Sequence record: PQ159479 | Source of the DNA: Escherichia phage Henu4_2 | Strand: one strand, 5' to 3' | DNA length: 50,260 nucleotides | Part shown: positions 1 to 50,260 of the stretch, in pieces | Numbering within the stretch: the stretch's first letter is position 1 | How the letters are laid out: each line of letters begins with the position of its first letter | Notes under the pieces: generated by a model | The model's database searches: none | Told to the model about the DNA's origin: nothing | The model's input: the letters and a program-made list of their open reading frames with translations, nothing else | Translations under genes and position numbers: made by a program

Positions 1-474
1 ATGGAAAACATGAGCTTTACCGAAAAACTACGCGAGGCAGCAAAGGCGCTTGCCAGTGGCGAGAAAAGCGAAATCGTGATCCCAACTGGCTACCTAGCTA
101 CTGAATTAGCCGGAAAGAAATCATCTGAGAATCCGGCTTCATACGTGCGCACCACTATGTCACGAGTGCCGGAAGTAAAAATGGTTGGCACTATCAAGAT
201 CAAAAAGACAATGTGCGACGATGACGAAAGTAACCTTTTCGGCATGGAAGTATTCAAGATCACACTCACGCATGAGAAGCGGAAAACGGTTTATAGCAAG
301 GCTGACGTTGAACGGCACAAGCGCCAGGCAGTGAACAAGGCAGCAGAGCGCTTTATGACGCTATCGCCAAACCTGGCAAACTATGCGCCGGAAGAATACG
401 CAACCGTAGCAAAAGTAATGCAAGAGCTTCATGCACTTGTGAAAATCAACTTTGTCAACAATGAGGATGAATAA
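1..474 (+). CDS. hypothetical early protein (gene 1; RBS and promoter lie at the 3' end of the window)
   Basis: 157-aa ORF starting at position 1; AGGAGA 7 nt upstream if the sequence is circularised; no recognisable motif. Confidence 0.5.
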   Translation: MENMSFTEKLREAAKALASGEKSEIVIPTGYLATELAGKKSSENPASYVRTTMSRVPEVKMVGTIKIKKTMCDDDESNLFGMEVFKITLTHEKRKTVYSKADVERHKRQAVNKAAERFMTLSPNLANYAPEEYATVAKVMQELHALVKINFVNNEDE

Positions 475-723
475 ATGGAAAACTTTGATTTAGAAGCATT
501 AATGGCAACAATCGACACGACAAGCGCAACGCAGTTTAACGTTGTGCGCCTTATAAACCTGGATGCAGCAGAAATAACGCTTGACCAGTTCAAAGAAATG
601 TTAAGCCAGGCCAAGAGCATTTATGAATCAGAAGAAGATCACGAAATCACCGTTATCTGCGTACAGCCGCGAGAGGATGAAAACACATTCCTTTACGCCT
701 TTGTGAATGAGGGTAATGCATAA
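475..723 (+). CDS. hypothetical protein
   Basis: 82-aa ORF starting 1 nt after the preceding stop; acidic. Confidence 0.45.
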   Translation: MENFDLEALMATIDTTSATQFNVVRLINLDAAEITLDQFKEMLSQAKSIYESEEDHEITVICVQPREDENTFLYAFVNEGNA

Positions 724-956
724 TGCTTTGTAAGATCCGCTTTAATGGTGTAGACCTACTGAAAGAGTCCAGGATGTGTACCACTGCAATTGTTAATCGC
801 CTATATCTAAGAAGTGGCGGCAACATAGTAAAGCTGGAATATCGTTCCGGTCGCATAATCCGCACAGACACCGGAAGATGCATAGAAACTAATGAATTGC
901 TATGGCACAACGCAAAAGGCCGTTTGCTTTTCAAAACTTTTGAGGATATCCGCTGA
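723..956 (+). CDS. hypothetical protein
   Basis: 77-aa ORF, start overlaps preceding stop. Confidence 0.35.
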   Translation: MLCKIRFNGVDLLKESRMCTTAIVNRLYLRSGGNIVKLEYRSGRIIRTDTGRCIETNELLWHNAKGRLLFKTFEDIR

Positions 957-1063
957 TGAAAACATTCGCATTTATCGCTGCAATGTGGTGCGTCTTAATC
1001 GGATCTCCTTTCGTGGCGCTTATTGTGCTTGTCTTGATATTGTTGGGGGCGTTTGATGAATAA
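956..1063 (+). CDS. small hydrophobic peptide (35 aa, single predicted TM)
   Basis: ATG overlapping upstream stop (TGATG), GAGGAT RBS, hydrophobic core IAAMWCVLIGSPFVALIVLVLILL. Confidence 0.3.
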   Translation: MKTFAFIAAMWCVLIGSPFVALIVLVLILLGAFDE

Positions 1064-1169
1064 GAAACTTTTAGATCATGCTGTTGTGTTCTTTATTGCT
1101 GCTGCTGGATTTTCATTGTTGTCAATTGCTTTTTCAATCCTAGCGTTTGCCGTGTCAATGCTGAAATGA
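1056..1169 (+). CDS. small hydrophobic peptide (37 aa, single predicted TM)
   Basis: GGGGG RBS, hydrophobic core VVFFIAAAGFSLLSIAFSILAFAV. Confidence 0.3.
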   Translation: MNKKLLDHAVVFFIAAAGFSLLSIAFSILAFAVSMLK

Positions 1170-1191
1170 TGATTTGCATTCTGATTGGTAA

Positions 1192-1235
1192 ATAGCACTT
1201 TTTGTTAAAACTGAATCGGGGTAGTTTGGCATAAT
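1192..1235 (+). promoter_or_regulatory. conserved early element copy 1 (motif + stem-loop GGGGTA/TACCCC containing CATAAT)
   Basis: ATAGCACTTTTTGTTAAAA then -10-like CATAAT 22 nt after TTGTTA; ATCGAAAC leader; ATG at 1267. Confidence 0.5.
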
Positions 1236-1266
1236 TACCCCATCGAAACACAACGGAGAAAATAAA

Positions 1267-1527
1267 ATGCAATTCGAACTAACCCGCGTAACTGTTGAAA
1301 TTCTGAATGACGGAACCTATGACGGAATGAAACATTTAACATTCCCGATCCGAATTGAGAATTGCCTTGATTATGGCGTTGAAGTCGGGATGGTTGACGT
1401 TCCTCTTGATGCCCTGGTTGCGGCTGGTTATGACAAGGTAAAAGGCCGCATGTGTGAAATTCCTGATTGCATGGATAGTGACACGTTTTTACCGTTCAGC
1501 TATGGCGAATGCCGGATTGTTAAGTAA
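1267..1527 (+). CDS. hypothetical protein
   Basis: 86-aa ORF downstream of early element, RBS GGAGAA. Confidence 0.5.
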   Translation: MQFELTRVTVEILNDGTYDGMKHLTFPIRIENCLDYGVEVGMVDVPLDALVAAGYDKVKGRMCEIPDCMDSDTFLPFSYGECRIVK

Positions 1528-1601
1528 GGAGCAACAAATGAGCAGTTGGCACAATGAGCACGTAATGCAATTCTACCGCCAAAGAATAAAGAAAATGCTC
1601 A

Positions 1602-1645
1602 ATAGCACTAATTGCTAAAACTAAATCGTGGGTATTTGATAAAGT
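1602..1645 (+). promoter_or_regulatory. conserved early element copy 2 (stem GGGTA/TACCC, TAAAGT)
   Basis: ATAGCACTAATTGCTAAAA; TAAAGT 22 nt after TTGCTA, preceded by TG. Confidence 0.5.
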
Positions 1646-1681
1646 ACCCACCGTTGAGTTAAGCAAAATGAGAAACAAACC

Positions 1682-2245
1682 ATGTTAAACATCAATAAAA
1701 TCAACTTCCCGATCACATTCAATGCCGGAATGGCTGGAAAGATAACATTTGCAAACGATCAGGATGGTGGCGTTTGGGAGAACGGAGAGAAAAGTGACTT
1801 CAAACTAAGCTACTTTGTAAAACAGCATAACCACCACAACATTCACAACAAAGTTGGTGCGCGATATCACTACGAAATGGCTGAGCCACGGAGAGAGCAA
1901 GACGACCAGGTTGACGCGCTGCAATATCTTCTTTCACGCGGCTGTGAGCTTTTCATTGGCGATGTGAAAATCAACAACGAGCTTATTGATGATACTGTAA
2001 AAGCTAATCGTGATATGTTCTGCAACATTGAGTGCATGCCAGTTGGCGCTACCATCCTGGCTATCAAGCGCAGTGCAGAAGGTTGGGACGATGTTACATT
2101 CACACCGCGCCGAATTGAGATTCACGATGATATGATCACATTGCTTTCCGGCTATGCTGGCGGCTATAGCAAAGATGGAAACAATTACGCACTTGAAATT
2201 AACATTAAGCGCGGCACGAAAGTAAAATACAGCACGAATTGCTAA
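1682..2245 (+). CDS. hypothetical protein
   Basis: 187-aa ORF; its stop codon lies inside the next motif copy. Confidence 0.55.
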   Translation: MLNINKINFPITFNAGMAGKITFANDQDGGVWENGEKSDFKLSYFVKQHNHHNIHNKVGARYHYEMAEPRREQDDQVDALQYLLSRGCELFIGDVKINNELIDDTVKANRDMFCNIECMPVGATILAIKRSAEGWDDVTFTPRRIEIHDDMITLLSGYAGGYSKDGNNYALEINIKRGTKVKYSTNC

Positions 2246-2272
2246 AATAGAATCTTGGGGTTGCGGTATAGT
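2229..2272 (+). promoter_or_regulatory. conserved early element copy 3 (stem GGGGTT/AACCCC, TATAGT)
   Basis: ACAGCACGAATTGCTAAAA; TATAGT 22 nt after TTGCTA. Confidence 0.5.
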
Positions 2273-2304
2273 AACCCCACGCCAAACGAAAGAAGGAAAT
2301 CAAA

Positions 2305-2589
2305 ATGAAATTAGCACGTAACGCTGTTTATGCAATCACAACTGAATTTAATAACGCAAATAACTTTGTTCACATCAATAAAAACGGGAAAATTAATCCG
2401 TTCTTTCTTGAAAAACACGGCTTTGATGTTCACGGAGAATTGCGCAATCATCCAGAGGGTTTACACGAGCATTGGAACGGAGCAATTAATTCATTCAAGT
2501 GCGTAATGGTTCAGAGTCACGTGACAAAGCCAAGCGAAGTAGATTTTAAGAAGTGCCGCAAGTTTGCTCGAAATTATAACCGCAAGTAA
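2305..2589 (+). CDS. hypothetical protein
   Basis: 94-aa ORF with RBS AGAAGGAAA. Confidence 0.5.
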   Translation: MKLARNAVYAITTEFNNANNFVHINKNGKINPFFLEKHGFDVHGELRNHPEGLHEHWNGAINSFKCVMVQSHVTKPSEVDFKKCRKFARNYNRK

Positions 2590-2632
2590 TAGCACAAAAT
2601 GTTAAGCGGCCATGTGTCCTGATGGGTATAAT
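2588..2632 (+). promoter_or_regulatory. degenerate early element copy 4 (GGTA-TAAT-TACC palindrome around TATAAT)
   Basis: TAATAGCACAAAATGTTAAGC then TATAAT at 2627-2632; ATCAACCAAC leader. Confidence 0.4.
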
Positions 2633-2664
2633 TACCGCATCAACCAACCAAAGGAGAAGTAAAA

Positions 2665-2772
2665 ATGTCTAAAGAGTCTATCAAGCAGTTTCTGAAATAC
2701 GGTTCTATGATTGTGCTCGCTACCGTTGTTCTGGCTGGCATCGCTTATAGCATTATTGAGTTTGCGGGGTAA
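2665..2772 (+). CDS. small membrane peptide (35 aa)
   Basis: strong RBS AAGGAGAAG; hydrophobic core MIVLATVVLAGIAYSII. Confidence 0.4.
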   Translation: MSKESIKQFLKYGSMIVLATVVLAGIAYSIIEFAG

Positions 2773-3336
2773 TTGATGTTTACGGTCAACTTATGGGGAA
2801 GGGATTACGTTAATCCCTATGTTGTGACAAAACAGCGTTTCGTTATTTTCGACCTAGACGGCACATTGTCAAATGGTGAGCACCGCTTGCACCTGTTGCC
2901 AACTGTTGACTTGCACCTTACTGAAAGCTGGAGTGAGTTTAACCGCGCGGCTAAGGATGATTTACCATTCAGCAATAACATTGCCGTGTGCAACGCCATG
3001 TTTGATGCCGGATACCTGGTTATCATCCTAACAGGCCGTAGCGATGAAGTAGAGGCTGAAACACGCGCCTGGCTAGCTGAAAACGGCGTTTCTTTCGATT
3101 GGCTGATTATGCGCCGCGCCAGCGATAACCGGAAAGATACCGTAATCAAAGAGGAAGTTTTACGGACTATAGGACTTGATCGCATTGTCGCATGTTGGGA
3201 TGACTCACCAAACGTTATTGCACACCTGCGCGGCCTGGGATTGACGGTTTACCAGGTCATTGACTACGGAGAGCAGTTACACGATCACTTAAGGTCTCAC
3301 GGAGTGGAGAAGTTGAGCGATGATTCAAACGCATGA
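2773..3336 (+). CDS. HAD-superfamily phosphatase (PNK-3'-phosphatase-like)
   Basis: HAD motif I FVIFDLDGTL near N-terminus; 187 aa. Confidence 0.65.
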   Translation: MMFTVNLWGRDYVNPYVVTKQRFVIFDLDGTLSNGEHRLHLLPTVDLHLTESWSEFNRAAKDDLPFSNNIAVCNAMFDAGYLVIILTGRSDEVEAETRAWLAENGVSFDWLIMRRASDNRKDTVIKEEVLRTIGLDRIVACWDDSPNVIAHLRGLGLTVYQVIDYGEQLHDHLRSHGVEKLSDDSNA

Positions 3337-3420
3337 TCCAATTGCGCTTGCCTGGGGAGTTGGTGCTTTTATCGTGGCGGTTGTGATTTGCTTATGGGAT
3401 ATCAACAGGAGGGATAGATA

Positions 3421-3609
3421 ATGCATTCAAAGAATATTCAGGATCGGCATGGTGACAATATTCTTGTTTACAGTCGCGGTGAATCAGTCTGGATTGATTG
3501 TAAATATGACGACGACACCAAATTGCAGTTTCGCGCCATATTAGACAAGAAAAGCGCAAGAGAATTAGCGGATCATATAAAGCGGCTTGCTGATGAATTG
3601 CCTTATTAA
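3421..3609 (+). CDS. hypothetical protein
   Basis: 62-aa ORF, RBS CAGGAGGGA; stop immediately before motif copy 5. Confidence 0.45.
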   Translation: MHSKNIQDRHGDNILVYSRGESVWIDCKYDDDTKLQFRAILDKKSARELADHIKRLADELPY

Positions 3610-3653
3610 ATAGCACTTTTTGCTAAAACTTGCTAAGGCACATTTGATAAAGT
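3609..3653 (+). promoter_or_regulatory. conserved early element copy 5 (8-bp stem AAGGCACA/TGTGCCTT, TAAAGT)
   Basis: AATAGCACTTTTTGCTAAAA; TGaTAAAGT 22 nt after TTGCTA. Confidence 0.5.
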
Positions 3654-3687
3654 GTGCCTTGTCGAGACAAGCAAAGGAGAATGACAA

Positions 3688-3999
3688 ATGAAAGTATTTA
3701 CAACTGTTGGATTTAGAACTAACCATTATTACATTGTTAACGATGACGGCGTTATTTTTGCCTCACAAAAACCGTTCTTTGATGGTGATAATTTTTTCAA
3801 GAGCGTATTTCAATCGCCTGGTGTTTTGGTAAGTATGTGCAATCGTGGCTCGTTAGCGCCGTACAATAAAGAGGCGAAGGATTTTGTTGATAAAGTTAAC
3901 GGTGTAAAAACAAAGCGCGAAATGAATAAACACGTTATCGCCGTTATCGTTTGTGTGGCAATTGCCGTTGGTTCTATTTTCATGGGGGTTTGGTCATGA
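3688..3999 (+). CDS. hypothetical protein with C-terminal TM segment
   Basis: 103-aa ORF, RBS AAAGGAGAA; C-terminal hydrophobic VIAVIVCVAIAVGSIFMGVW. Confidence 0.45.
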   Translation: MKVFTTVGFRTNHYYIVNDDGVIFASQKPFFDGDNFFKSVFQSPGVLVSMCNRGSLAPYNKEAKDFVDKVNGVKTKREMNKHVIAVIVCVAIAVGSIFMGVWS

Positions 4000-4178
4000 C
4001 ACTTGATAATAAATTAGAAACACAAAAGACGATCAACTATCTGCGAGCGCTTGCTGATGCTCTTGAATCTGGCGAGGCCGCATTAAATGATGTTGGTATT
4101 GAGTCAAGAAATCACGGATGGACTCAGATCGAAGAAACATTAACCGTTCAATATTTTAAGGTGAATAAAGATGGCTAA
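3996..4178 (+). CDS. hypothetical protein
   Basis: 60-aa ORF starting ATGA-overlapped with preceding stop. Confidence 0.4.
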   Translation: MTLDNKLETQKTINYLRALADALESGEAALNDVGIESRNHGWTQIEETLTVQYFKVNKDG

Positions 4179-4746
4179 AATTATCATCCTTAATGCGCCT
4201 CCTGGTGCTGGTAAAGATACGATAGGCAAGATGATTTCTTTCTATTCGCCAGGCGAGCAATGCCGCATTATTAGCTTTAAAGAGCCGATGTTTGACATTG
4301 CATTAGCTATCCTGGGTAAAGAGAACTATCAGCGCTTCATGTTGGCTTATGATGACAGAGAGCAGAAAGAAAGGCCGCAAACATTCCTGATGGGTATGTC
4401 ACCGCGTGAGTTCATGATATGGATTAGCGAGGATGTAATCAAACCTAAATTCGGCAAGGATTATTTCGGCGTAAGGTTTAACCAGAAAGTAAAAGAGTGT
4501 GATGCTCCTGTTGTTTGCACTGATGGAGGTTTCCCAGATGAAATTATCGCGCTAATCAATGCTGGTAATGAAGTGAAGCTATGCCGCTTGCATCGCGACG
4601 GGTTCACGTTTGCAGGTGATAGCCGCAACTACATTCGAATCAATCCATACTACCAGAAAAACGGATATAGTGAACACGATTACTTATTAACCAATGAAAA
4701 GCCGATGATTACAGTTAGCGAAATCATTCGCGATCACCTTAAATAG
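4171..4746 (+). CDS. P-loop nucleotide kinase (dNMP-kinase-like)
   Basis: Walker A NAPPGAGKDT at N-terminus, resembling phage dNMP kinases; 191 aa. Confidence 0.6.
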   Translation: MAKIIILNAPPGAGKDTIGKMISFYSPGEQCRIISFKEPMFDIALAILGKENYQRFMLAYDDREQKERPQTFLMGMSPREFMIWISEDVIKPKFGKDYFGVRFNQKVKECDAPVVCTDGGFPDEIIALINAGNEVKLCRLHRDGFTFAGDSRNYIRINPYYQKNGYSEHDYLLTNEKPMITVSEIIRDHLK

Positions 4747-4786
4747 CACGAATTGCTAAAACTTGCGCAAGGCCATTTGATATAGT
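4743..4786 (+). promoter_or_regulatory. conserved early element copy 6 (stem AAGGCCA/TGGCCTT, TATAGT)
   Basis: ATAGCACGAATTGCTAAAA; TGaTATAGT 22 nt after TTGCTA. Confidence 0.5.
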
Positions 4787-4824
4787 GGCCTTATTCAAGA
4801 GAAGCTACCAATCAGGAGAAAGTC

Positions 4825-5055
4825 ATGAAATACCAGATTTACAGCGCCATCGATGCAATCGACGATGCACAAAGCCTTTTCATGTTCGACGAAAATGACA
4901 ACTACACGGTTGTGTGTGATTGCTACACTGATGCAGATTATCTTGAGCAGTTAGCTCGCAACGGTGAAGGTTGTAATTGGAGCGACAACAAAAATGAAAC
5001 TCCACGTCGCCAAGATATGATCAATCCGGTTCTGGTTAAAGAGTTTGAGGTGTGA
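4825..5055 (+). CDS. hypothetical protein
   Basis: 76-aa ORF, RBS CAGGAGAAAG. Confidence 0.45.
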   Translation: MKYQIYSAIDAIDDAQSLFMFDENDNYTVVCDCYTDADYLEQLARNGEGCNWSDNKNETPRRQDMINPVLVKEFEV

Positions 5056-5057
5056 TA

Positions 5058-5252
5058 ATGAAAATCAAATGCACAATGTCAAATACGGACGCGCTTACAG
5101 TCGGGAAAGTTTACGATGTAACGCCAGCGGAGGAAGGGTTTAGCCCAACCGTTAAGCACGACAGTAAAGGGTTTTATTATCTCAATGGCAAAGATAATCT
5201 TTCTATCCTGGTGGTTAAGGCTGTAATTGCAGAATTTGAGGCGGTGGAATGA
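5058..5252 (+). CDS. hypothetical protein
   Basis: 64-aa ORF (ATG at 5058, RBS GAGGTG). Confidence 0.45.
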   Translation: MKIKCTMSNTDALTVGKVYDVTPAEEGFSPTVKHDSKGFYYLNGKDNLSILVVKAVIAEFEAVE

Positions 5253-5431
5253 TTAGGCACTTAATTATTTTTGCGATGGTGCTTTTAGGTACAATGCTTA
5301 TTGATAACGACACATGGGCTACTGCAATTGGAGGTTGTTTGCTTTTTGTTGCTGGCGGCATGTTTGGTGAGAATGAGGCAAAAAAGGAAAATAAACTTTC
5401 CGATCACTTACGCAAGGAGACTAAACGATGA
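5249..5431 (+). CDS. small membrane protein
   Basis: 60 aa with two hydrophobic stretches; ATGA overlap with upstream gene. Confidence 0.4.
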   Translation: MIRHLIIFAMVLLGTMLIDNDTWATAIGGCLLFVAGGMFGENEAKKENKLSDHLRKETKR

Positions 5432-5673
5432 ACAGAAAAATGCTTGTTCGCGCCTTTGCTAAAATTTCTAAAAGGTGGGGAGACTCTAACAAATCGCCTT
5501 ACACATTTAGCCGTTACGGTTATAAAAACGCTCGCGCCTGGGGTCGCTGCATTGCGGATAACTACAACGCCGAAATGCTGGAAGATTTCGCAAAGTGGAT
5601 TGATACGCCTTTGAAGGATTGGTGTCAATTTGACTATGACTATTTCGCAGAAGAAGAAATTTCTTGTTGGTAA
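5428..5673 (+). CDS. hypothetical protein
   Basis: 81-aa ORF, RBS AAGGAGA. Confidence 0.45.
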   Translation: MNRKMLVRAFAKISKRWGDSNKSPYTFSRYGYKNARAWGRCIADNYNAEMLEDFAKWIDTPLKDWCQFDYDYFAEEEISCW

Positions 5674-5684
5674 GGAGAGTAAAC

Positions 5685-6182
5685 ATGATCGCTAAAAATG
5701 ACCTTTGCAACCTGTTAACGGCTGGTAATGATTATCAGGTTTTGAATAGCACAAAAGACCGTTATTTTATTGAGTGTGACAATGGGGATCGCATGTGGCT
5801 TAAAAAAGGCTTTTTCGAAAGTGAGCATCTATGCAATGCAAAGCGAATCGCAGATGAAGCAAGCGCATTAGCAGAGCGTGAACGAATTCGCGATATAGTA
5901 GCGGAGCAGGTTAGAAATTCATGTTTGCCTGGTGGCGATATCTTCAAATCAATGCGCGGTGAAATGACGGTTGGAATTCAAGATCGCGTAATTGAAAAAT
6001 CAGTTGATCCTGTAATTGAGAATGCGCGATTCAATGCGTTGATTAACTCAGAGACTAACGAATACATTAAAGTGTTAGAGCAACTGCGTGAAGTGCTGCG
6101 AGTGCCGGAAGGTGAAAATATTGTCACTCATGCAAAAGTTGTAAGAGCGTTGGCTGATGCGCTGATTGGTCTGCAAAAATAG
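5685..6182 (+). CDS. hypothetical protein
   Basis: 165-aa ORF from ATG 5685 with RBS AAGGAGAG; stop TAG inside motif copy 7. Confidence 0.5.
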   Translation: MIAKNDLCNLLTAGNDYQVLNSTKDRYFIECDNGDRMWLKKGFFESEHLCNAKRIADEASALAERERIRDIVAEQVRNSCLPGGDIFKSMRGEMTVGIQDRVIEKSVDPVIENARFNALINSETNEYIKVLEQLREVLRVPEGENIVTHAKVVRALADALIGLQK

Positions 6183-6222
6183 CACTTTTTGTTAAAACTT
6201 CCGCGAGGGCATTTGTTAAAGT
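6179..6222 (+). promoter_or_regulatory. conserved early element copy 7 (TGtTAAAGT)
   Basis: ATAGCACTTTTTGTTAAAA; TAAAGT 22 nt after TTGTTA; weak GAGG/CCTC stem. Confidence 0.45.
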
Positions 6223-6256
6223 ATCCTCATTGAAGCGAAACACGGAGATTTAGGAA

Positions 6257-6466
6257 ATGGCTGTATACACTGGCAAAATGTTTGAAAGCGAAAACCCGAT
6301 TTACGGCGGCACTTATGAGCTAATCATTGATGAAGATCGTGTAATCCTAGCTGACGACGATAACCAGGAATATTACGAAGTAGAAGCCGATAAATGGGAT
6401 AACGACGTTATGTTTCTTGTTGATAATAGCCGAATCAAGTTTTATGCAGTGGAGGAAGAAGAATGA
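6257..6466 (+). CDS. hypothetical acidic protein
   Basis: 69-aa ORF, RBS GGAGATTTAGGAA. Confidence 0.45.
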   Translation: MAVYTGKMFESENPIYGGTYELIIDEDRVILADDDNQEYYEVEADKWDNDVMFLVDNSRIKFYAVEEEE

Positions 6467-6714
6467 TCACAATTAACCTATCAGAAGAACAAGCGAAATC
6501 ATTGTTGCGCGGCATGGGCTGGCGAATGGGTAGCGGTAGCGAGGCGGTTGTAAACATCAAAGAGGAAGTAGCAAAAGAGCTTTTTGCACAGCTTGAGCAT
6601 AAACTTATGCCAGCCTCAACAAGCGCGGCGGAGTTGGCAGTGTGGCGGCATGAAAACGGCCTTAATGAAATGGATGTTGAGAAGTGGAAGCGTAAAAACG
6701 AGGTGATGCAATGA
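6463..6714 (+). CDS. hypothetical protein
   Basis: 83-aa ORF, ATGA overlap. Confidence 0.45.
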   Translation: MITINLSEEQAKSLLRGMGWRMGSGSEAVVNIKEEVAKELFAQLEHKLMPASTSAAELAVWRHENGLNEMDVEKWKRKNEVMQ

Positions 6715-7139
6715 TTTATATTCATAGTTACGGCGTTGGTAAGTTTGGCAACAAGCAGATCCGAAATATTTACGACACTCTCGATGAAGCAATGGCACAG
6801 CAACGCGTTTTAGGTGGAGTTGTTCAGGCTTACGCAAAAGAGCCGGAAGTAAGAAAGCAACACGCAGAGTGGAGCGATAAAACATTTGGCGGCATTGATA
6901 AGATCGGGGCAATCGGACCACTTAAACACCTTGCTAAAGAGGCAATGGAGGCAGCAGAAAATCCAGGTGATTTATCAGAATGGGCTGATATGCAGTTTTT
7001 GTTATGGGACGCGCAAAGACGCGCAGGAATAACCGATGAACAGATAATCAATGCGATGATTGAGAAACTTAAAATAAACAAAGAAAGGTCTTGGCCTGAA
7101 CCTAAAGACGGCGAGCCGCGACACCATTTAAAAATTTAA
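6711..7139 (+). CDS. DUF550-like protein (MazG-like nucleotide pyrophosphohydrolase fold candidate)
   Basis: pattern EW..KTFG ... HL.KE..E ... DL.EWAD ... N.ERSWP matches my recollection of the DUF550 family. Confidence 0.45.
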   Translation: MIYIHSYGVGKFGNKQIRNIYDTLDEAMAQQRVLGGVVQAYAKEPEVRKQHAEWSDKTFGGIDKIGAIGPLKHLAKEAMEAAENPGDLSEWADMQFLLWDAQRRAGITDEQIINAMIEKLKINKERSWPEPKDGEPRHHLKI

Positions 7140-7160
7140 CGAATTTGAATCAAATTTAAA

Positions 7161-7199
7161 GCGCCTCAATAGCATTCTAAGGGGCGCTAATTTTGGAAA
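7161..7199 (+). terminator. putative intrinsic terminator (imperfect hairpin + T-rich tail)
   Basis: GCGCCTC...GGGGCGC followed by TAATTTTGG. Confidence 0.3.
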
Positions 7200-7208
7200 G
7201 GTGATTGT

Positions 7209-7337
7209 ATGCCTAACTACATAAAACCGTCGCAGTGGTGCGCACAGAAGCAAGAGGAAGCGTTAGAGCGCGGCGACACTGACACAGCATTGCACTATTT
7301 TGAAATGTACCAACTTTGGAAATCAAGAGGAATGTAA
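7209..7337 (+). CDS. small hypothetical protein (42 aa)
   Basis: short ORF, RBS AAAGGTGA. Confidence 0.3.
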   Translation: MPNYIKPSQWCAQKQEEALERGDTDTALHYFEMYQLWKSRGM

Positions 7338-7338
7338 A

Positions 7339-7566
7339 ATGTTTGGACTTAATGAGGCTGAATACAACATTGTTAAACGTGCTGCAAAAGAGTGCATGAA
7401 GGATCTGAAAGTTGAAGTGACAAGTGGCAACAAATACGATCATATTGCGGCTGGAATTATCACCAAACATCACACGCCAATTTCTACCCTAATCACTCGA
7501 ACAAAGTTTGTATGGCTTGCTGGCTATATTGCTGGTCGATGGGGTAAGCCTGGCGAGTATGAATAA
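7339..7566 (+). CDS. hypothetical protein
   Basis: 75-aa ORF from ATG 7339, RBS AGAGGAA. Confidence 0.4.
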   Translation: MFGLNEAEYNIVKRAAKECMKDLKVEVTSGNKYDHIAAGIITKHHTPISTLITRTKFVWLAGYIAGRWGKPGEYE

Positions 7567-7588
7567 TAAGCACTTGAATCAATGAAGG

Positions 7589-7617
7589 TTGACGGCGTGT
7601 TGTCTGATTGGTAGATT
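7589..7617 (+). promoter_or_regulatory. sigma70-like promoter (TTGACG-17-TAGATT) with -10 inside a 5-bp inverted repeat
   Basis: TTGACG 7589-7594, 17-nt spacer, TAGATT 7612-7617; GGCGT/ACGCC arms flank the -10. Confidence 0.4.
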
Positions 7618-7748
7618 AAACGCCGTGAACATAAGAGGCTCAATAGAGCAAAGCGCGGCGCGTTAGCCGTAAAACTTAATCGGATTGGATCGCAAGGCGA
7701 ATGACAATCGCGGGAGCCGTAACCCGCAACCGTTCAGGAGAATTCACA

Positions 7749-7910
7749 ATGCAAAACAAAGAAATCGCAAAGGTAACAATCATCGTTGAGCGCGAAGGAA
7801 AGAAAACGCGATATAAAAAGCGATTCAAGAAAGGCGAGGCGGTGTTAGGTCGCATTGGTGATTTTATGGTTAAGTTACAAGAGGACAAGCCTGATGAAGT
7901 GGAAAGTTAA
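7749..7910 (+). CDS. hypothetical basic protein
   Basis: 53-aa ORF from ATG 7749, RBS CAGGAGAA. Confidence 0.4.
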   Translation: MQNKEIAKVTIIVEREGKKTRYKKRFKKGEAVLGRIGDFMVKLQEDKPDEVES

Positions 7911-8082
7911 ACTTACTATCAGGCGCATGGGTCGCAATTGCGGATCATGCAAGCAAGATTTTGAATGCGAGGTTGACGCAAGAGGCGCTCTTGAGGCGGC
8001 AGCAAGAGCTAAAGAGCTTTCGGGCGCTAACCCTGATACACACCAATTTTCAATTAATTACGTGAGGGAAATATCATGCTGA
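7894..8082 (+). CDS. hypothetical Cys-containing protein
   Basis: 62-aa ORF (MKWKVKL...CGSCKQDFEC). Confidence 0.4.
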   Translation: MKWKVKLTIRRMGRNCGSCKQDFECEVDARGALEAAARAKELSGANPDTHQFSINYVREISC

Positions 8083-8306
8083 TGTTTATTGCAGGTTTTG
8101 GTTTTTGTGCTTTTCTGGTGTTTATGATTTATCTTTGTATTTCGTGGGGTGTTCGCGAATGCACAAAAGATAATGAGTTAGCTGTTGCAATTTATAAAAA
8201 CAAAGATGACGTTTGGAAGGTTTCACGAAACTTTGAGAAAATCGCAAGCATTATTGAAAACCGCCGCAAGTTTGGCAAGCCTGGAAGCATCAAGTATATT
8301 GACTAA
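8076..8306 (+). CDS. membrane protein
   Basis: N-terminal TM MLMFIAGFGFCAFLVFMIYLCISWG; 76 aa. Confidence 0.4.
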   Translation: MLMFIAGFGFCAFLVFMIYLCISWGVRECTKDNELAVAIYKNKDDVWKVSRNFEKIASIIENRRKFGKPGSIKYID

Positions 8307-8322
8307 TCCAAAGCCGAAACAT

Positions 8323-8347
8323 AACCCGCCTTGCGCGGGTTTTTTTG
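8323..8347 (+). terminator. rho-independent terminator closing the left early region
   Basis: ACCCGC-CTTG-GCGGGT followed by TTTTTTT. Confidence 0.7.
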
Positions 8348-8393
8348 TGCATACAATTTAGCTATAATCACGCATCAACAGGAGGATTTTATT

Positions 8394-8918
8394 ATGGCTA
8401 AAAAAACAGAAGCGCCAGCGGCGGAAAGTCTAAACTTTAAAAAGTTATGGAATAAGCGATATTCCGATCTGGTAGGTAGTGAGATTGATAAACGCGCAAC
8501 GCTAACGCCGGAACAGGTCATGAATCTGATTGTTCAGTATTTTGAATGGGCGGAGCTAAACGCTATTAAAGCAGGTGAAACGGCATCATTTCAGGGGCGA
8601 GTGTATCAGGACACGATTCACAAGCCGCGTATTTTTACATGGGAAGGATTAAAGCTTTTTTGCGGTTTTTCCGGCACAGCACTAGCAAAGTGGAAACTTA
8701 AACCAGGCTATGATGTTGTTATTGAGTTTGCAGAATCGGTGATCAAAGAACAAAAATACCAGTTAGCGGCAAACGGAATGATTAACAGCACCATGATCGC
8801 AAAAGAGCTTGGTATTGATAAAGGCGACACGTTCAATATTAGCGCTAACGCCAAAGAGCAAGACAATACAGAAGAAGCGATGAAAAACGCAGTCGCAAGC
8901 GTCCTAAGTAAGATTTAA
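8394..8918 (+). CDS. terminase small subunit (by position)
   Basis: 174-aa ORF immediately upstream of TerL; TATAAT at 8363-8368 and RBS GGAGGA. Confidence 0.5.
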   Translation: MAKKTEAPAAESLNFKKLWNKRYSDLVGSEIDKRATLTPEQVMNLIVQYFEWAELNAIKAGETASFQGRVYQDTIHKPRIFTWEGLKLFCGFSGTALAKWKLKPGYDVVIEFAESVIKEQKYQLAANGMINSTMIAKELGIDKGDTFNISANAKEQDNTEEAMKNAVASVLSKI

Positions 8919-8929
8919 AGGTGAATGCT

Positions 8930-10501
8930 ATGTTGATTTGGGAAGATTTAACAAAACTTGAAAAGCTGGCTATTAAGGAATTAAGTACACACGATTTTGA
9001 TACTTTCGTTAAAATATGGTTTCCGATCCAGCAGGGCGAAAAATGGATTCCTAACTGGCATCACCTTTATATTGCAAGGGCAATTGATGAAATTATTGAA
9101 GGTGTGCGCAAAGATACCATTTTTAACGTAACGCCAGGTTCAGGTAAAACCGAATTACTTTCGATCCACTTTCCGCCTTATTCATATCTAAAATTGAACA
9201 AGGTGCGAAATCTTAATATTTCGTTTGCTGATACGCTGGTTAAACGTAACAGCAAGCGTGTGCGCGATCTGGTTAACTCGCGAGAATGGCAAGAGCTTTA
9301 CCCCGCAAAAACTGGTACAAGCAAGGATGATGAATTTCAGATCCTTAATGACGCTGGCAAAGTTCGCCTGGAAATGATTAGTAAATCAATGGGCGGTCAG
9401 ATTACTGGTAGCCGTGGCGGTTACATCACGCCTGGTGTTTATTCCGGTTGCGTAACGCTTGACGATCCAGAAAAGCCAGATGATATGTTTTCGAAGGTGA
9501 AGCGTGAGCGCGGTCAAATGATCGCAAAGAACACCATTCGATCACGTCGCGCACATTCAGAAACGCCGATTATCGTTATTCAGCAGCGTCTACACGCGCA
9601 GGATATGACCTGGTTTCTGATGAATGGCGGAATGGGTATTGAATTTGATCAGATATCAATTCCGGCGATGGTTACAGAGGAATACGGGAAATCGCTTCCT
9701 GATTGGTTGCAACCGCACTTTGAAAAGGATGTGCTTTCGTCTGAATACATCGTTATTGACGGCGTGAAGTATTATTCTTTTTGGCCTAGCAAGGAAAGCA
9801 TTCATGACCTGAAAGCGCTACGCGATGCGGATTTGTACACGTTTCTTTCTCAGTATCAGCAAGAGCCAATTGCTCTTGGCGGTAACGCAATTAACGTTGG
9901 ATGGTTCCAGTATTATGGAACAGGAGAAAAATCAACGATGCCAAAACCGGATCGCTTTGATTATACGTTTATTACAGCAGATACCGCTCAGAAAGAAGGT
10001 GAGCTAAACGACTACAGCGTTTTGTGTTATTGGGGCATGTTCAAAGGCCGCATCTATTTTATTGACGGTGTGCGCGGCAAATGGGAAGCGCCAATGTTAG
10101 AAACGCAGTTTAAAGCGTTTGTTAAACAGTGCTGGAACCGTAACAAAGAATGCGGAAACTTGCGTAAAATTTACGTGGAAGATAAAGCGAGCGGCACAGG
10201 TTTGATCCAGAATTGCCGCAAAGCATTTCCGATAGAAATTACGCCAGTGCAACGCGATAAAGACAAAGTAACGCGATGCATGGACGCACAACCAGTGATC
10301 AAGAATGGTTATGTTGTATTGCCTGAATCGCATCACATGCTTGCTGAATTTCTGGCAGAGGCGGCGGCATTCACTTATGATGACAGCCATCCTCATGATG
10401 ATATTATGGATAACCTTTTTGACGCGGTTAATATTGAGCTTAACCTTGCTGATAATGCGGTTGATAGAATGAAGCGTTTAGCTGGATTAGCGAAGCGTTA
10501 A
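8930..10501 (+). CDS. terL: terminase large subunit
   Basis: N-terminal P-loop-like VTPGSGKTE; C-terminal RNaseH-like nuclease acidic motifs (ITADTAQKEGELNDYSV, HPHDDIMDNLFDAV); alternative GTG start at 8921. Confidence 0.85.
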   Translation: MLIWEDLTKLEKLAIKELSTHDFDTFVKIWFPIQQGEKWIPNWHHLYIARAIDEIIEGVRKDTIFNVTPGSGKTELLSIHFPPYSYLKLNKVRNLNISFADTLVKRNSKRVRDLVNSREWQELYPAKTGTSKDDEFQILNDAGKVRLEMISKSMGGQITGSRGGYITPGVYSGCVTLDDPEKPDDMFSKVKRERGQMIAKNTIRSRRAHSETPIIVIQQRLHAQDMTWFLMNGGMGIEFDQISIPAMVTEEYGKSLPDWLQPHFEKDVLSSEYIVIDGVKYYSFWPSKESIHDLKALRDADLYTFLSQYQQEPIALGGNAINVGWFQYYGTGEKSTMPKPDRFDYTFITADTAQKEGELNDYSVLCYWGMFKGRIYFIDGVRGKWEAPMLETQFKAFVKQCWNRNKECGNLRKIYVEDKASGTGLIQNCRKAFPIEITPVQRDKDKVTRCMDAQPVIKNGYVVLPESHHMLAEFLAEAAAFTYDDSHPHDDIMDNLFDAVNIELNLADNAVDRMKRLAGLAKR

Positions 10502-10515
10502 TGTGTAAAATCAAA

Positions 10516-10539
10516 GGCTGGAATATTCCGGCCTTTTTT
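10516..10539 (+). terminator. hairpin + T-run at the TerL/portal junction
   Basis: GGCTGGAATATTCCGGCC + TTTTTT, followed by ATTATGGGGGT. Confidence 0.4.
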
Positions 10540-10554
10540 ATTATGGGGGTATTT

Positions 10555-11850
10555 ATGAGCGACAAGGTAAAGGCCATTACTAAAGAAGATGGTTACAACG
10601 AAATTTTCGGATCTAAAGATGGAACGTTTAGGCCGAATGCTTTTTACATGCAAAGCGCGGCATTTAAAACGTTATCGCAATTTTATGAAGAAGATGGAAT
10701 GGCGCGGCGCATTGTAGATGTTATTCCAGAAGAAATGGTAACGCCTGGTTTTAAAGTTGACGGCGTGAAAAATGAAAAGTCTTTTAAATCGCGTTGGGAT
10801 GAATTGCGATTAAACGCTAAAATTATTGATGCGCTTTCATGGTCGCGTTTATTTGGCGGTTCTGCAATTCTTGCTGTTGTTGCTGATAACAGAATGCTGA
10901 AATCACCTGTAAAGCCTGGCGCACAACTTGAAGATATTCGCGTATATGATCGCTATCAGATCACCATTCAGGAACGTGAAACTAATGCGCGGAGTGTTCG
11001 TTACGGTGAGCCAAAACTTTATAAGATCTCACCTGGCGGAGATATACCGGAATTCTTTGTTCATTACTCGCGTATTTGCATCATTGATGGTGAGCGCGTA
11101 TCGAATGAAAAACGCCGTCAAAATGATGGTTGGGGTGCAAGCATTTTAAACAAGCGTTTGATTGAGGCGATTGTTGATTATAACTATTGCCAGGAATTAG
11201 CAACGCAATTGCTACGCCGAAAACAACAAGCAGTATGGAAAGCGCGTGATCTGGCTTTGATGTGCGACGATGAGGAAGGGCGCTATGCGGCGCGTTTGCG
11301 TTTGGCTCAGGTTGATGACGAAAGCGGAGTTGGTAAGGCAATTGGTATTGATGCCACCGATGAAGAATATGAGGTTCTCAATTCTGACGTTTCCGGCGTT
11401 CCAGAGTTCTTACAGGAAAAGATTGATCGAATTGTTGCGCTAACTGGCATTCATGAAATAATCCTCAAAAATAAGAACACTGGCGGCGTTTCAGCGAGTC
11501 AAAACACGGCGCTAGAGACTTTCTATAAGTTGATTGATCGCAAGCGCGGAGAGGATTACAAGCCAATTCTTGAATTCCTTTTGCCGTTCATGATCGCAGA
11601 AACGGAATGGTCTATTGAATTCGAACCGTTAAGCGTTCCGAGCGATAAGGACAAAGCTGAAATTATGGCTAAGAATGTTGAATCTGTTGTAAAATTGAAA
11701 GCTGAACAGGCGATTGATCTCAAAGAAACAAGAGACACTTTGCGATCCATTTGTCCAGATCTTAAAATCAGGGACAATGACAACATTGAATTGCCAGAGC
11801 CGGAAGATTTAGATCCAGAGCCAGGGCAAGAGGGGGGATTGAATAAATGA
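10555..11850 (+). CDS. portal protein
   Basis: about 430 aa between TerL and the Mu-F-like head protein; start chosen at ATG 10555 after GGGGG RBS (ORF is open from 10501). Confidence 0.7.
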   Translation: MSDKVKAITKEDGYNEIFGSKDGTFRPNAFYMQSAAFKTLSQFYEEDGMARRIVDVIPEEMVTPGFKVDGVKNEKSFKSRWDELRLNAKIIDALSWSRLFGGSAILAVVADNRMLKSPVKPGAQLEDIRVYDRYQITIQERETNARSVRYGEPKLYKISPGGDIPEFFVHYSRICIIDGERVSNEKRRQNDGWGASILNKRLIEAIVDYNYCQELATQLLRRKQQAVWKARDLALMCDDEEGRYAARLRLAQVDDESGVGKAIGIDATDEEYEVLNSDVSGVPEFLQEKIDRIVALTGIHEIILKNKNTGGVSASQNTALETFYKLIDRKRGEDYKPILEFLLPFMIAETEWSIEFEPLSVPSDKDKAEIMAKNVESVVKLKAEQAIDLKETRDTLRSICPDLKIRDNDNIELPEPEDLDPEPGQEGGLNK

Positions 11851-12518
11851 TGTTTCCCGATATGACAGAGAGCGACGTTGAAAAGGCGCTTAATGATCTG
11901 GCGGTTGATATCACTGAAAACAATGCTGATGTAGAGGCGGCAATTGCCGCCTTTATGTTGCTGGTTTACGGGTTCGCCGTTAGTGCATACAAATACCACA
12001 CTCGCCAATTTATCAGAATGGCAAAGCAAACAGGAGGAGCAAATAATAGATCCGTTATCCTTCTGATTGGTGGCGTTTACGGAAATATGAATGAACGTTG
12101 GTTCAATTCAAAATACATAACCTGGCGATCACTTATTGAGGCATCCGTAAGGAAATTTGCGTATAATGTGCTTGATGATTGGGAAGTGCAACAGCGTTTA
12201 AATGAGTTACGCGAGCAAGCAGAAACAAGAGCACAGATCCGAAAGCGTCTAAGAAAATATAAGGCGTGGGCTAAAAATAGGGCGTCTGGTTTTGTTGGTT
12301 CGTGGTATTCCGTGTTAATGTATCAACGCGTAGTTGATGCAGGAGTTACCCATTATATTTGGCGCACTCAGGAAGATAATCGTGTTAGACCTGAACACGC
12401 GAAATTGAACATGAAGCGGATCTCATTGGCAATAAAGCACATATTCCCAGGGCAGGAATATAATTGTCGCTGTTGGGCGCAACCGGATTGGGAAACAGAG
12501 CAAGAGGTATATTTATGA
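11847..12518 (+). CDS. head morphogenesis protein (Mu F / SPP1 gp7-like)
   Basis: motif YIWRTQEDNRVRPEHAKLN typical of the Mu F domain. Confidence 0.75.
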   Translation: MMFPDMTESDVEKALNDLAVDITENNADVEAAIAAFMLLVYGFAVSAYKYHTRQFIRMAKQTGGANNRSVILLIGGVYGNMNERWFNSKYITWRSLIEASVRKFAYNVLDDWEVQQRLNELREQAETRAQIRKRLRKYKAWAKNRASGFVGSWYSVLMYQRVVDAGVTHYIWRTQEDNRVRPEHAKLNMKRISLAIKHIFPGQEYNCRCWAQPDWETEQEVYL

Positions 12519-13624
12519 AGAAGGTGCAACGTTTTGATAGTGTCAGAGTAAAAGCGCATTTTGATGAACACGGTTTTTTAGTGGATCGGCCTATTGTGGC
12601 GCGAATTGGTTTGCAGATTTATCAAACGCCATACGGCGAGCGTAGAGAATTCAGGCCAGCAAGTGAAGTGTTTAAAGCTGATAGCCTGGCGACTTACGCA
12701 GGGAAACCAATCACAGTAGGTCACGTCACCGTAACGCCTGAAAACGCCGAAAAGGTTGTTGTTGGATCGTGTTCCGGTGCTGGCATTCCAAATGGTGTGG
12801 GTGTTGAAGCGCCGTTAAATATTTACGCAAAACGAGCAATCGAAAGCGCAAAGAAAAAGCAAACGGCTGAAATTAGCGTTGGTTATACGTCGATTGATAT
12901 TGATAAGCCTGGTTATGGATCTAATGAAACTGGTGAATACATCTTTGAAGAAGATCTAAAAGAAGATGAACAGCCGCCGGAAGGATGGGTAAAATTTGAT
13001 GCGCTGCAAACAAGCATTAGTGTTAACCATATTGCGTTAGTGTTTAAGGGTCGCGCTGGCATTGCAAAATTGAATCTTGATAGCGAGCAAGAATTCCCGT
13101 ATGATATCGACGTTAAATTAAATAAAGAGGACGAAGTTATGACCGTTAAAATTAAACTTGATGGTGCTGTTGAATTTGACGTACCAAAAGAAGTTGCTAC
13201 TTTTATCGAAACCGTGAAAGCAGACGCTACAGCGGCAAAAACTAAAGCCGATAGCCTGGAAGCAGAGCGCGATGCTCTACAGGCGAAAGTTGACGGCATT
13301 CCGGCGCAGATTGAAGAAGCCGTGAAAAAAGCAAAAGCTGACGCTGATGAACATGCCGCGCTGGTCGCTACCGCTTCCGAAGTTGGCGTAAAATGCGACG
13401 GCCTAACCGCCAAAGAAATTAAGATCGCATATGTAAAAGAGGTTATGGGTAATGACATTAGCGCAAAGGCTGATGCATATATTGATACCGCTTTTGATAT
13501 CGCTAAAGAATCTGATAAAATGGCGGCTCAACGTATCGCATTAAAAGGCGATGCAGCAAAAAACAAACAGGATGCAGCGGAAACAGTTCTTGATCCTTCC
13601 GCACGTCTTAATAAAGCTAAGTAA
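12515..13624 (+). CDS. scaffolding protein (candidate)
   Basis: position before capsid; C-terminal half Ala/Lys/Glu/Asp-rich, coiled-coil-like; ATGA overlap with upstream gene. Confidence 0.5.
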   Translation: MKKVQRFDSVRVKAHFDEHGFLVDRPIVARIGLQIYQTPYGERREFRPASEVFKADSLATYAGKPITVGHVTVTPENAEKVVVGSCSGAGIPNGVGVEAPLNIYAKRAIESAKKKQTAEISVGYTSIDIDKPGYGSNETGEYIFEEDLKEDEQPPEGWVKFDALQTSISVNHIALVFKGRAGIAKLNLDSEQEFPYDIDVKLNKEDEVMTVKIKLDGAVEFDVPKEVATFIETVKADATAAKTKADSLEAERDALQAKVDGIPAQIEEAVKKAKADADEHAALVATASEVGVKCDGLTAKEIKIAYVKEVMGNDISAKADAYIDTAFDIAKESDKMAAQRIALKGDAAKNKQDAAETVLDPSARLNKAK

Positions 13625-13636
13625 GGAGAAAATATT

Positions 13637-14116
13637 ATGGCTCAGATTTCAGCAAGTTATCATGTTGCAATGGCTCGCGCCTTGCCTGGTCAAGTTTCTG
13701 ACACTTCCGCGTATAACATCGACGGCGCTTGTGTTCTTGATGGTGATACCGGAACAACAATTTATGTTGGCGTTGGTGTTCAACATGGCGGAATTAGCGC
13801 AAGCGGTGAGAAATTAATTAAGGCTATGGCGGCGTCTGGTAATGCTTATGGTGTTGCTATTCGATCCAACTTCCAGACCACATCTAAAGATGGTCGAATG
13901 GTTTATGAGGCTGGTAGCGGAATTAACGTAATGACCAAAGGGCGCGTTTGGATGCTATCTGTAGAATCAGAAGCGCCAGCATTCAAAACACCTATCAAAC
14001 TTGACAATTCAGGGCAGGTTGATTTAACGTCTGGATTAATTGAAACTACTTGGATCGCAACTGGAGACTTTACGGAATTCCAAGGTCTAAAACTCGTTGA
14101 GGTTCAACTGGTATAA
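13637..14116 (+). CDS. structural protein, paralog A (head decoration/accessory candidate)
   Basis: shares YNIDG and KGRVWM...PAFKTPIKLDNSG motifs with the following ORF; RBS AAGGAGAA. Confidence 0.45.
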   Translation: MAQISASYHVAMARALPGQVSDTSAYNIDGACVLDGDTGTTIYVGVGVQHGGISASGEKLIKAMAASGNAYGVAIRSNFQTTSKDGRMVYEAGSGINVMTKGRVWMLSVESEAPAFKTPIKLDNSGQVDLTSGLIETTWIATGDFTEFQGLKLVEVQLV

Positions 14117-14122
14117 TAATAA

Positions 14123-14146
14123 GGCCGGATTATTCCGGCCTTTTAT
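14123..14146 (+). terminator. hairpin + T-run
   Basis: GGCCGGATTATTCCGGCC + TTTTAT. Confidence 0.5.
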
Positions 14147-14159
14147 ATATGGTGGTTTT

Positions 14160-14600
14160 ATGTCTGATTACGGTTCTATAATAGGTATAGTTGAAAATGG
14201 GTGCTTGGTAGATTCAAGCCTTTATAATATAGATGGCTCGCCAGTTATGGATGTTTCAGCCGTGATAGGTAAGGCCGTATGTGTTGATCACATATCTTGC
14301 GGTTACAAAATAATCAGCCACAATTTTAATGAAAACTCAAAGCATTACGGAATCGTTACGCGTGATTATATGGATTTTTGCAAAGAATATTACGACGCCG
14401 GAGATCCGGTTAACGTAATAACTCATGGTCGAATTTGGGTAATCACTCAGGACGAACAGGATATTCCATCGTATAAAGATCCTGTTTTTGTTAAAGACAA
14501 TGGCTCTATATCAACAAGTGGATTTCCTACCAGTTGGTTTTTTACTGGCGAATACGTAAGATATTCACACGGATATATTTTACTATCAGTTCAGTTGTAG
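14160..14600 (+). CDS. structural protein, paralog B
   Basis: YNIDGSPVMD and HGRIWVI...PSYKDPVFVKDNGS mirror paralog A. Confidence 0.45.
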   Translation: MSDYGSIIGIVENGCLVDSSLYNIDGSPVMDVSAVIGKAVCVDHISCGYKIISHNFNENSKHYGIVTRDYMDFCKEYYDAGDPVNVITHGRIWVITQDEQDIPSYKDPVFVKDNGSISTSGFPTSWFFTGEYVRYSHGYILLSVQL

Positions 14601-14649
14601 TGTTCTAACACAAAAAACACTTGAACGTTTAACAAAAAATGCTATATTA

Positions 14650-14674
14650 AAGCCGTTATTATGACGGCTTTTCT
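14650..14674 (+). terminator. hairpin + T-run immediately upstream of capsid RBS
   Basis: AAGCCGTTATTATGACGGCTT + TTCT. Confidence 0.45.
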
Positions 14675-14689
14675 ATGAGGGGAAATATT

Positions 14690-15664
14690 ATGTCTAAAGA
14701 AATTAAATATGATGAATTTGAAGCAAACGTGATCGCCAACCATATGCAGTTACGCGGCGCTAAAAACGACGCATCTGATATGGGTATTTGGACGGCTCAA
14801 GAGCTTCATAAAATTAAGGCTCAAGCCTATGAAAAAGAATATCCGGCAGGTTCCGCACTGCGTGTATTCCCTGTAACGTCCGAGCTTTCCGATACAGATA
14901 AAACCTTTGAATATCAGACTTTCGACAAAGTAGGGCACGCAAAAATCATCGCTGATTATACTGATGATCTGCCAACTGTTGACGCGCTGATGACTTCTGA
15001 ATTTGGTAAAGTGTTCCGCCTGGGTAATGCGTTCCTGATTTCCATTGACGAAATCAAAGCAGGTCAACGCACTGGCAAGAGCCTTTCCACTCGCAAGGCC
15101 AACGCCGCACAGAATGCGCATGATCAGCTTGTAAACCACTTGGTTTTCAAAGGCTCTAAACCGCATAAAATTATCAGCGTGTTTGATCATCCAAACCTGA
15201 CAACTATCAACTCCGCAGGTTGGAACAACGCCGCAGGTACTGGTAAAAAGCCGGAAACCGCACAGGATGAATTAGAGCAAGCGATTGAAAAAATCGAAAC
15301 GCTGACCAACGGGCAGCACCGCGCTAATATGATCCTGATTCCGCCGTCAATGCGTAAAGTTCTGATGGTTCGTATGCCGGAAACAACCATGAGCTATCTT
15401 GATTATTTCAAGCAGCAGAATGGCGGTATCACTATCGAATCCATTTCCGAGCTTGAAGATATCGACGGCGCAGGTACTAAAGCGGCGCTGGTTTACGAAA
15501 AAGATCCAATGAACATGAGCATTGAGATTCCAGAAGCGTTTAACATGCTGACCGCGCAACCTAAAGACCTGCATTTCAAAGTGCCTTGCACCTCTAAATG
15601 TACTGGCCTGACGATTTACCGTCCGTTAACGCTGGTTCTGATTAAAGGTCTTGTAGTAGGCTGA
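14690..15664 (+). CDS. major capsid protein
   Basis: 325 aa, position in head module, RBS GAGGGGAAA, followed by a strong terminator. Confidence 0.65.
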   Translation: MSKEIKYDEFEANVIANHMQLRGAKNDASDMGIWTAQELHKIKAQAYEKEYPAGSALRVFPVTSELSDTDKTFEYQTFDKVGHAKIIADYTDDLPTVDALMTSEFGKVFRLGNAFLISIDEIKAGQRTGKSLSTRKANAAQNAHDQLVNHLVFKGSKPHKIISVFDHPNLTTINSAGWNNAAGTGKKPETAQDELEQAIEKIETLTNGQHRANMILIPPSMRKVLMVRMPETTMSYLDYFKQQNGGITIESISELEDIDGAGTKAALVYEKDPMNMSIEIPEAFNMLTAQPKDLHFKVPCTSKCTGLTIYRPLTLVLIKGLVVG

Positions 15665-15680
15665 TAATTCAATTAATATA

Positions 15681-15708
15681 GGGAACCGTTAAAAGGTTCC
15701 CTTTTTTT
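15681..15708 (+). terminator. strong rho-independent terminator after the capsid gene
   Basis: GGGAACC-GTTAAAA-GGTTCCC + TTTTTTT. Confidence 0.75.
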
Positions 15709-15726
15709 ATATCTGGAGAAAAACAA

Positions 15727-15999
15727 ATGGCTAAAGAAAAAGAAATTACACTGGTTAACACTGGCGTTGCACTGATTATTATTGATCGCGTTGACGTTAT
15801 GCCAGGTAAGGAAATTACCGTTGCGGAAAGCGTGTTAGAGCGGCAGGGTACAAAATCACTGGTTGCACAAGGCAAGCTAACCGTAAAAGATAACATCGAG
15901 CTAAACGATAAGATCATTGAAGCGTTCAACGAAAAACGCAAGCCAAACCCAACCGAAGGCAAAAGCAAAGCACAGCTTGAGGACGGCGGCGAGTATTAA
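15727..15999 (+). CDS. hypothetical structural protein
   Basis: 90-aa ORF, RBS TGGAGAAAAA. Confidence 0.4.
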   Translation: MAKEKEITLVNTGVALIIIDRVDVMPGKEITVAESVLERQGTKSLVAQGKLTVKDNIELNDKIIEAFNEKRKPNPTEGKSKAQLEDGGEY

Positions 16000-16007
16000 T
16001 TAGAAAT

Positions 16008-16030
16008 GGCGCTCATGTAGCGCCTTTTTT
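16008..16030 (+). terminator. hairpin + T-run
   Basis: GGCGCT-CATGT-AGCGCC + TTTTTT then ATTATGGGGGT. Confidence 0.6.
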
Positions 16031-16045
16031 ATTATGGGGGTTATT

Positions 16046-16465
16046 ATGGTTGATGAAATTTATGGCGATATTGAGATCCTAGAGCAAATTTATAAAATCG
16101 CTCCAGCATTCAAGAAAGTTGATCCTGAATTGATTCAGGCATGGATTGAACTGGCTAAAGATTTCGTTTGCGAAAAGCATTTCAAAGACAAATATTTCCG
16201 CGCTGTTGCTCTTTACACTTTGCACCTGATGACTCTTGACGGAGCTATGAAACAGGAAAGTGAGAGCGTAGAAAGCTACTCGCATCGTATAGCGTCATTT
16301 TCCCTGACTGGTGAGTTTTCGCAGACGTTCAGCAAGGTTAGCGACGACACAAGCGGTAACACGTTGCGCCAAACGCCGTGGGGTAAAATGTATGAAGTTC
16401 TCAACAAGAAAAAAGGCGGCGGATTTGGCCTTACAACTGCCTTTCATCGGAGGTGCTCACGATGA
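16046..16465 (+). CDS. head-tail connector/adaptor (candidate)
   Basis: 139 aa, position after capsid. Confidence 0.4.
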
Positions 16466-16833
16466 ATTATGAACAAATCAGATCTATGGCATCGGCTGGA
16501 ATTAATTTTTTTAGCGATGGAACTGGTGAATTTGATTGCATTACTCAACCTGGAAGCGTTGAAATTGTTGGCGGTATTGAGGTTGAAAAACCTGAAATAA
16601 AGGTGAAGATTAAAGGTCTTGTGAGAGCACCACGGACGCGAGAAGTTGACGGAGAGACAATTAGAGTTACCGACAAGTTAGGCGTTTTTAATGCTGATGT
16701 AGAGCTTAAAAACGGATATCAGATTGATATCGACGGCGAGCGTTATGTTATGGTTGAAACAAGACCAATCAGACCAACAAGCATTACCGTTGCTTACCGT
16801 CCAATAATGCGGAGGGTTGCGGTTCATGGCTGA
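16462..16833 (+). CDS. head closure / tail completion protein (candidate)
   Basis: 123 aa, RBS GGAGGT, in head-tail joining block. Confidence 0.4.
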
Positions 16834-17266
16834 TTATTCGATCCGAGAATTTCATGGCAATGTTGACAAATGGATCGAGCAAGTAGAAAGCGGATTGAAT
16901 GACGTGATTCAGATTTTTGGTGAAAAGGTTCACGGCGCATTAGTTGATATTGCGCCAGTGGACACAGGACGATTCAAAGCCAATATGCAGATCACAGCAA
17001 ACAAGCCGCCTCTTTACGCGCTCAATCAATATGATCCTGATGGTGATAAAACAAAGGCGGAAGGTCGCAGGACGCTTTATGCTTTATTGCATGGCGGCGG
17101 CGCTATTAAATCAATATACTTCTCCAATATGCTGATTTACGCTAATGCTCTTGAATATGGTCATTCAAAGCAAGCGCCAGCGGGGGTATTTGGTATCGTT
17201 GCGATCCGGTTGCGCTCTTACATGGCGGAAGCGATAAGGGAGGCGAGAAAGAAAAATGCACTATGA
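16826..17266 (+). CDS. tail completion protein (candidate)
   Basis: 146 aa, RBS GGAGGG. Confidence 0.4.
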   Translation: MADYSIREFHGNVDKWIEQVESGLNDVIQIFGEKVHGALVDIAPVDTGRFKANMQITANKPPLYALNQYDPDGDKTKAEGRRTLYALLHGGGAIKSIYFSNMLIYANALEYGHSKQAPAGVFGIVAIRLRSYMAEAIREARKKNAL

Positions 17267-17648
17267 ATTATCTGTTGCGGCAAGAATGGCGCTGGCTCAA
17301 GAATACGAAAGCGAATATATTATCGCTTATGAAAACGTTGAATTTACGCCACCAAAAGGCGGCGGCATTTGGCTTAAATATGACTACAAAGAAGCAGATA
17401 CAATAATTCATGATCTGAAAAGGAAATGCATTAGCTATATTGGAATGGTTCAGATCGGAATTGAATTCCCGCCAGGTTCAGGAATTGATAAGGCTCGCAA
17501 GCTGGCAAAAAATATTGCTGATTTCTTTGAAGATGGTAAAATGCTTTCGAATGGCTATATTTCAGAAGGTGCAAAAGTGCATCAAGTTCAGAAATCAGAA
17601 TCAGGCTGGTTTTATCCAGTACGTTTTTATGTTCGTTATGATGGTTAA
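17256..17648 (+). CDS. tail terminator / tail completion protein (candidate)
   Basis: 130 aa, immediately upstream of putative major tail protein. Confidence 0.4.
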   Translation: MHYELSVAARMALAQEYESEYIIAYENVEFTPPKGGGIWLKYDYKEADTIIHDLKRKCISYIGMVQIGIEFPPGSGIDKARKLAKNIADFFEDGKMLSNGYISEGAKVHQVQKSESGWFYPVRFYVRYDG

Positions 17649-17662
17649 TAAAGGGGGCTATT

Positions 17663-18322
17663 ATGCACTTACCTAACGGATCACAGATTTTTATTGAAAA
17701 CACGCGCGGCTCAGAAATCAAAGCAACAGCAATCAGCAACGCAACAGATCCGGTGTTTACCGCGTCTGATACTGGCGGATTGAAAAAAGGTGATTATGTG
17801 ATTGTCACTGTATCAACGTGGGGTAAACTTCTTGATCGTGTACTGCGAGTTAAAGAGGTTAGCGATAACACAAGTTTCACGCTTGAAGGTATCGACACCA
17901 CTGATGAAAACGTTTTTCCGTCCGGCGCTACTGGTAGCGTTATGAAAATTGAATCATGGACAGAGATCCCATGCGTACAGGACTTGGGGCAGGACGGCGG
18001 CGAGCAGCAGTATTACAATTACCAGTGCTTGAGCGATGACCAAGAGCAGCAGTTACCAACCTATAAAAGCGCGGTGTCACTGACTTACACCTTTGCGCAT
18101 GAGTACGATAATCCGATTTATCCGCTCTTGCGTAAGGCTGACGAATCCGGCGACGTTAAAGCATTGCGCATGTATGTACCAAAAGCAAAAGAAATGCGCC
18201 TTTGGGCTGGTGTGCTTTCTTTCAACGAGATCCCACAAACGGCGGTAAACGAAATGGAAACCGTTTCTTTGTCGGTATCCCTGAAAGGTCGCTTTACTTT
18301 CTTGCCTTCTACTCAGGCTTAA
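17663..18322 (+). CDS. major tail protein (by position)
   Basis: 219 aa, RBS AAAGGGGG, followed by terminator and the G/GT chaperone genes. Confidence 0.55.
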   Translation: MHLPNGSQIFIENTRGSEIKATAISNATDPVFTASDTGGLKKGDYVIVTVSTWGKLLDRVLRVKEVSDNTSFTLEGIDTTDENVFPSGATGSVMKIESWTEIPCVQDLGQDGGEQQYYNYQCLSDDQEQQLPTYKSAVSLTYTFAHEYDNPIYPLLRKADESGDVKALRMYVPKAKEMRLWAGVLSFNEIPQTAVNEMETVSLSVSLKGRFTFLPSTQA

Positions 18323-18326
18323 TTTA

Positions 18327-18351
18327 AAGGGGCGCATTGCGTCCCTTTTTT
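18327..18351 (+). terminator. hairpin + T-run
   Basis: AAAGGGGCGC-ATT-GCGTCCCTTT + TTT. Confidence 0.55.
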
Positions 18352-18393
18352 ATTTGATGTAATATCACCTCAATATTTAACCACTCAGGAGAA

Positions 18394-18714
18394 ATGACAA
18401 TGGCTAAAATTAAATTGACTCTTGCCCCGCTTCCAGATTTCAAACTTCCAGTTAAATTTGTATTGCCGGATGGTAACGAGCAGAAAATTGTGTTTACCGT
18501 TAAGCATAAAAAGGCCAGCGAGATTCAAGAACTTTACCAGAAAGAAGGTATTAAAGATCCTGAATTTATCATGAATGTTGCCGTTGGTTGGGATCTGGAA
18601 GAAGAATTCAACGAAGAAAACGCGCAACTGTTAGTTGATTATTACCCTGGCGCGGCGCTGGCTCTTATGGGATCTTATTTAAGTGCGCTGGCAGGGCAAC
18701 GCGTAAAAAACTAA
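18394..18714 (+). CDS. tail assembly chaperone G
   Basis: 106 aa directly upstream of tape measure; ends in slippery A_AAA_AAC. Confidence 0.6.
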   Translation: MTMAKIKLTLAPLPDFKLPVKFVLPDGNEQKIVFTVKHKKASEIQELYQKEGIKDPEFIMNVAVGWDLEEEFNEENAQLLVDYYPGAALALMGSYLSALAGQRVKN

Positions 18715-19031
18715 AACGGGCGGTTTATCTGTATTATCAGAAACCGCCGACAGATGCAGAATTGCAAGCCGTAGGATTAACACGCGCAGACTATGAAGGA
18801 GAAGATCCGCCAGAGGTCATATTTGATGAAAGTATGATGCAATCATGGGATATATTTTGCGCGATGGGTACACAGTGGCGTAGTGCTGGCGCTGGTGCTT
18901 ACGGTTTTGATTATAATGTTTTGCCTATGTTATTCAGAATCTATAAAATAGACGATGAAGAAATGGCCTTAAATGACTTGCGCATCATGGAACAAAAAGC
19001 ACTGGAAATGATGCAAGCAAATAACAAATAA
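18394..19031 (+). CDS. tail assembly chaperone GT, -1 frameshift product
   Basis: heptamer A-AAA-AAC at 18705-18711; the -1 frame is open from 18708 to 19031. Confidence 0.5.
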
Positions 19032-19053
19032 AGCGCCTACGGGCGCTTTTTTT
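19031..19053 (+). terminator. hairpin + T-run upstream of tape measure RBS
   Basis: AAGCGCC-TAC-GGGCGCTT + TTTTT. Confidence 0.5.
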
Positions 19054-19068
19054 ATGAGGGTAAAATAT

Positions 19069-21978
19069 ATGGCTGAACAATTTGCAGGTTTAACACTTGG
19101 CGTGAACGTCGAGCAGTTAAACAAAGCTGTTAAGTCGTTACAGGACTTTAAAAAAGCCAACGACGAAGCAAAGAAAGGCGTTGAGAGCTTTGTTAACGAG
19201 GAAGAAGTTGCAAAGCAAAAGGCTAAACAGTTAGCTGATGAATTGGCGAAACAGAGCCGTGAATTTAAACGCATTCAGGACACTGTTGATCCGACAGCGG
19301 CGAAAATGCGCAAGCTATCTCAGGCCGCAAGTGATCTTGATAAGCTATGGCAAAAGGGCATTGTTCCCGATGAAACGTTTTTCCAGTTGGGGAGTATGCT
19401 GGAAACTCAGATCAGTAAGCTGGAGCGTAATAAAAAGGCGTTAACGGAAGAAGGCCGCGCAGCACTTGAGGAATCAAAAGCCAAAGAGAAAGCAGCATTA
19501 GCCGGAAAAACTTTCCTTGCGGATCTGGAATCGCAAGCCGCCGCGCTTGGAAAAACAAAAGCCGAATTGCTGGAAATGAAAGCGGCGCAACTTGGCGTAA
19601 GTGCTCAGGCCGCGCCATTCATTGCACAGCTTAAAGCGCAAGAAAAACAGATGAAGTTAACCGGAATTAGCGCGGGGCAATATAACCAGGCCATGCGAAT
19701 GCTTCCGGCTCAGATCACTGACGTTGTAACGTCGCTGGCTTCCGGTATGCCTGTTTGGTTGGTTGCAATCCAGCAGGGTGGACAGATTAAGGATTCTTTC
19801 GGCGGCGTTGGCAATACGTTTAAAGTGCTGTTGTCGTTTCTGAATCCGGTAAACGTTGGCCTTGCCGCATTAGCCGTTTCAATGGGTGCTCTTGTTAAGG
19901 CTGGTTATGATGCGTATAAGTCGCAACGTGACTTGCAAGAGGCGTTGGTGCTGACTGGTGGCTATGCTGGCACAAGCGGAGCACAGTTCGATAAGCTGGC
20001 GCAGGACATTAATAACAGCACTGATGCGACGATAGGAAACATCCGATCCATCGCAACAGAGCTTGCAAAATCAGGCAAATTCACGATTGATCAGATTAAA
20101 TCGATCACAAAGACTACCGCTCAGTGGTCAACGGTAACGGGTGAATCAAGCGACAAGATAACCGATTACTTTAATAAGATTGCTGGCGATCCGGTTAAAG
20201 GTCTTGCAGAGCTAAACGAGCAATTCAATTTTTTAAGCGAAGGGCAGTTAACTTATATTGCAGACCTGGAAAAAACAAAAGGCAAAACGGAAGCAGTAAC
20301 GGCGGCGACAAAGTTATTTGCTGATGTTATGGATCAGAGATTAGCTAAATTGGCAGACTCCGCAACGCCATTAGAAAAGATGTGGACGAACATTAAAAAA
20401 TGGGCGTCAGATGCATGGGGTTGGGTTGGGGATCACACGCTTGCGGCGCTTAACCTGATTATTGACGTTGTAGCCGGAACCGTTGAGCAAGTTCGCTATT
20501 TGCTTAATCAGGGTGATATTCTCATTGGTGAATTTATTGTATCGGCAACCAAAACGATGCAAAAAATCCCAGGGCTTGATAATGTTGGCGATTCTGTTAT
20601 TTCGCAGCAACAGAAGATTATCAATAACGCTAAGGAGAACAACAAGGAGCTATTAAAATCAATTGCAGAACGTAACGAGCGAGTCAAAAAAGGCGAGCAT
20701 GGTTACATTGACATGATGAAAAATCGTGCGGCGGTTGAACAGCAATATGCGACAAAAACAAAAGAGAATATCAGGAAGGAAGCCGAGGAATTAGCCAAAC
20801 GCGATAAAAAGCAAAAGGCTGAAAAAGTTAAGGTATCGGCTGGCGATAAGCTGGAAGAACAATATCAGCGTGATATCCTGGCGTTAGAAACTCAATTAAG
20901 AGTTTTGAAAGAGCACAAGACGATCACAGATACCATAAGCCAGCAACGTAAATCTTTATGGGCTGAACAAGCTAAAATTCAGATTTTGCAAGAAGCCTCA
21001 ACAAAACGGCAACTTACTGATGAAGAAAAAAGCATTTTAGCCAACAAAGATAAGATCCTAGCGATGGCTGAACAAAAAGCTATTTTAGGAGATCAGATTG
21101 TTGCACAAACGCGCCTTAATCAGTTGCAAGATAGCTCAATCAAGTTTATCCAGCAGCAGAAAGCAGCAACAGAAGCACTAGCCAAAACCAGAGGGTTAAG
21201 TGAACGTGAAGCAGCAAGAGCGGCGGAACGTGCAAAGGTTGAGGCTGATTATCTTGCCAAAGGAGGTAAGGAAGGAGATCCGCAACTCACCGCAATGATG
21301 GATGCATTAGACAATCGCTATAAAGAGGAAGATGCTAAACGTGCTGATTGGTTGGCTGGCTCTAAAAATGCCTTTGCGGAGTACGGCGAGGAAGCAATGA
21401 ACATGTATGATAATATCGGCAACATTGCGAGCCAGGCGCTAAACGGCCTATCGCAACAAATGGCTGATTTTTTGACTACTGGACAAGCAAACTTCAAAGA
21501 CTTTGCAAAATCGATCATTAGCCTTATTGTTCAGATGATCACAAAGATGGTTATCTTCAATAGCATTTCCGGCATGATGGGCGGCTCAACCTGGACGCTT
21601 GGAAGCCTTTTAAGCGGTGCTGGTTTTGCTGGCGGCGGTTATACTGGCGACGGTGGCAAATATGATCCGGCTGGCGTTGTTCATAAGGGTGAGTTTGTTT
21701 TCACAAAAGAGGCAACGCAAAGAATCGGAGCTAAAAACCTGTATCGCATGATGCGAGGTTATGCAAACGGCGGTCAAGTAGGAAGCGTGACAACTGGCGG
21801 CGCTGGCATCAATCGCGGTGCATCGCAATTTGCATTTGGTGATATCAACGTTAACATTGACAACGGTCAAGATCCAAAAGGGATGGAAACTGGTATCAAG
21901 ATGATTTTCACTGAAATGATTCAACGGTCATGCTCGCAAGGTGGCGAGGTTTATAATTTTGTTCATGGGAGGGCTTAA
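19069..21978 (+). CDS. tail tape measure protein
   Basis: about 970 aa, long coiled-coil regions, Gly-rich C-terminal region; position before lambda M/L/K/I/J homologs. Confidence 0.85.
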   Translation: MAEQFAGLTLGVNVEQLNKAVKSLQDFKKANDEAKKGVESFVNEEEVAKQKAKQLADELAKQSREFKRIQDTVDPTAAKMRKLSQAASDLDKLWQKGIVPDETFFQLGSMLETQISKLERNKKALTEEGRAALEESKAKEKAALAGKTFLADLESQAAALGKTKAELLEMKAAQLGVSAQAAPFIAQLKAQEKQMKLTGISAGQYNQAMRMLPAQITDVVTSLASGMPVWLVAIQQGGQIKDSFGGVGNTFKVLLSFLNPVNVGLAALAVSMGALVKAGYDAYKSQRDLQEALVLTGGYAGTSGAQFDKLAQDINNSTDATIGNIRSIATELAKSGKFTIDQIKSITKTTAQWSTVTGESSDKITDYFNKIAGDPVKGLAELNEQFNFLSEGQLTYIADLEKTKGKTEAVTAATKLFADVMDQRLAKLADSATPLEKMWTNIKKWASDAWGWVGDHTLAALNLIIDVVAGTVEQVRYLLNQGDILIGEFIVSATKTMQKIPGLDNVGDSVISQQQKIINNAKENNKELLKSIAERNERVKKGEHGYIDMMKNRAAVEQQYATKTKENIRKEAEELAKRDKKQKAEKVKVSAGDKLEEQYQRDILALETQLRVLKEHKTITDTISQQRKSLWAEQAKIQILQEASTKRQLTDEEKSILANKDKILAMAEQKAILGDQIVAQTRLNQLQDSSIKFIQQQKAATEALAKTRGLSEREAARAAERAKVEADYLAKGGKEGDPQLTAMMDALDNRYKEEDAKRADWLAGSKNAFAEYGEEAMNMYDNIGNIASQALNGLSQQMADFLTTGQANFKDFAKSIISLIVQMITKMVIFNSISGMMGGSTWTLGSLLSGAGFAGGGYTGDGGKYDPAGVVHKGEFVFTKEATQRIGAKNLYRMMRGYANGGQVGSVTTGGAGINRGASQFAFGDINVNIDNGQDPKGMETGIKMIFTEMIQRSCSQGGEVYNFVHGRA

Positions 21979-22325
21979 TGTTAGATGAATTTACCTGGTG
22001 TACGCAGATTCAGAGCGGCGGCGGTGTAATGACAACTACCAATAACGACAGGGAAGTTGTTTTTGGTAACGGTTATCGCCAAAAGGCATCTTCTGGATTT
22101 AACACGGAGCGGAGGGAGTTTTCTATTGTTTACGCTGGCACTGATTATAAAAAAGTGAAAGCGTTCATGACGGATCACAGATTAAAGCCTTTCTTGTGGA
22201 GGATGCCTGATGGTGATTTAGGGTTGTTTACGGTTAAAGCCGGAACGGTAGGGCTAACGCCAATAAGCCCAACCGTTCAGGAAGTCAAAGCAACTTTCAC
22301 GGAAGAATTTACATCCATGCGATAA
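21978..22325 (+). CDS. minor tail protein M (lambda gpM-like)
   Basis: F.W...VVFGNGYRQKA...FLWRMP matches the lambda M pattern. Confidence 0.85.
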   Translation: MLDEFTWCTQIQSGGGVMTTTNNDREVVFGNGYRQKASSGFNTERREFSIVYAGTDYKKVKAFMTDHRLKPFLWRMPDGDLGLFTVKAGTVGLTPISPTVQEVKATFTEEFTSMR

Positions 22326-22329
22326 ATCA

Positions 22330-22353
22330 AAGCCGCCATTGTGCGGCTTTTTT
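22330..22353 (+). terminator. hairpin + T-run
   Basis: AAGCCGCC-ATTGT-GCGGCTT + TTTT, followed by TATAAT at 22362. Confidence 0.6.
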
Positions 22354-22392
22354 ATTGTGTCTATAATGGTGCTTTATTGGAGGGCATAGAAT

Positions 22393-23151
22393 ATGGCTGA
22401 AAAACAGATCAAAAAGACTTTTGAAAATTGTCTGCAATCGCTTTTCCCTGGTGAAATAATTACGCTTGTTGAGGTTGACGGCACAAAATTTGGTGCGCAG
22501 GTTTACCGCTTTCATGCTGAAAATATCTCGTACACGCCAGAGGAATTAATGCAAGCGCGTGAAACTGGAATATTGCCGCCGAAAGATATTAAATTCCGTG
22601 GCGAGGTTTACGGGGCGCGGCCTTTTGGGATTACTGGCATTGGCTTTACAAGTAACGGAAAGGCAGAGAAACCACAATTAGCGCTTTCAAATTTAGATAG
22701 CCGCGTATCTGCATTAATCAGATCATATAATGGCATGATGCAAGCCAAAGTAACAATTTGGGTTACATCGGCTGATTTAATTGATGAAGAAGGAAACGTG
22801 GAGGACGGCGCATATAGAAAGCTGGTTTATTATATTGAGCGTCCGAATTTTGTTAATCAGACAGTTGCACGTTTTGAATTAACATCACCTTATGATATGG
22901 ATGGAATTATGATCCCGCCACGACTCACGCAAAGCGTTTGTTATTGGGCGCAAAGGGGATGGTATAGAAGCGGGAAAGGTTGCGGATATAACGGATCGGC
23001 AATGTTCGATAAAGACAATAATCCGGTAACAGATCCTAGCAAGGATTATTGCGCCGGAACGGTTACAGCCTGTAAATTGCGCTTTGGCGCTCAAAATGAA
23101 TTAGATTTCGGCGGTTGCGCGGTTGCATCACTATTGAGGAAAAACCAATGA
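22393..23151 (+). CDS. minor tail protein L (lambda gpL-like)
   Basis: C-terminal Cys cluster CYWAQRGWYRSGKGCGYNG...CAG..TACKLRFG...FGGC like lambda L. Confidence 0.9.
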   Translation: MAEKQIKKTFENCLQSLFPGEIITLVEVDGTKFGAQVYRFHAENISYTPEELMQARETGILPPKDIKFRGEVYGARPFGITGIGFTSNGKAEKPQLALSNLDSRVSALIRSYNGMMQAKVTIWVTSADLIDEEGNVEDGAYRKLVYYIERPNFVNQTVARFELTSPYDMDGIMIPPRLTQSVCYWAQRGWYRSGKGCGYNGSAMFDKDNNPVTDPSKDYCAGTVTACKLRFGAQNELDFGGCAVASLLRKNQ

Positions 23152-23870
23152 TTAACGCAAAAATTAAACTTGAAATTATGCGCCATGCCAATGACGTTTA
23201 TCCTAATGAATGTTGCGGCCTGGTAACTCAAAAATCACGCGTACAGAAATATCACCGGATCGACAACGTAAGCAAGGAGCCGGAAAAACATTTTGAAATG
23301 GACGCGGAACAATATGCAGAAGTTGAGGACGGCGGCGCGGATATCATAGCGATAGTTCACAGCCACACAGGGGAAGGGGCAACCACAATTCCTAGCGCAC
23401 ACGATTTGTGCATGTGTGATGAAACTGGTGTTTCTTGGGTTATCGTTTCTATACCAGAGGGAGACATGAGAATCATAGAGCCACAATCACGGCCTTTGAT
23501 TGGTCGCCCCTGGTCGCTTGGCGCTTATGATTGTTGGGGTCTTATTATGGCCTGGCATAAAGAGCAAGGCGTGATCCTGAATGATTTCCGCAAGCCGTAT
23601 GAATGGTGGAAGCCGGAACATGGTGAAAACCTTTATCAAGATAATTACTTGAAAGAAGGTTTTATAGAAACAGGCGAACCGCCAAAGCCAGGTGACATGA
23701 TCATAATGCAGTTGCAATCGCCAGTATGGAACCACGCCGGAATTTATTTAGGCAACAATCAACTATTGCATCATGCATTCGGCAAGTTGTCGCGGGTTGA
23801 TTTATATTCTGGATGGTATCAGGAACACACAACAATGATTTGCAGACATAAGGATCTGAAAAATGAATAA
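23148..23870 (+). CDS. tail assembly protein K (lambda gpK-like; JAB/MPN + NlpC/P60)
   Basis: JAMM-like HSHTGEGATTIPSAHD; NlpC/P60 Cys in GAYDCWGLI. Confidence 0.9.
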   Translation: MINAKIKLEIMRHANDVYPNECCGLVTQKSRVQKYHRIDNVSKEPEKHFEMDAEQYAEVEDGGADIIAIVHSHTGEGATTIPSAHDLCMCDETGVSWVIVSIPEGDMRIIEPQSRPLIGRPWSLGAYDCWGLIMAWHKEQGVILNDFRKPYEWWKPEHGENLYQDNYLKEGFIETGEPPKPGDMIIMQLQSPVWNHAGIYLGNNQLLHHAFGKLSRVDLYSGWYQEHTTMICRHKDLKNE

Positions 23871-24462
23871 GGTTATCAACGTAAAATTATCAGGCTCATT
23901 AGGTCGCCGCTTTGGTGTTTTCCATAAATACGCCGTTGAGAGTTGGCCTGAATGCGTAAGGGCATTATCAAGCCAAGTTGAAGGATTCAAAGAATTTATG
24001 CAAAGTGAAATCGGATCAAAGATGAAATTTGCAATTTTCGTTGATGGTAAAAATGTTGGCCTGAATAATGATAGCGCATGGCGTTGCGCTCGCGAGGTTA
24101 GAATTGTTCCCGTTCCAACCGGTTCAAAATCTGGAGGTTTATTTCAGGTTGTATTAGGCGCTGTAATTATGGTTGCTGCATTCTATACTGGCGGCGCTTC
24201 ACTTGCTGCAATGGGGGCTTTTTCTTCATCGGCTTTTATGATGGGCGGTGCTATGGTTCTTGGCGGAGTAATGCAGATGATTAGCCCACAACAGGGAGGC
24301 ATGAAAATGGAGAGTCAAAGCGCTGAAAATAAACCATCATATGCGTTTGGTGGTGCTGTTAATACTACGGCGGCAGGTTATCCGGTATGTTTGCCATATG
24401 GTTATAGAACGGTTGGTGGCGCTGTATTCAGTGCTGGCTCATACGCAGAAGATAAACTTTAA
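23863..24462 (+). CDS. tail assembly protein I (lambda gpI-like)
   Basis: GSKSGGLFQVVLGA ... VLGGVMQM pattern shared with lambda I. Confidence 0.85.
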   Translation: MNKVINVKLSGSLGRRFGVFHKYAVESWPECVRALSSQVEGFKEFMQSEIGSKMKFAIFVDGKNVGLNNDSAWRCAREVRIVPVPTGSKSGGLFQVVLGAVIMVAAFYTGGASLAAMGAFSSSAFMMGGAMVLGGVMQMISPQQGGMKMESQSAENKPSYAFGGAVNTTAAGYPVCLPYGYRTVGGAVFSAGSYAEDKL

Positions 24463-24470
24463 TTATATAA

Positions 24471-24495
24471 ACCCGCCGTTGCGCGGGTTTTTTGT
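24471..24495 (+). terminator. hairpin + T-run (near-duplicate of 8323-8347)
   Basis: AACCCGCC-GTTG-CGCGGGTT + TTTT; TACAAT follows at 24502. Confidence 0.6.
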
Positions 24496-24543
24496 TACAT
24501 GTACAATGGCAGCACGTTTAAATAGCACAAAAGGTTAAAAGCT

Positions 24544-27500
24544 ATGATCAAAAATATGATAACTGGCAGTAAGGGCGGTTCTTCAAAGCCTCATACACCT
24601 GTTGAAATGGAAGATAACCTAATTTCAATTAACAGGATCAGAATTCTTTTAGCCGTTTCTGATGGTGAAGTTGATCCAGACTTTTCATTGAAAGATTTAT
24701 ATTTTGATGACGTTCCGGTTATGAATCAGGATGGTTCACTAAACTTTCAGAATGTTAAAGCAGAATTCAGACCAGGGACGCAAACTCAGGATTATATTCA
24801 GGGGTTTACTGATACAGCCAGCGAAATTACAGTTGCTCGAGATCTGACAGCCGCAACACCTTATATTATTTCTGTTACCAACAAAAACCTTTCTGCGATC
24901 CGTATTAAAATTTTAATGCCTCGCGGGGTTACTCAGGAAGATAACGGAGATCTAACAGGTGTTCGCGTTGAATATGCTGTTGATATGGCTGTTGATGGTG
25001 CTGAATATAAAGAGGTTTTGCATGATGTAATTGAAGGTAAAACAATGAGCGGTTACGACAGAAGCCGCCGAATTGATTTACCTGTTTTCAATGATCGTGT
25101 TTTATTGCGCGTACGTCGCCTGACAGATAGCACGTCAGCAAGGGTGACGGATCTGATTAAAATGCAAAGCTATGCGGAAATTGTAGACGCTAAATTTCGT
25201 TACCCCCTGACTGGTTTAGTATATGTTGAGTTTGACAGCGAATTATTCCCTAATGCGTTGCCGAATATCAGCATTAAGAAAAAATGGAAAATCATTAATG
25301 TTCCATCAAATTATGATCCTATTTCACGCACTTACTCAGGGTCATGGGATGGAACCTGGAAAAAGGCATGGAGTAATAACCCTGCTTTTGTTCTGTATGA
25401 TTTGATTACCAATCAGCGTTACGGACTCGATCAAAGAGAGTTAGGCATAGCGCTTGATAAATGGAGCATTTACGAATGTGCGCAGTATTGCGATCAGATG
25501 GTTCCAGACGGTAAAGGCGGAACAGAGCCGCGTTATCTTTGCGATGTTGTGATCCAGAGCCAGGTAGAAGCGTATCAGCTTGTGCGTGATATTTGTTCAA
25601 TATTCCGTGGCATGAGCTTTTGGAATGGTGAGAGCCTTTCAATCGTGATCGATAAGCCTCGCGATGCGTCATACATCTTTACTAATGACAACGTGGTTAA
25701 CGGCGATTTCAGCTACACGTTTGCCAGCGAGAAAAGCATGTACACGCAATGCAACGTGACTTTCGACGACGAACAAAACATGTATCAACAGGATGTTGAG
25801 GGAGTTTTCGAAACGGAGGCGGCGTTACGATTTGGATATAACAGCACGTCAATTACTGCGATTGGATGCACACGACGCAGCGAAGCCAACCGCCGTGGAC
25901 GCTGGATTTTAAAAACTAACGTCAAGAGCACAACGGTAAACTTTGCTACAGGTCTGGAAGGTATGATCCCAACCGTAGGCGATGTGATTGTTGTATCGGA
26001 TAACTTCTGGTCAAGTGCTCTAACGCTGAATCTATCAGGTCGCGTGATGGAGGTTAGCGGGTTGCAGGTGTTCACGCCGTTTAAGGTTGACGCAAGAGCA
26101 GGTGATCGCATTCTGGTAAATAAGCCAGATGGTAAGCCAGTTGGTCGAACCATTGCGCGTGTAAGTGATGACGGTAAAACGCTAACGCTAAACACGACAT
26201 TTGGCTTTGACGTTCAGCCGGATACCATTTTTGCAATTGAGCGAACGGATATTGCACAGCAACGATATGTTGTAACCGGAATCACTAAGGGTGACGGTGA
26301 TGAAGAATTTACCTACAACATAACGGCTGTTGAATACGATCCTAACAAATACGATGAAATTGATTATGGCGTAAACATTGATGACCGTCCGACTTCAATC
26401 GTGCAGCCTGACATTTTGCCAGCACCGCAAAACGTCAAGATCGAATCTTATTCGCGAGTTGTTCAGGGTGCGAGCGTGGAAACAATGCACGTTTCATGGG
26501 ATAAGGTTGAATATGCAAGCCTTTATGAAATGCAGTGGAGAAAAGACAATGGCAACTGGAACAACACGCCGCGCACAGCCAACAAGGAAACGGAAGTTGA
26601 AGGAATTTACGCCGGAAACTATCACGTAAGGGTTAGATCTGTTGCGGCGAATGGTTCAGCGTCTGGATGGTCAGCCATTGTAAGCGCCGGACTAACTGGC
26701 AAGGTTGGCGAACCGGAAAGGCCAATTAACCTTACTGCGTCTGACAATGAAGTTTTCGGAATTCGCGTAAAATGGGGTATGCCAGAAGGAAGCGGAGACA
26801 CTGCATATATTGAGTTGCATCAAGCGCCGAACGGTGCTGATGGTCATCCTATCGTTGATGAAGCAACGCTCTTAACGCTGATACCGTTCCCGCAATATGA
26901 GTATTGGCATTCAATACTGCCAGCGGGTCATGTTGTCTGGTACAAGGCAAGAGCAGTTGACAAAATCGGTAACGTTTCTGATTGGACTGATTTTGTGCGC
27001 GGCATGGCTTCCGACGATACAAGCATTATCACGGATCATATTAAGGTCGATATTGAAAATTCTGATGGCTATAAGTGGTTGCAGGAAAACGCGATAAAGG
27101 CAAATGATAAGATCCACAGCACAGCGGAATCAGTGATTGAAAACGCATTAGCGAATGATAAAGATGTTCGACGTATGCGAGTTGAAAACGGCAAGCGCAA
27201 AGCGGAGTTCTTGCAATCGCTGAAACTCATTGCAGACGAAACAGAAGCAAGGGTAACGCAGGTCACTCAAATGAGTGCGCAATTTGACGAGAAATTAACG
27301 GCTCAAAATAGCGAATTGAGAGAGGTAATTGCTAACAGCACTGAAACCATTAGCCAAAGGATTGATCAGCTTACAGCTACGTTTGAGAGCGAAATTGATG
27401 GTGTTAAGCAGGATATCAAAGCACAGATAACTGATGTTAACCAGGCAATCACCAATGAAGCGGAAGCGCGAGCGTCAGCGGATAGGGCGTTATCAACTCA

Positions 27501-28320
27501 AATTGGTGATACCCAATCAGCGGTTAACCAGAAACTTGATTCATGGGTTAACGGTACAAGCGTTGGTGCGATGTACGGCGTTAAGTTGGGGATCAGGTAT
27601 AACGGGCAGGAATATAGCGCAGGTATGGCGCTTTCTCTTGTCGCTGATGGTGGCGGAGTTAAATCACAATTCCTGTTTGATGCTGGACGATTTGCGATCA
27701 TCAATAATGCTCAAAGCGGAGCCTTTACATTGCCGTTTGTTGTTGAAAATAATCAGGTGTTTATCAATAGCTTACTTGTTAAAAATGGTTCTATTGGCAA
27801 TGCACAGATTGCTAACTTCATCAACTCTAACAACTGGCAGAGCGGGGTTGCAGGATGGGCTATTAACAAAGATGGTTACGCAGAATTTAACCAGGTAACT
27901 GTAAGGGGTGGCGTTTACGCATCATATGGTTCATTCACCGGAAGCGTTTACGCGCAAGATGGTTGGTTTAGGGGTACTGTTTACGCTGAAAAAATTGAGG
28001 GTGACGTTGCAAAGGCTGTTGTTCTTCCGTTTAACGGATCGATTCACATTCCGGCGGTTAACTACAACAGACATCTTGTGATCCCTTATGTTGGTATTCA
28101 TGGGTACACATATTCAGGTGGTACATGGGGCGGCGGCACTGTTTGGGTTGATTCAACATATGGCGGTCGCCTTGCTAACGTTCGGGCAACTGCAATGCAT
28201 GGCGGATCAAGTGGCTATGTTCTGTTGCCAGCAGGTAACGCAACTACGCTTTCATATGGTGGAGATCTAAACCACGCAAACGCAGTACCGATCTTAACAG
28301 TTCTGCTATTCAAAGCATAA
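24544..28320 (+). CDS. tail tip / central fibre host-specificity protein (lambda gpJ-like)
   Basis: 1258 aa following M-L-K-I; conserved J-family architecture. Confidence 0.9.
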   Translation: MIKNMITGSKGGSSKPHTPVEMEDNLISINRIRILLAVSDGEVDPDFSLKDLYFDDVPVMNQDGSLNFQNVKAEFRPGTQTQDYIQGFTDTASEITVARDLTAATPYIISVTNKNLSAIRIKILMPRGVTQEDNGDLTGVRVEYAVDMAVDGAEYKEVLHDVIEGKTMSGYDRSRRIDLPVFNDRVLLRVRRLTDSTSARVTDLIKMQSYAEIVDAKFRYPLTGLVYVEFDSELFPNALPNISIKKKWKIINVPSNYDPISRTYSGSWDGTWKKAWSNNPAFVLYDLITNQRYGLDQRELGIALDKWSIYECAQYCDQMVPDGKGGTEPRYLCDVVIQSQVEAYQLVRDICSIFRGMSFWNGESLSIVIDKPRDASYIFTNDNVVNGDFSYTFASEKSMYTQCNVTFDDEQNMYQQDVEGVFETEAALRFGYNSTSITAIGCTRRSEANRRGRWILKTNVKSTTVNFATGLEGMIPTVGDVIVVSDNFWSSALTLNLSGRVMEVSGLQVFTPFKVDARAGDRILVNKPDGKPVGRTIARVSDDGKTLTLNTTFGFDVQPDTIFAIERTDIAQQRYVVTGITKGDGDEEFTYNITAVEYDPNKYDEIDYGVNIDDRPTSIVQPDILPAPQNVKIESYSRVVQGASVETMHVSWDKVEYASLYEMQWRKDNGNWNNTPRTANKETEVEGIYAGNYHVRVRSVAANGSASGWSAIVSAGLTGKVGEPERPINLTASDNEVFGIRVKWGMPEGSGDTAYIELHQAPNGADGHPIVDEATLLTLIPFPQYEYWHSILPAGHVVWYKARAVDKIGNVSDWTDFVRGMASDDTSIITDHIKVDIENSDGYKWLQENAIKANDKIHSTAESVIENALANDKDVRRMRVENGKRKAEFLQSLKLIADETEARVTQVTQMSAQFDEKLTAQNSELREVIANSTETISQRIDQLTATFESEIDGVKQDIKAQITDVNQAITNEAEARASADRALSTQIGDTQSAVNQKLDSWVNGTSVGAMYGVKLGIRYNGQEYSAGMALSLVADGGGVKSQFLFDAGRFAIINNAQSGAFTLPFVVENNQVFINSLLVKNGSIGNAQIANFINSNNWQSGVAGWAINKDGYAEFNQVTVRGGVYASYGSFTGSVYAQDGWFRGTVYAEKIEGDVAKAVVLPFNGSIHIPAVNYNRHLVIPYVGIHGYTYSGGTWGGGTVWVDSTYGGRLANVRATAMHGGSSGYVLLPAGNATTLSYGGDLNHANAVPILTVLLFKA

Positions 28321-28334
28321 AAGGAGGTAAATCA

Positions 28335-28378
28335 ATGCCCTGGCTTAACGGTCTGGGCATTTTGTTTTCTTTTGTTCC
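28335..28378 (+). terminator. putative terminator closing the late operon
   Basis: ATGCCC...GGGCAT stem followed by TTTTGTTTTCTTTT. Confidence 0.45.
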
Positions 28379-28429
28379 ATGATGTTCACAACTGAATCCG
28401 GCGTAAAATTGAAAACGTCTTGATAACAA

Positions 28430-28620
28430 AAAGAACAAATTAAATATCTATATAATACATACACTTAGAGTTTAATTATTATTATATATATCTATTTGTA
28501 TTCTTCTTGTTTCTATTGTTCTCTATGGTTTGTAGTGGTTGTGTGTTTTGTATTGGTTGATGGTTATATATCACATGGTATGTATTTATATATGGTATGC
28601 GGCGTAAATGTGTGAACAAT
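28430..28620. repeat. AT- and GT-rich low-complexity intergenic region (control region A)
   Basis: TATATAT runs and GGTTGT/GTTTTGT repeats; related to 49920-50080. Confidence 0.5.
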
Positions 28621-28724
28621 GGAACACAAAAACAACAATTAGCAAAATCATAAACTTACGATGTGATTTTGTTGTCAGTGCTAGTTGTAAACGTATGCAA
28701 AACAAAAAGAACACACAAAGGGTA

Positions 28725-28752
28725 TTGACTACATGCAACAAAGACCTATAAT
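28725..28752 (+). promoter_or_regulatory. near-consensus sigma70 promoter (TTGACT-16-TATAAT)
   Basis: TTGACT 28725-28730, TATAAT 28747-28752; RBS GAGGATGA; ATG 28781. Confidence 0.7.
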
Positions 28753-28780
28753 GCAGACATACCAACTAGAGGATGACCAA

Positions 28781-29836
28781 ATGAGCGATTTTAAAGTTTA
28801 CACCTTTGACCAGTTAACCAATGATGAATATCACGATCCTAAAGGTTGGGCGGCTGAATACGTTAGCGGTTCAAGCCTGGCGGAAATCTTTGCAACTTGT
28901 CCGGCTGCATGGAAATACAGACCACGCGAGGAAAGCAAAGCGCTTGTTTTCGGTACGCAGTCACACACCAACTTTCAAAGCAGTGAGTTGTTCGCAAAAG
29001 AGTACCGCCGAGCGCCAGCGCCGGAAGATTACGAAAACTTGATCACAAGCCAAACAGCATTAGCAAGCAAGTTAAAATCTTTTGGCCTGACTGGTACAAG
29101 CGGGAAAACTTATCCAGACCTGATAAAAATGATGGTTGATTGTGGTGAGGATCTTAATGTTCAGTGGCTGATTGAAATGATCGCAGAGAGCCAAGCGCGA
29201 GCGGATAACGTTGAATTGGTTCCGGCTAAAGATTACGACGCTTGCGTTACCATGCGCCGTGTGCTGGAAAGCATACCGGAACACAACGCTTGCATGAATA
29301 GCCCAACAGCACAACGAGAGCTATCAATTTTCGGTATTATCAAAGGCGTGAAAGTCAAAGTAAGGCTTGATCATGTTGATATTTGCAAAGATGTGCTTGC
29401 AACTGTGATTTCCGGTTATGATGGTGAAGGTAATCCGGTATATGAAACAACGCGATTTGAGGAAGCGATTGTGATCACGGATTATAAAACAACGTCAAGC
29501 GCTAACCCGTCAGAGTTTGCAAGGCTGGCATTCAATCACGGATACTACTTGAAAATGGCATTGCAGCACGATCTATTTAAATGCGCATATCCAGATGAAA
29601 AAAGGCCAATTGTAATGCGTTTGCTTGCTCAAGAGAAAAAAGAGCCTTATTTACCAATCGCATATCGCATGACGGATGAACATTTAAAGATCGGCGGCAT
29701 ACAATACATGAGCGTGATAAACCAGTTTGCAGAATGCCAGGCAAATGACGTTTGGCCTTCATATGCAAACGGAGAGCCGGAAATTGACCTTCAAACGCCT
29801 GATTGGGTTCGTCGTCAATACAAAGGTTTTTTATAA
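28781..29836 (+). CDS. PD-(D/E)XK recombination exonuclease
   Basis: motifs RLDHVD and VITDYKT; ATG 28781 chosen because the longer ORF would overlap the promoter. Confidence 0.7.
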   Translation: MSDFKVYTFDQLTNDEYHDPKGWAAEYVSGSSLAEIFATCPAAWKYRPREESKALVFGTQSHTNFQSSELFAKEYRRAPAPEDYENLITSQTALASKLKSFGLTGTSGKTYPDLIKMMVDCGEDLNVQWLIEMIAESQARADNVELVPAKDYDACVTMRRVLESIPEHNACMNSPTAQRELSIFGIIKGVKVKVRLDHVDICKDVLATVISGYDGEGNPVYETTRFEEAIVITDYKTTSSANPSEFARLAFNHGYYLKMALQHDLFKCAYPDEKRPIVMRLLAQEKKEPYLPIAYRMTDEHLKIGGIQYMSVINQFAECQANDVWPSYANGEPEIDLQTPDWVRRQYKGFL

Positions 29837-29879
29837 ATAGCACTTTTTGCTAAAAATGCCATTATATGCGTGGTATACT
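29837..29879 (+). promoter_or_regulatory. conserved early element copy 8 (stem GCGTG/CACGC, TATACT)
   Basis: ATAGCACTTTTTGCTAAAA; TGgTATACT; ATCAACCAAC leader. Confidence 0.5.
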
Positions 29880-29913
29880 ACACGCATCAACCAACGAGAG
29901 AGAGGAAATAAAA

Positions 29914-30204
29914 ATGGAACAGCAATTCAATGAGCAAGACATTCAAGATGTGCGCGATCACGTAGGCGGATTTGTAAACGCATTAGGAATTATGCAACGC
30001 CAGTTCTTGCGCGTAATTGACCCAAGCGAATCACCGGAAACTCTTGGATATGTTCGCAAGGTTGCATATTCGATTGATAACGTTGTGTTAACGGTTCTTC
30101 AAATGGAAAATAACGAAGAACACCGCAAGATGATTAATCAGGCAAGTGAAATCATGATCCAGAATTTGATTGATTATCACCACGAGAACGAAGAACAGCA
30201 TTAA
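29914..30204 (+). CDS. hypothetical protein
   Basis: 96-aa ORF, RBS AGAGGAAATAAAA. Confidence 0.45.
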   Translation: MEQQFNEQDIQDVRDHVGGFVNALGIMQRQFLRVIDPSESPETLGYVRKVAYSIDNVVLTVLQMENNEEHRKMINQASEIMIQNLIDYHHENEEQH

Positions 30205-30250
30205 TTAACACGGCGGCGCAAGCCGCCATTATTAAACCGGAGTCAATGAA

Positions 30251-30913
30251 ATGAAGTTTTCCGAACAAAACGCAAACGTAATTAAGGCATTGTTTGAGGC
30301 GCGTCAATTATTCACCAAAGTAAAAAAGGATAAGCAAAACACGCACCTGAAAAATAAATATGCAACTCTTGACAGCGTTCTTGATGCTATTATGCCTGGC
30401 CTTACTGATAAGGGTTTATTCCTTACTCAAGATCAGAAAGTTGGCGAAGATTTGAAATCAATGACGGTTTTAACTCGCTTTATTCACGTTGAATCAAATG
30501 AATGGGTTGAATATAGTTTCACGTTGCCAATGCAGAAATTAGATCCGCAAGGTGGCGGCTCAACAAACAGCTATGCGAGACGTTATGCGCTTTGCACCGC
30601 TCTTGGCCTGGCAACGGCTGACGATGACGCAAATCTTGCCACCAAAAACGCGCAGGATTGGAAAAAAGATCTTGATGCTTGCGATAACCTTACAGACTTG
30701 CAAGAAACGTTTAAAACGGCTTACAAGCAATCTGATGCGGCTAACCGGAGAATCATTAAAGAGCATTACGACAAGCTAAAAGCTAAAATGGAGATCGGAA
30801 AGGCTCGCGGTTTTAATCCGGCTGAACCAGCGGCAAATGTTGCGAAGAATGAAAAAGTTGAAAACCAACCGCAACAGGAAGTAAAATCACAGTCTATCAC
30901 TGACTTTGAATAA
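30251..30913 (+). CDS. Erf-family single-strand annealing protein (candidate)
   Basis: N-terminal N.HLKNKYATLDSVLDAIMPGL resembles the Erf signature; sits between exonuclease and SSB. Confidence 0.65.
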   Translation: MKFSEQNANVIKALFEARQLFTKVKKDKQNTHLKNKYATLDSVLDAIMPGLTDKGLFLTQDQKVGEDLKSMTVLTRFIHVESNEWVEYSFTLPMQKLDPQGGGSTNSYARRYALCTALGLATADDDANLATKNAQDWKKDLDACDNLTDLQETFKTAYKQSDAANRRIIKEHYDKLKAKMEIGKARGFNPAEPAANVAKNEKVENQPQQEVKSQSITDFE

Positions 30914-30951
30914 TTTATCGCGGGGCGATAACGCCCCGATAAGGAAATAAA

Positions 30952-31398
30952 ATGCACGTTATCACCGGAGAAATTCGCAAAGAGCCTTTTGTTAAGCAGG
31001 GGCAAAACGGCACACTATATATTGTTGAGCTTTCAGAATCATATAAGGATCGAGAAGGGAACCGACAATACACCAATTACAAATTCTTCTTTAATGCAAA
31101 AAGCGAGGGAATGAATAATTGGTATAGTGAGGCATTCCAGCAGGGTAAAATTATTTCTGTATCTTGCGATCAATTGCGCATTGATAGCAGTGAATATAAC
31201 GGGCAGATTTATAACACTCTAACAAGTGCCGGATTTGCTAACCTGCAATTTAGCCAGCGCGGAGGGCAGCAACAAGCGCCTCAACAATCGCAAGGCGGAT
31301 GGGGTCAACCTCAACAGCCACAACAGCATCAGCCACGACAGCAAGCGCCTCAAAATAACGAGCCGCCTATGGATTTTGACGACGACATTCCATTCTAA
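30952..31398 (+). CDS. ssb: single-stranded DNA-binding protein
   Basis: OB-fold N-terminus, Gln/Pro-rich linker, C-terminal DDDIPF tail identical to bacterial SSB tip. Confidence 0.85.
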   Translation: MHVITGEIRKEPFVKQGQNGTLYIVELSESYKDREGNRQYTNYKFFFNAKSEGMNNWYSEAFQQGKIISVSCDQLRIDSSEYNGQIYNTLTSAGFANLQFSQRGGQQQAPQQSQGGWGQPQQPQQHQPRQQAPQNNEPPMDFDDDIPF

Positions 31399-31402
31399 AA
31401 AT

Positions 31403-31425
31403 AAAGGGGCTTACGCCCCTTTTTC
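31403..31425 (+). terminator. rho-independent terminator after ssb
   Basis: AAAGGGGC-TTAC-GCCCCTTT + TT. Confidence 0.7.
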
Positions 31426-31664
31426 ACTTTCTTTGATACCCAAAACAGCAATTACCTTAACTGCGATCCGGCTTGCAAGTTCAAGCTGTTGAGCGTTAAG
31501 CGTTCCGGTATTCATGATAGACAACAGTCCAGGCATAGAGCCAAGAGCTTTAAAATCAGTAAAGGCTGATTTCATAATATCCATTTGTTGATGACCATCA
31601 TTCACAATCGCTTGTGCGATTTATTTTTGTAATAGATATTGGCTAACTGTAAATAATATGTAAA

Positions 31665-31690
31665 TAAAAAAGGGAGGCGTTTCGCCTCCC
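31665..31690 (-). terminator. terminator for the minus-strand tail fibre gene
   Basis: GGGAGGCG-TTT-CGCCTCCC, T-run on the minus strand. Confidence 0.7.
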
Positions 31691-31717
31691 TTTGTATTAT
31701 GGTAGTTCTGGAATTGT

Positions 31718-34009
31718 TTAAGCACTTCCGTTAAGCATTGATTTTACAATGTTTTTCAGTTCGTCTAACTCATTGCGTAATGTGTTAATTTCCTCCTGTT
31801 GCCTTGCAATTGTTTCATTTTGCTTATCAGAATCATCAATCATTTCATTGATTGCGTTAACCAAAAGAGCGGTAACGCCGTTATAGTTAACACCTAAAAT
31901 CTCACTATCATCAGATACTTTATAAACAGATTCCGGTAAAACCGTTTGCACATCTTGAGCTATTACACCAGCTTCCTCAGAGTAGAAAGAATATTCATCC
32001 TCAATTAGATTGTTTCTCTTGAAGTAAGTGTAACCTTTAATTGATTTAACTTTCTCCTTTGCTGTTTTAATTTCTTTTAATTGAGCCTTTAGGCGAATAT
32101 CGGATGTGCTAATCCAACTAGCGGCTGTTGCATTACCATTGGAAGCAAATCCAAACTCACCACCACCAACCAGAATCCTTTGAAAAGGAGATCCATCTTC
32201 ATAAATAACAATGTCAGAAGCGCAAGCATGTTGATCACCCCACCTTGTAACTTTCCATATGTTAGCAGCAGCGCCCCTTGTGTTTAGTTCAACCATTAAA
32301 CCACAGGCTCTATTCCTCCAATCAACATGAGCGCCAGCACCAACTACGCCAGATATAAATGATGAAGCATCACCATTCCTTACTCCTTGAACATAAGCAA
32401 ACCTACCAGATTCCACAACCCAAGAATTTAAAGTTCTATATAACGCAACTTCTGATGGTGTCCATGCAAAAATGTTTTGACCATTAGAAACAGCTTGAAT
32501 TACACCGTCGCTACTCCATCTCAATCCAGTGTCAGGATCACCAATCGTGATCGAGTAATCACCAAACGTTGATACTACATCGGGAGGCAGTAACATCAAT
32601 CGATTATCAGATCTTGCTATCCTGTACCATCCACCCCAAGAGCCAGCATTGCAAATTACTCCCCATTTATTACCGTTCATTGCTGTTGCAACAATATTAC
32701 CGTACTCAACATGACCACTTGCATTTCTACCGTGTACATGTAACTCAAACATCCACCATCCAGAGGCTTCAGGCGGTAAGTATGTTGCAAGATCACCGCA
32801 AGAGTAATAACCGCTTTCTGCGTATGTTGACATAAACCCAAGAACGTTTGAATTATTAGGGATGCCAATTGCTTGACCGCCAACAGGAGTATTCAAGTTC
32901 TTTCTTGCTCCAACATCACTTGTTGCACCAGTTCCGCCCTGTTGAATTCCAAGAGGAATCCAGCCACCTCCAGCATCAGTCCAAACACCCCAGCCATTAT
33001 CATTATTTATAGTGATTCTAAGTGGAGAATTGCCTGGCGCATACATCATAGTTTCAGTTGCTGATTGCCTGAAACGCTCAATCCCAAAGTTTATCTTTGC
33101 ACCTTCTACGTTTTCAGCACCAGTACCGCCAGCACCAATAGAAAGCGCAGATGTGCTGTTATTTTCATTACGCGCAACGCGCCATTCCCCATTGTTAGCG
33201 ATCCGTAATTCATAAGTCCATGCAGGATTACGAAAAGAATTATAAGCGCCAGCATATTGATCTTTTACAGAATTAACAGCCTCAACTTTTAGCGCCTCCC
33301 TTGCAAGGTCTTTGTTTGCAAGATCATTAAGGTTTTGATCCTTATGCAGAAGATTTTCAGGCTGTACCTGTTGCGCCCATTGGCGAGCTTCATCACGCGC
33401 GTCTAACGCTTCATTTTTAATTCCGGTTATCTCAGTAACGGCAGAATCTTTAATCTGTTGCGTTTGGTTTTTTATTGCGTCCGTGTCGGCCTTAATCTGA
33501 TTGGTTTCAGAAACAGCGGCATTTTTAATCTGTTGAGTTTCAGAAACGGCGGAATCCTTAATTGTTTGCGTGTCGCTTTTTAATTGTTCTGTCGCGGCTC
33601 GGTCTGCATCAGTTTTTTGAGCGGAAGCCTCAGCGCGAGCAACAAGATCCTGTAATGTTTTTAAATCAAAGTTTTTGAAAAATTCAAGCGCTTCCTCAAT
33701 AACAGTTTCTTTACTTTGGTAATAGCGCAGAGTTTCCGCAACATCTTGCGCCATTCCATCTACCGTTAAAGAGTCATTCAACAGGATCACATAATTTCCG
33801 TTTTCTACTGGCTCGCCGTCAGTCTGGATCGCTTTCATTTCCGTGTCGCTTACAATATCGCTAATCACAGCCAATTTAAGAGGCGATGTGAGAAATACGA
33901 TTGTTGCGCCAGTGCGGATAAGAGAAAGAGGCTCACGCCATTTTGTGCCAGTACCAGTAATAACGCCTTGCGCGTCCATTGCAGCCGTACCAGTGCGATA
34001 TAAAGCCAT
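31718..34009 (-). CDS. tail fibre with C-terminal intramolecular chaperone (peptidase S74) domain
   Basis: C-terminus TSDIRLK...GYTYF...GVIAQDVQTVLPESV typical of S74 autoproteolytic chaperone; Gly/Trp-rich beta region; coiled-coil repeats. Confidence 0.85.
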   Translation of the reverse strand: MALYRTGTAAMDAQGVITGTGTKWREPLSLIRTGATIVFLTSPLKLAVISDIVSDTEMKAIQTDGEPVENGNYVILLNDSLTVDGMAQDVAETLRYYQSKETVIEEALEFFKNFDLKTLQDLVARAEASAQKTDADRAATEQLKSDTQTIKDSAVSETQQIKNAAVSETNQIKADTDAIKNQTQQIKDSAVTEITGIKNEALDARDEARQWAQQVQPENLLHKDQNLNDLANKDLAREALKVEAVNSVKDQYAGAYNSFRNPAWTYELRIANNGEWRVARNENNSTSALSIGAGGTGAENVEGAKINFGIERFRQSATETMMYAPGNSPLRITINNDNGWGVWTDAGGGWIPLGIQQGGTGATSDVGARKNLNTPVGGQAIGIPNNSNVLGFMSTYAESGYYSCGDLATYLPPEASGWWMFELHVHGRNASGHVEYGNIVATAMNGNKWGVICNAGSWGGWYRIARSDNRLMLLPPDVVSTFGDYSITIGDPDTGLRWSSDGVIQAVSNGQNIFAWTPSEVALYRTLNSWVVESGRFAYVQGVRNGDASSFISGVVGAGAHVDWRNRACGLMVELNTRGAAANIWKVTRWGDQHACASDIVIYEDGSPFQRILVGGGEFGFASNGNATAASWISTSDIRLKAQLKEIKTAKEKVKSIKGYTYFKRNNLIEDEYSFYSEEAGVIAQDVQTVLPESVYKVSDDSEILGVNYNGVTALLVNAINEMIDDSDKQNETIARQQEEINTLRNELDELKNIVKSMLNGSA
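33410..33575 (-). repeat. in-frame ~33-bp tandem repeats inside the tail fibre gene
   Basis: repeated TTTCAGAAACRGCGGMATYYTTAATYKKTTG units encoding SAVSETxQIKN-like 11-aa repeats. Confidence 0.5.
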
Positions 34010-34074
34010 AATTACACCTCATTTTATTCATTGAAACAGTGTAGTGATTATGCGATATTGCTATGTTACATGCA

Positions 34075-34100
34075 ATAAAAAACCCCGCCTTAGCGGGGTT
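34075..34100 (-). terminator. terminator after primase gene (minus strand)
   Basis: AACCCCGC-CTTA-GCGGGGTT with T-run on the minus strand. Confidence 0.7.
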
Positions 34101-34164
34101 CGTCAACGACAACGAGAAATCAATGAAACAGATTCATCGAAAAGTGTTAGTAGCAGGATGAATA

Positions 34165-35091
34165 TTATAATAAGTCACTTGCCTTGTAAAGCCTCCGCTC
34201 TATTCCATTTTTGAATTTACCGTTAACTGGTAACATTACGTCTAATTCTCGATCATCAGCAGCAATCAAAGTATCGCGATCATTAGCATGGCACACAACG
34301 CGCATTTTGCGATCTCCTTTGTATCTGTATGCAACAATTTCAAGATTTGAAGGTGAAAAACACGCCCATACTTCTTGCCCCGTCGCCAGGTGTATATGTT
34401 GCGCATCAATCCAATCAACGCAAAGGTAAATTGTTTTGTCAGTCTTGCCAGTTACCGCAACGCTTCCGCGCGTGTAATCTTTCGCGTAAAAACTGCTTTT
34501 ACCTTCCTCATTGACGAAAAGAATATTGCACATGTCATCATCCAATTCATCACTATGCACCAGGTGGCAAGGAATAGCGTGTATATGCTCGCAATATCCA
34601 TTGTCATGAGTTTTTACGCCAACTTGATACGATTCGCCGTCTAATGGATAAAACGCCTCAAAAACGCTTAGGTTTGTTATTTCCATGCGTTCAGTTTTAT
34701 CCATCACCTCAACACATTTTTCATGAGGTGCTTGCGATCCGAAATTGTAACCGGAATCACGTTTTGCCGCTTTGTTAGCCTTGTTGACAACCTCAACCGG
34801 AACCAGGTTTAACCATTCGCCTAGCGTGTCGATTGCTTCACTGTAATTTTCACCACGTATGCGCATGAACAATCCGATCCCTGAATCATTCCCACATTGG
34901 TTGCAAATGTTGCCGCCGTCGCCTTTCTCGTTGATTTTGTCAGTCCAACGAAAGCGATCTTTACCGCCGCAATAAGGGCATGGTTGGTGTTTGCCGTTAA
35001 AGGTTAATTGAGGAATATCGCAAAGTTTCATTAATGCCGCTTGCCACATGCCGCGCATTTTTGGGATCACTTCTTCTTTTTGATAATGCAT
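34165..35091 (-). CDS. DNA primase (zinc ribbon + TOPRIM-like)
   Basis: Zn-ribbon HQPCPYCGGKDRFRW...CNQCG. Confidence 0.75.
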   Translation of the reverse strand: MHYQKEEVIPKMRGMWQAALMKLCDIPQLTFNGKHQPCPYCGGKDRFRWTDKINEKGDGGNICNQCGNDSGIGLFMRIRGENYSEAIDTLGEWLNLVPVEVVNKANKAAKRDSGYNFGSQAPHEKCVEVMDKTERMEITNLSVFEAFYPLDGESYQVGVKTHDNGYCEHIHAIPCHLVHSDELDDDMCNILFVNEEGKSSFYAKDYTRGSVAVTGKTDKTIYLCVDWIDAQHIHLATGQEVWACFSPSNLEIVAYRYKGDRKMRVVCHANDRDTLIAADDRELDVMLPVNGKFKNGIERRLYKASDLL

Positions 35092-35149
35092 TTCTCAATC
35101 TCCAAATAAAAAACCTGGCACGATGATAAACCATGCCAGGCCGGAATTT

Positions 35150-35758
35150 TTAGCAATCAGTGCTATCGACGGAAATCACAACGCGTTTCTTCTGATTGGC
35201 TTCCTTTGCTTTGCGCCGTTCTTCTTTCTCCTTGTCGCGTTCAGCCTTGCGCCGCGCTTTCTCCTTCTCGCGTTCTTCTGGAGTCATAGACCGTAACGGA
35301 TCGTAAGGCCGGACAAATCCCCTTGCTTCCGCTTCCTCTTTGGTTACAAATCGCATCAGCTTTCTGTTGCTGCAACGATTCTCTAATGGTTTTCCGTTAT
35401 TATCAAACTTGATATCTGGACGGCAATATGAAGCGCGAAAACCGTTAAAACCTTTGCGGCGGTAATCTTTCTGGATCAGTTCAGCGCCTTTAGTTGAAAT
35501 CATGCCGCGCTCTTTCCATCCCCATACTGTTTTAAGGTTAACGCCAATTTCACGCGCCAGGGCAGCGCAACCGCCGTAAGCGTTGACAACTTCATCAAGA
35601 CGCGCTTTTAATCCGGCTCTTACTTCTTCCTTTAATACAAGATAACCGCTAACAGGTGCGCGACGTTTGCGATCTTTACCACGTCTTACGCCGTTGTTAC
35701 CATTGATTGTGCGTTTGTCGATTTCGCCAGTTGAGGCGGCAATTTTGATTTCGCTCAT
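35150..35758 (-). CDS. HTH DNA-binding protein with polybasic C-terminal tail (putative regulator)
   Basis: HTH-like CAALAREIGVNLKTVWGWKERG; C-terminal KR/E-rich; start at ATG 35758 with RBS AGGTGA. Confidence 0.55.
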   Translation of the reverse strand: MSEIKIAASTGEIDKRTINGNNGVRRGKDRKRRAPVSGYLVLKEEVRAGLKARLDEVVNAYGGCAALAREIGVNLKTVWGWKERGMISTKGAELIQKDYRRKGFNGFRASYCRPDIKFDNNGKPLENRCSNRKLMRFVTKEEAEARGFVRPYDPLRSMTPEEREKEKARRKAERDKEKEERRKAKEANQKKRVVISVDSTDC

Positions 35759-35768
35759 ATTTTCACCT

Positions 35769-35811
35769 ATAGCACTTTTTGCTAAAAAACTTGATTGAGT
35801 TTGTGTATGAT
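35769..35811 (+). promoter_or_regulatory. conserved early element copy 9 upstream of helicase operon
   Basis: ATAGCACTTTTTGCTAAAA then TATGAT. Confidence 0.5.
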
Positions 35812-35835
35812 ATGCCGCAAATGGCATTTAGTCAA
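35807..35835 (-). promoter_or_regulatory. sigma70 promoter for HTH gene (TTGACT-17-TATCAT), -10 overlapping the plus-strand -10
   Basis: minus-strand TTGACT (35835-35830), 17-nt spacer, TATCAT (35812-35807). Confidence 0.6.
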
Positions 35836-35846
35836 AAGGATAAAAA

Positions 35847-37820
35847 ATGATTCCTAACATTGAAAAGCAGATTGCAGATCTTGGAGAGGAAAGGATTAAG
35901 GCAATACAGAAGCGTTTCACGGTTGGTGAGATTGTCCCGTATGAATACCAATGCGTTGCTTACGCTGAAATTGCAAAGCGCTTGAGTAAGTATGTTGATC
36001 CGTTTTTCGTAAAAGCGGCGGTATCGGCAGGTAAAACAATCATCTTTGCTATGGTTGCGGCTCAGTGCCGTAAAATGGGGTTGAAAGCGTTATTTCTGGC
36101 GCGTCAATCTGAAATTGTGGATCAGGATTCAAAAGAGATTAGCGCCTTTGGTGTTCCGAATTCCGTTTATTGCGCTGGCCTGAATACCAAAAGCGCTTAT
36201 TTCCCGATTGTTGTCGGATCGGAAGGCACTGTAATTGGTGGATTGAATAAAGCGTTGGGTGATTACGTCCCACAGGTTTTAGGTATAGATGAATGCCATC
36301 AAGTAAACTGGAATGACATTGTGGAAGCCGAGGAAAACGGCGAAAGCATAGAGCAAATGATGACTCCGAAAGGTGAACCAGTTGAAGGGCATCCGTTGCT
36401 GATTGGTTCAGGCCGCGCACAATACACCATTATCATTGCAGAAATGCGCCGCCGTTGCCTTGAGACTTACGGTCATCAGTTGCGCATATTTGGAATGACA
36501 GGATCGGAATATCGCGGAATTGAGCCGATACTTGTCGAAGATAAAAGAATTCCTGGGTTTTGGCGTGAGCAGATCACAAACATTGATACTGATTACTTGG
36601 TTAAATTTGGTTCAGTTGTTCCCACTTATTTTGGCAATGTTGGTGATTTGGGTTATGACTTATCAGAATTTACGCCAGTACATGAATTTGGCGTTGCTGA
36701 TTATGACCAGAAGCAATTAAAGGCAATGAGTGACAAGATTCACAAATCAGGAACCATGACGCAGAAAATAATGCAGATGGTTCATGAGGTGATGAAAAAC
36801 CGCTTGTGCGCTCTTGTTACTTGCGCTGACGAAAGGCACTGCAAAGAGGCGGCGGCGGCGCTTCCTCCTGGCACGAAATATCACATTATCACCGGAAAAA
36901 CTGGAGAGAAACAGCGGCGCTTATGGCTTGAGGATGCCTATGAAGGGCGCGTGAAATACATATTCCAGGTTCAAGCGCTAACAACTGGAGTGAACGTTCC
37001 GCCGTGGGATACTTCTGTTATTTTGCGTAAGATCGGAAGCCTGACGCTATTAACTCAGCTTTTGGGGCGCGGTATGCGTCAATTAAAAACTTACCATAAA
37101 GAAGTATTGGGAATGCACAAAACGGATCACCTTGTTTTGGATTTTTCCGGCACGATGTTTGAAATGGGTAATTTGTATTTCGATCCGATGTTAGAGCAAG
37201 CGCAATTCCAGTTGCGTAAATCACAGGATAAAGATCCGAAATATTGCCCGATTTGCGGCACAGAAAATTCATTCTATGCTCGCCGTTGCATTAATGAAGA
37301 TGAAAACGGAAATCGTTGTGAGCACTTTTGGACTTTTCAAACGTGTGAGGATCAGATTGATGACCGCACAAAGAAAATAACGGTAAAAGGTTGTGGTGCT
37401 AAAAATGACGTTGCGGCGCGTGTATGCCGTTGCTGTAATGTTCAGTTACGCGATCCAAATGATAACTTATCCGGCAAGATGTACCGTAAAAACGATTGGT
37501 GCGACGTGTTAGATTTTAATGTGACGCTGACAAAAAACCAGGCTGGGGTAATATTCTGCTACACGTTGCGTGATAGTGGCGGCGTAGAATTCAGGGCATA
37601 CGAAAAATATTTCCCTGAATCAGAACACAAGATATGTAAAACGCTTTGGACAAAGGCGGTTAGAACACACGTTATAGATCGCCAGGCCGCAAACTTTATG
37701 ATCACTTGCAGAAATGCAATTAAGATCATGAGTTATGCTGGGCAAATATTGCCACCAAAACGTGTTACCCATCGCAAGAACACAAAGAAAGAAGATTTGA
37801 TCGCACAGAAGGAGTTTTAA
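35847..37820 (+). CDS. superfamily II DEAH-type helicase with C-terminal zinc-ribbon region
   Basis: Walker A AAVSAGKT, motif II GIDECHQ; C-terminal CPICGT...C..C cluster. Confidence 0.85.
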   Translation: MIPNIEKQIADLGEERIKAIQKRFTVGEIVPYEYQCVAYAEIAKRLSKYVDPFFVKAAVSAGKTIIFAMVAAQCRKMGLKALFLARQSEIVDQDSKEISAFGVPNSVYCAGLNTKSAYFPIVVGSEGTVIGGLNKALGDYVPQVLGIDECHQVNWNDIVEAEENGESIEQMMTPKGEPVEGHPLLIGSGRAQYTIIIAEMRRRCLETYGHQLRIFGMTGSEYRGIEPILVEDKRIPGFWREQITNIDTDYLVKFGSVVPTYFGNVGDLGYDLSEFTPVHEFGVADYDQKQLKAMSDKIHKSGTMTQKIMQMVHEVMKNRLCALVTCADERHCKEAAAALPPGTKYHIITGKTGEKQRRLWLEDAYEGRVKYIFQVQALTTGVNVPPWDTSVILRKIGSLTLLTQLLGRGMRQLKTYHKEVLGMHKTDHLVLDFSGTMFEMGNLYFDPMLEQAQFQLRKSQDKDPKYCPICGTENSFYARRCINEDENGNRCEHFWTFQTCEDQIDDRTKKITVKGCGAKNDVAARVCRCCNVQLRDPNDNLSGKMYRKNDWCDVLDFNVTLTKNQAGVIFCYTLRDSGGVEFRAYEKYFPESEHKICKTLWTKAVRTHVIDRQAANFMITCRNAIKIMSYAGQILPPKRVTHRKNTKKEDLIAQKEF

Positions 37821-37822
37821 AT

Positions 37823-38230
37823 ATGGTTACTGACAAAGGCGATTATCTGGAGTATTACAACAAATCAGATCCAGACGATAGGAAGGAGGAAGCGCACCAG
37901 GTTGATTCTTATTCATGGCTAACATATGAGTTTACAATGTGGCTTGTTTGGCACACTAAAAACGAGGGGAAGAAAACCATAGGCACAGCCGTAAAGGATC
38001 AGCAAGCGGGTGTGAAAAAGGGAGTTAGCGACATTCTAATTCTGACTGGTTTTATTGGCTGCAAGTATTCATTTATAGCCATTGAGCTTAAACGCGCCAA
38101 CAAGAAAGGCACGAAAGTAAGCCAGGAGCAAAAGGAATTCTTACGACGCGTTAGGGAATGCGGAGGATTTGCCGCCGTATGCTATGGCGTAGAGCAAGTA
38201 AAATTGGCTATCGCAGACGCTACAAAATAG
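37823..38230 (+). CDS. VRR-NUC domain nuclease
   Basis: GVSDILIL...IAIELKRANKKGTKVSQEQKEF matches the VRR-NUC D..E.K and SxEQ pattern. Confidence 0.75.
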   Translation: MVTDKGDYLEYYNKSDPDDRKEEAHQVDSYSWLTYEFTMWLVWHTKNEGKKTIGTAVKDQQAGVKKGVSDILILTGFIGCKYSFIAIELKRANKKGTKVSQEQKEFLRRVRECGGFAAVCYGVEQVKLAIADATK

Positions 38231-38270
38231 CACTTTTTGTTAAAACAGGCGCAACGGAATGCGCCATAAT
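38226..38270 (+). promoter_or_regulatory. conserved early element copy 10 (stem GGCGC/GCGCC, CATAAT)
   Basis: ATAGCACTTTTTGTTAAAA; CATAAT 22 nt after TTGTTA; AACGAAACGGAG leader. Confidence 0.5.
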
Positions 38271-38301
38271 GCACCCATCAGAACGAAACGGAGAATTAAC
38301 C

Positions 38302-38580
38302 ATGAAAAAGATGTTATCAGTAGTTGCTTTATCACTTGCCCTTGTCGGTTGCATGGATAAACCAAAAACATATATTTGCGGAAATGAAGCGTTTGAGGTT
38401 GCAAGCGACTATATGAAAGTTGTAAGCGGTCCGAGCACAGGCGTTGTAATGGATAATATCAGCAAAAATCAATATAAGCTGTTTACGCCAATTGGGACGG
38501 CTTATTACACTGTTAACGATAACACCATTGATATTAAAGTTGGCGTTTATCAGCACACTCTAACTTGCGAGGTAAAATAA
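38302..38580 (+). CDS. outer-membrane lipoprotein (superinfection-exclusion candidate)
   Basis: lipoprotein signal MKKMLSVVALSLALVGC (lipobox LVGC); 92 aa. Confidence 0.6.
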   Translation: MKKMLSVVALSLALVGCMDKPKTYICGNEAFEVASDYMKVVSGPSTGVVMDNISKNQYKLFTPIGTAYYTVNDNTIDIKVGVYQHTLTCEVK

Positions 38581-38581
38581 A

Positions 38582-39319
38582 ATGGCTAAGGATTTTCAGG
38601 ACAAAGCAACCATTGATACTTTTGAGCCGGAAATGGATTTTCATGAATTGCAACACGGAAGATATTCAGATATTGCGCTGCGTTCAGGTGGTCATTATCA
38701 GCCAGTTAGAGAAAACACGTTTTTGAAGGTTAGCGGCAACCGTTATGCAGGAAGTAAAACGCCGGACGTTGTGCGCGATTTGTGGGAAACGCCAGATGAA
38801 ATTGTTGATTATCTTGCTGAACGTTACGGCAAATATGATCTTGATGCAGCCGCAACAGAAGATAATAAAAAATGCGATAAGTTTTACAGCAAAGAAACAA
38901 ACTGTTTAAAGCGTTGGTGGGGTAGCAATAAGCATGTTTGGCTTAATCCGCCATACAGCAATCCAGATCCGTTTGTGTTAAAAGCAATTGAGCAGATGGA
39001 ACACGGAAACCAGATTGATATTTTACTTCCGGCTGACAACTCAACCGCATGGTTTAGCGATGCACAAAAACACGCGGCGGAAATTATCTGGATCACTGGC
39101 GAAACATGGGAAGAAGAAGGAAAACAATATTCCCGCACTGGTCGAGTGTCGTTTATTTCTGGCATGACAGGTGAGCAAGTTAGTGGAAACAATAAAGGAA
39201 GCGTGATTTTTATCATGCGCCAACTGAAAGAAGGTGAGCAACAACAAACTCATTATGTGCCAATTAGTGAAATTTGCCCTTCTGTTAAGAACAAACGCAC
39301 AAAAGCGCGGAGTATTTAA
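38582..39319 (+). CDS. dam: DNA N6-adenine methyltransferase (Dam-like)
   Basis: catalytic NPPY motif in WLNPPYSNP. Confidence 0.8.
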   Translation: MAKDFQDKATIDTFEPEMDFHELQHGRYSDIALRSGGHYQPVRENTFLKVSGNRYAGSKTPDVVRDLWETPDEIVDYLAERYGKYDLDAAATEDNKKCDKFYSKETNCLKRWWGSNKHVWLNPPYSNPDPFVLKAIEQMEHGNQIDILLPADNSTAWFSDAQKHAAEIIWITGETWEEEGKQYSRTGRVSFISGMTGEQVSGNNKGSVIFIMRQLKEGEQQQTHYVPISEICPSVKNKRTKARSI

Positions 39320-39321
39320 AG

Positions 39322-39588
39322 ATGGAAAAGATTGAAACTATTGTTGAAAATGGCGTTGAATATCGACGCGTTGAATTAACTGAACGTGGTTTATGGTTGC
39401 TTTATCGCGCTATGGTGTGCGATGCGATAGAAAAGGCGAATGAAACTGAAACAGTAGGATCTGATTTGTGGATGTTCACAGATGTGCTTGATATGAGTTT
39501 TGATGAAACAAAAGAGCTTGTATTGAGCAAGTGGGAAGAAAAGATAAATCAAGATCTAAAAGAATTTTTAGCAGATCCGAATAAATAG
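39322..39588 (+). CDS. hypothetical protein
   Basis: 88-aa ORF, stop inside motif copy 11. Confidence 0.45.
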   Translation: MEKIETIVENGVEYRRVELTERGLWLLYRAMVCDAIEKANETETVGSDLWMFTDVLDMSFDETKELVLSKWEEKINQDLKEFLADPNK

Positions 39589-39628
39589 CACTTTTTGTTA
39601 AAAATGCCCCGCTTATGTGGGGCATAAT
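39584..39628 (+). promoter_or_regulatory. conserved early element copy 11 (stem ATGCCCC/GGGGCAT, CATAAT)
   Basis: ATAGCACTTTTTGTTAAAA; CATAAT; TTCAACGAAACGAAACGAGGA leader. Confidence 0.5.
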
Positions 39629-39660
39629 CATTTCAACGAAACGAAACGAGGATTTGTAAA

Positions 39661-39825
39661 ATGAAAATTGTTAATGTTGAATATTTCAAAGATGCTCAAT
39701 GGTTAGCAAGAGAATCTTTGTTTATGCTTGAGCGTAAAAACCCAAAAGTTATTGCGCAAATTCTTTGGAATGATGCTATGGAATTACTTAAAAAGGCTTA
39801 CGGTCATGAAAGTAACGAAGGGTAA
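39661..39825 (+). CDS. small hypothetical protein (54 aa)
   Basis: ATG after conserved leader and GAGGA RBS; below the ORF-track length cut-off. Confidence 0.4.
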   Translation: MKIVNVEYFKDAQWLARESLFMLERKNPKVIAQILWNDAMELLKKAYGHESNEG

Positions 39826-40048
39826 AAAGGAAACCTGGGAGTTAGCGAAAAAAGGCGGTCTTGATGAAGGGATCGCCAAAATAGCGCAATATTTCGATAT
39901 TAAAGACGTGTGCGTTATTGTCGGTGATGAAATGGCATATGTGGATGAAAAACCGCGCAAGGTTCATCGTGTTCCGGCAATTCCGACAACAATCGACTAT
40001 AAAGAAGTTATCAACAAAACCAAAGAGCAAAGGAAATATTACAAGTGA
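39806..40048 (+). CDS. hypothetical protein
   Basis: 81-aa ORF from ATG 39806 overlapping previous gene. Confidence 0.35.
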   Translation: MKVTKGKKETWELAKKGGLDEGIAKIAQYFDIKDVCVIVGDEMAYVDEKPRKVHRVPAIPTTIDYKEVINKTKEQRKYYK

Positions 40049-40141
40049 AAACAATTAAATTCATGTTTGCTGTTGTCTTGCCGCCAATGCTGGCATGGTT
40101 TATGATGTACGCCATTGTTATGAAATAAGAGGATTTGTGAA

Positions 40142-41257
40142 ATGAGTGCGGCAAAAATTACGGACGAACAACTTATTGCAGAAAGGGCAGCAGGTTTAAA
40201 ACTGCGTGAGATTGCTGAAAAGTACGGAATGAGCTTGCGACAGGTTGAGCACCGTCACAGCAAATTGGCTAAACGTGGGGAAATATCAACAATCGGATCG
40301 CCTGGCTTTGCTGTAATTGGCGAGTCAAAGTTAGTTGATAAGAATGGTAACACTAAACTAACATGGATTAAGACGCACAAAGACAAAGAGCAATTAGAGG
40401 CAATCATGCAAGCGGCTATGGCTGCATTTTCGGAAGAAGTGCCGCGCATCAAGCCGCAACCGGAAAAAATTACTGATTACTCGCAAACGCTGGCGTTATA
40501 TCCGATCTTTGATATCCATATTGGCGCAATGGCTCATAAGCATGAAAGCGGTGAGAATTACGACACGGCAACAGCGGAAAACGTAATGAATGAGTTTTTC
40601 GATTATGCAGTTGATAAAGCGCCGAATAGCGAAAAGGCCGTATTGCTGATTGGTGGTGATATGATTCACAGCGACGGATTAGAAGCCGTCACACCTGCAA
40701 GCGGTCACGTATTGGATCAGGATTCACGTTATGCAAAACTGGTTTATGTTGCCATTCGTGCCACGCGTAGAGCAGTAAGCCGTATGCTTGAAAAGCATAA
40801 AGAGGTTGAGATCCAGATCATTGAGGGTAATCACGACCAATCAGGAATGATCTGGCTACGTGCTGCAATGGCGGCGGCGTATGAAGATGAACCACGCGTT
40901 AATGTTGATGTTTCTCCGCGTGTAGTGCATCACACGCAATATGGAAAAACGTTCCTTGCTTATCATCATGGCCACACTGTACGCAAGCCAGAAACGCTTT
41001 TAATGATGTGTGCAGCGGATTGGCGGGAAGATTTCGGAAACTCCAATTCAATGTATGCGCATGTGGGGCATTGGCATCATCAGACAGTCACAGAAACGAG
41101 CCTGGGCATTGTTGAGGTTCATAGCACTATGGCGGCTAAAGATGCTTATGCGGCGCGTGGCGGTTGGCGTTCACGCCGTAGAGCGGCGGTAATTATCTAT
41201 GATAAGGAATATGGCGAGATAGGGCGCTTCATGTTCTACCCTGAAATGATTGCATAA
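40142..41257 (+). CDS. HTH + calcineurin-like metallophosphoesterase
   Basis: N-terminal HTH-like LKLREIAEKYGMSLRQVEHR; phosphoesterase motifs DIHIGA, GGDMIHSD, GNHD. Confidence 0.7.
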   Translation: MSAAKITDEQLIAERAAGLKLREIAEKYGMSLRQVEHRHSKLAKRGEISTIGSPGFAVIGESKLVDKNGNTKLTWIKTHKDKEQLEAIMQAAMAAFSEEVPRIKPQPEKITDYSQTLALYPIFDIHIGAMAHKHESGENYDTATAENVMNEFFDYAVDKAPNSEKAVLLIGGDMIHSDGLEAVTPASGHVLDQDSRYAKLVYVAIRATRRAVSRMLEKHKEVEIQIIEGNHDQSGMIWLRAAMAAAYEDEPRVNVDVSPRVVHHTQYGKTFLAYHHGHTVRKPETLLMMCAADWREDFGNSNSMYAHVGHWHHQTVTETSLGIVEVHSTMAAKDAYAARGGWRSRRRAAVIIYDKEYGEIGRFMFYPEMIA

Positions 41258-41369
41258 TTAAATTATCACATAAAAAGGCTGGCTAAATGCTGGCCTTTTT
41301 TTGTTTTTGTCGTTAACATAATCAGACTGTTTTTTGATATTGACTTTTTAATTTTTAAGGGATCTAGTT

Positions 41370-41585
41370 ATGCGTGAATTTATTAACTTTGCAACTTATT
41401 CAAGTGGTGGTGCTTCATTCTCTGGCGCTGCAACTGGTCAATTAATGTTGGCGGTTCTAACATTCATATTCTTTGTTATTTTCGGCGCTGTTGGCTTGTG
41501 GCTAAGGTGGCGTGACAGCAAGGCGATCCGAGAGGCGTTAGAGTGTGGAGATCTTAAAACCGCTCTTAAAATTAACCAAAAATAG
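41370..41585 (+). CDS. holin (class with single TM; pinholin candidate)
   Basis: 71 aa, TM LMLAVLTFIFFVIFGAVGLWL, charged C-terminus; directly upstream of endolysin. Confidence 0.65.
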   Translation: MREFINFATYSSGGASFSGAATGQLMLAVLTFIFFVIFGAVGLWLRWRDSKAIREALECGDLKTALKINQK

Positions 41586-41597
41586 GGAGTGAATTTA

Positions 41598-42092
41598 ATG
41601 GCTATTAAAAAGACAATAGCCGCTACCATAACGGGCGCGGCTTTAATGATGGCATCGCCCTTGATTGAAGAAATTGAGGGCGTGAGGTATAAACCTTACA
41701 AGGATATTGCAGGAATCTGGACGGTATGCCACGGAATCACAGGAAAGGATGTGATATTAGGAAAGGAATATACCAGGCGAGAATGTGACGCGCTACTTGC
41801 AAAGCATATGAAAGTTGCGGCTGACGCTGTTGATAAAGCGGTTAAGGTTGATATTCCTATTTCTATGCGAGCGGCTTTGTACTCATTCACATTCAACGCC
41901 GGAACAGGTGCATTCAGTAAATCAACCATGTTGAAGAAGATCAACAATGGTGATCTGTATGGTGGTTGTGGCGAGCTTTGGAACTGGACATATTACCGGA
42001 ACCCGAAAACGGGAAAAAAGGAAAAATCAAAGGGATTGAAGAATCGCCGCGCTGTTGAATATAAATATTGTGTAATGGATCTGAATAAATGA
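41598..42092 (+). CDS. endolysin, GH24 lysozyme with putative N-terminal SAR domain
   Basis: catalytic E-x8-D-x5-T in [19 protein letters not shown]; weakly hydrophobic Gly/Ala-rich N-terminus. Confidence 0.85.
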
Positions 42093-42478
42093 AAAGAAAA
42101 TTACTGGCTATTATGATGTGCATTGCTCTTTCTGGTTGTTCAGCTTCAAGCGTTTTACCTGGTCTGATTGGTAGCAAGCCTGATATAACGGCACAGGCTG
42201 GAGCGGAGAATGTGAAACAGACTGTTGGTGTGACCGCAAAGCAGGATACATCAAGCAAGCAGGAAACAACATTCAAAGAATCGGCAGTTGGTCAGGTTGA
42301 CACGTCAAATAAAAAGCAGGTGAGCACCTCAAGCATTAAGGCCGATAACATCACGGCGGAAAGAATAGAAATTCGCAACAATGACGGTCTTAACGTTCCG
42401 GCAATCGCAATGGGTATATTAATGTTTATTGCTGGTATGCTGGCAGGTTGGACACTAAAACGTAATAAGGCGGCATAA
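42089..42478 (+). CDS. unimolecular spanin (lipoprotein with C-terminal TM)
   Basis: lipobox LSGC at N-terminus plus C-terminal [17 protein letters not shown]; same architecture as T1 gp11. Confidence 0.7.
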
Positions 42479-42493
42479 GCCGCCTTTTCTTTT
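42467..42493 (+). terminator. rho-independent terminator after lysis cassette
   Basis: GGCGGC-ATAA-GCCGCC + TTTTCTTTT. Confidence 0.7.
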
Positions 42494-42689
42494 ACTCAAA
42501 TTTTCTAACATGAATTAGCAATTCACCATCATGATTTGTCAGTTGATGCTCTTGATCCCCAAACGCTCGCATATCGCTATAAAGCAACAGCATTAACGCA
42601 TAGACAAAATCATCATGCGGAATTTGCATTGCTGAACTTTCTTTCAAAATAAGATCTATCAAATGCTGGCTTGCTGAATAATTCTTCAT
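42492..42689 (-). CDS. hypothetical protein (overlaps next ORF by 77 nt)
   Basis: 65-aa ORF in a different frame from 42613-43005. Confidence 0.3.
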   Translation of the reverse strand: MKNYSASQHLIDLILKESSAMQIPHDDFVYALMLLLYSDMRAFGDQEHQLTNHDGELLIHVRKFE

Positions 42690-43005
42690 CGCTCATTTTC
42701 TCTATATTCATAATTTCCAAAACATAACGATTTTTATCACCTTCCAGGCTATATAGTTCGAAATTAAACGGTCTTTTCATCTTGTTTTTACACCAATATT
42801 CGCAGTGTACGCCGTCCAAATATCCAAAACCCATAAGGCGAGAAATAAACTCTTTACTCACACTTGATGCGAAATAGCGGGGAGTTACCCCCGCATTTTT
42901 TGCAAGCCTTTCACATTCACGGTTGCGGAATATAAATCTTGCTAATTCCTGGCGGTTGAATTTCTCGCGAGACTCACAAAAGCGATACAGATCTAATAAG
43001 AACAT
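42613..43005 (-). CDS. hypothetical protein translationally coupled to the DUF3987-like gene
   Basis: 130-aa ORF; ATG 2 nt after upstream stop (TAATCATG). Confidence 0.4.
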   Translation of the reverse strand: MFLLDLYRFCESREKFNRQELARFIFRNRECERLAKNAGVTPRYFASSVSKEFISRLMGFGYLDGVHCEYWCKNKMKRPFNFELYSLEGDKNRYVLEIMNIEKMSDEELFSKPAFDRSYFERKFSNANSA

Positions 43006-43007
43006 GA

Positions 43008-44588
43008 TTACCCCATTAACGCAGGATTGACATAAACAAATTTACCAACGCTGCAAACATAATTCTTTTCTTCAAGCATTGGCAATAATTGTTCTTCAAT
43101 TCGTTTCATAACGCCTGATTGACCTGTAAACGGCTTAACCTTACGCGCACTTTCATATATCGCTCTTGCATTGGTAACGCCTTTATTTTGACGTGAGATC
43201 TTAATGATGATTTCAATTAGCTTGCTCATTTCGGCATCATCGCCAGCGTGACCTGAAGCATTCGCGGCGTTAATATATGTTTTGCTTAATTCGCTGAACA
43301 TCACCAAAGCCTCTTGCATTGTCTCAACTTCAATTTCTCGCGACTTTTGCGGCGTACCGTTTGGATTAAACCAATTGCGGATCGTGTGCAATACTGACGC
43401 AATGCGGATAACTTGCTTATCCATTTTACCCAAAGCACCACGCAACATTGTATGTGAATATTTCCCGCCGTCTGCTAAATCTGGCTCTAATTGCTGTCGA
43501 GCAATATTAAGGACACGCATTGCAGAACGTGACGGCTTCAATACAACATTTTGTTCAGTCATGATGTTATGAATCAACTGGAAATATTGCGCCTTTAATT
43601 CTTTATCAACTGGCGTGTAATCAAGATCACCATTTTCATCAATAAATACACGCTCGCCTAACATTGTTTTTTCACGCACAAGCAAGAAACGTTCACTAAC
43701 ACCGATACCCCGCGCCCCTGCATCCATGATCCCTTTTATCGTTTCATCCTGGGCAATTACGCTCATGCAGCCCAACGCAACAAAACTCATATTGTTTTCA
43801 GAATTGGCGCGAGCTATTGAAACGTGTCCTGCGTCCCATGCTTTTAGAACCAATTCGCTGTTAGTCTTGCGATCACTATTAGCGTAAGTCAATCCGAGTA
43901 AGCTGTTGATGCTTGTTGCTTCATCGGAAATGACAGCAAAGTTACCCTGGCGATTGTTGATCTTTGCTAACCCTTCCGGCGTGGTGTCTGATACCGGAAA
44001 AACGATATCGCACATTTTTTCTAACTTTTCCTCTAATTCCTCCTTTTCCTCAAACAGCGCCGCTAACTCAGTGCCGGAACGTTCAGCTTTCAATTCCTTT
44101 TCAACGCCTTTTAATTTCGCTGCGATCTTCTTTCGCTCTTTCTTGCGTTGTTCGTTGATGCGCTCAACTTCACAGACCATTGGCGCAATAGCCAGGCTGT
44201 TGATTGCTGATTTACCAGTTGATGGCGGCTGACTGGTTACAACATAAAGCGCAGTTGGTTGTTCAGTGCCGTGGTACTCAACTTGGAAGCGTCCAACCAT
44301 AGCGGCGGAAACGCAACCAATGAAATGCATATAGGCCGATGATTCAGGAAATTGAACAGATTGCGCAATGCTACGTGACAGTTTACCCACAACATCAACA
44401 TCATTACCCAAAGAGATCACAGGATAACGGTCATTAGCGCCGTTGATATCCTTTACAGGTTCCCAAAAGCTGGACGATTGGCGGTAGCCGTTCGACTGAA
44501 TAGCAACGCGAAGCGGCGATGTTCCCTGCGATTCTGCAATGGCTATAACTTGTTGAGGTGTCAATTTGTTGGTGTCAAAGTCAAACAT
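43008..44588 (-). CDS. DUF3987-like P-loop protein (replication-associated, function unknown)
   Basis: Walker-A-like SQPPSTGKSA; DTTPEGL, SDEA, KAWDAGHVSIAR, IAQDE, RFLLV match my recollection of the DUF3987 consensus. Confidence 0.55.
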   Translation of the reverse strand: MFDFDTNKLTPQQVIAIAESQGTSPLRVAIQSNGYRQSSSFWEPVKDINGANDRYPVISLGNDVDVVGKLSRSIAQSVQFPESSAYMHFIGCVSAAMVGRFQVEYHGTEQPTALYVVTSQPPSTGKSAINSLAIAPMVCEVERINEQRKKERKKIAAKLKGVEKELKAERSGTELAALFEEKEELEEKLEKMCDIVFPVSDTTPEGLAKINNRQGNFAVISDEATSINSLLGLTYANSDRKTNSELVLKAWDAGHVSIARANSENNMSFVALGCMSVIAQDETIKGIMDAGARGIGVSERFLLVREKTMLGERVFIDENGDLDYTPVDKELKAQYFQLIHNIMTEQNVVLKPSRSAMRVLNIARQQLEPDLADGGKYSHTMLRGALGKMDKQVIRIASVLHTIRNWFNPNGTPQKSREIEVETMQEALVMFSELSKTYINAANASGHAGDDAEMSKLIEIIIKISRQNKGVTNARAIYESARKVKPFTGQSGVMKRIEEQLLPMLEEKNYVCSVGKFVYVNPALMG

Positions 44589-44603
44589 CTAAAAATCTCC
44601 TTC

Positions 44604-44659
44604 TTGTTGCCGCTAATTATAACGGCAACATTCTACAGCCTTTTAGCAATTCGTGCTAT
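44604..44659 (-). promoter_or_regulatory. conserved early element (minus), stem GTTGCCG/CGGCAAC with TATAAT in loop
   Basis: minus-strand ATAGCACGAATTGCTAAAA then hairpin with TATAAT; RBS AAGGAG. Confidence 0.5.
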
Positions 44660-44904
44660 TTGATCGGCTCAACCCTGGCTAATAACTTTCCGTCTATAAT
44701 GCTATGACATTCAAGAGTTTTAGGATCGAATGCAAGCGAACGATGGAACGTATGACCAATCAGCAAATATGAATGCTTATCCCTGATGCGATAGACCGTT
44801 TCACCTTCCTTTAATGAGGATATCGCACTGAAAACAACCTTGTAACGGTATTTTTGCATGGCCTCAGAACGGTGAGGAATGTAATCTTTTTCCGGTAAAC
44901 TCAT
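44656..44904 (-). CDS. hypothetical protein
   Basis: 82-aa ORF; stop TAG inside the motif. Confidence 0.45.
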   Translation of the reverse strand: MSLPEKDYIPHRSEAMQKYRYKVVFSAISSLKEGETVYRIRDKHSYLLIGHTFHRSLAFDPKTLECHSIIDGKLLARVEPIK

Positions 44905-45263
44905 GAGTATTTGGCCTCAAACAGATAAGCACCGCCAGCGGCTGAAAATCCAACTTCTTCCCGATACAGCGTGAAACGGTCGCCGTTTTCGTCGAAAACG
45001 TATCCAGCAACAGCACCTAACACGCGGCCTTGTTCGATCTGGTAACGCTTATCGGCTTTGAAAGTTTTCTTAATCTGCATGGAGTGGTTTACCCATGTGC
45101 ATTTAATGGTTTTGGTCTTAACATTTCGGAATGTTAATCCGGTTAAGTTGGCGTGAATCCATTTCCCATCTAACTTAACGAAAGTATCATCATTTTCGTC
45201 TACCCGCGCTTTGTATAGGCGGTTATCAGATCCGATAAGTTTGATTGATTTGAATTTAGCCAT
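44901..45263 (-). CDS. hypothetical protein
   Basis: 120-aa ORF, RBS AAAGGAGATAA. Confidence 0.45.
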   Translation of the reverse strand: MAKFKSIKLIGSDNRLYKARVDENDDTFVKLDGKWIHANLTGLTFRNVKTKTIKCTWVNHSMQIKKTFKADKRYQIEQGRVLGAVAGYVFDENGDRFTLYREEVGFSAAGGAYLFEAKYS

Positions 45264-45294
45264 TTGATTTATCTCCTTTTGTTTTCGTTGAAAG

Positions 45295-45339
45295 CATTAT
45301 GCCGGATACGTGATCCGGCGTTTTAACAAAAAGTGCTAT
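45295..45339 (-). promoter_or_regulatory. conserved early element (minus), stem GCCGGAT/ATCCGGC, CATAAT
   Basis: minus-strand AATAGCACTTTTTGTTAAAAC + hairpin + CATAAT + TTCAACGAAAAC leader. Confidence 0.5.
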
Positions 45340-46031
45340 TTCTGATTTGCCAGGCATACAGCAAGCGCAAAGCCGCGCGGAGTGAGTGAGCGGATCAGCT
45401 TTGTTCGCTTAGACTTACCGCCTAGCTTTTGCCAGCCTGGATTGTTGTTCCCTGTTGGCAATACTGCGTTTGTATCCGGCATTACAAAACCGTTACCCGT
45501 CCAAAGGCAAGTTTTTTTGGTGTACGCATCGCGAGCGGGAATGATTTCAGGAAAGTGAGGATGTTTATCATCTTCCGGCAACAGACCGCCAAATGCGCAA
45601 GGATGAAAGATAAAATCAGGTTGCCTCCACATCGACGACAGGACGCTAACAGGATTCTCGATCATGTATGGAACGTTAAACCGATCCGCAATATTGGCAG
45701 CAATCTTTGCCGTTTCAACCGCCTTTTTCTGGAAGTCTGGATCACGTTCACGCTTTGCTGCAAAGTGACGCGATCCGCTAACAGCTAAATCAGTGCATGG
45801 AGGGAATGCAATAATAAAATCTGGAGTGCCAAAGACGCGCATCATTGCGTTATGCTGGAATGATAATCCGATCCACTCATTCAAATAAACGATGTTGGGA
45901 TGAGTCACGCGCACTGATTGGTAATCACCATGATCAGCACCGTCGAAATTAAAGCACAGCACTTTGTGACCACGTTCAGCCCACGGCAACGCAGCATAAC
46001 CAGAACCATCAAATAGTGAGAAAATAAGCAT
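45336..46031 (-). CDS. putative DNA cytosine-5 methyltransferase (short form)
   Basis: motif I-like FSLFDGSGYAA, motif IV-like AFPPCTD, motif VI-like YMIENPV; ATG 46031 with RBS AAAGGA. Confidence 0.55.
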   Translation of the reverse strand: MLIFSLFDGSGYAALPWAERGHKVLCFNFDGADHGDYQSVRVTHPNIVYLNEWIGLSFQHNAMMRVFGTPDFIIAFPPCTDLAVSGSRHFAAKRERDPDFQKKAVETAKIAANIADRFNVPYMIENPVSVLSSMWRQPDFIFHPCAFGGLLPEDDKHPHFPEIIPARDAYTKKTCLWTGNGFVMPDTNAVLPTGNNNPGWQKLGGKSKRTKLIRSLTPRGFALAVCLANQK

Positions 46032-46140
46032 GTTTAAATCCTTTCTGTATGACCTTGTAAGGCGTTTTGTTTGTAGGTGTCGCAACTGTATTGGCTACGG
46101 CCTGAAATCGCGACACGACGCTAAACAGGCCGCTATTTTT

Positions 46141-46218
46141 TTACTTACAGAATGGGCATGTTGTTTTATCCCCGATTCCGCCGTGTTTTGGGCAGCAAAT
46201 TTTTTCGATAGGTGTCAT
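46141..46218 (-). CDS. zinc-ribbon mini-protein (25 aa)
   Basis: MTPIEKICCPKHGGIGDKTTCPFCK with strong RBS AAGGAG 8 nt upstream. Confidence 0.35.
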   Translation of the reverse strand: MTPIEKICCPKHGGIGDKTTCPFCK

Positions 46219-46230
46219 TTTAAATACTCC

Positions 46231-46473
46231 TTAGAATGGGAAACAACGCTTGCAAGATGGATCGAAGTTACAACCGCAATCATTGATTATTGCGTTAGGA
46301 TCAGCAAGCATCACGCTACTTTCTTGATCCATATCCATAGCGCCTAATGCGTCATCAAGCGTTATTTCAAGATAGGCAACTTTAAGCGCCCATTCTTTGT
46401 TAAGTCCAGCCGCCTCCGCTTCATGTAGGCGAGCAAAGAAAGCATCTTGAACCATATCAACCCCACTTCTCAA
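46231..46473 (-). CDS. hypothetical protein with C-terminal Cys cluster
   Basis: 80 aa ending CGCNFDPSCKRC. Confidence 0.45.
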   Translation of the reverse strand: MRSGVDMVQDAFFARLHEAEAAGLNKEWALKVAYLEITLDDALGAMDMDQESSVMLADPNAIINDCGCNFDPSCKRCFPF

Positions 46474-46678
46474 TAAACATGCTCATTTCGTCAATCATCG
46501 CGTAAGCATCACTTTCAGTTATTCGGCGGATTCTACCGCCTGGATGTTCGCCAACAGCGTAACCAGTTTTTACGCGGGTAATCGTTAACTGATGGAATCC
46601 AGAAGCGCGATCCATTTTCAAAACTACTTTCCCGTGAGCTTTGACAATGTTCATGATGGATTCAGTTTTCAGTTTCAT
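46457..46678 (-). CDS. hypothetical protein
   Basis: 73-aa ORF after motif copy; RBS TGGAGAA. Confidence 0.45.
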   Translation of the reverse strand: MKLKTESIMNIVKAHGKVVLKMDRASGFHQLTITRVKTGYAVGEHPGGRIRRITESDAYAMIDEMSMFIEKWG

Positions 46679-46709
46679 TTTTGATTCTCCATTTTGTTTG
46701 TGTGAAAGT

Positions 46710-46757
46710 ATGATACCAATCAGAGCGATATCGTTTTTAGCAATTCGTGCTGTTTAC
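46710..46757 (-). promoter_or_regulatory. conserved early element (minus), TGgTATCAT
   Basis: minus-strand ACAGCACGAATTGCTAAAAA then extended -10 TGGTATCAT. Confidence 0.5.
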
Positions 46758-46904
46758 GGCGATAAACGGATAGCCTGTTAAATCTGCATTTCTATAACGC
46801 GCAGACCTAACCCAACAGCCGCCTTTGCTCATAATTAAAGCGTTTTTATGACGCAGGTTTACGCGGTAAATTCTTCCGGTTTTTATGTTTTTGAAATATG
46901 TCAT
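46737..46904 (-). CDS. small hypothetical protein (55 aa)
   Basis: ATGA-coupled to upstream gene; stop inside motif; below the ORF-track cut-off. Confidence 0.35.
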   Translation of the reverse strand: MTYFKNIKTGRIYRVNLRHKNALIMSKGGCWVRSARYRNADLTGYPFIAVNSTNC

Positions 46905-47098
46905 AGATACGTGATCCTATCTTCTGTTACCCACTCGCAACGCTGGCGCTCAATTGTTTTGCCATATTTTTTATTAATATGATCGCTGTTGTAATCTTCA
47001 AGAGCTTGCAACGCATTTGCTAAATTATTAGCAGTTGCAATAAGTGTTTTATCATTCGCGTCAATTCTGCTAACCAAATAACACGCATAACGGATCAT
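46901..47098 (-). CDS. hypothetical protein
   Basis: 65-aa ORF. Confidence 0.4.
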   Translation of the reverse strand: MIRYACYLVSRIDANDKTLIATANNLANALQALEDYNSDHINKKYGKTIERQRCEWVTEDRITYL

Positions 47099-47328
47099 AA
47101 TTTAACCTCATGATATTCTATAAATTCTTGCACATATGCGCATTCTCGCGGAGACTCCTGGCCTTTTAACACTTCACAGCCACCATTAAACAGATAGCAG
47201 TGCTGGCAAAGGTTGCCGCCTACGTTTTCCTCAGCGATCTGAATTCCGGTACACAAACCGCCACCAAACCTATGAGGAAAATCGTAAGCCTGGCAGCGGC
47301 ACGTTGCTTGATGCCGCTTACGTTTCAT
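47095..47328 (-). CDS. Cys-rich (putative zinc-binding) protein
   Basis: 77 aa with CRC...C..C...C..C...C pattern. Confidence 0.45.
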   Translation of the reverse strand: MKRKRHQATCRCQAYDFPHRFGGGLCTGIQIAEENVGGNLCQHCYLFNGGCEVLKGQESPRECAYVQEFIEYHEVKL

Positions 47329-47609
47329 TAAATGTTCTCACTGATAAACTGGATAACCTGGCGAAGATGTTTTTCATCTTTAATGAATGCTGGCAATTCT
47401 TCCATAACTTCTTTTTTCAGATAAATGTTTGCATTCCATGTGAATGATCCATCACCATTTACGCGGTAAGAACAAAGCCATTCGCAATCATTATCCACTT
47501 CCCAAATGCACAGCGTTTCAAATTCTTCAAACTTGTTGTAACCCGTTTCAATGCTTAACTCAATGCCACGTTTGCCAGCGAAATTAGTAGTTGTTTTTGA
47601 TACCATCAT
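47328..47609 (-). CDS. hypothetical protein
   Basis: 93-aa ORF after motif copy; RBS CCGGAGAA. Confidence 0.45.
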   Translation of the reverse strand: MMVSKTTTNFAGKRGIELSIETGYNKFEEFETLCIWEVDNDCEWLCSYRVNGDGSFTWNANIYLKKEVMEELPAFIKDEKHLRQVIQFISENI

Positions 47610-47640
47610 TTTTAAATTCTCCGGTTCGTTTCGATGAATG

Positions 47641-47686
47641 CATTATGCCAAAACAAACCGGATCGCTTTTAACAAAAAGTGCTATT
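47641..47686 (-). promoter_or_regulatory. conserved early element (minus), CATAAT
   Basis: minus-strand AAATAGCACTTTTTGTTAAAAGC ... GGCATAATG ... TTCATCGAAACGAACC leader. Confidence 0.5.
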
Positions 47687-47867
47687 TAGTGAGTTGATCA
47701 AGCCAATATCTCATTTTTTGCCAGCGTTTAAACCATTGTCTATCTTTTGACAGTTTTTGATCTTTACAATGAAGCATTGCATATAGCAAATACTCTTTTT
47801 CGTTTTCTATTCTCTCAATGAGTCGGCGGCACTTGCCTTTATTAGTAAAGCGGCGCAACAGTTTCAT
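47682..47867 (-). CDS. hypothetical protein
   Basis: 61-aa ORF, stop TAG in motif. Confidence 0.4.
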   Translation of the reverse strand: MKLLRRFTNKGKCRRLIERIENEKEYLLYAMLHCKDQKLSKDRQWFKRWQKMRYWLDQLTK

Positions 47868-48061
47868 TAATCACTCTCCATGACAATTACAGGCTCCAGG
47901 CGCTCAAGCACCACTTTGAAATCGGCGTAAAAAGTAGGGCGGCGTTTTGTTAATTCCTCATATGTATCAGTTGCCAGGCAAGCGCGATCACCTTCATAGC
48001 ACACAACGCGTTTACCATTTGCGCGACTGATTGCAACTACGCGATATGTATTATTGATCAT
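47867..48061 (-). CDS. hypothetical protein
   Basis: 64-aa ORF, RBS GAGGTGA. Confidence 0.4.
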   Translation of the reverse strand: MINNTYRVVAISRANGKRVVCYEGDRACLATDTYEELTKRRPTFYADFKVVLERLEPVIVMESD

Positions 48062-48294
48062 TTTATCACCTCAATTGAATAAATACTTTCAACGCCTGGC
48101 GCGTATAACCGCTTTCCATCTTCAGTTATGCAAAGACAAAGGGCAAGGCCGCGATTGTCTGAAATATGCAAGTCATTTTGTCTATCCATCAAAATTTCAT
48201 ATTCGCGATCTTCATCAAAGCGCCAAACGCTTAACATGCACTTTCCAGATGATTTAACTTTTACTTTCTTTCCGGTGAAATTTAAACGACTCAT
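48058..48294 (-). CDS. hypothetical protein
   Basis: 78-aa ORF, RBS GAGGTGG. Confidence 0.45.
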   Translation of the reverse strand: MSRLNFTGKKVKVKSSGKCMLSVWRFDEDREYEILMDRQNDLHISDNRGLALCLCITEDGKRLYAPGVESIYSIEVIK

Positions 48295-48515
48295 TGCGCC
48301 ACCTCAACAGTTTCAAATACGGTATTGAATGCCAGAAGTTTAAATTTATTGCCTGGTTCAACCACTGCGATATTCCAGGTAATGCCGCCGTGATATGCAA
48401 CCATATCATCAATATCGACGGTGATTTGTGCGCCCTTCTTGAATAAACCTTTCTCATGAGTAGCGTCACGTTCAGTAACTACAGTTTCGAATTGCGTTTG
48501 TTGTTCAAAGTTCAT
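48291..48515 (-). CDS. hypothetical protein
   Basis: 74-aa ORF after motif copy, RBS AAGGAGAA. Confidence 0.45.
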   Translation of the reverse strand: MNFEQQTQFETVVTERDATHEKGLFKKGAQITVDIDDMVAYHGGITWNIAVVEPGNKFKLLAFNTVFETVEVAQ

Positions 48516-48545
48516 CGTTGATTCTCCTTATTGGTTGATGTGTGT

Positions 48546-48590
48546 ATTATGCCGGATTGCTCAGGCGATGTTTTAACAAAAAGTGCTATT
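48546..48590 (-). promoter_or_regulatory. conserved early element (minus), CATAAT
   Basis: minus-strand AATAATAGCACTTTTTGTTAAAAC ... GGCATAATAC ... ATCAACCAATAAGGAG. Confidence 0.5.
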
Positions 48591-48873
48591 ATTCCCCAAC
48601 GATCCCAAAGATAGAAATTATTGAGTTTGTACGGCTGCGGCGATATTTGCGCATAACAACCGTTAAGTTTTCGCCTTGCTGATGACCTAACGTGATCGGC
48701 ATTTCAGATCCATCACCGAATTCATCACCAACCTTTTTTGGCTTTTCCCGCCACGCGCAAATGAAACCAAATTTATCACGCGTGATATATCGGTATATGT
48801 TAGGAAGGGGAATATTAACCCCTTCAAAGTCTACCGTTTGCGTGTAACTGCGAAAATTAAGCGTGGAATTCAT
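48589..48873 (-). CDS. hypothetical protein
   Basis: 94-aa ORF, RBS GGGGAGGTGA. Confidence 0.45.
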   Translation of the reverse strand: MNSTLNFRSYTQTVDFEGVNIPLPNIYRYITRDKFGFICAWREKPKKVGDEFGDGSEMPITLGHQQGENLTVVMRKYRRSRTNSIISIFGIVGE

Positions 48874-49015
48874 AAATCACCTCCCCAAATTCTCCGATTA
48901 CTTGCGCCTTGTAATATCCGCCACGGTTAGCCAACAAATACGCCTGACTAAGTGTTTCAAACACGCGGGTTACTGGCTGGCTGTTTTCGTGTTCCCAGGT
49001 AATCAAAGTAGTCAT
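48857..49015 (-). CDS. small hypothetical protein (52 aa)
   Basis: ATG at 49015 after motif copy and GAGGA RBS; below the ORF-track cut-off. Confidence 0.35.
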   Translation of the reverse strand: MTTLITWEHENSQPVTRVFETLSQAYLLANRGGYYKAQVIGEFGEVIYEFHA

Positions 49016-49040
49016 TGCTAAATCCTCATTTCGTTTCGAT

Positions 49041-49093
49041 GGGATAACTATATCAAGTTACCCCGATCCGGTTTTAACAAAAAATGCTATTTA
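49041..49093 (-). promoter_or_regulatory. conserved early element (minus), stem GGGGTAAC/GTTATCCC with TATAGT in loop
   Basis: minus-strand AAATAGCATTTTTTGTTAAAAC + hairpin + ATCGAAACGAAATGAGGA. Confidence 0.5.
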
Positions 49094-49525
49094 CAGCCAT
49101 TCGCCGGAAACAATGAAATCAGTGAAATCGTCATGATCCAAAATGCTGTGATAGCCAGTGCAATAATCATTTTTAACCATGTGACCACGCAAACGCACAT
49201 AATCAGCCTTTCGATCCGTAATCCAACGAATAAAGCGAGCGTTACGTTGTGGTATCGTTCCGGCGTAAGCCTCTTTGAATCCAATGTGTGCGATGAATGC
49301 CACAAAGCGGATTTGCAAGCCTGGATTGTCTTTCTTTGCCTCGTTAACAAGATCTCGGAAGTTTTCACGCGTTGGCTTGACCGGAACCAATTCGCCTAAC
49401 TCGATCATTCGGTTGAAGTCTGAAATGCTGGAATATGATTGCATAAACAGCCCATCGCTACCAAACATCACAACGCCGTTTTCGATGAAGTAAGTTTGTC
49501 CGTTGTATTTGTTTGTGTATTTCAT
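49091..49525 (-). CDS. hypothetical protein (first gene of right-arm early cluster)
   Basis: 144 aa from ATG 49525 with RBS GAGGAA (ORF is open from 49561). Confidence 0.5.
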   Translation of the reverse strand: MKYTNKYNGQTYFIENGVVMFGSDGLFMQSYSSISDFNRMIELGELVPVKPTRENFRDLVNEAKKDNPGLQIRFVAFIAHIGFKEAYAGTIPQRNARFIRWITDRKADYVRLRGHMVKNDYCTGYHSILDHDDFTDFIVSGEWL

Positions 49526-49556
49526 CGTGAATTCCTCAGTTCGTTTCGATGAAGTA

Positions 49557-49602
49557 ATCATAGCAATTCGTGACTGATTGGTTTTAACAAAAAGTGCTAT
49601 TC
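49557..49602 (-). promoter_or_regulatory. conserved early element (minus) with adjacent half-copy, TATGAT
   Basis: minus-strand GAATAGCACTTTTTGTTAAAACC followed by CACGAATTGCTATGAT and TTCATCGAAACGAAC leader. Confidence 0.5.
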
Positions 49603-49608
49603 ATGCGA

Positions 49609-49638
49609 TAGACCGATTGGTCTAGACCGTTTGGTCTA
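49609..49638. promoter_or_regulatory. two overlapping 16-bp palindromes (operator-like)
   Basis: TAGACCGATTGGTCTA and TAGACCGTTTGGTCTA sharing a central TA. Confidence 0.5.
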
Positions 49639-49670
49639 ATGAACACATCGTTTCTTGTATCGAACGGATT

Positions 49671-49706
49671 CACGATCACGTTATGCGATCACAATATGAT
49701 CACGTT
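49671..49706. repeat. cluster of three GATCAC (Dam-site) repeats at 11-13 bp spacing
   Basis: GATC at 49674, 49687, 49698, each in a CGATCAC context. Confidence 0.5.
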
Positions 49707-49720
49707 GATGATTGATGTGT

Positions 49721-49770
49721 GAGTTGATGTGATGTGATTTGATTAGATTTGATTAGATTTGAGTAGCGAG
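49721..49770. repeat. five tandem 10-bp iteron-like repeats
   Basis: GAGTTGATGT / GATGTGATTT / GATTAGATTT / GATTAGATTT / GAGTAGCGAG. Confidence 0.5.
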
Positions 49771-49919
49771 AGAGTGGAAATAATCACACCTTGCCGATCT
49801 CGTGAAAACTTTTCCGCAAAACATCACACCCTGGCTTGCGCGTTGTCTAAAACGTTCCACGATGTTCACGGGTTTACCTTCCGTAAAAAAGCGAAACAGA
49901 AAACAACAATGAATCACCC

Positions 49920-50080
49920 TATAACATACTAAAAAGTAAGATAATTTTATTTATATATCTATAAAAGTTTCTAGTTGTTTAGCTTGTTCTCTATATATAG
50001 GGATACCCCACGTATATTTTCTAACTTTATATGGTTATGTGTATGCTCCAGGGTATATGTATATATATGGGTATGTTCCG
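49920..50080. repeat. AT-rich low-complexity region (control region B, related to 28430-28620)
   Basis: shares TATATATCTAT, GTTCTCTAT and TATATATGGTATG blocks with region A. Confidence 0.5.
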
Positions 50081-50199
50081 AAATCGGCGTAGTTTTTGAA
50101 AACGCGCCGCAAAACATTGAAATCAAAGGCGATAAACACAAAAAGGCGTCTAAACAGAACAATATTCTGATTGTAGACATAAGAACAACAGAAAAAACT

Positions 50200-50228
50200 T
50201 TGACTATGCGCCAGCACATCAGCATAAT
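50200..50228 (+). promoter_or_regulatory. near-consensus sigma70 promoter (TTGACT-17-CATAAT) for gene 1
   Basis: TTGACT 50200-50205, CATAAT 50223-50228; ATCAAAACCAATCAGGAGAAAACCCT leader runs to the window end; ATG at position 1 on circularisation. Confidence 0.65.
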
Positions 50229-50260
50229 GCACACATCAAAACCAATCAGGAGAAAACCCT

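Follow-up and report, generated by a model that had tools for sequence, protein, structure and literature searches.

Repeated candidate promoters of a Tls-like Drexlerviridae phage resemble the Mar/Sox/Rob-dependent promoters of its host

The left early region of Escherichia phage Henu4_2 (PQ159479) carries a short, recurrent and orientation-specific element upstream of its genes, raising the question of what this element does and which factor reads it. The window, i.e., the entire stretch of 50,260 nucleotides analyzed here, is a whole Tls-like Drexlerviridae genome, with 89% identity to TLS across the left arm. In TLS, 21-nt intergenic direct repeats (consensus aaATAGCACnnnTTGnTAAAA; 18–21 copies, co-oriented with transcription and located ~76 nt upstream of start codons) were described in 2024 by German et al., who also found the repeat in T1, Rtp, and Rogue1, floated a stoperator, an enhancer site or an UP element as possible functions and left the question open (PMC11447400). 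According to the same study, TLS-type phages have no RNA polymerase or sigma factor gene and only 3 canonical promoters (PMC11447400). The repeat in the window is the same element: it has the consensus aaATAGCACnnnTTGnTAAAA, is intergenic and co-oriented, lies ~76 nt before the start codon and, with up to 3 mismatches allowed in the 21-mer, is present in 14 copies versus 0.01 expected. The TLS paper describes no fixed −10 hexamer, +1 position, marbox match or embedded hairpins, and lists hairpins separately as terminators (PMC11447400); new relative to it is, at the level of sequence, the match of the repeat 20-mer to the Escherichia coli marbox consensus.

All 7 copies that an earlier note had reported in the left arm are present, with the 21-mer starting at positions 1191, 1601, 2228, 2588, 3609, 4742, and 6178. 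Each belongs to a cassette made up of a 20-mer box (consensus ATAGCAC-N5-GYTAAAAC), a spacer, a −10-like hexamer and a predicted transcription start. The first cassette (1192–1242, forward strand) consists of box ATAGCACTTTTTGTTAAAAC (1192–1211), an 18-bp spacer and TGgCATAAT (−10 at 1230–1235), with a predicted +1 A at 1242 and the start codon at 1267. The other 6, likewise on the forward strand and with 18-bp spacers, are located at 1602–1652 (box ATAGCACTAATTGCTAAAAC, TGaTAAAGT, predicted +1 at 1652, start codon at 1682), 2229–2279 (ACAGCACGAATTGCTAAAAT, TATAGT, predicted +1 A at 2279, start codon at 2305), 2589–2639 (ATAGCACAAAATGTTAAGCG, with a degenerate B site, TATAAT, predicted +1 A at 2639, start codon at 2665), 3610–3660 (ATAGCACTTTTTGCTAAAAC, TGaTAAAGT, predicted +1 at 3660, start codon at 3688), 4743–4793 (ATAGCACGAATTGCTAAAAC, TGaTATAGT, predicted +1 A at 4793, start codon at 4825) and 6179–6229 (ATAGCACTTTTTGTTAAAAC, TGtTAAAGT, predicted +1 A at 6229, start codon at 6257). 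The hexamer was indeed found exactly 22 nt past TTGYTA, which equals 18 nt past the box, in all 7 copies; the sequences given for it hold for 6 of them (TAAAGT in 3, TATAGT in 2 and CATAAT in 1), the seventh being TATAAT, and the TG said to precede it often occupies −15/−14 in 5. The proposed TAGCA-N5-TGCTA core is exact only in the copies at 1603, 3611, and 4744, with TGTTA or ACAGCA in the others. The stop codon of the upstream gene lies inside the box or 1–2 nt before it in every case, as TAG at box positions 2–4, TAA at positions 15–17 or TAA directly next to the box.

The element extends beyond the left arm, however, as 12 further cassettes, 4 on the forward and 8 on the reverse strand, bring the genome-wide total to 19. 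Those on the forward strand lie at 29837–29886, downstream of a recE-like gene (ATAGCACTTTTTGCTAAAAA, 17-bp spacer, TGgTATACT, predicted +1 A at 29886, start codon at 29914), at 35769–35818 for a helicase gene (ATAGCACTTTTTGCTAAAAA, 17 bp, TATGAT, start codon at 35847), at 38227–38277 (ATAGCACTTTTTGTTAAAAC, 18 bp with hairpin GGCGCA/TGCGCC, CATAAT, predicted +1 A at 38277, start codon at 38302) and at 39585–39635 (ATAGCACTTTTTGTTAAAAA, 18-bp spacer hairpin, CATAAT, predicted +1 A at 39635, start codon at 39661). The reverse-strand cassettes, all with 18-bp spacers, are found at 35116–35166 for a primase gene (ATAGCACTGATTGCTAAAAA, TATCAT, start codon at 35091), 44609–44659 for a DNA helicase gene (ATAGCACGAATTGCTAAAAG, TATAAT, start codon at 44588), 45289–45339 (ATAGCACTTTTTGTTAAAAC, spacer hairpin CCGGAT/ATCCGG, CATAAT, predicted +1 A, start codon at 45263), 46703–46753 (ACAGCACGAATTGCTAAAAA, TGgTATCAT, start codon at 46678), 47635–47685 (ATAGCACTTTTTGTTAAAAG, TGgCATAAT, start codon at 47609), 48539–48589 (ATAGCACTTTTTGTTAAAAC, CATAAT, start codon at 48515), 49040–49090 (ATAGCATTTTTTGTTAAAAC, TGaTATAGT, start codon at 49015) and 49550–49600 (ATAGCACTTTTTGTTAAAAC, TGcTATGAT, start codon at 49525). 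Every one of the 19 cassettes is oriented as its downstream gene, with 71–82 nt between the start of the box and the start codon; the same co-orientation is seen in T1, Rtp, and KP36. The −10 of the 35769 (+) cassette overlaps the opposite-strand −10 of a canonical promoter for an HTH regulator gene.

The arrangement of the cassettes looks like that of a promoter. The box-to-hexamer spacing is 18 bp in 17 of the 19 and 17 bp in the remaining 2, and when 79 sites from 5 genomes were chosen by the box alone, TANNNT occurred at an offset of 18 in 50 and of 17 in 7, with any other offset represented by at most 6. Among 65 cassettes, G is found at −14 in 54, T at −15 in 31 and A at +1 in 56, about half lacking the TG of a TGn extended −10. 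At −35 to −30 the logo reads AAAACn, with only 2–3 of 6 matches to the −35 hexamer, and no canonical sigma70 promoter (−35/−10 pair) was called at any cassette. As the earlier note had anticipated, the motif is present in related phages: T1, TLS, Rtp, and KP36 retain the box, the 18 bp and the −10 despite unrelated spacers, a conservation extending over 4 clades. Given the spacing fixed in 5 genomes, the G at −14, the A at +1 and the missing −35/−10 pair, the suggestion that these are extended −10 promoters with a non-sigma70 upstream element fits the evidence, although the note did not identify that element.

The likely identity of the upstream element is provided by its sequence. The published 15-mer marbox consensus GCAHWWWWTGYYAAA has 14 exact matches in the window, compared with 0.17 in shuffled sequences, and the 20-mer consensus AYnGCACnnWnnRYYAAAYn has 21 matches with at most 1 mismatch, versus 1.67 expected. 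When 82 sites from 5 genomes were selected by TAGCA and TAAA alone, the free positions still obeyed the marbox consensus, with A at position 1 in 79, C at position 7 in 71 (T in 10), W at position 10 in 81, R at position 13 in 80 and Y at position 14 in 79 (C in 38, T in 41). The sole deviation is the A, rather than Y, at position 19, which is shared by micF. The latter is the paradigm of class II promoters, centered at −41.5 and solved by cryo-EM with both SoxS and Rob; its bases contacted by Rob (−47G, −45A, −38G, −37T, −35, and −34) are invariant or Y at the same coordinates of the phage logo, and its box ACAGCACTGAATGTCAAAAC lies 18 bp before TAGAAT, the distance seen in most phage cassettes. 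Both have an asymmetric 20-bp box with GCAC and YAAA blocks in the forward orientation, centered near −41 so as to overlap the −35 region, and a poor −35 with a recognizable sigma70 −10. In Salmonella, too, class II promoters have no −35, with their sites concentrated around −41 in the forward orientation. The −10 of fumC, the second E. coli class II promoter inspected, is ambiguous, so that support for 18 bp as a rule comes from micF, a probable inaA site and the −41/−41.5 positions in the literature. By contrast, the marRAB marbox (class I, backward; ATGCCACGTTTTGCTAAATC), while identical to the phage consensus at 16 of 20 positions, precedes a genuine −35 and points the other way. Unlike micF, which is a single host gene regulated through degenerate sites, the phage has ~19 copies, nearly identical to one another and close to the consensus, which would drive most of its early and middle genes, each copy being fused to the stop codon of the preceding gene and to a hairpin.

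We therefore consider it likely, judging from the sequence, that the cassettes are promoters of the class II, Mar/Sox/Rob-dependent type and rely on activators of the host. Because box and promoter geometry match a MarA/SoxS/Rob site, the phage probably borrows these host regulators of stress and antibiotic resistance to turn on its ~19 early and middle promoters. Examination of every reading frame in the window and in T1 turned up no MarA/SoxS/Rob homologue (best E-value, 0.19). Each cassette would be a compact promoter for the host sigma70 RNA polymerase, in which the box (−50 to −31) acts as a forward class II marbox holding one activator monomer of the MarA/SoxS/Rob type (also RamA in Salmonella and Klebsiella) on an asymmetric site. 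The bound activator would replace the missing −35 contact through sigma70 region 4 and the alpha C-terminal domain; the polymerase would use the −10 hexamer 18 bp past the box, often with TGn, and start at the conserved A, 7 nt past the hexamer, giving a conserved A-rich leader with GGAG for translation 71–82 nt from the box. Binding and activation at the cassettes, like the start sites, are predictions. Rob, which is constitutive, abundant and the tightest binder, would be the likeliest default activator, with MarA and SoxS adding input under stress. A counterpoint may be that, when cells are not stressed, Rob is reportedly for the most part inactive through sequestration, and that levels of MarA and SoxS stay low unless induced, whereas T1-like phages grow fast in ordinary laboratory cultures; the TGn extended −10 in about half of the cassettes could confer partial independence of the activator.

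Promoters of this general kind are known from T4, whose middle promoters combine a MotA box (TGCTT-like) with an extended −10 and no −35, sigma being appropriated by the phage proteins MotA and AsiA. Although both systems pair an activator box with a −10 in the absence of a −35, the MotA box is centered at about −30, 11–13 bp from the −10, and needs MotA and AsiA, whereas the TGYTA block of the present phage lies 22 bp from the −10 and its candidate activator is host-encoded. It is nonetheless conceivable, though unlikely, that the box is read by a phage-encoded, virion-delivered or different host factor and that its likeness to a marbox reflects coincidence or mimicry. The box is tighter than host marboxes even at "n" positions (A−48, T−40, and T−39, about 2 bits each), an excess over marbox needs that would fit a dedicated phage protein, and an HTH regulator retained in all T1-like phages is encoded here at 35150–35759 (−), between 2 boxes; its HTH is weak and Cro/YdaS-like, however, rather than of the AraC type, and early cassettes must fire ahead of any phage protein. 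Chance would also have to produce ~21 bits of consensus together with the orientation and the exact micF spacing. A palindromic operator for a dimeric HTH protein was rejected: GCTA variants of the box do hold the TAGCA-N5-TGCTA palindrome, but it is broken in about half of the sites, with G invariant at position 4 and its symmetric partner, position 14, divided between C (38) and T (41), and the flanks are asymmetric. A sigma54 promoter (TGGCAC-N5-TTGCW, −24/−12) was discarded as well, since the box has AG instead of GG, its GC doublet is 2 nt too close and half of the copies have T at position 15.

We regard as improbable that the cassettes are factor-independent extended −10 promoters in which the AT-rich box serves as an UP-like element, curved DNA or a translational stop module. 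UP elements reportedly span −38 to −59 in the Estrem/Gourse consensus; the box does contain T- and A-tracts, but it extends to −31, past that range, and the invariant G, C, A, and C at −47 to −44 and G at −38 are foreign to UP elements, the G/C residues at −47, −46, −44, and −38 being incompatible with A/T-only tracts over −38 to −59, so that the UP element put forward by the TLS authors (PMC11447400) was rejected. The frequent G at −14 and T at −15 favor extended −10 promoters, yet about half of the cassettes lack the TG. As for a stop module, the box supplies the stop codon of the upstream gene in 18 of 19 cassettes, but this leaves 20 conserved bp and the fixed distance to the −10 unexplained. 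Still less probable is a primarily RNA-acting or roadblock element, be it a site of RNase processing, a terminator module marking the ends of genes or a repressor-bound stoperator as proposed for TLS (PMC11447400). In favor of such a role are its specific orientation, its position where the upstream gene ends and the stable, covarying hairpins that follow it, some of which coincide with annotated terminators; against this, the −10 at a fixed offset, the G at −14 and the A at +1 are DNA promoter signals, the 2 conserved blocks are separated by one helical turn, the arrangement expected where a protein binds duplex DNA, and this virulent phage has neither a repressor nor a lysogeny module. The processing site that the earlier note offered as its alternative is unsupported as the main function, even if the embedded hairpins may act on read-through RNA.

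The hairpins themselves are variable in sequence and located either within the spacer or around the −10, as in the 3610–3660 (+) cassette, where the stem AAGGCACA/TGTGCCTT brackets the hexamer. They covary, have a mean z of −3.0 and score below −2 in 45 of 65 cassettes; no Rfam family was found for them. Most lack a U-tract and no intrinsic terminator was found at the left-arm copies, but a clear one, with a GC-rich hairpin and a T-run, exists at 35166 (−), where the TATCAT of the primase cassette sits in the loop of a true terminator (TLS T57) ending the regulator gene, and some of the hairpins carry a terminator annotation in T1, TLS, and KP36, including spacer hairpins in T1 and TLS. The embedded hairpins are probably terminators or 3′-end structures of the preceding gene, which would act on RNA read through from that gene to terminate or stabilize it. 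Whether the virulent enterobacterial Drexlerviridae in general have left promoter recognition of nearly all early and middle genes to the host Mar/Sox/Rob (and RamA) system, through ~20 class II marbox promoters per genome, each fused to a covarying hairpin that ends or stabilizes the previous transcript, is in our judgment evenly balanced. If so, phage development would be tuned by bile salts, salicylate, oxidants or antibiotics, signals that also raise TolC, the receptor of TLS.

Box matches among viral contigs were nearly all on contigs of 41–52 kb. Two orphan boxes stand apart from the cassettes in the window. One, ATAGCATTTTTTGTTAAACG at 14626–14645 (−), has no good −10 and is antisense in the late region, and the other, ATAGCACAAAAGGTTAAAAG at 24522–24541 (+), has no −10 and abuts the start codon of a J-like tail gene; both are kept in T1 (15086− and 25021+, respectively) and in TLS (DR7 and DR8).

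The 20-bp element ATAGCAC-N5-GYTAAAAC (hereafter, the box) was noticed earlier as a left-arm feature of the Henu4_2 genome. All 7 left-arm copies were recovered, with 21-mer starts at 1191, 1601, 2228, 2588, 3609, 4742, and 6178, but the restriction to the left arm does not hold: 19 complete cassettes, each comprising a box, a 17- to 18-bp spacer, a −10 hexamer, and a predicted +1, are present genome-wide, 11 on the plus strand (1192 to 39585) and 8 on the minus strand (35166 to 49600). When ≤3 mismatches are allowed, the window contains 14 occurrences of the 21-mer, versus 0.01 expected. The direction of the cassette is that of the downstream gene in all 19 cases, with 71–82 nt separating the box start from the start codon. 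As described for the left arm, a −10-like hexamer lies exactly 22 nt past TTGYTA in 7/7 copies, TG precedes it at −15/−14 in 5/7, and the stop codon of the upstream gene is within or abuts the element in 7/7; the TAGCA-N5-TGCTA core proposed for these copies is exact in 3 of them and not in the remaining 4. Genome-wide, in 18 of the 19 cases, the stop codon upstream overlaps the box or adjoins it, being the TAG of ATAGCAC (positions 2–4), the TAA of GYTAAAA (positions 15–17), or an abutting TAA. With this stop codon provided by the box, a promoter begins where the gene before it ends, leaving no intergenic DNA to spare. The late structural block contains no complete cassette and only 2 orphan boxes, each lacking a −10. 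One (14626–14645, minus strand) lies in antisense orientation a short way upstream of the major head gene and is conserved in T1 (15086, minus strand) and TLS (DR7); the other (24522–24541, plus strand) is contiguous with the J-like tail gene's start codon and is likewise conserved in T1 (25021, plus strand) and TLS (DR8).

The phage 20-mer conforms to the marbox, the asymmetric site for monomeric MarA, SoxS, and Rob, for which the published consensuses are AYnGCACnnWnnRYYAAAY, GCAHWWWWTGYYAAA, and gcannwwntgnnaaa. Exact matches to the marbox 15-mer number 14 in the window, versus 0.17 in dinucleotide shuffles, and the marbox 20-mer at ≤1 mismatch is found 21 times, versus 1.67 in shuffles. 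As a guard against circularity, 82 sites were collected from 5 genomes using only TAGCA and TAAA as anchors, and the free positions were then read. Position 1 carries A in 79 sites, and position 7 carries C in 71 and T in 10; A or T is present at position 10 in 81 sites, a purine at position 13 in 80, and a pyrimidine at position 14 in 79 (38 C and 41 T). Thus, the phage copies vary where the marbox itself is degenerate. The sole systematic departure is the A at position 19, which is also found in the micF box of Escherichia coli. A symmetric dimer operator on TAGCA-N5-TGCTA was rejected, since the right half carries either C or T at position 14 while the opposing G of the left half is invariant.

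The arrangement of the cassettes corresponds to that of micF, the paradigm of class II promoters, in which the box is centred at −41.5, is forward-oriented, and overlaps with the −35 region, and for which cryo-EM structures have been solved with SoxS and with Rob. In E. coli K-12, 18 bp separate the micF box ACAGCACTGAATGTCAAAAC from the downstream hexamer TAGAAT, and the known start G comes 8 nt further. The box-to-hexamer distance is 18 bp in 17 of the 19 cassettes and 17 bp in the other 2. At 79 sites selected by the box only from the window, T1, TLS, Rtp, and KP36, TANNNT is found at offset 18 in 50 cases and at offset 17 in 7; no other offset accounts for more than 6. With the phage −10 numbered −12 to −7, the positions corresponding to the Rob contacts on micF (−47G, −45A, −38G, −37T, and the A:T pairs at −35/−34) are invariant in the phage logo, except for Y at −37. 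As for other host promoters, inaA has a probable box 18 bp ahead of TATAGT, and the fumC box fits the consensus exactly, its −10 being one that could not be assigned confidently. The cassette logo (n = 65) further displays G at −14 (54 cassettes), TAtaaT at −12 to −7, a C-rich discriminator, and A at +1 (56 cassettes), followed by an A-rich leader and GGAG, whereas its −35 window reads AAAACn. The spacing is indeed unlike that of a canonical −35/−10 pair, as the earlier note had pointed out: TTGYTA lies 22 bp from the −10, and a canonical scan of positions 1–8000 performed at chance level (13 sites vs 16 expected), with none at any cassette, so that a canonical sigma70 pair was rejected. In Salmonella, the likely host, MarA, SoxS, Rob, and RamA have one common motif, class II sites are clustered near −41 in the forward orientation, and class II promoters are without a recognisable −35. 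The 5′ leader, from +1 to approximately +30 (e.g., 1242–1266 and 38277–38301), consists of A at +1, TCGAAACGAAAC, and GGAG(A/G), the latter 6–9 nt ahead of ATG. This leader is common to T1, Rtp, and KP36, so that the duplicated module takes in a translation-initiation region.

A motif search of related phages, suggested earlier as a check on the element, revealed the box, 18 bp, and −10 in T1 (Tunavirinae), TLS (Tempevirinae), Rtp (Braunvirinae), and KP36 (Webervirus, Klebsiella), with roughly 12–20 cassettes per genome. The box and the 18-bp distance are the same in the 4 phages, and the spacers are unrelated in sequence. Scanning of viral contigs for the box followed by 18 nt and TANNNT yielded at least 120 stretches; among those listed, the contigs are almost all 41–52 kb, a size typical of Drexlerviridae. 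The element has been described before, in the 2024 re-annotation of TLS, which reported 21 copies of a 21-nt direct repeat, 18 of them intergenic, with the consensus aaATAGCACnnnTTGnTAAAA, co-oriented with transcription and located approximately 76 nt ahead of start codons; its occurrence in T1, Rtp, and Rogue1 was also noted (PMC11447400). In the same study, TLS was credited with just 3 canonical sigma70 promoters and with neither an RNA polymerase nor a sigma gene of its own. Table S1 lists the repeats apart from the terminators and does not mention a linked −10; the repeats were tentatively considered as stoperators, enhancer-binding sites, or UP elements, and their function was named an open question (PMC11447400). 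We found no paper linking marboxes or MarA/SoxS/Rob to T1-like phages in the searchable literature, and a literature search for a T1-like phage transcriptome retrieved nothing relevant. The assignment of the repeat to marbox promoters is new and readily testable.

Judging from the sequence, the cassettes most likely represent class II Mar/Sox/Rob-dependent promoters served by host activators. The promoter reading of the element put forward earlier is thereby supported in part, namely, by the fixed −10, the G at −14, and the A at +1. Three other explanations each cover part of the data. That the box is read by some other protein appears unlikely; a T4 MotA box was rejected, its distance being wrong, and the resemblance to OmpR or ArcA sites is no more than loose. 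Factor-independent extended −10 promoters, with the box acting in a UP-like manner, are improbable, the invariant G and C positions ruling out an UP element, and a sigma54 promoter was rejected because the spacing is short by 2 nt and the GG doublet is absent. An RNA processing site or a stoperator is more improbable still. None of the three accounts jointly for the sequence match, the degeneracy pattern, the orientation, and the base-exact micF spacing.

A phage-encoded MarA/SoxS/Rob homologue was rejected: neither phmmer nor a 3-sequence profile, run on all six-frame ORFs from both the window and T1, retrieved one (best E = 0.19), and the conserved regulator of the phage is a weak Cro/YdaS-type HTH protein. 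A host factor would be the parsimonious solution, given that the early cassettes have to function when no phage protein is yet present. Rob is abundant and produced constitutively, and its affinity for the marbox motif is much higher than that of MarA or SoxS; hence, Rob would be the natural default activator, with MarA, SoxS, and RamA contributing under stress. This choice meets a real difficulty in that Rob is described as being, for the most part, sequestered in unstressed cells. Basal activity may come from the extended −10, which about half of the cassettes have. The marbox reading offers a concrete mechanism, testable with standard reagents, for the stated open question on the TLS repeat. 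If correct, it would imply that a lytic phage relies on antibiotic-resistance regulators of its host, with a bearing on phage therapy of mar/ram-upregulated Enterobacteriaceae, phage–antibiotic synergy, and promoter annotation across hundreds of Drexlerviridae genomes, and would provide a source of very strong natural marboxes for activator studies.

The cassettes also contain inverted repeats of variable sequence, for example, at 3615–3645, 1198–1241, and 38228–38245 on the plus strand and 45338–45321 on the minus strand. The 36-nt stretch between the box end and approximately +12 folds far better than shuffled sequences (mean z −3.0; z < −2 in 45/65 cassettes); searches for a known RNA family and for a tRNA gave no match. 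In one class of hairpins, the arms (−24 to −19 and −6 to −1) flank the −10, and in the other, the whole hairpin is inside the 18-bp spacer. An ungapped alignment of 22 cassettes of the former class, which were chosen for folding, a caveat on the covariation count, displays double (compensatory) changes in 6/6 core pairs, with 30 compensatory cells versus 10.5 in shuffles (reached in 0/500) and a clear register optimum. Several annotated terminators of T1, TLS, and KP36 correspond to cassette spacer hairpins, and most cassette hairpins are missing a U-tract. In the primase cassette (35116–35166, minus strand), a strong hairpin followed by a run of 7 T has the −10 TATCAT in its loop; this hairpin and T-run at 35166 form a bona fide terminator (TLS T57) ending the regulator gene, so that terminator and promoter are superimposed. 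Given that cassette-initiated transcripts cannot hold the full stem, the stems would most likely serve in termination or 3′-end protection of RNA reading through from the preceding gene, or act at the DNA level.

The HTH regulator gene (35150–35759, minus strand) has a canonical promoter, TTGACT-17-TATCAT, within 35805–35833 (minus strand), and its TATCAT is overlapped by the −10 of the helicase cassette (TATGAT, 35806–35811, plus strand), the box of which (35769–35788) sits in the 5′ leader of the regulator gene. The overlapping promoters could constitute a competitive divergent switch.

The genome in the window (50,260 bp) is circularly permuted and essentially complete, and belongs to a T1-like siphophage of the Drexlerviridae (Tls-like). 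Across the first 8 kb, identity amounts to 97.5% with Salmonella phage KKP 3830, 96% with phage YSP2, and 89%, over the 58% of the query aligned, with the archetype Escherichia phage TLS. A Shine-Dalgarno sequence lies at the extreme window end, ahead of the ATG at position 1, and a canonical sigma70 promoter, TTGACT-17-CATAAT (50200–50228, plus strand; equivalent of TLS P01), is located just before the junction, wrapping to position 1. This promoter would serve the first left-arm genes (1–1190), which have no box and may be the sole activator-independent immediate-early genes. Two tandem 14-bp palindromes (TAGACCGATTGGTC and TAGACCGTTTGGTC; 49609–49638) lie directly upstream of the last cassette, and the non-coding terminal region carries TGATTTGATTAGATT-type short repeats and TATATA-rich blocks (49720–50075), all of which are possible operator, origin, or pac signals.

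Follow-up and report, generated by a model that had tools for sequence, protein, structure and literature searches.

Promoter/stem-loop cassettes of a T1-like phage, with the hairpin as a putative 3' boundary for read-through RNA

The elements considered here have a described counterpart in a set of 21-nt intergenic direct repeats in phage TLS (consensus aaATAGCACnnnTTGnTAAAA), which were published in 2024 with their function left open. Stoperators, enhancer sites or UP elements were proposed, and no phage RNA polymerase gene was found (PMC11447400). A second precedent comes from the PeSL and PmSL cassettes of the T4-like myoviruses RB49/phi1, PST/T4 and nt-1/KVP40 (Arbiol et al. 2010, PMC2839356; Comeau et al. 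2014, PMC4122927). One PeSL stem-loop lowered expression of a downstream lacZ as strongly as rrnB T1 (PMC2839356).

The window analysed here, a stretch of 50,260 nt from Escherichia phage Henu4_2, represents a T1-like Drexlerviridae siphovirus with relatives in Tlsvirus. A pattern search with the 21-mer AATAGCAC-N4-TGYTAAAAC yields 19 matches where 0.30 are expected, and together with a -10-like hexamer at a fixed offset these define 19 cassettes (Table 1). TLS is a close relative, and its repeat is the same element, in the same orientation to the genes and in about the same copy number. The TLS repeats are intergenic, point along transcription and lie ~76 nt before the start codon, and the window cassettes agree with both consensus and placement. 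The TLS paper describes the 21-mers alone; a -10 at the fixed offset of +18, a CA start, an embedded stop codon and hairpins go unreported there (PMC11447400). It was the only relevant paper on the motif in our literature search on T1-like phages, which found no mapping of start sites or 3' ends.

Each cassette is the entire intergenic gap between its two genes. Its parts follow in the order 21-nt element, 18-nt variable spacer, -10 hexamer, 6-nt discriminator, CA start, A-rich leader (consensus ATCGAAACGAAAC after the CA), GGAG and ATG. The hexamer, defined by A2 and T6, stands 18 nt after the 21-mer in the 19 copies (17 nt in two). The element occupies promoter positions -51..-31 and holds the stop codon of the upstream gene, which in the window lies inside the element or at most 2 nt away; TAG at offset 2 of the element accounts for 159 of 297 cases, and the rest have TAA at offsets 15, -2 or -1. 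At the other end, GGAG and ATG of the window cassettes lie 18-32 nt past +1, and the start codons ~69-83 nt from the element start. Related phages contribute 462 unique cassettes, 377 of them with the A2/T6 hexamer exactly 18 nt past the element, and across these 377 the conservation is 0.86 for G-14, 0.76 for C-1 and 0.89 for A+1.

Given A-11 and T-7 at fixed spacing, G-14 in 86% and the C-1/A+1 motif downstream, the hexamer is very probably a working -10. The extended -10 (TGn + TAtaaT) spans -15..-7, and the predicted start, placed from the sequence, is the A of the CA motif. A -10, an extended TG and a CA start are all recognisable, and the 21-nt element takes the place of the -35 box, with none at 16-18 bp. 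A standard -35/-10 promoter scan missed every cassette. TTGYTA, within the element, was considered as a -35 box and rejected: it sits 22 bp from the -10, and hairpin extrusion would make the spacer far too short. We also considered whether TGYTAAAAC could be the extended -10, which would put the start near -24 and make the hairpin 5'-terminal. This was rejected because TAAAAC lacks the near-invariant T-7, the spacing of A-11/T-7 in the downstream hexamer is fixed in every hairpin class, and the CA start motif comes after that downstream hexamer.

Table 1. Cassettes of the window and their parts; z, stability of the fold against shuffled sequences
Feature	Position	Strand	21-nt element	Hairpin	-10 hexamer	z	Remarks
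focal 21-nt element	1191..1211	+	1191-1211				the 'DR' repeat published for TLS, consensus aaATAGCACnnnTTGnTAAAA
focal hairpin, class a	1218..1241	+		GGGGTAGTT/AATTACCCC, 9 pairs incl. one G.U		-3.5	MFE -13.3 kcal/mol; 1/200 shuffles folds equally well; loop TGGCAT contains start of -10
focal -10	1230..1235	+			CATAAT		TGg before hexamer (extended -10); 18 nt after element
focal predicted start and leader	1242..1266	+					ATCGAAACACAACGGAGAAAATAAA; A at 1242 after C; ATG at 1267
cassette	1601..1655	+	1601-1621	1624-1655, core GTGGGTA/TACCCAC	TAAAGT 1640-1645	-4.5	TAA inside element ends upstream ORF
cassette	2228..2279	+	2228-2248	2256-2279, TGGGGTT/AACCCCA	TATAGT 2267-2272	-3.3	
cassette	2588..2642	+	2588-2608	2620-2642, bulged	TATAAT 2627-2632	-1.8	marginal
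cassette	3609..3665	+	3609-3629	3630-3665, core AAGGCACA/TGTGCCTT	TAAAGT 3648-3653	-5.0	0/200 shuffles fold equally well
cassette	4742..4793	+	4742-4762	4769-4792, AAGGCCA/TGGCCTT	TATAGT 4781-4786	-3.2	
cassette	6178..6229	+	6178-6198	6205-6228, weakened, GAGGG.A/T.CCTC	TAAAGT 6217-6222	-1.2	
cassette	29836..29887	+	29836-29856	29866-29887, ATGCGTG/CACGCAT	TATACT 29874-29879	-2.7	
cassette	35112..35167	-	35167-35147	35142-35112, 13 pairs	TATCAT 35128-35123	-5.5	TTTTTT after; comes after HTH-like regulator ORF; T1 counterpart is an annotated terminator
cassette without significant hairpin	35768..35822	+	35768-35788		TATGAT 35806-35811	-0.1	opens rightward replication block
cassette, class b	38226..38277	+	38226-38246	38248-38265, GGCGCA/TGCGCC	CATAAT 38265-38270	-1.9	last paired base is C at -12
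cassette, class b	39584..39635	+	39584-39604	39605-39624, TGCCCCGC/GTGGGGCA	CATAAT 39623-39628	-4.3	
cassette	44605..44660	-	44660-44640	44630-44605, TGTTGCCG/CGGCAACA	TATAAT 44621-44616	-4.95	-10 in loop
cassette, class b	45289..45340	-	45340-45320	45319-45301, GCCGGAT/ATCCGGC	CATAAT 45301-45296	-3.4	
cassette, weak hairpin	46703..46754	-	46754-46734		TATCAT 46715-46710	-1.5	
cassette without hairpin	47635..47686	-	47686-47666		CATAAT 47647-47642	+1.5	
cassette, weak hairpin	48539..48590	-	48590-48570		CATAAT 48551-48546	-1.8	
cassette	49038..49091	-	49091-49071	49068-49038, GGGGTAACT/AGTTATCCC with one G.U, plus outer helix	TATAGT 49052-49047	-4.05	
cassette without hairpin	49550..49601	-	49601-49581		TATGAT 49562-49557	+1.0	opens leftward early block; no co-directional gene upstream

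The original prediction listed nine inverted repeats downstream of the conserved element, with arms that differ between copies and stay complementary. All nine are in the sequence. Five had exact coordinates (1218-1241, 2257-2278, 4769-4792, 29868-29885 and 38248-38265); the other four were off by 1-2 nt and belong at 1630-1649, 3635-3660, 39604-39625 and 44606-44629. Four further stems can be added, at 35142-35112(-), 45319-45301(-), 49068-49038(-) and 2620-2642. When positions -30..+6 of each window copy are folded against 200 dinucleotide shuffles, 11 of 19 have z between -2.7 and -5.5, five are marginal (-1.2 to -1.9, the 38248 stem among them) and three, at 35768..35822(+), 47635..47686(-) and 49550..49601(-), have no structure.

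The same holds among ~35 related phages, where 101 diverged cassettes were compared with a column-permuted null. Perfect stems of at least 6 bp occur in 34% of them (4% in the null) and of at least 7 bp in 17% (0.8%), and the mean MFE is -8.8 kcal/mol compared with -4.5. Stems are thus far more stable than in shuffled or column-permuted sequences, and the excess over chance is copy-specific rather than an effect of composition. Half to three quarters of the cassettes have their free positions shaped into a copy-specific hairpin. The hairpin is absent from a quarter to a half, including 47686(-) and 48590(-), which have a co-directional upstream gene, and so it is dispensable. Rfam covariance models gave no match at the gathering score anywhere in the window, and 1-6500 had none even at E <= 1.

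Stems are 9-14 bp long with loops of 4-12 nt, and arm sequences differ completely from copy to copy. The pairing registers that are enriched relative to chimeras are chiefly centred on -13/-12 and -21/-20. In the former (class a), -24..-16 pairs with -9..-1, so that the arms flank the -10 and the loop reads TGnTAT. In class b (38248, 39605 and 45319-) the spacer contains both arms, which adjoin the -10, and only the first one or two bases of the hexamer are paired. The earlier placement of the hexamer in the loop or 3' arm therefore describes class a and not class b. The hairpin has reshaped the promoter sequence at positions -12, -17 and -18: C at -12 occurs in 47% of class b and 20% of other cassettes (p = 4e-6), and A-18/T-17 go with class a, as does TG at -15/-14.

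Pairing itself has been maintained. Comparison of close relatives yields 15 double changes at paired positions, of which 12 keep the pair, where 5.6 +/- 2.3 double changes are expected, and none of 1000 randomisations reaches 15. For instance, GGGGTT/AACCCC of cassette 2228 corresponds to GGGCTT/AAGCCC in the orthologous cassette of phage U136B, and homologues of cassette 4742 read AAGGGCA/TGCCCTT. The weakened hairpin of cassette 6178 is fully paired in one relative (GAGGGCA/TGTCCTC, -14.2 kcal/mol). Together with the stability controls, these changes bear out the original proposal that selection maintains a structure and not a shared protein site. A mutual-information analysis of fixed columns was uninformative, its top pairs lying off the expected anti-diagonal, which we attribute to the several hairpin registers and a dominant subfamily signal. 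Scoring the 101 diverged cassettes in one fixed register gave a slight excess for class a (48.3% paired against 45.6%, with 8 of 500 shuffles as high) and a null result for class b; the register-free stem test is the appropriate one.

The evidence favours a hairpin that acts as sense-strand RNA. Non-Watson-Crick pairs in class a comprise 92 G.T and 21 A.C (31 and 12 at unconstrained pairs alone), and the sense fold is stabler than the antisense fold in 72 cassettes as against 28 of the 101 (p = 6e-8, with an unbiased null); the corresponding counts are 33 and 12 in class a and 14 and 2 in class b. Class-b tetraloops (n=50) include 22 GNRA (1.6 expected, ~14-fold) and four UNCG (0.8 expected, ~5-fold). 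G.T is the least damaging mismatch in DNA hairpins as well, so the wobble bias alone would be compatible with a DNA hairpin on the non-template strand. Because both arms lie upstream of the predicted +1, the hairpin should be absent from the cassette's own transcript, and it could then exist only in RNA arriving from upstream.

We suspect, with a probability of roughly 55%, that these are promoter/stem-loop cassettes in which the hairpin forms a 3' boundary for read-through RNA. In this scenario, host sigma70 RNA polymerase would read the -10 in DNA, while the hairpin would fold in read-through RNA from the upstream cassette, ~16-23 nt beyond the stop codon of that gene. There it may attenuate or terminate read-through, block 3' exonucleases, or both, and neighbouring cassettes of one to five genes would be insulated from each other. 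The hairpin encloses the -10 because no other unconstrained bases lie between the stop codon, which is within the element, and the start site. The read-through RNA and its boundary, like the start site, are deduced.

A terminator scan detects almost no terminator-like sites between cassettes other than the cassette hairpins, of which only 35142-35112(-) passes in the window, with hairpin and U-tract. In the phage T1 record (NC_005833), four class-b cassette hairpins are annotated as rho-independent terminators. At least five T follow within 8 nt of the stem in 28% of class b, since the -10 and discriminator supply T; cassettes without a hairpin are at least as T-rich at these positions. The class-a majority has no U-tract: only 1-3% have at least 4-5 T after the stem, and the sequence there is ATCGAAAC. 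Class-a hairpins thus depart from the canonical intrinsic terminator, and some other pause signal would be required for termination. Hairpin presence was also compared between 297 cassettes with a co-directional upstream gene and eight without, a contrast with no power.

One bold and improbable elaboration is that class-a hairpins terminate transcription without a U-tract and are built around a dual-purpose -10, which would be both promoter box and sigma-dependent pause signal. Free holoenzyme would use the box as a promoter element, and an elongation complex with retained or rebound sigma70 would pause at TGnTATAAT in the non-template strand. Polymerase would be held a few bases past +1, leaving a stem that ends at -1 some 5-8 nt from the RNA 3' end. 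This gap is the geometry of intrinsic termination, and the pause would replace the absent U-tract. Upstream termination and the next initiation could then occur at one site, possibly with recycling of the polymerase. If true, this would account for both the register centred on the -10 and the end of the stem at the start site.

Other readings of the hairpin have to be weighed against a 3' boundary. It is possible, if unlikely, that it does not terminate transcription but serves as an RNA insulator or processing signal, locking away promoter-derived sequence in polycistronic read-through RNA. The A-rich leader and ribosome-binding site of the downstream gene would then be exposed in the same single-stranded form whichever 5' start was used; in a processing variant, the hairpin would direct endonuclease cleavage in the adjacent leader. 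The wobble, sense bias and tetraloops speak for this role as they do for a 3' boundary, most stems lack a U-tract, and the stem base at -1, or at +5 with an outer helix TCGAT/ATCGA, is the exact start of the conserved leader. However, a typical RNase III site would require a longer stem than these 9-14 bp, and class-b stems end ~12 nt before +1, a poorer fit given that the -10 and discriminator stay single-stranded. Both the T1 annotators and the PeSL experiment favour termination. A structure in DNA seems improbable. Here a supercoil-extruded hairpin or cruciform, or a fold of the non-template strand, would tune initiation in the manner of phage N4 by presenting or hiding the -10. The centre of class a at -13/-12, the upstream edge of the -10, and arms wholly within promoter DNA upstream of +1 would suit such a structure, and the G.T bias could also fit if the hairpin formed on the non-template strand only. 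The strong asymmetry between sense and antisense is unexpected for a two-stranded cruciform, however, and the enriched GNRA and UNCG loops are RNA-specific stabilisers, while loops of 6-12 nt disfavour extrusion. Moreover, the -10 lies outside class-b hairpins, T-7 is paired in the folded form, which would hinder rather than help sigma region 2, and T1-like phages lack an RNA polymerase of their own (PMC11447400).

The cassettes are also sites of gene gain and loss. Similarity breakpoints against relatives are ~2-fold enriched at cassette edges (12.8-14% fall in cassettes, compared with 6.4%). Relative to phage U136B there is a cassette-bounded 600-bp indel (~1632-2231), comprising a cassette and a 187-aa gene, in place of which U136B has a single hybrid cassette, and a gene replacement is bounded by cassettes as well. 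These exchanges, and the fact that the hairpin class before the same downstream gene differs between phages, might suggest that the cassettes are passive linkers left by modular shuffling and the hairpins functionless terminator remnants from mobile genes. We regard this as very unlikely: remnants would decay, yet compensatory changes keep the pairing among close relatives, and hairpins have left their mark on promoter positions. Shuffling explains the movement of hairpins between sites, not their preserved pairing. We give hardly any credence to palindromic sites for a dimeric DNA-binding protein. Inverted repeats within promoters invite that idea and the phage encodes at least one HTH-like protein, at 35150-35760(-), but arms that differ completely between copies, with variable register and loop length, speak against it, and tolerance of G.T and not of A.C would be meaningless for duplex DNA. 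For the protein at 5664-6182 of the window, annotated in relatives as a 'GntR-family regulator', Pfam support was not found.

If the hairpins do mark 3' boundaries within promoter cassettes, the 21-nt repeats would be the upstream half of promoters, ~20 to a genome, in which the extended -10 and the start are fixed. This would be a concrete and testable answer to the purpose of the 21-nt repeats, the question open in the 2024 TLS genome paper. In Drexlerviridae genomes, hundreds of which are used in phage therapy, standard -35/-10 scans detect hardly any promoters, and annotation of their promoters and terminators could be improved. Compact, insulated expression cassettes could be another product.

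Several known hairpins resemble those of the cassettes in part. Rho-independent terminators share with them GC-rich RNA, GNRA or UUCG loops and a position shortly past a stop codon, and in some T1 cassettes (NC_005833) the T-rich -10 and discriminator would act as the U-tract, as in TACCCGC-GAAA-GCGGGTA followed by TTATTGTTTT. Unlike intrinsic terminators, most hairpins here, including practically every one of class a, lack a U-tract and are followed by AUCGAAAC. Promoters of the N4 virion RNA polymerase likewise place a short hairpin just upstream of the start in a repeated phage promoter. The N4 hairpins have 5-7 bp stems, 3-nt loops and conserved sequence, and form in template-strand DNA for a phage polymerase. 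In contrast, the cassettes have loops of 4-12 nt, variable arms, a sense-strand RNA signature and no phage polymerase. REP elements (e.g., malE-malF) are, like the hairpins here, stem-loops between co-transcribed genes, without a U-tract and linked to RNA 3' ends, which for the cassettes are putative. REP sequences are conserved and not nested in promoters, whereas here pairing alone is conserved.

The closest likeness in architecture is to the PeSLs. Both have a sigma70-type -10, a variable stem-loop, often G-run/C-run, that lies between an upstream box and the -10 or overlaps the -10, and a Shine-Dalgarno sequence and start codon at the 3' end. Small genes of unknown function lie nearby in both, and gene gain, loss and replacement are bounded by the cassettes. 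For PeSLs, terminator activity and mini-circle formation have been demonstrated; for the cassettes here, termination is putative. PeSLs combine an AT-rich upstream region with -35 and -10 boxes; here the element at -51..-31 stands in for the -35, which PmSLs likewise lack. Unlike in PeSLs, the upstream stop codon is part of the 21-nt element, one register dominates and the 3' half of the -10 is itself paired. The hosts differ as well, T4-like myoviruses in one case and unrelated Drexlerviridae siphoviruses in the other. Given that the cassette sequence is unrelated to PeSLs, the likeness is one of architecture, not descent. The promoter/stem-loop architecture of T4-like myoviruses would have evolved separately in small siphoviruses of an unrelated family. 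This independent origin, tied in both to the gain, loss and replacement of small early genes, looks like a general plug-in cassette solution in lytic phages.

The first 6 kb of the window is up to 97% identical to T1-like siphoviruses, including the Salmonella phages KKP 3830, YSP2 and GJL01 and coliphage U136B, and its classified relatives belong to Drexlerviridae, Tempevirinae, Tlsvirus. The window spans about one genome: small early genes form blocks on both arms, and the late structural block lies between them. A pattern search allowing up to 3 mismatches found 19 copies of a 21-mer, AATAGCAC-N4-TGYTAAAAC, versus 0.30 expected. In 19 copies an A2/T6 hexamer (CATAAT, TATAAT, TATAGT, TAAAGT, TATCAT, TATGAT or TATACT) lies exactly 18 nt past the element, or 17 nt in two of these. 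Relatives were sampled by one IMG/VR pattern scan (120 loci, roughly 35 T1-like contigs), and 377 of the 462 unique cassettes from these loci and the window have such a hexamer at exactly +18.

The cassettes align without gaps, and their logo has a complete promoter anatomy. Numbered from the predicted start site of the cassette's own promoter, the element occupies -51..-31 and the hexamer -12..-7, with G-14 (frequency 0.86) indicating an extended -10, C-1 (0.76) and A+1 (0.89) at the start, and then the leader ATCGAAACGAAAC, GGAG and ATG. The cassettes lack a -35 at 16-18 bp (the -10 and the TTGYTA within the element are 22 bp apart), which is why a standard promoter scan misses all of them and why only three sigma70 promoters were found in the TLS genome by its authors (PMC11447400). 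TATAGT is the commonest -10 hexamer in the relatives (112/425; TATAAT, 24/425). The G at -8 forms G.U with T-17 in the stems of class a (below), and pairing does not account for the preference for it. Two degenerate element copies in the late structural region, with no -10 at +18, correspond to DR7 and DR8 of TLS (PMC11447400); they could be either cassettes that have decayed or chance survivors.

The nine inverted repeats listed in the original prediction are all present, five at exact coordinates and four shifted by 1-2 nt. When positions -30..+6 of each window copy were folded against 200 dinucleotide shuffles, the expected extra stability was clear in 11 copies (z -2.7 to -5.5) and marginal in 5; 3 copies were unstructured. 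Given a spacer rich in G around -24..-20 and a C-rich discriminator, some arm complementarity comes for free. To control for this, we permuted every alignment column across the cassettes, a null that keeps composition and breaks copy-specific links. Among 101 diverged cassettes (more than 8 of the 25 free positions different), 34% have a perfect stem of at least 6 bp (4% in the null) and 17% have one of at least 7 bp (0.8%), and the mean MFE is -8.8 versus -4.5 kcal/mol.

A register scan against chimeras showed that the pairing excess peaks in two registers, with several weaker adjacent ones. In class a, the arms flank the -10: the centre is between -13 and -12, and a TGnTAT loop separates -24..-16 from their partners at -9..-1. 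In class b, centred near -21/-20, both arms are in the spacer and abut the -10. The promoter sequence itself is shaped by the hairpin. C at -12 (CATAAT), which closes the class-b stem, is found in 47% of class b and 20% of other cassettes (p = 4e-6), and class a is associated with A-18/T-17 and TG, because these pair with T-7/A-8 or fill the loop.

Complementary arms are also retained at homologous loci, where clean swaps precede the same downstream gene in different phages: AAGGCCA/TGGCCTT is replaced by AAGGGCA/TGCCCTT, and GGGGTT/AACCCC (window 2257-2278) by GGGCTT/AAGCCC in U136B. The proposed covariation held up on a minimum spanning tree of cassettes at most 5 of 36 nt apart (170 edges). 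Both pair partners changed 15 times, with the pair kept in 12 of these, versus 5.6 +/- 2.3 double changes expected by random placement; 15 was reached in 0 of 1000 randomisations. Since the hairpins use several registers, fixed-register pair counts in the mixed set of 101 reached only modest significance in class a and none in class b, and column mutual information across cassettes was uninformative.

Such arms could in principle belong to a two-stranded cruciform or to a palindrome read by a protein, and three independent signs point instead to RNA of the sense strand. Non-Watson-Crick pairs in class a are mostly G.T (92, versus 21 A.C), also among pairs free of promoter constraints (31 versus 12). 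The more stable fold is that of the sense strand in 72 and that of the antisense strand in 28 of the 101 diverged cassettes (p = 6e-8; class a, 33 versus 12; class b, 14 versus 2), and the null is unbiased. GNRA and UNCG loops are RNA-specific stabilisers common in terminator hairpins, and among 50 class-b tetraloops, which can evolve freely, there are 22 GNRA (1.6 expected) and 4 UNCG (0.8 expected). Neither a cruciform nor a protein palindrome predicts any of the three.

Relative to the predicted +1 both arms are upstream, with an optional outer helix (TCGAT/ATCGA) extending to +5, so the hairpin is absent from the cassette's own mRNA; it would exist only in RNA arriving from upstream. Nearly all cassettes follow a co-directional gene with its stop codon inside the element, most commonly TAG at offset 2 (159/297 in the relatives) and otherwise TAA (offset 15, -2 or -1). 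Each of the three reading frames thus meets a stop in the element ((T)AA at -2 or -1, TAG at 2, and TAA at 15 in TGCTAAAA), which acts like a universal linker for plug-in genes. At 1191-1211, as at the other element copies, the upstream gene takes its stop codon from the element. The hairpin begins 16-23 nt past this stop, just clear of the terminating ribosome. Between stop and start site only spacer and discriminator are unconstrained, which would suffice to account for its position around or against the -10.

In T1 (NC_005833), four class-b cassette hairpins are annotated as rho-independent terminators, for instance TACCCGC-GAAA-GCGGGTA followed by TTATTGTTTT, in which TATTAT is the -10. 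One tested stem-loop of the PeSLs, promoter/stem-loop cassettes of T4-like phages, matched rrnB T1 in how strongly it lowered the expression of a downstream lacZ (PMC2839356). Given these annotations and this precedent, the best reading is that the hairpin is a putative RNA 3' boundary of the upstream message, which it would mark as an attenuator, terminator and/or exonuclease block. Only one cassette hairpin of the window is followed by a U-tract; in relatives U-tracts follow 3% of class a, the less terminator-like class, and 28% of class b, where -10 and discriminator are T-rich anyway. A scan of 29-49 kb found canonical hairpin plus T-run terminators (Table), so the phage has ordinary terminators there, and hairpins without U-tracts within its cassettes. 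Two of the five listed are bidirectional; the sites include positions inside gene blocks and at block ends.

Table. Features of the window outside the intact cassettes, and the one cassette hairpin with a U-tract
Feature	Position	Strand	Remarks
Gene labelled GntR	5664-6182	+	
Degenerate element copy	14626-14646	-	
Degenerate element copy	24521-24541	+	
Terminator	31403-31422		hairpin + T-run
Terminator	31669-31693	-	hairpin + T-run
Terminator	34080-34101	-	hairpin + T-run
Cassette hairpin	35142-35112	-	followed by U-tract
HTH-like ORF	35150-35827	-	
Canonical promoter	35807-35835	-	TTGACT-17-TATCAT; overlaps leader of plus-strand cassette 35768
Terminator	41272-41300	+	hairpin + T-run
Terminator	42467-42486		hairpin + T-run
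Noncoding stretch	49600-50200		about 600 bp, between divergent early blocks
Two tandem 14-mers	49609-49636		with palindrome GGTCTAGACC
CGATCAC repeats	49673-49698		
GATTT/GATGT tandem repeats	49720-49764		
Inverted repeats	49950-50075		AT-rich, TATATATA
Canonical sigma70 promoter	50200-50228	+	TTGACT-17-CATAAT; no 21-nt element, no clear hairpin

The canonical sigma70 promoter adjoins the ORFs at 1-1169 on their upstream side and is the counterpart of P01 in TLS (PMC11447400). It is probably the immediate-early promoter and, if so, one of that operon's products could be required by the element-type promoters. The noncoding stretch beside it is a possible operator, origin or pac region. The minus-strand canonical promoter faces the HTH-like ORF. 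Pfam gives this ORF a weak YdaS/Cro-like hit that falls short of the curated cut-off (E = 2e-5); its stop codon is in the 35167(-) element, followed by the hairpin with the T-run. The T1 gene at the matching position is annotated 'transcriptional regulator'. The product of the window ORF is a candidate for reading the element or the palindromes in the noncoding stretch. The label 'putative GntR-family transcriptional regulator' given in relatives to another gene looks unsupported: Pfam found no GntR or other HTH in it, only a sub-threshold DUF6501.

The ends of stretches similar to relatives are about 2-fold overrepresented in cassettes for their length, and peak where the element begins and in the leader. 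Compared with U136B (2426-2500), the window has an extra cassette and a 187-aa gene (about 1632-2231); at the junction U136B has a single hybrid cassette, which matches the 1601 cassette of the window in its left flank and the 2228 cassette in its right part. Gene 2305-2589 is swapped for an unrelated gene in U136B, between conserved cassettes.

For TLS, a 2024 paper lists the 21-nt repeat as 21-mers alone and poses its function as a question (PMC11447400); the cassette reading makes this small open question directly testable. In the literature searched on T1-like phages, we found no account of hairpins that covary, of a stop codon embedded in the element, or of a -10 and start site at a fixed distance from it; the T1 annotation of some hairpins as terminators and the PeSLs are already known. 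The PeSLs are the closest described system, and variants on Mot-box promoters without a -35 have been reported (PMC2839356; PMC4122927). The differences from U136B follow the PeSL pattern, in which recombination between flanking cassettes leads to gain and loss of genes.

Follow-up and report, generated by a model that had tools for sequence, protein, structure and literature searches.

The window analysed here is the whole stretch of 50,260 nucleotides of Escherichia phage Henu4_2 (PQ159479), a TLS-like phage (Drexlerviridae) with 99% identity to Salmonella phage GJL01. Its late block lies on the + strand, from the terminator before terS to the one after the tail-fibre gene J, and the elements found at its gene junctions are collected in Table 1. 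Junctions are named by their flanking genes, those with a promoter-like hexamer behind the hairpin being class B and those without being class A.

Table 1. Elements along the late block (SD, Shine-Dalgarno)
Feature	Position	Strand	Details
Terminator hairpin AACCCGCCTTGCGCGGGTT and T-run, start of late block	8323-8348 (hairpin 8323-8341)	+	16 nt past last upstream small ORF; d-score +24; T28 of TLS (TLS Table S1; T1 annotation)
Putative terS promoter, -10 TATAAT	8363-8368	+	then CATCAAC leader, AGGAGG, ATG 8394
Class A terminator after terL	10513-10549 (hairpin 10513-10536)	+	T-run; GGGGG SD 10545-10549; portal ATG 10555
Class A hairpin after decoration-protein gene	14121-14155 (hairpin 14121-14142)	+	4 nt past stop; interrupted T tail TTTTATATAT leads into GGTGG SD; ATG 14160
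Promoter-like site of major capsid gene	14621-14648	+	TTGAAC, 16-nt spacer, TATATT; TG before -10
Hairpin directly 3' of capsid -10	14650-14670	+	weak T tail TTCTATGA; d-score -7; ATG 14690
Class A terminator after major capsid gene	15680-15720 (hairpin 15680-15702)	+	T7; GGAG SD; ATG 15727; d-score +31
Class A terminator after small ORF 15727-15999	16003-16040 (core 16008-16024)	+	T6; GGGGG SD; ATG 16046
Class B cassette after major tail protein gene	18326-18365 (hairpin 18326-18348)	+	loop TTGCGT 18337-18342 at -35; 17-nt spacer including T-run; -10 TAATAT 18360-18365
Class A terminator after tape-measure chaperone gene	19029-19060 (hairpin 19030-19049)	+	T7; GAGGG SD; stop codon TAA (19029-19031) within stem; tape-measure ATG 19069
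Class B cassette after minor tail gene M	22329-22367 (hairpin 22329-22350)	+	loop TTGTGC 22339-22344; 17-nt spacer; -10 TATAAT 22362-22367; L ATG 22393
Class B cassette after tail assembly gene I	24469-24507 (hairpin 24469-24490)	+	loop TTGCGC 24479-24484; 17-nt spacer; -10 TACAAT 24502-24507
21-nt direct repeat copy ATAGCACAAAAGGTTAAAA	24522-24540	+	overlaps ribosome-binding region of tail-fibre gene J; ATG 24544; same arrangement in T1 and herni; DR8 of TLS
Terminator after tail-fibre gene J, end of late block	28334-28369 (hairpin 28334-28361)	+	T50 of TLS

Hairpins at the late-gene junctions

The hairpins named in an earlier note on this DNA are all present where it placed them, on the + strand. 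Eleven compact GC-rich hairpins lie in the late block, ten of them with a good-to-moderate T-run. All eleven have the GC-rich stem of an intrinsic terminator (6-11 bp, dG -9 to -16 kcal/mol), and the U-tract 3' of the stem amounts to T5-T7 at nine sites, being interrupted at 14121 and weak at 14650. Terminator d-scores are mostly between +20 and +50, that of the 14650 hairpin being negative. An initial permissive terminator scan was too noisy, and stricter criteria were used instead, a strict site having at least 6 bp, a dG of -9 or lower and four or more T among the 6 nt that follow, on the coding strand. The late block contains 14 such sites, about sevenfold the 1.9 +/- 1.6 (maximum 5) obtained in 30 dinucleotide-preserving shuffles, and 11 of the 14 fall in intergenic DNA, which, computed from the gap list, accounts for only ~3-4% of the block. 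The resemblances reported previously are also real: there are exactly two copies of TTTTTTATTATGGGGGT, at 10534 and 16025 (0 expected by chance), and the hairpin at 24469, reading AAACCCGCCGTTGCGCGGGTTT, nearly duplicates that at 8323.

The claim that each late gene is preceded by a hairpin applies to ten of the ~22 late genes, the rest overlapping their neighbours or being separated from them by gaps of 11-14 nt; every late-gene gap of at least 37 nt contains one. In the window, these hairpins start -2 to 16 nt from the upstream stop codon and, because their positions track this codon, they are best described as 3' elements of the preceding gene, located, like intrinsic terminators, 3' of the stop on the transcribed strand and acting in the RNA. 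Distances from hairpin to following ATG fall into two groups, 16-25 nt and 38-84 nt, and each junction conserves its class. Following groups of late cistrons, the terminators probably split the late block into about ten modules. Stop-codon proximity was also considered as a special mark of read-through sites, and rejected, since unit-end terminators elsewhere in the window also lie 6-24 nt from stops; it may simply reflect a compact genome.

These positions are kept across seven genera and ~160 viral contigs. Hairpin and T-run recur at the same junctions, built from different stems, in Tlsvirus, Hanrivervirus, Tunavirus, Eclunavirus, Webervirus and Braunvirinae, and among the viral contigs both are found at T/TMP in 78 of 80, at MTP/G in 76 of 78, at M/L in 76 of 79 and at I/J in 70 of 74. 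The 15680 terminator is present in 9/9 genomes compared, including the outgroup PSKM.

The predicted terminators of the late block are already known. The T1 RefSeq record (NC_005833) has "regulatory: terminator" features at the same late-gene junctions, and Table S1 of the 2024 TLS paper (PMC11447400) lists the same eleven terminators within T28-T50. The junctions of TLS and T1 correspond one-for-one to those of the window (before terS, terL/portal, decoration/Ig, MCP/next, next/connector, MTP/G, T/TMP, M/L, I/J and after J, plus Ig/MCP in TLS), and the TLS terminator sequences are near-identical to the ones described here, with no difference in the elements themselves. In this respect the finding is ordinary and re-describes the published T1 and TLS annotation; what is added is the positional conservation, the selection on the + sense RNA, the placement as 3' elements and the existence of two conserved classes.

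Junctions with and without promoter-like elements

Re-initiation at each hairpin, one of the routes suggested by the earlier note, is supported at four junctions with a conserved -10 (before terS, MTP/G, M/L and I/J), but would not be possible at the other five. At class B junctions the -10 matches TATAAT at 5-6 of 6 positions, with A2 and T6, at a fixed distance past the hairpin in nearly all lineages and most of the ~160 contigs; a -10 of the sigma-70 type is present both in the cassettes and in the capsid-gene promoter. This hexamer lies 9-14 nt past the stem, except before terS, where it is found 19-23 nt past the hairpin core and is conserved as TATAAT, TAAAAT or TATACT in 8 genomes, preceded by a canonical TGn in T1, Phc and the Webervirus. 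In the cassettes, a TG usually adjoins the -10 directly instead of taking the canonical TGn position. At I/J, the 5-6/6 match holds in 46/46 distinct sequences.

The -35 match of the cassettes is restricted to TTG (3/6); among distinct sequences, the hairpin loop provides it in 48 of 62 at MTP/G, 28 of 54 at M/L and 34 of 46 at I/J. Conservation of this loop TTG reaches at least 90%, and its spacing to the -10 is maintained even where the stems shift. The loop would usually supply the TTG of the -35, the 3' arm and U-tract would form a spacer of 16-17 nt, and a TAnAAT -10 would follow. Such cassettes would stop incoming transcription and then restart it, insulating the downstream module.

The capsid-gene promoter has a good -35 and is conserved, T1 and Phc having TTGACG..TGCTATTAT and JeanPiccard TTGCGT..TGTATAAT. 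The major capsid gene would thus be served by a strong promoter of its own and, at 15680, by a strong terminator behind it. The hairpin at 14650 is, by its sequence, a poor terminator; it could serve the capsid mRNA as a 5'-proximal hairpin or act as a weak attenuator. The promoter also overlaps a reversed copy of the 21-nt repeat; this repeat was rejected as a late promoter element, as it marks early-gene promoters and has only two copies in the late block.

Class A comprises terL/portal, decoration/Ig, MCP/hyp37, hyp37/conn1 and T/TMP, where the T-run adjoins the Shine-Dalgarno. At most of these junctions no A2/T6 hexamer was found, and the few exceptions are 2-4/6 matches overlapping the Shine-Dalgarno. 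Because the T-run abuts the Shine-Dalgarno without a -10-like hexamer, the downstream genes need read-through; the genes from portal to decoration protein, that of the Ig-like decoration protein, those from connector to major tail protein, and the tape measure would be expressed in this way only. At terL/portal, an in-frame upstream ATG is located at 10543, inside the Shine-Dalgarno.

The T1 "transcripton" model, in the form in which it is cited in PMC11447400, proposes terminator-flanked modules, each with its own promoter. The authors of the TLS paper found no late-region promoters and were unable to say whether transcriptons exist (PMC11447400), whereas our comparative analysis points to conserved promoters at four or five junctions and to their absence at five others. 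With promoter elements for five modules and none at five junctions, the model, as far as predicted elements can tell, holds in part only.

Probable read-through of the promoter-less terminators

We consider it probable that these hairpins are ordinary Rho-independent terminators, four fused to a sigma-70-type promoter and five promoter-less and leaky in vivo. By analogy with phiX174, leaky terminators combined with internal promoters would be the most likely mechanism; we infer that the hairpins terminate, as well as their efficiency and the effect of ribosomes on them. With the stop codon 0-16 nt before the hairpin, a terminating ribosome would block its folding, for which there is a precedent in E. 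coli: when the stop was moved from 28 to 5 bp upstream of tR2, termination fell from ~90% to <10% (Li et al., NAR 2016, PMC4824070). The late-block hairpins lie within the <27-nt zone in which tR2 was repressed. That repression was described for one terminator on plasmids, and such proximity is here common to unit-end terminators too. Leaky terminators would act both as attenuators and as 3' stabilising hairpins, setting relative mRNA levels through nested overlapping transcripts.

The leakiness of the class A terminators is assumed, not predicted from sequence. Against it, the promoter-less terminators look strong: they have T6-T7, A-tracts and stems rich in GC, and their d-scores resemble those at unit ends. 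Moreover, the high-copy decoration and major tail proteins are encoded behind one or two of them, a poor fit to simple attenuation unless read-through is high.

A close parallel is phiX174, where transcription starts at three constitutive promoters and is partially stopped after structural genes by four terminators (TJ, TF, TG and TH), three of which block 20-40% and one 70% (bioRxiv 10.1101/2020.03.05.979765). Both systems have host RNA polymerase and intrinsic terminators right after structural genes, and read-through in phiX174 generates nested transcripts that set expression ratios. However, the phiX174 terminators are weak by sequence, whereas those of the late block look canonical and strong. 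In T7, the terminator T-phi lies directly behind capsid gene 10 and the downstream genes depend partly on read-through; here, too, a terminator stands directly behind the most abundantly needed capsid gene. T7 has its own RNA polymerase and one main late terminator, compared to the ten described here.

Alternatively, the terminators could be efficient, and a novel phage factor, either protein or RNA, could make the host RNA polymerase terminator-resistant late in infection, thereby providing a timing gate. This we regard as unlikely. It would explain why five strong-looking promoter-less terminators precede high-copy genes, such as that of the major tail protein behind those at 15680 and 16008, and a gate at 8323 would be sensible, since transcription of the early genes on the + strand (1-8.3 kb) heads for the late block. 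Such a factor could be housed among the ~40 small ORFs without known function, and genome papers on T1-like phages consistently predict more terminators than promoters, for instance 18-21 versus 5-10 (PMC4070988; PMC11447400). The late block also resembles that of lambda, being a long unidirectional siphovirus structural block in which host polymerase crosses terminators. Unlike lambda, however, it yielded no Q, N or other annotated antiterminator (PHROGs on 40 non-structural ORFs, Pfam on 10, RefSeq annotation) and no hit in an Rfam gathering scan of the whole window, put RNA included, so that the processive antitermination raised in the earlier note gains no support. No one late promoter dominates or shows an identifiable loading site; the block has at least five conserved promoter-like elements inside it, and the four conserved internal promoters would be superfluous for a polymerase processively resistant to terminators.

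T1 belongs to the seven classical T phages, and the imbalance between terminators and promoters recurs unexplained in the papers on its relatives. The comparison turns it into specific hypotheses, namely four terminator-promoter cassettes and five promoter-less terminators. There is some chance, though a small one, that Drexlerviridae have, beside the cassettes with the -35 in the loop, an unrecognised route through strong promoter-less terminators, be it a new antitermination factor or an obligatory ribosome-coupled read-through. Factor-dependent read-through would mean that a large phage family with medical uses has a new antitermination system; were it passive, engineered phages could use these compact elements, ~45 nt long, for gene insulation.

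Selection at the RNA level

The internal non-Watson-Crick stem positions, counted in a strand-neutral search, comprise 19 G.T and 0 A.C, and therefore the structure acts in the + sense RNA. Selection at this level would equally be expected if the hairpins were mainly RNA stability or processing elements with little termination, within one or few long primary late transcripts, a reading that we find rather improbable. They would then protect 3' ends left by endonucleolytic cleavage or, in the capsid mRNA, form a 5' hairpin. This reading agrees with the terL/portal hairpin of Phc and the Webervirus, which is kept without a T-run, with the interrupted tail at 14121, and with the weak tail at 14650, where the capsid transcript is predicted to begin. 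This last hairpin, just past the capsid promoter, is also the only one to fit the earlier proposal of 5' stabilisers, the others tracking the upstream stop as 3' elements. Nonetheless, a T-run stands right after the stem in ~95% of the sampled contigs at four junctions, despite stem turnover, which is the signature of termination and not of a stabiliser alone. RNase III processing hairpins of the T7 type were rejected, as the stems have 6-11 bp and ~20 bp or more are needed.

It is very improbable that the palindromes function in the DNA, as binding sites for proteins or as signals for recombination or replication, or that they arose by chance from base composition. Several are near-perfect, with flanking A and T runs, and therefore weaker hairpins also score on the opposite strand, but this reading is effectively refuted by the strand asymmetry. 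The persistence of structure and T-run while stems differ between lineages, the enrichment over shuffles and the intergenic placement also speak against it.

Pair types are swapped at every stem position in a structure-anchored count, which is partly circular, the hairpins having been chosen by folding. When RNAalifold was run on a MAFFT alignment of 45 distinct MTP/G junctions, the stems fell out of register and the result was uninformative, since the loop TTG, the T-run and the -10 dictate the alignment. T/TMP makes a weak covariation test, because one stem family (GCGCC/GGCGC) is dominant there.

Hairpins at the late-gene junctions

The late genes lie on the + strand throughout from terS to J, in the order terS, terL, portal, head morphogenesis, protease, decoration, Ig-like decoration and MCP in annotated relatives, followed by a small ORF, connector and neck genes, MTP, the chaperones G/T, TMP, M, L, K, I and J. 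Positions 8000-25000 are 99% identical over their full length to Salmonella phages GJL01 and YSP2, and 96% identical to Escherichia phage TLS, all three belonging to the genus Tlsvirus (Drexlerviridae, Tempevirinae). The matches also include OR786094.1, 'Streptococcus phage MBBL140' (96.5% identity to Henu4_2 across 17 kb), and around 19 'Campylobacter phage' records, which are likely T1-like laboratory contaminants or records with wrongly labelled hosts.

GC-rich hairpins followed by T-runs were located with a simple consensus scan and with folding scans (see the table; junctions are written upstream/downstream gene). Fourteen sites in the late block pass strict criteria, compared with 1.9 ± 1.6 (maximum 5) in dinucleotide-preserving shuffles (n=30), and the pattern described in the earlier note is thus real and far beyond chance. 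Eleven of these 14 sites are intergenic, in a block where the gap list puts intergenic DNA at about 3-4%, and those within coding regions (9411, 11934, and 13453) have poor tails. The second of them, GAGGCGGCAATTGCCGCCTT (11934-11953, dG -14.6), is a perfect palindromic hairpin about 85 nt into the head-morphogenesis gene. The statement that each late gene is preceded by a hairpin is correct for every gap of at least 37 nt, but the remaining junctions overlap or span only 11-14 nt. The hairpins at 8323 and 24469 (24471 in the earlier note) were verified as near-duplicates, and the string TTTTTTATTATGGGGGT does occur identically at 10534 and 16025. Both copies of this string carry an in-frame ATG (10543 and 16034) within a GGGGG that resembles a Shine-Dalgarno sequence, 12 nt before the likely true starts at 10555 and 16046; the GJL01 annotation uses the upstream ATG and that of TLS the downstream one.

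Positions of the features in the window and composition of the two junction classes
Feature	Position	Strand	Detail
GC-rich hairpins with T-run (starts)	8323, 10513, 14121, 14650, 15680, 16008, 18326, 19030, 22329, 24469	+	Scans
Hairpin after gene J (start)	28334	+	Scans
Promoter-like site before MCP	14621-14648	+	TTGAAC, 16 nt, TATATT, TG before −10
Loop −35 hexamer	18337	+	TTGCGT
Loop −35 hexamer	22339	+	TTGTGC
Loop −35 hexamer	24479	+	TTGCGC
Class A junctions			16-25 nt to start codon: terL/portal, decoration/Ig, MCP/small ORF, small ORF/connector, T/TMP
Class B junctions			38-84 nt to start codon: before terS, MTP/G, M/L, I/J
Early-gene repeat region	1192-6197	+	Fixed layout
Early-gene repeat region	29837-39603	+	Fixed layout
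Early-gene repeat region	44641-49600	-	Fixed layout

The observation is confirmed and statistically solid, but it repeats the published annotation of T1 and TLS. The homologous junctions of T1 all carry a "rho-independent transcriptional termination site" in its RefSeq record: before terS, terL/portal, after the decoration gene, after MCP, after the small ORF, after MTP, before TMP, M/L, I/J, and after J. The 2024 re-annotation of TLS lists T28, T30, T34, T35, T36A, T36B, T42, T44, T46, T49, and T50 (PMC11447400), with sequences essentially identical to those in the window. TLS has 21 terminators, all intergenic, against just three predicted sigma-70-like promoters, all outside the late block (PMC11447400). 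The same imbalance appears in other T1-like genome papers, for example with 18-21 terminators and 5-10 promoters (PMC4070988). The T1 late region had been described earlier as "transcriptons", flanked by terminators and with RpoD promoters (as stated in PMC11447400). No transcript-level data for any family member were found in the literature searched. What the comparison adds is a division into two classes and evidence that terminator and promoter are fused into cassettes, which addresses an uncertainty voiced by the TLS authors and which transcript mapping is needed to establish.

In the window, the hairpins begin between −2 and 16 nt from the upstream stop codon, with medians of −2 to 5 nt in wide contig samples, and at T/TMP the stop codon lies within the stem itself. 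Since they track the upstream stop, the late hairpins are part of the 3' end of the upstream gene. A d'Aubenton-Carafa-type score gives them positive values, mostly +20 to +50, at all sites except 14650 (−7).

The window was compared with TLS, herni (Hanrivervirus), T1 and phi2457T (Tunavirus), Phc (Eclunavirus), KLPPOU149 (Webervirus), and JeanPiccard (Braunvirinae), using as outgroup the myovirus PSKM, which has only the head module in common with them. Nearly all of these genomes have a hairpin with a T-run at the same junctions, built from different stem sequences, as in those after MCP (GGGAACC/GGTTCCC, GGGGAATCC/GGATTCCC, GGGGCTAAC/GTTAGTCCC, GCGCC/GGCGC, and GCCCTC/GAGGGC). Every stem position, numbered outward from the loop, has exchanged pair types (GC, CG, AT, GT). 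Even though 5' arms fit their own 3' arms far better than permuted partners, this count is partly circular, and the stronger evidence is the detection rate among about 160 viral contigs retrieved by the tape-measure N-terminus and by tail protein L: 78/80 for T/TMP, 76/78 for MTP/G, 76/79 for M/L, and 70/74 for I/J. Among 58 distinct hairpins, a strand-neutral search for stems gave 19 G·T and 0 A·C at internal positions, which shows that it is in the + sense RNA that pairing is maintained, rather than in the DNA or on the other strand.

Two other features were also seen in these genomes. JeanPiccard carries homing-endonuclease genes at 576-1052 (terS/terL) and 13303-13779 (TMP/M). In TLS, the tape-measure frame is broken soon after its conserved start (12549-12628) and the annotated start lies about 75 nt downstream of that in the window, an interruption that may be a sequencing error or a genuine frameshift in the TLS record.

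Two classes of junction

Distances between hairpin and start codon are bimodal, and each junction keeps its class. At class A junctions, the T-run goes straight into GGAG, GGGGG, GAGGG, or GGTGG. A hexamer with A2 and T6 between hairpin and start codon is absent at most of them, and the few present are 2-4/6 matches overlapping the Shine-Dalgarno sequence. With no promoter at these five sites, the downstream genes can be transcribed only by read-through.

At class B junctions, a hexamer matching TATAAT at 5-6 positions is found in every lineage 9-14 nt past the GC core, the distance before terS being 19-23 nt. At I/J the −10 hexamer is present in all 46 distinct sequences and is a perfect TATAAT in 31; at MTP/G it matches at least four positions in 56/62, with TG immediately before it in 46; and at M/L it matches 5-6 positions in 46/54, the Braunvirinae having the class A form instead. 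Counting 16-18 nt back from the −10 places the −35 position within the hairpin loop, where TTG occurs in 48/62 (MTP/G), 28/54 (M/L), and 34/46 (I/J) distinct sequences. Conservation of this loop TTG is at least 90% in the sequence alignment, and its register with the −10 is preserved as the arms vary in sequence and length. Such conservation supports a compact putative cassette, about 45 nt long, whose loop would act as a weak −35 element and whose 3' arm and U-tract would act as the spacer; the −35 match is only 3/6, and the TG mostly abuts the −10 instead of taking the canonical TGn position. The hairpin core CCCGCCTTGCGCGGG before terS (8323-8341) is identical in T1 at 22789-22811 (M/L) and 24970-24988 (I/J), reflecting either the copying of cassettes between junctions or convergence under the loop TTG constraint.

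The capsid gene has a promoter-like site of its own, which overlaps a reversed copy of the 21-nt repeat; the equivalent sites of T1 and Phc have a better consensus (TTGACG … TGCTATTAT). The 14650 hairpin begins two bases past the −10 hexamer and has a weak tail, so that a transcript from this site would start inside or just before its 5' arm. Placed in this way, the hairpin would either be a structure near the 5' end of the capsid mRNA or weakly attenuate transcription arriving from upstream. The proposal that the hairpins are 5' stabilisers is plausible here, and not at the other hairpins.

Transcription of the late block

The sequence evidence supports a late block partitioned by predicted genuine intrinsic terminators. 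It has putative restart promoters at four junctions, plus the dedicated capsid-gene promoter, and at the five promoter-less sites we favour incomplete termination in vivo. The interpretation in the earlier note is supported in part. Re-initiation, one of its options, would fit the four or five sites with conserved promoter-like elements, but not the five that need read-through. Termination at tR2 fell from about 90% to less than 10% when the stop codon 28 bp upstream of it was brought to 5 bp; full efficiency required a stop more than 27 nt away, and the effect was lost when translation was uncoupled (Li et al., PMC4824070). Every late hairpin lies within this zone of 27 nt or less. In phiX174, a measured precedent for leaky terminators behind structural genes, these block only 20-70% of transcription and give nested transcripts (bioRxiv 10.1101/2020.03.05.979765).

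However, class A terminators look as strong by sequence as unit-end ones, unit-end terminators elsewhere in the genome are equally near stop codons, and the high-copy decoration protein and MTP are encoded behind promoter-less terminators. These three points keep alive a dedicated antitermination mechanism, possibly with a novel factor, which we regard as rather unlikely. Processive antitermination of a known type, also suggested previously, is unsupported: the Rfam search of the window gave zero matches, the YSP2 RefSeq annotation (99% identical) has no antiterminator and one "transcriptional regulator", and no Q-, N- or other antiterminator family was found among 40 non-structural ORFs in PHROGs, most of them of "unknown function", or among ten in Pfam. 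A mainly RNA-stability role for the hairpins would agree with two lineages that keep a strong terL/portal hairpin without a T-run, Phc (about 2335-2370, GAGGGGCGAAAGCCCCTC) and KLPPOU149 (about 2590-2630, TGTGGGCCTGACGGCCCACA), where the hairpin alone seems to have some value, but U-tracts are near-universal at the other junctions.

The 21-nt repeat and the early-gene control regions

The direct repeat aaATAGCACnnnTTGnTAAAA has 21 matches in the genome against about 3 expected. In the early-gene regions, it is followed by about 20 nt containing an inverted repeat, an extended −10, a conserved leader (CATCGAAAC/CATCAACC), and a Shine-Dalgarno sequence. The inverted repeat is present at each copy with a different stem sequence every time, and the extended −10 (TGnTAnnnT or CATAAT) lies inside or just past it. 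A further copy (24522-24540) lies immediately ahead of the ATG of the tail-fibre gene J, where it overlaps the ribosome-binding region, and is also conserved in T1 and herni; in T1, another one overlaps the −10 and leader of the terS promoter. The placement of the repeat in both cases suggests an operator or an element acting at the RNA level rather than an upstream activating site. The regulator annotated in YSP2 corresponds to window 35153-35758 (− strand, 202 aa), the sole predicted transcriptional regulator in the genome, which matches phrog_2856 and, weakly, Cro/YdaS-like helix-turn-helix proteins. Repeat copies flank the gene at 35166 (-) and 35769 (+), and its product is a candidate for binding the 21-nt repeat.

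Follow-up and report, generated by a model that had tools for sequence, protein, structure and literature searches.

Two non-coding regions of the window, by which we mean the complete 50,260-nucleotide Tlsvirus genome (T1-like, Drexlerviridae) of Escherichia phage Henu4_2 (PQ159479), are diverged copies of one cis-acting module of about 400 bases, and each is very probably a conserved functional unit that ends in a real early promoter. Region A (28338-28781) lies 5' of recE, and region B (49829-50260) lies 5' of gene 1. Phages of the T1-like kind, T1 itself being among the seven classical T phages, are notorious contaminants of laboratories and fermentations and also candidates for phage therapy. 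The replication origin and the early regulatory circuitry of these phages were described as unknown in the 2024 reannotation of TLS (PMC11447400), and the conserved module pair offers two precise 400-bp targets for experiment. If the modules are origins, they would account for how the T1-like family starts replication and could provide tools such as phage-dependent plasmids or infection-blocking decoys; if they only control promoters, they would define the immediate-early switch.

The original prediction was of two related AT-rich control regions, and the relatedness does extend beyond base composition. Pairwise alignment of A with B gave a Smith-Waterman score of 50, compared with 22.2 ± 2.9 for dinucleotide shuffles (z 9.7) and 24.5 ± 3.4 for shuffles of 40-nt blocks, which preserve local composition (z 7.4). 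The two regions are mutual best matches genome-wide, the next best 460-nt window scoring 30. An nhmmer profile built only from the region A sequences of 11 other lineages matched the window at A (E 9e-51) and at B (49854-50080, E 9e-12); the sole further significant match, to the reverse strand within A (E 9e-5), shows an internal dyad symmetry. All of the shared blocks named in the prediction were found at their predicted positions in both regions: GATGTTCAC (28381 in A, 49861 in B), CGTAAAA (28402, 49882), TATATATCTAT (28485, 49952), GTTCTCTAT (28518, 49986), TATATATGGTATG (28587, where the B counterpart at 50062 reads TATATATGGGTATG, with one G more) and CGGCGTA (28600, 50085). The extent given for the regions has to be revised, in that the repeated unit begins some 40 nt earlier, at CCCTGGCTT (28338 and 49829), which marks the left limit of A/B similarity.

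Identity between the copies is about 52-54% in the left and central parts, falls to its lowest value, 36%, in the right arm of A (28610-28724), and is highest, at 61%, in the promoter and leader. The last value would suit two duplicated strong promoters preceded by functionless AT-rich spacer of similar composition, since AT-rich intergenic DNA may look alike from its composition. We regard this as decidedly unlikely, because the alignment score exceeds that of the composition-preserving shuffles (z 7.4), the independent profile recovers both modules, the order of the blocks is kept across three subfamilies, and the diversity of the upstream part of A is as low as that of the flanking genes. 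The description of the pair as duplicated promoters is only part of the picture: both promoters look real, but they cover the last 30-60 bp, whereas the similarity spans most of the module and reaches about 330 bp upstream of the promoters.

The A/B pair is present in three subfamilies (TLS, T1 and Rtp) at fixed syntenic sites, one copy before the recombination operon and the other before gene 1, adjoining the pac region. The relation between the copies was found in 16 of the 20 genomes tested (z 7-20), and also in T1 and in Rtp (z 37). In the TLS annotation, no non-coding stretches are larger than A and B. Region A is under purifying selection; its diversity among 10 Tlsvirus genomes is 0.04-0.07 per site, no higher than that of the flanking genes, and TLS and the window are 94.8% identical over it. 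Region B is far less conserved among close relatives, the window carrying a different allele of the module from that of TLS, and Tlsvirus homology breaks at its left edge. Such a break could betray a mobile or recombination element (a MITE-like insertion with terminal inverted repeats, a recombination hotspot beside the recombination genes or, because B adjoins pac, an accessory packaging site), as could the direct GC boxes and the inverted repeats (TGTTCCATGATGTTCACA with its mirror) that flank the core, the G/T-rich tract, and the closeness of B (about 70 bp) to the AGATTT repeats, which the TLS paper ties to pac (PMC11447400). We nevertheless find an origin of this kind very improbable. All three subfamilies have just two copies, which occupy the same syntenic sites, and fixed sites together with a mutual identity of only about 50-60% indicate ancient residents rather than recent insertions; a MITE would be expected at variable sites, in near-identical copies and with a patchy distribution among relatives. 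Region A, moreover, is separated from pac by 21 kb and has no TGATGTGAT/AGATTT repeats. A search of E. coli genomes and plasmids found nothing similar to the modules, and a host- or plasmid-derived element was rejected on this result.

Both modules follow one order: same-strand TGTT-type repeats with a GC box, a (TA)n core, another same-strand repeat cluster, a further (TA)n patch with a GC box, oppositely oriented repeats with an IHF-like box and, last, a near-consensus sigma-70 promoter (TTGACT-16/17-yATAATGCA) that points away from the module. The orientation of the repeats flips across the core. At the left end of A, a terminator hairpin, GCCCTGGCTTAACGGTCTGGGC, with its T-tract (28337-28376, plus strand) follows the tail-fibre gene tspJ, and the T-tract doubles as the first TTTTGTT repeats of the module. 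TLS terminator T50 is the published equivalent of this site (PMC11447400), and a terminator is annotated there in the Stevie record. The left repeat cluster (28360-28390, plus strand) consists of three same-strand TGTT units about 10 bp apart, TTTTGTTTTC, TTTTGTTCCA and TGATGTTCACA; it aligns with GTTGTCTAAAACGTTCCACGATGTTCAC in B, and other lineages have a cluster at this position too, some of them with different hexamers. The left GC box, CCGGCGTAAAAT (28398-28409, plus strand), and the right GC box form a direct repeat at a distance of 201 bp; counterparts of the left box read CCCACCGCAAAAT in lineage L027 and TCCGCGGAAAAT in Rtp. An A-rich block, ACAAAAAGAACAAA, and then a TATAAT-like box (28451-28456) occupy 28426-28462 (plus strand); a CTATAATA-type box stands at this position in the family alignment. 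The (TA)n-rich core A, a candidate DNA-unwinding element, extends from 28437 to 28496.

To the right of core A, the second same-strand cluster, TTGTATTC, TTCTTGTTTC, TATTGTTCTC and TATGG, runs into a G/T-rich tract (28496-28565, plus strand). This cluster aligns with GTTGTTTAGCTTGTTCTCTAT in B, and its TTGTT...TGTTyC block is conserved in nine lineages, the G/T-rich spacer being poorly conserved. At 28565-28609 (plus strand) lies the second (TA)n patch, TATATATGGTATG, with the right GC box, GCGGCGTAAAT, and CGGCG(T/C)AAAT is conserved there across lineages. The inverted repeat pair GTGTGAACAATGGAACAC (28610-28627, minus strand) mirrors the TGTTCCATGATGTTCACA of the left cluster, and GTGAACAAnGGAACA is conserved; a CRP site at these positions was considered and rejected, because relatives keep two direct GAACA/AAACA units and not a palindrome. 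The IHF-like box AATCATAAACTTA (28646-28658, plus strand) is one mismatch from WATCAANNNNTTR, and the block is conserved in nine lineages, with the perfect consensus in L014, L016 and L017. Opposed repeats near the promoter (28666-28716), ATTTTGTTGTC on the plus strand and AACAAAAAGAACACAC on the minus strand, come next, the latter ending 9 bp short of the recE -35 hexamer.

The left end of module B (49829-49890, plus strand) comprises CCCTGGCTT, the cluster GTTGTCTAAAACGTTCCACGATGTTCAC (49842-49869) and a GC-box remnant, TCCGTAAAAAA. The A-rich block, a TATAAC box (49920-49925), the (TA)n core and the repeat pair GTTGTTTAGCTTGTTCTCTAT follow at 49893-49994 (plus strand), a segment included in the best A/B local alignment, and the second (TA)n patch, TATATATATGGGTATG, is found with TGTTCC and the GC box ATCGGCGTAG at 50028-50092 (plus strand). 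The right arm (50119-50198), the part of B least like A, contains an AAATCA box, the inverted repeats AGAACAA (50157) and AGAACAAC (50183), and an A-tract, AGAAAAAAC, which abuts the gene 1 -35 hexamer.

The conserved TATAAT-like box that borders the core on its left (window position 28451) might be taken as the internal start of a small RNA encoded by the regions, or the regions might encode a small protein, as hypothetical proteins annotated there by some database records and a 15-codon ORF with a strong Shine-Dalgarno sequence (28335-28382) could suggest. Either product is hardly credible. The box has no -35 partner, and no promoter was called there; the whole window gave no Rfam match at the gathering threshold; the fold-energy z values of 0.12 and -1.29 are ordinary; and the consensus structure amounts to -1.05 kcal/mol, its only 'pairs' being the inverted repeats of the DNA. 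An RNA gene was rejected on the last three of these lines of evidence. A protein-coding role was rejected as well, because in close relatives every small ORF is interrupted by stops or frameshifts, and none has a third-position bias; the interruptions bear on the annotation of small ORFs within the region.

As predicted, both regions end in TTGACT-16/17-(T/C)ATAAT, and the resulting sigma-70 promoters look real. That of recE, which with its leader occupies 28725-28780 (plus strand), has the -35 hexamer TTGACT (28725-28730), a 16-nt spacer and the -10 hexamer TATAAT (28747-28752) followed by GCA, and agrees with the consensus at 11 of 12 positions. The promoter and leader of gene 1 (50200-50260, plus strand) have TTGACT (50200-50205), a 17-nt spacer and CATAAT (50223-50228), again followed by GCA, with 10 of 12 positions in agreement. 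Good Shine-Dalgarno sequences had been claimed for both, and AGAGGA (28768-28773) and CAGGAG (50247-50252) indeed precede the start codons, the recE ATG at 28781 and the gene 1 ATG at window position 1, which follows B because the map is circular. The target genes are those that had been named, recE of the recombination module and gene 1, which encodes a DUF7174 protein. The leader of recE is A/C-rich, and 'ATCAA-rich', the term applied to both leaders, describes them no more than loosely. A longer recE start given in some records would fall inside the predicted promoter.

Twenty sites in the genome agree with the sigma-70 consensus at 10 or more of the 12 positions, so a match to the consensus is by itself weak evidence. 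The recE promoter is conserved: of 45 related loci, 41, T1 among them, have the pattern TTGAC-N17-19-nAnAAT between -56 and -62 relative to the ATG. On the B side, many lineages have a comparable promoter after the core (nine of 17 loci by the strict pattern). We infer that host RNA polymerase probably uses both promoters once the DNA enters the cell. The TLS reannotation lists just three consensus promoters, P01, P51 and P57 (PMC11447400), and by position the recE promoter of the window matches P51 and the gene 1 promoter P01; the -35 hexamer is TTGACT in P51 and in both window promoters but TTGACG in P01, with equivalent spacing. A literature search for transcriptome or 5'-end data from T1-like phages found none.

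In each of four whole genomes, those of the window, T1, TLS and Rtp, no 60-bp duplexes are less stable than the cores of A and B. In the window, core A is the least stable (nearest-neighbour energy -0.94 kcal/mol per step; the genome averages -1.35, sd 0.08), and core B is the second least stable 60-mer (from 49921, -1.00 kcal/mol per step). With this low duplex stability, both qualify as candidate AT-rich DNA-unwinding elements. TATATAT occurs 11 times in A and B and twice elsewhere in the window, and the corresponding counts in T1 are 18 and two. GAACA/TGTTC was observed 12 times, compared with an expectation of 1.8, and the equivalent positions of T1 carry TGTAACA, six times in A and B and not once in the other 47 kb.

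The reading we favour is that the 330 bp upstream of the promoters are the replication origin, or origins, of the phage. For this origin function, in which the modules would be origin-like platforms for unwinding and protein binding, coupled to early promoters as in SPP1 oriL and oriR, we put the chances only slightly short of even. A phage protein would sit on the repeats flanking the (TA)n core, the best candidate being a Cro-type helix-turn-helix protein made with the primase; IHF-type bending and the negative supercoiling behind outward transcription would aid the opening of the core, and the phage primase and helicases would load once it is open. Two such sites in one genome would parallel SPP1 oriL and oriR.

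The fast-evolving recognition helix of the DNA-binding protein in the primase operon counts for the origin reading; the short and degenerate repeats, their partial covariation and the poor conservation of B count against it. Iteron-type origin repeats are usually 17-22 bp long and regularly spaced. The TGTT-type units are conserved in position, but they are 5-7 bp long and degenerate, and a 10-bp helical phasing of T[TG]GT[TA], the G/T-rich repeats, was not significant. In lineage L013/L015, module A has six to seven copies of TGTTTA and module B five to seven, and the modules of most other lineages lack it, yet lineage-specific covariation of this kind between the A and B repeats is clear in only two or three lineages, and L019/L022, with TGTTTC in A and TGTAAC in B, break it. 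A clean covariation of one motif per lineage was therefore rejected, an unbiased hexamer search having given mostly generic TTTTGT/TTGTTT words besides the discordance of L019/L022. Modules A and B of the window contain no GATC, consensus DnaA box or exact IHF site, and an oriC-type origin dependent on DnaA, Dam or exact IHF sites was rejected on that account; GC skew was dropped as an origin indicator, since it tracks transcription direction only. In the TLS paper, iteron-like repeats were sought genome-wide and none found, the origin being left unidentified; of the two regions it gives the promoter hexamers only, the relatedness, AT-richness, repeats and conservation of the upstream DNA going unreported (PMC11447400). 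Our literature search on T1-family origins and early promoters found nothing beyond that paper.

A close parallel to the proposed origins is SPP1, a pac-type siphovirus of Bacillus, which has two similar origins kilobases apart, with direct repeats beside an AT-rich unwinding element. One of these is found in a long intergenic stretch with transcription signals on both sides; oriL lies inside a gene. Once the origins have fired, an exonuclease, an annealing protein and an SSB, all encoded by the phage, take over. The dual organisation of the window is of this type, because two similar regions with repeats and an AT-rich element occur in one genome. The likeness is one of organisation, by description, presumably without a sequence relationship, and in SPP1 both binding and origin function have been demonstrated, whereas in the T1-like modules both are proposed from sequence. 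No counterpart of the SPP1 gp38 binder, helicase loader or DnaB-type helicase was identified in the window, whose replication genes encode a zinc-ribbon primase and SF2-type helicases.

In satellite phage P4, ori and crr are separate cis regions with the same short repeats, and one replication protein binds both. P4 alpha is a single polypeptide with primase, helicase and binding functions, whereas in T1-like phages these would belong to separate proteins; the T1-type primase and primase-helicases have a zinc-ribbon domain in common. The P4 repeat, which we take to be TGTTCACC, resembles TGTTCAC at 28383 and 49863 and, reversed, at 28612. This resemblance is probably coincidental; TGTTCAC is not enriched genome-wide, with 10 occurrences in total, and T1 has TGTAACA instead. 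A fuller proposal, tentative and as a whole somewhat doubtful, would make A and B both origins of the Drexlerviridae, with the Cro-like protein of the primase operon as the origin binder, so that functions united in P4 alpha would be split. The copy upstream of recE-erf-ssb would, like SPP1 oriR, be the site at which replication passes from theta to recombination-driven concatemer synthesis, and the supercoiling from outward early transcription would open the (TA)n core.

Also to be counted against the origin reading is the promoter that always lies 300-400 bp downstream of both modules, a linkage that plain transcriptional control explains at least as naturally. The main alternative, quite possible though not what we would call probable, is that A and B are purely transcriptional control regions of two early promoters, with no role in replication. 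The AT-rich DNA, an IHF bend and operator-like repeats would then boost the promoters at the start of infection and, alternatively or in addition, a Cro-like protein or H-NS would shut them later. The distance from module to promoter is near-constant in both copies and all subfamilies, as this explanation would have it, and the repeats abut the -35 in the window (28701-28716 and 50179-50198) and, in region B of T1, overlap the -10/+1 region as an inverted pair. The IHF-like box about 70-80 bp upstream of the -35, the A-tract beside the -35 of B, which resembles what we take to be the proximal subsite of an UP element, and the nature of the candidate binder, a Cro-type protein annotated as a transcriptional regulator, point the same way. 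At lambda pL, IHF and upstream DNA boost the promoter, and the T1-like regions share with it a near-consensus host-type promoter heading an early operon, AT-richness of the upstream DNA and, tens of bp upstream, an IHF-like box; unlike pL, they have conservation over 350 bp, opposed repeat arrays, GC-bounded (TA)n cores and a paralogous pair. Purely transcriptional control accounts less readily for the scale of the modules, because some 330 bp under coding-level constraint, two stability minima and symmetric repeats exceed what is usual upstream of promoters, and the (TA)n tracts, 230-290 bp upstream, are far from the polymerase. The third consensus promoter of the window (35835-35807, minus strand), furthermore, operates without a module, so that the module is not simply a requirement of a strong promoter.

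The candidate trans-factor named for both readings is a 202-residue Cro-type helix-turn-helix protein (35153-35758, minus strand), the homologue of TLS gp57 and T1 gp23. The recognition helix is the most variable stretch of its conserved core, and it is from this variability only, lineage and helix type being fully confounded, that we infer that the protein may bind the module repeats. A replication-initiator domain was sought and rejected, the fold search giving only helix-turn-helix matches to Cro and C proteins, none with E<=0.001. The AlphaFold model (pLDDT 82) has Cro proteins as its best, though weak, PDB matches (best E 0.027), and the protein gives weak Pfam matches to P22_Cro/YdaS and belongs to PHROG 2856, transcriptional regulator. 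Its gene is co-transcribed with that of the primase from the third consensus promoter.

The original prediction described two related AT-rich control regions, and pairwise alignment bore out a similarity beyond base composition: region A (28338-28781) and region B (49829-50260) gave a local score of 50, compared with 22.2 ± 2.9 for dinucleotide shuffles, 24.5 ± 3.4 for block shuffles, in which local composition is kept, and 30 for the next best window of the genome. All of the shared blocks quoted in that prediction were found in place in both regions, the sole deviation being TATATATGGTATG, which is present in A and carries one extra G in B; the left limit, on the other hand, was misplaced, the similarity starting approximately 40 nt further left, at CCCTGGCTT (28338 and 49829). 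The promoter and leader are the most alike (61% identity) and the right arm the least (36%), with the left and central parts between them at approximately 53%. When region A sequences from 11 other lineages, and these alone, were made into a profile, it recovered A at E 9e-51 and B at E 9e-12; its sole further significant match lay inside A on the reverse strand (E 9e-5), indicating an internal dyad symmetry of A.

The window (50,260 bp) holds the complete genome of a Tlsvirus (Drexlerviridae, T1-like), presented as a circle. Region A separates the tail-fibre gene tspJ (ORF end 28320) from recE (ATG 28781); B precedes gene 1, whose ATG is at position 1, and has pac-like repeats and a minus-strand gene block on its left side. 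By the TLS annotation, A and B are by far the largest non-coding stretches. The interval 28300-28800 has 95-99% identity to 31 phage records and at least 80% query coverage in 48, including Citrobacter phage BSwS KMM3, Salmonella phage YSP2 and phage TLS, whereas the whole B region is common to only five; module B and gene 1 appear to behave as an exchangeable mosaic segment. Of 20 genomes in which A was aligned against B, 16 showed significant similarity (z 7-20); the scores were 66 against 28 ± 5 in T1 and 141 against 23 ± 3 in Rtp (z 37), and three subfamilies are represented. In each of four whole genomes (the window, T1, TLS and Rtp), no other 60-bp duplex is as unstable as the cores of A and B (-0.94 and -1.00 kcal/mol per step in the window; genome mean -1.35, sd 0.08), and TATATAT occurs 11 times in A and B but twice elsewhere in the window (18 times and twice, respectively, in T1). 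Judged by their sequences, modules A and B are family-wide paralogues.

Across ten Tlsvirus genomes, the divergence of region A is 0.04-0.07 per site, not above that of the flanking coding DNA, and an explanation by promoter duplication alone, the spacer being inert, is unlikely. The small ORFs in A were rejected as genes, having stops or frameshifts in relatives and no third-position bias (variable columns in recE, for comparison, are 15/8/50 by codon position). There was no family match in Rfam, fold energies were ordinary and the alignment fold gave -1.05 kcal/mol; an RNA or peptide gene is an improbable explanation, and region A is, from its pattern of variation, constrained non-coding DNA. 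Nothing similar to the modules was found in E. coli genomes and plasmids, and we consider a mobile, recombination-related or packaging element unlikely as well. Immediately 3′ of the tspJ stop (28321-28382), a strong, conserved Shine-Dalgarno sequence, AAGGAGGT, is followed by a 15-codon ORF, MPWLNGLGILFSFVP, which overlaps the terminator hairpin; this ORF is probably not a gene, because a stop interrupts it early in one relative and its ends vary in others.

From left to right, the module consists of same-strand TGTT-type repeats approximately 10 bp apart (28360-28390), a GC box (CCGGCGTAAAAT), an A-rich block with a TATAAT-like box lacking a -35 partner, the (TA)n core (28437-28496), a second same-strand repeat cluster (28496-28528) merging into a poorly conserved G/T-rich tract, and a second (TA)n patch with a GC box (GCGGCGTAAAT) that directly repeats the first, 201 bp apart. 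There follow an inverted repeat pair (GTGTGAACAATGGAACAC) mirroring the left cluster, an IHF-like box (AATCATAAACTTA) with one mismatch to consensus in the window and none in three lineages, two opposed repeats and the promoter. Several lineages also have a leftward promoter on the module's other side.

Both regions end, as originally predicted, in TTGACT-16/17-(T/C)ATAAT: TTGACT-16-TATAAT at 28725-28752 in A and TTGACT-17-CATAAT at 50200-50228 in B. Simple scanning gave 20 sites of at least 10/12 consensus in the genome, so that the case for these promoters stands on conservation and position, not on match quality. Of 45 related recE loci, 41 (that of T1 among them) have TTGAC-N17-19-nAnAAT 56-62 nt 5′ of the recE ATG; comparable sites lie 300-415 bp to the right of the B core in many lineages, and both promoter families have in common the additional positions TTGACTA and, past the -10 hexamer, TAnAATGCA. 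A literature search for the T1-like family found no transcript data, and we infer the early timing of the two promoters. The 2024 TLS reannotation (PMC11447400) predicted a terminator, T50, after tspJ and only three intergenic sigma-70 promoters, P01, P51 and P57, of which P01 and P51 are counterparts of those described here. The claim of duplicated immediate-early promoters was therefore partly right, the promoters being real and already known as predictions. Of more interest is the pair of modules upstream of them, apparently undescribed: the reannotation does not mention the related upstream regions, found iteron-like repeats nowhere and left the replication origin unidentified. Very probably, one conserved and functional cis module is present twice, as A and as B, and both copies end in a genuine early promoter. 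The longest recE ORF begins at ATG 28733, within the promoter spacer (the start used in the TLS RefSeq record), while ATG 28781, with the Shine-Dalgarno sequence AGAGGA, is used in the Stevie record and is plausibly the recE start if the promoter is real.

The counterpart of P57 is a third consensus promoter, TTGACT-17-TATCAT (35807-35835, minus strand), which has no AT-rich module; it drives a Cro-like protein and primase, and lies in an 88-bp gap together with a rightward 21-nt repeat before the helicase gene. That a promoter of this kind needs no module is hard to square with the main rival account of what the upstream 330 bp do, a somewhat doubtful one, namely that the modules only control the promoters; nor does promoter control easily explain the strong retention of (TA)n DNA 230-290 bp upstream, although it does account for the invariable linkage of module and promoter and for the T1 region B repeats that lie at the promoter or across it. 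We tentatively favour an origin-like platform, suggested by the extreme melting minima bounded by GC boxes, the opposed repeat arrays flanking the core, the IHF-like bend site, the leftward promoter of several lineages, the presence in the primase operon of a DNA-binding protein that varies, and the want of a known origin in genomes where A and B are the largest non-coding stretches. The adjoining promoter also fires away from the core, and would leave negative supercoils behind it. [quoted passage not shown] The paired module is a concrete candidate, open to testing, for the missing origins of T1-like phages or for their early switch.

The repeats themselves differ between lineages. GAACA/TGTTC is enriched in the window's modules (12 copies; 1.8 expected), whereas T1 has TGTAAC(A) at equivalent positions, the heptamer occurring six times in A and B and not at all in the other 47 kb; in lineage L013/L015, the copies of TGTTTA, a hexamer missing from most other lineages' modules, number 6-7 in A and 5-7 in B. 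This suggests a phage-encoded binder co-evolving with its sites, but the pattern is not universal: unbiased hexamer searches mostly returned generic TTTTGT/TTGTTT words and in L019 and L022 A and B carry different hexamers. The best candidate binder is a 202-residue protein (35153-35758, minus strand), encoded with primase behind the third consensus promoter and divergently from a helicase gene, with a Cro-type helix-turn-helix whose recognition helix is the most variable stretch of an otherwise conserved core. The variable repeats are favoured as its target, since the other repeat of these genomes, the 21-nt ATAGCACnnnTTGnTAAAA, has one and the same form in all the lineages that showed it (T1, TLS and Hanrivervirus-like contigs); helix type is confounded with lineage, however, and the assignment is accordingly provisional.

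Copies of ATAGCACnnnTTGnTAAAA lie at 1188-1215, 1598-1625, 3606-3633, 4739-4766, 6175-6202, 29833-29860, 35765-35792, 38223-38250 and 39581-39608, and minus-strand copies within 44616-49601. These are the published TLS 21-nt repeats of unknown function (PMC11447400); they have dyad symmetry (TAGCA-N5-TGCTA), and approximately 20 nt beyond the repeat, invariably oriented with transcription, come a small hairpin and a -10 box of the CATAAT or TAAAGT type. The sites look like activator-dependent middle promoters. Between the leftward promoter of this type at 49581-49601 and module B, the stretch 49602-49828 contains two overlapping palindromes, TAGACCGwTTGGTCTA (49609-49638), four GATCAC units (49673-49706) and TGATGTGAT/AGATTT repeats (49712-49765); AGATTT has been related to the pac site (PMC11447400), the T1 record begins in equivalent repeats, and packaging probably initiates in this stretch, whose palindromes are replaced by different ones in other lineages. 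Homology to TLS, PHB07 and SorkZaugg ends at the left edge of module B (query matched to about 49846-49850).

Gene 1 (1-474), the first behind the B promoter, encodes a DUF7174/PHROG 4841 protein, and diverged homologues with the conserved motif SYMRTTxxRVPEVK come after module B in other lineages. T1-like sequence also occurs in several records labelled Campylobacter or Streptococcus phage (MG0656xx and OR786094.1), apparently enterobacterial T1-like phages that were either mislabelled or present as contaminants; ‘Streptococcus phage MBBL140’ (OR786094.1) has 96% identity to region A.

What the first reader, a model, noticed from the sequence alone, without database searches (positions are those of the whole stretch)
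31718..34009. Tail fibre on the opposite strand with an S74 chaperone domain and internal 33-bp repeats
The only structural gene on the minus strand encodes a 763-aa fibre with a C-terminal autoproteolytic intramolecular-chaperone domain and its own promoter and terminator. Being a separate transcription unit makes it a swappable host-range module. In-frame ~33-bp tandem repeats at 33410-33575 could expand or contract.
Basis: partly seen in the sequence, partly recalled or inferred. Interest (0 to 1): 0.45.

Follow-up and report, generated by a model that had tools for sequence, protein, structure and literature searches.

The report
Known T1-like phage lateral tail fibre
This is the ordinary side (lateral) tail fibre gene of a T1/Tls-like Salmonella phage: the self-cleaving folding domain and the short in-frame repeats are both real, and fibres of this build are already described in this phage family, so it is a sound annotation, not a discovery.

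Summary
The 763-aa minus-strand ORF (31718-34009) is real. It is the lateral tail fibre of a Tlsvirus (Drexlerviridae) phage about 98% identical to Salmonella phages YSP2 and KKP 3830. Pfam Peptidase_S74 is supported (E 3.9e-11, aa 636-695). The catalytic Ser636/Lys641 pair is invariant in 64 homologues and aligns with the proven MyRF/endosialidase dyad. Predicted products are a 68.6-kDa fibre and a 14.5-kDa released chaperone.

The 33-bp repeats are real but modest: two tandem 11-codon units plus degenerate ones inside a 99-residue helical shaft. Copy number does vary among relatives (0-4 units). A precise 84-bp (28-aa) deletion between 14-bp direct repeats is also present here.

The gene is a mosaic. 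Its anchor and shaft match E. coli phage 011D2, its distal part matches YSP2, and that distal part is 67% identical to T5-like Salmonella phage fibres. Swapping is therefore intragenic and does not depend on the transcription unit.

Flanking terminators are strong; a dedicated promoter is only weakly indicated. The locus, its diversity and S74-type fibres in this family are already published, and a fragment of the YSP2 orthologue has been tested for binding. The receptor is unresolved. Interest is low.

The parts
31718..34009 (-). Lateral tail fibre gene, 763 aa (83.1 kDa precursor), stop codon included
   Evidence: ORF list. PHROG tail-fibre families, best E 9e-274. 98.7% nt identity to YSP2 gene 35, annotated as tail fibre. 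Conserved position between ssb and primase in Tlsvirus genomes.
33665..34009 (-). N-terminal virion-attachment (anchor) domain, aa 1-115
   Evidence: 97-100% identical in nearly all Drexlerviridae homologues, but 19% identical in T5-like fibres. aa 1-192 match the N-termini of solved Klebsiella-phage depolymerases 7LZJ/7VYV/7VZ3 at E ~1e-50. Beta-rich in the AF2 model.
33368..33664 (-). Alpha-helical coiled-coil shaft, aa 116-214
   Evidence: AF2 predicts a single continuous helix over 116-214. Residue autocorrelation peaks at lags 11, 7 and 18.
33497..33562 (-). Two tandem 33-bp (11-codon) units, IKDSAVSETQQ / IKNAAVSETNQ. This is the copy-number-variable site.
   Evidence: TRF period 33. 26/33 identical, and 0 of 500 codon shuffles reach the self-match. 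Relatives carry 0-4 units at this site.
33389..33496 (-). Two heptads (IKADTDA, IKNQTQQ) followed by two degenerate 11-codon units (IKDSAVTEITG, IKNEALDARDE)
   Evidence: In-frame reading of the sequence.
33387..33400 (-). Single remaining copy of the 14-bp direct repeat GCGCGTGATGAAGC, marking the junction of an 84-bp (28-aa) in-frame deletion
   Evidence: DNA alignments with YSP2, KKP 3830, DanielBernoulli and 011D2 show the 84 bp flanked by two copies of this repeat. Tls has the same short form.
33110..33367 (-). Conserved linker, aa 215-300 (HKDQNLNDLANKDLAREALKV...). It is shared with T5-like fibres and is the probable recombination joint.
   Evidence: 83-98% identical to the Epseptimavirus 983-aa fibres and to most Drexlerviridae homologues. 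The switch from 011D2-like to YSP2-like sequence falls here.
32105..33109 (-). Variable distal, presumed receptor-binding region, aa 301-635. It includes a confidently modelled beta domain (aa ~380-470, modelled with confidence out to ~530) and a T-even gp37-like motif (aa 481-521).
   Evidence: Lowest conservation in the protein. Identity over aa 381-470 is bimodal, 81-96% or 14-18%. pLDDT is 85-92. Match to S16 gp37 (PDB 6F45). Foldseek top hits are phage and pyocin fibres.
31721..32104 (-). C-terminal intramolecular chaperone / Peptidase_S74 domain, aa 636-763. Predicted cleavage is before Ser636 (codon 32104-32102); Lys641 codon is 32089-32087.
   Evidence: Pfam PF13884. S636, D637, I638, R639 and K641 are invariant in 64 homologues. 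They align to the S16 gp37 SDRRIK motif and to MyRF S587/K592, equivalent to endoNF S911/K916. A C-terminal helix spans 709-760.
31669..31693 (-). Intrinsic terminator immediately after the fibre stop codon
   Evidence: -18.8 kcal/mol, z -6.7.
34080..34101 (-). Intrinsic terminator between the primase and fibre genes
   Evidence: The stem is kept through compensatory changes in relatives.
34047..34075 (-). Weak promoter-like element TTGCAT-17 nt-CATAAT in a conserved AT-rich block (inferred, not demonstrated)
   Evidence: Read from the sequence. Conserved in close relatives. Below the threshold of the consensus scan.

Best explanation
This gene encodes the lateral (side) tail fibre of a Tls-like siphovirus. 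It has five parts.
1. An N-terminal domain of about 115 aa docks the trimer on the tail.
2. A ~100-residue alpha-helical coiled coil acts as a spacer. It is built from 11- and 7-residue repeats.
3. A conserved linker follows.
4. A beta-rich distal region contacts a host surface receptor reversibly. This speeds adsorption before the central J-type tip engages the terminal receptor.
5. The last 128 aa form an intramolecular chaperone. It nucleates trimer folding of the distal part, then removes itself by Ser636/Lys641 autoproteolysis. The products would be a 68.6-kDa mature fibre and a 14.5-kDa fragment.

Host-range change comes from homologous recombination at conserved intragenic joints: the anchor, the aa 215-300 linker and the S74 domain. 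This recombination shuffles distal cassettes among T1-like and T5-like phages.

Shaft length changes in register-preserving quanta of 11 aa, or 14/28 aa. The likely route is unequal crossover or slippage between the periodic repeats and short direct repeats.

What is shown: gene, domains, dyad conservation, mosaicism, indel polymorphism and terminators.
What is inferred: cleavage, trimeric state, receptor class, timing of expression, and any effect of shaft length.
For: - Identity and synteny.
- Fibre families.
- S74 HMM above cutoff.
- Invariant SDIRxK motif in 64 homologues. It aligns to the experimentally proven MyRF S587/K592 = endoNF S911/K916 dyad and to S16 gp37.
- Continuous helix over aa 116-214, a confident beta domain and a C-terminal helix.
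- Fibre-like fold hits only.
- Mosaic pattern.
- 67% identity of aa 212-763 to T5-like 983-aa fibres.
- Shaft segment lengths are 66/77/88 and 83/94/105/116/127 aa, in steps of 11, plus one 14-aa deletion.
- The extra unit of KKP 3830 is a hybrid of two neighbouring units.
- The 84-bp deletion is bounded by 14-bp direct repeats.
- Literature: the Drexlerviridae lateral-fibre locus is conserved only at its 5' end (PMC8594841). Drexlerviridae fibres with an autocleaving chaperone domain use O-antigen (PMC12090712). A fragment of the YSP2 orthologue competes with phage adsorption (PMC11231377). In-frame indels arise in a T5-like fibre during experimental evolution (PMC12541327).
Against: - No experiment shows cleavage of this protein or its orthologue. 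The YSP2 construct (aa 1-501) lacked the S74 domain.
- The AF2 monomer model of the S74 region has low confidence.
- The one direct binding study reports binding to an outer-membrane-protein preparation and not to LPS. This conflicts with the O-antigen expectation drawn from related families.
- No promoter passes the scan.
- Shaft length ranges from 66 to 127 aa among fibres that carry the same distal allele. Length may therefore be selectively neutral.
Confidence: 0.85

Rival explanations
1. The fibre binds an outer-membrane protein, not O-antigen or another LPS glycan. It would then act more like a T-even long-fibre adhesin than like the T5 L-shaped fibre.
For: - The YSP2 fragment 35Q (aa 1-501, 99% identical to the window protein apart from the indels) bound an OMP preparation and not LPS in ELISA. 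It also competed with phage adsorption (PMC11231377).
- aa 481-521 and the S74 domain resemble gp37 of the S16 long tail fibre.
Against: - The 35Q fragment lacks the last 300 aa, including the chaperone needed for correct trimer folding.
- The OMP preparation was crude. The proteinase-K effect on whole phage can be explained by the central tip's protein receptor.
- Homologous distal regions in T5-like Salmonella phages belong to fibres that the literature treats as O-antigen binders (PMC12541327; PMC8594841).
- Drexlerviridae fibres with this kind of chaperone domain depend on O-antigen in Cronobacter.
- No gp38-like adhesin gene lies downstream.
Confidence: 0.3
2. The fibre has no dedicated promoter. 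It is expressed by partial read-through of the upstream terminators from the promoter in front of the regulator gene (35835-35807), so it belongs to a terminator-attenuated operon of regulator, primase and fibre.
For: - The only minus-strand sigma-70 site passing the scan in 31-36.2 kb that lies upstream of a gene start is at 35835-35807 (10/12 matches).
- Each of the four minus-strand genes is followed by a hairpin terminator.
- The candidate fibre promoter matches only 3/6 in its -35 element.
Against: - The two upstream hairpins are strong and followed by T-runs.
- A 45-nt AT-rich block with a 5/6 match to the -10 element is conserved between the terminator and the Shine-Dalgarno.
- TAGC(C)AATATC recurs only downstream of the two terminators that precede minus-strand genes (3 of 100 shuffles).
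- A structural gene co-transcribed with primase would have awkward timing.
Confidence: 0.25
3. The short shaft of this isolate (one unit fewer than YSP2 and the 84-bp deletion) is an assembly or sequencing artefact, not a real allele.
For: - The exact 763-aa protein is not on record in the assembly collection.
- Repeats can in principle collapse during assembly.
Against: - Each state is seen independently elsewhere. The two-unit arrangement is nucleotide-identical in phage 011D2. The 84-bp-deleted form occurs in Tls and in Brooksby.
- The units are only ~79% identical, so they are not prone to collapse.
- The frame is preserved in all cases.
Confidence: 0.04

Closest known systems
Lateral tail fibre of Drexlerviridae (Tlsvirus), specifically gene 35 of Salmonella phage YSP2 ('35Q') and its orthologue in KKP 3830
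   Same: Same locus and orientation, between ssb and primase. Identity is 98.7% nt and 99% aa. The anchor, linker, distal region and S74 domain are the same.
   Different: The window allele has 2 units of 11 aa, against 3 (YSP2) or 4 (KKP 3830), and lacks a 28-aa shaft segment. Its 5' third is closer to E. coli phage 011D2.
Lateral tail fibres (983 aa) of T5-like Epseptimavirus Salmonella phages (e.g. SH9, Seafire, SP76)
   Same: aa 212-763 are 67% identical overall and 98% identical over aa 221-300. This covers the linker, the beta domain and the S74 domain.
   Different: The N-terminal ~420 aa are unrelated: a different anchor and a long Ala/Ser-rich heptad shaft with AKTSETN repeats. The phage family and attachment site differ.
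C-terminal intramolecular chaperone domain (Peptidase_S74) of K1F endosialidase, T5 pb1, S16 gp37 and eukaryotic MyRF
   Same: HMM membership, the SDxRxK Ser-Lys dyad, and a C-terminal position followed by a long helix.
   Different: Cleavage has not been shown for this protein. What lies upstream is a fibre-type beta region, not an enzymatic beta-helix. Direct sequence similarity to endoNF and T5 pb1 was too low for phmmer to detect.
Klebsiella-phage capsule depolymerase tailspikes, PDB 7LZJ / 7VYV / 7VZ3
   Same: Homologous N-terminal anchor and start of the coiled coil, aa 1-192, E ~1e-50. The same docking module carries a different business end.
   Different: Those proteins carry a depolymerase domain. 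No enzymatic domain was detected here by Pfam or fold search.
Cronobacter Drexlerviridae fibres, CRES7/CRES9 gp28
   Same: A Drexlerviridae fibre with a coiled coil, a beta-rich distal part and an autocleaving chaperone domain. Host specificity is set by distal residues and the receptor is O-antigen (PMC12090712).
   Different: Different host and distal sequence. I did not compare the sequences directly.

Membership tests
Peptidase_S74 / intramolecular chaperone auto-processing domain | Match to the family HMM above the curated threshold | tested here: met
   PF13884: 43.5 bits against a cutoff of 22, E 3.9e-11, aa 636-695 covering profile positions 1-57 of 58. The domain is also precomputed on nearly all of the 120 listed homologues.
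Peptidase_S74 / intramolecular chaperone auto-processing domain | Catalytic Ser-Lys dyad, with Ser at the scissile bond and Lys five residues later | tested here: met
   S636-D-I-R-L-K641. S636, D637, I638, R639 and K641 are invariant in 64 homologues. The motif aligns to MyRF (S587A)DLRAK592 and to S16 gp37 SDRRIK. MyRF S587/K592 are equivalent to endoNF S911/K916 and are essential for cleavage (PMC8326128).
Peptidase_S74 / intramolecular chaperone auto-processing domain | C-terminal position after a trimeric beta-rich stalk, ending in a helix that forms the trimerising coiled coil | tested here: met
   The domain is the last 128 aa. AF2 predicts beta strands up to aa 629 and a helix over 709-760. 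The trimeric state itself is inferred.
Peptidase_S74 / intramolecular chaperone auto-processing domain | Autoproteolytic release of the domain from the mature protein | not testable with these tools
   This needs protein work. The only published construct of the orthologue (aa 1-501) omitted the domain.
Drexlerviridae lateral tail fibre | Conserved far-N-terminal attachment region with divergent remainder | tested here: met
   aa 1-115 are 97-100% identical in most family homologues, while aa 301-635 fall to 5-60%. This matches the description in PMC8594841.
Drexlerviridae lateral tail fibre | Syntenic position between the recombination/ssb genes and the primase, transcribed opposite to the main structural block | tested here: met
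   Window map against the annotated YSP2, DanielBernoulli and 011D2 loci.
Drexlerviridae lateral tail fibre | Physical component of the virion that mediates reversible primary adsorption | not testable with these tools
   Only indirect evidence exists. YSP2 mass spectrometry listed a tail fibre protein, but the sample also contained non-structural proteins. The 35Q fragment competed with phage adsorption.
Slipped-strand contingency (hypermutable tandem-repeat) locus | Many near-identical short tandem units giving high-frequency reversible length change | tested here: not met
   Only 2.4 copies at 80% match. The two units are 26/33 identical. All length variants are in frame, so there is no on/off switching.
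Tailspike / capsule or O-antigen depolymerase | Enzymatic beta-helix or other glycanase domain | tested here: not met
   No such Pfam family was found. The best fold matches are non-enzymatic fibres: R1 pyocin fibre 6CL5, S16 gp37 and phi812 baseplate fibres. The models have low overall confidence, so this is a weak negative.

The most novel reading that the evidence does not exclude
The coiled-coil shaft may be a quantised length-tuning device. Unequal recombination adds or removes register-preserving blocks (11 aa = about 1.6 nm; 14 or 28 aa = about 2-4 nm). The distance between the tail and the receptor-binding tip could then be matched to the thickness of the host O-antigen or capsule layer. 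The window phage, with one of the shorter shafts found in the survey (77 aa against a mode of 105-116), would be an adapted variant and not a neutral one.
Probability: 0.15. Interest if true: 0.45.

Novelty: already known. Interest (0 to 1): 0.18.

Why it matters
The practical value is correct annotation. The gene can be labelled a lateral tail fibre with an S74 intramolecular chaperone, predicted to be cleaved before Ser636. That prediction tells anyone expressing it for Salmonella detection or host-range engineering to keep the C-terminal 128 aa in the construct; the published 35Q fragment did not.

The mosaic map identifies usable graft points: the aa 215-300 linker and the S74 domain. These are shared between T1-like and T5-like Salmonella phages.

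The register-preserving shaft indels are a tidy small observation and could be followed up in evolution experiments. None of this changes current understanding of phage fibres.

Tried and rejected
1. Sigma-70 consensus scan for a fibre promoter. Nothing passed between the terminator and the ATG. A search for the conserved upstream block elsewhere in the window gave no convincing recurrence. Only a short TAGC(C)AATATC motif recurs, twice (3 of 100 shuffles), which is too weak to call a promoter element.
2. AF2 monomer models of the full protein (pLDDT 64.8, pTM 0.28) and of aa 256-635 (pLDDT 59.9). Only the shaft helix and the beta domain (aa ~380-530 in the full-length model, aa ~380-470 in the fragment model) are confident. 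Foldseek against the PDB gave only weak fibre-like hits (TM <= 0.2 for long matches), so no receptor class could be inferred.
3. phmmer of the S74 region against PDB sequences found S16 gp37 and MyRF, but not endoNF or T5 pb1. Equivalence to those proteins therefore rests on the MyRF paper.
4. Exact-sequence look-up of the protein in public assemblies found nothing on record.
5. Considered and rejected: depolymerase/tailspike (no enzymatic domain); contingency locus (repeats too few and too divergent, always in frame); a gp38-type separate adhesin (the only downstream ORF is a conserved 64-aa protein of unknown function, 95% identical to the one next to ssb in DanielBernoulli).
6. One paper on T5-like Salmonella long-fibre engineering (PMC9469705) was not held. 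The related paper I did read concerns pb3/pb4, not this fibre.
Full report
WHAT IS THERE
The window is a complete or nearly complete genome of a T1/Tls-like siphovirus. The first 25 kb are 98.2-98.5% identical to Salmonella phages KKP 3830, YSP2 and GJL01. YSP2 is classified as Drexlerviridae, Tempevirinae, Tlsvirus. The ORF at 31718-34009 on the minus strand is real: ATG start, 763 aa, preceded by a GAGGTG ribosome-binding site.

The gene sits where Tlsvirus genomes carry their lateral tail fibre gene. On one side are the plus-strand recombination/ssb genes; on the other are the minus-strand primase and regulator genes. This matches the annotated loci of YSP2, DanielBernoulli (Bas08) and 011D2. 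The head, tail, tape-measure and J genes are all on the plus strand. The other minus-strand ORFs I scanned are primase, a transcriptional regulator, a helicase, a methyltransferase and proteins of unknown function.

DOMAINS
- Pfam gives Peptidase_S74 at aa 636-695: 43.5 bits against a cutoff of 22, E 3.9e-11.
- In an alignment of 64 homologues, S636, D637, I638, R639 and K641 are invariant.
- phmmer aligns this SDIRLK motif to SDRRIK of S16 gp37 (PDB 6F45) and to (S587A)DLRAK592 of the MyRF autocleavage domain.
- The MyRF paper shows that S587 and K592 are essential for cleavage and correspond to S911 and K916 of the K1F endosialidase (PMC8326128).
- The predicted cut before Ser636 would give a 68.6-kDa fibre and a 14.5-kDa fragment.
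- The N-terminal 192 aa match the N-termini of three solved Klebsiella-phage depolymerases at E ~1e-50. This is a shared docking module.
- The AF2 monomer model is poor overall (pLDDT 64.8). It does give one uninterrupted helix over aa 116-214, a confident beta domain around aa 380-530 and a C-terminal helix over aa 709-760.
- Fold searches return only other fibres, led by the R1 pyocin fibre and S16 gp37, and only weakly.
- No enzymatic domain was found.

THE REPEATS
TRF reports 2.4 copies of a 33-bp unit at 33490-33566 with 80% matches. Read in frame, the shaft contains, in order:
- IKDSAVSETQQ (33562-33530)
- IKNAAVSETNQ (33529-33497)
- two heptads, IKADTDA and IKNQTQQ (33496-33455)
- IKDSAVTEITG and IKNEALDARDE (33454-33389)

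This is the strongest in-frame tandem self-match in the gene, and no codon shuffle out of 500 reached it. The residue autocorrelation peaks at 11, 7 and 18. I read those periods, from general coiled-coil knowledge, as a mixed 11-residue and 7-residue coiled coil.

- Against 99%-identical proteins, the window has 2 units where YSP2 has 3 and KKP 3830 has 4.
- Across about 100 family members, the segment between EQLK and HKDQNL has lengths 66/77/88 and 83/94/105/116/127 aa. These are steps of exactly 11, corresponding to 0-4 units.
- The extra unit of KKP 3830 is the 5' part of one YSP2 unit joined to the 3' part of its neighbour. That is what unequal crossover or slippage would produce.

The window also lacks 84 bp (28 aa, four heptads). 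The deletion lies precisely between two copies of a 14-bp direct repeat, GCGCGTGATGAAGC. Tls and Brooksby carry the same short form on different unit-number backgrounds, and phage Punny lacks 14 aa. All indels are multiples of 11 or 7 residues, so the helical register is kept.

Shaft length varies from 66 to 127 aa among fibres that share the same distal allele. I therefore see no evidence that length is tuned to the receptor. In-frame shaft indels, including a 28-aa insertion, do arise in a T5-like Salmonella phage fibre during experimental evolution (PMC12541327).

MODULE EXCHANGE
Megablast shows many phages matching only the first ~900 nt of the gene, and some matching both ends but not the middle. 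A segment-by-segment identity table shows at least five independently assorting pieces:
- aa 1-115: nearly fixed in Drexlerviridae and unrelated in T5-like fibres.
- aa 215-300: conserved in both groups.
- aa 381-470: bimodal, ~85% or ~15% identical.
- aa 471-635: variable.
- The S74 domain: occurs as alleles of about 65%, 89% or 97% identity.

aa 212-763 are 67% identical to the 983-aa lateral fibres of many T5-like Epseptimavirus Salmonella phages, and 98% identical over aa 221-300.

At the DNA level the window gene is itself a chimera. Nucleotides 1 to ~780 differ from E. coli phage 011D2 by four substitutions plus the 84-bp deletion. Nucleotides ~780 to 2292 are 99-100% identical to YSP2.

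The gene is therefore a host-range module, but the exchange joints are inside it. The downstream 64-aa ORF (31411-31605) belongs to the conserved flank: it is 95% identical to the gene next to ssb in DanielBernoulli. This pattern is already published for the family. The BASEL paper states that the Drexlerviridae lateral-fibre locus is highly diverse and related only at the far N-terminus (PMC8594841).

TRANSCRIPTION
Strong hairpin-plus-T-run terminators lie just after the fibre stop (31693-31669) and between primase and fibre (34101-34080). The latter keeps its stem through compensatory changes in relatives.

The same is true of every gene in this minus-strand block: regulator, primase, fibre and the 64-aa ORF. 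No sigma-70 site passes the scan upstream of the fibre. The best candidate is TTGCAT-17 nt-CATAAT at 34075-34047, in a block conserved among close relatives. A dedicated promoter is plausible but unproven. Read-through from the promoter at 35835-35807 is a live alternative.

RECEPTOR
This is unresolved. The literature expects O-antigen binding, by analogy with T5-like fibres and with Cronobacter Drexlerviridae whose fibres carry an autocleaving chaperone domain. The only direct study used the YSP2 fragment 35Q, which by its primers is aa 1-501 and so lacks the chaperone. It reported binding to an outer-membrane-protein preparation and not to LPS, and competition with phage adsorption (PMC11231377). 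I regard that evidence as weak, because the construct is truncated and the preparations were crude, but it cannot be dismissed.

VERDICT

Everything essential is already known: the locus, its diversity, S74-type fibres in this family, and the orthologue itself. The exact 763-aa allele is not on record. It is a new combination of known pieces: a 011D2-like short shaft with a further 28-aa deletion, joined to a YSP2-like tip. The register-preserving shaft polymorphism is a neat descriptive point that I did not find described in the papers I read, but it is minor.

Noticed in passing
window 31403-35142 (minus strand): Each of the four consecutive minus-strand genes (regulator, primase, fibre, 64-aa ORF) is followed by its own terminator-like hairpin: 35142-35112, 34101-34080, 31693-31669 and 31422-31403. 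The last is bidirectional and shared with the convergent ssb gene. Within the scanned 31.0-36.2 kb stretch, the only promoter-like site that lies upstream of one of these genes is at 35835-35807. This suggests expression graded by terminator read-through.
   Followed up: partly
window 34054-34063 and 31635-31645 (minus strand): The motif TAGC(C)AATATC occurs only twice in the 50-kb window. Each copy lies just downstream of a terminator and 30-55 nt upstream of a minus-strand gene start (the fibre and the 64-aa ORF). 3 of 100 shuffles give two or more matches. It could be a shared promoter or regulator site.
   Followed up: partly
window 31411-31605 (minus strand): A conserved 64-aa ORF of unknown function (phrog_7239) lies between the fibre and ssb. 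It is 95% identical to the C-terminal 64 aa of an 85-aa protein in phage DanielBernoulli. The version here starts at GTG or an internal ATG and appears N-terminally shorter.
   Followed up: partly
L003 22070-23915 (phage DanielBernoulli): In this relative the fibre is shorter (639 aa). Three extra genes follow it before the conserved small ORF, the first annotated as a putative sugar-binding protein. The variable cassette can therefore hold several genes where the window has a single S74-type fibre.
   Followed up: no
L018 2205-5156 (T5-like, 111.6-kb contig): The 983-aa T5-like fibre that shares the distal two-thirds with the window protein has its own long Ala/Ser-rich shaft with exact AKTSETN heptad tandem repeats. 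Family members are 955-990 aa long, which hints at the same kind of shaft-length polymorphism.
   Followed up: no
window 35150-35827 (minus strand): The longest ORF for the putative transcriptional regulator is 225 aa, but relatives annotate 202 aa (609 nt). The true start is probably an internal ATG downstream of the promoter-like site at 35835-35807.
   Followed up: no
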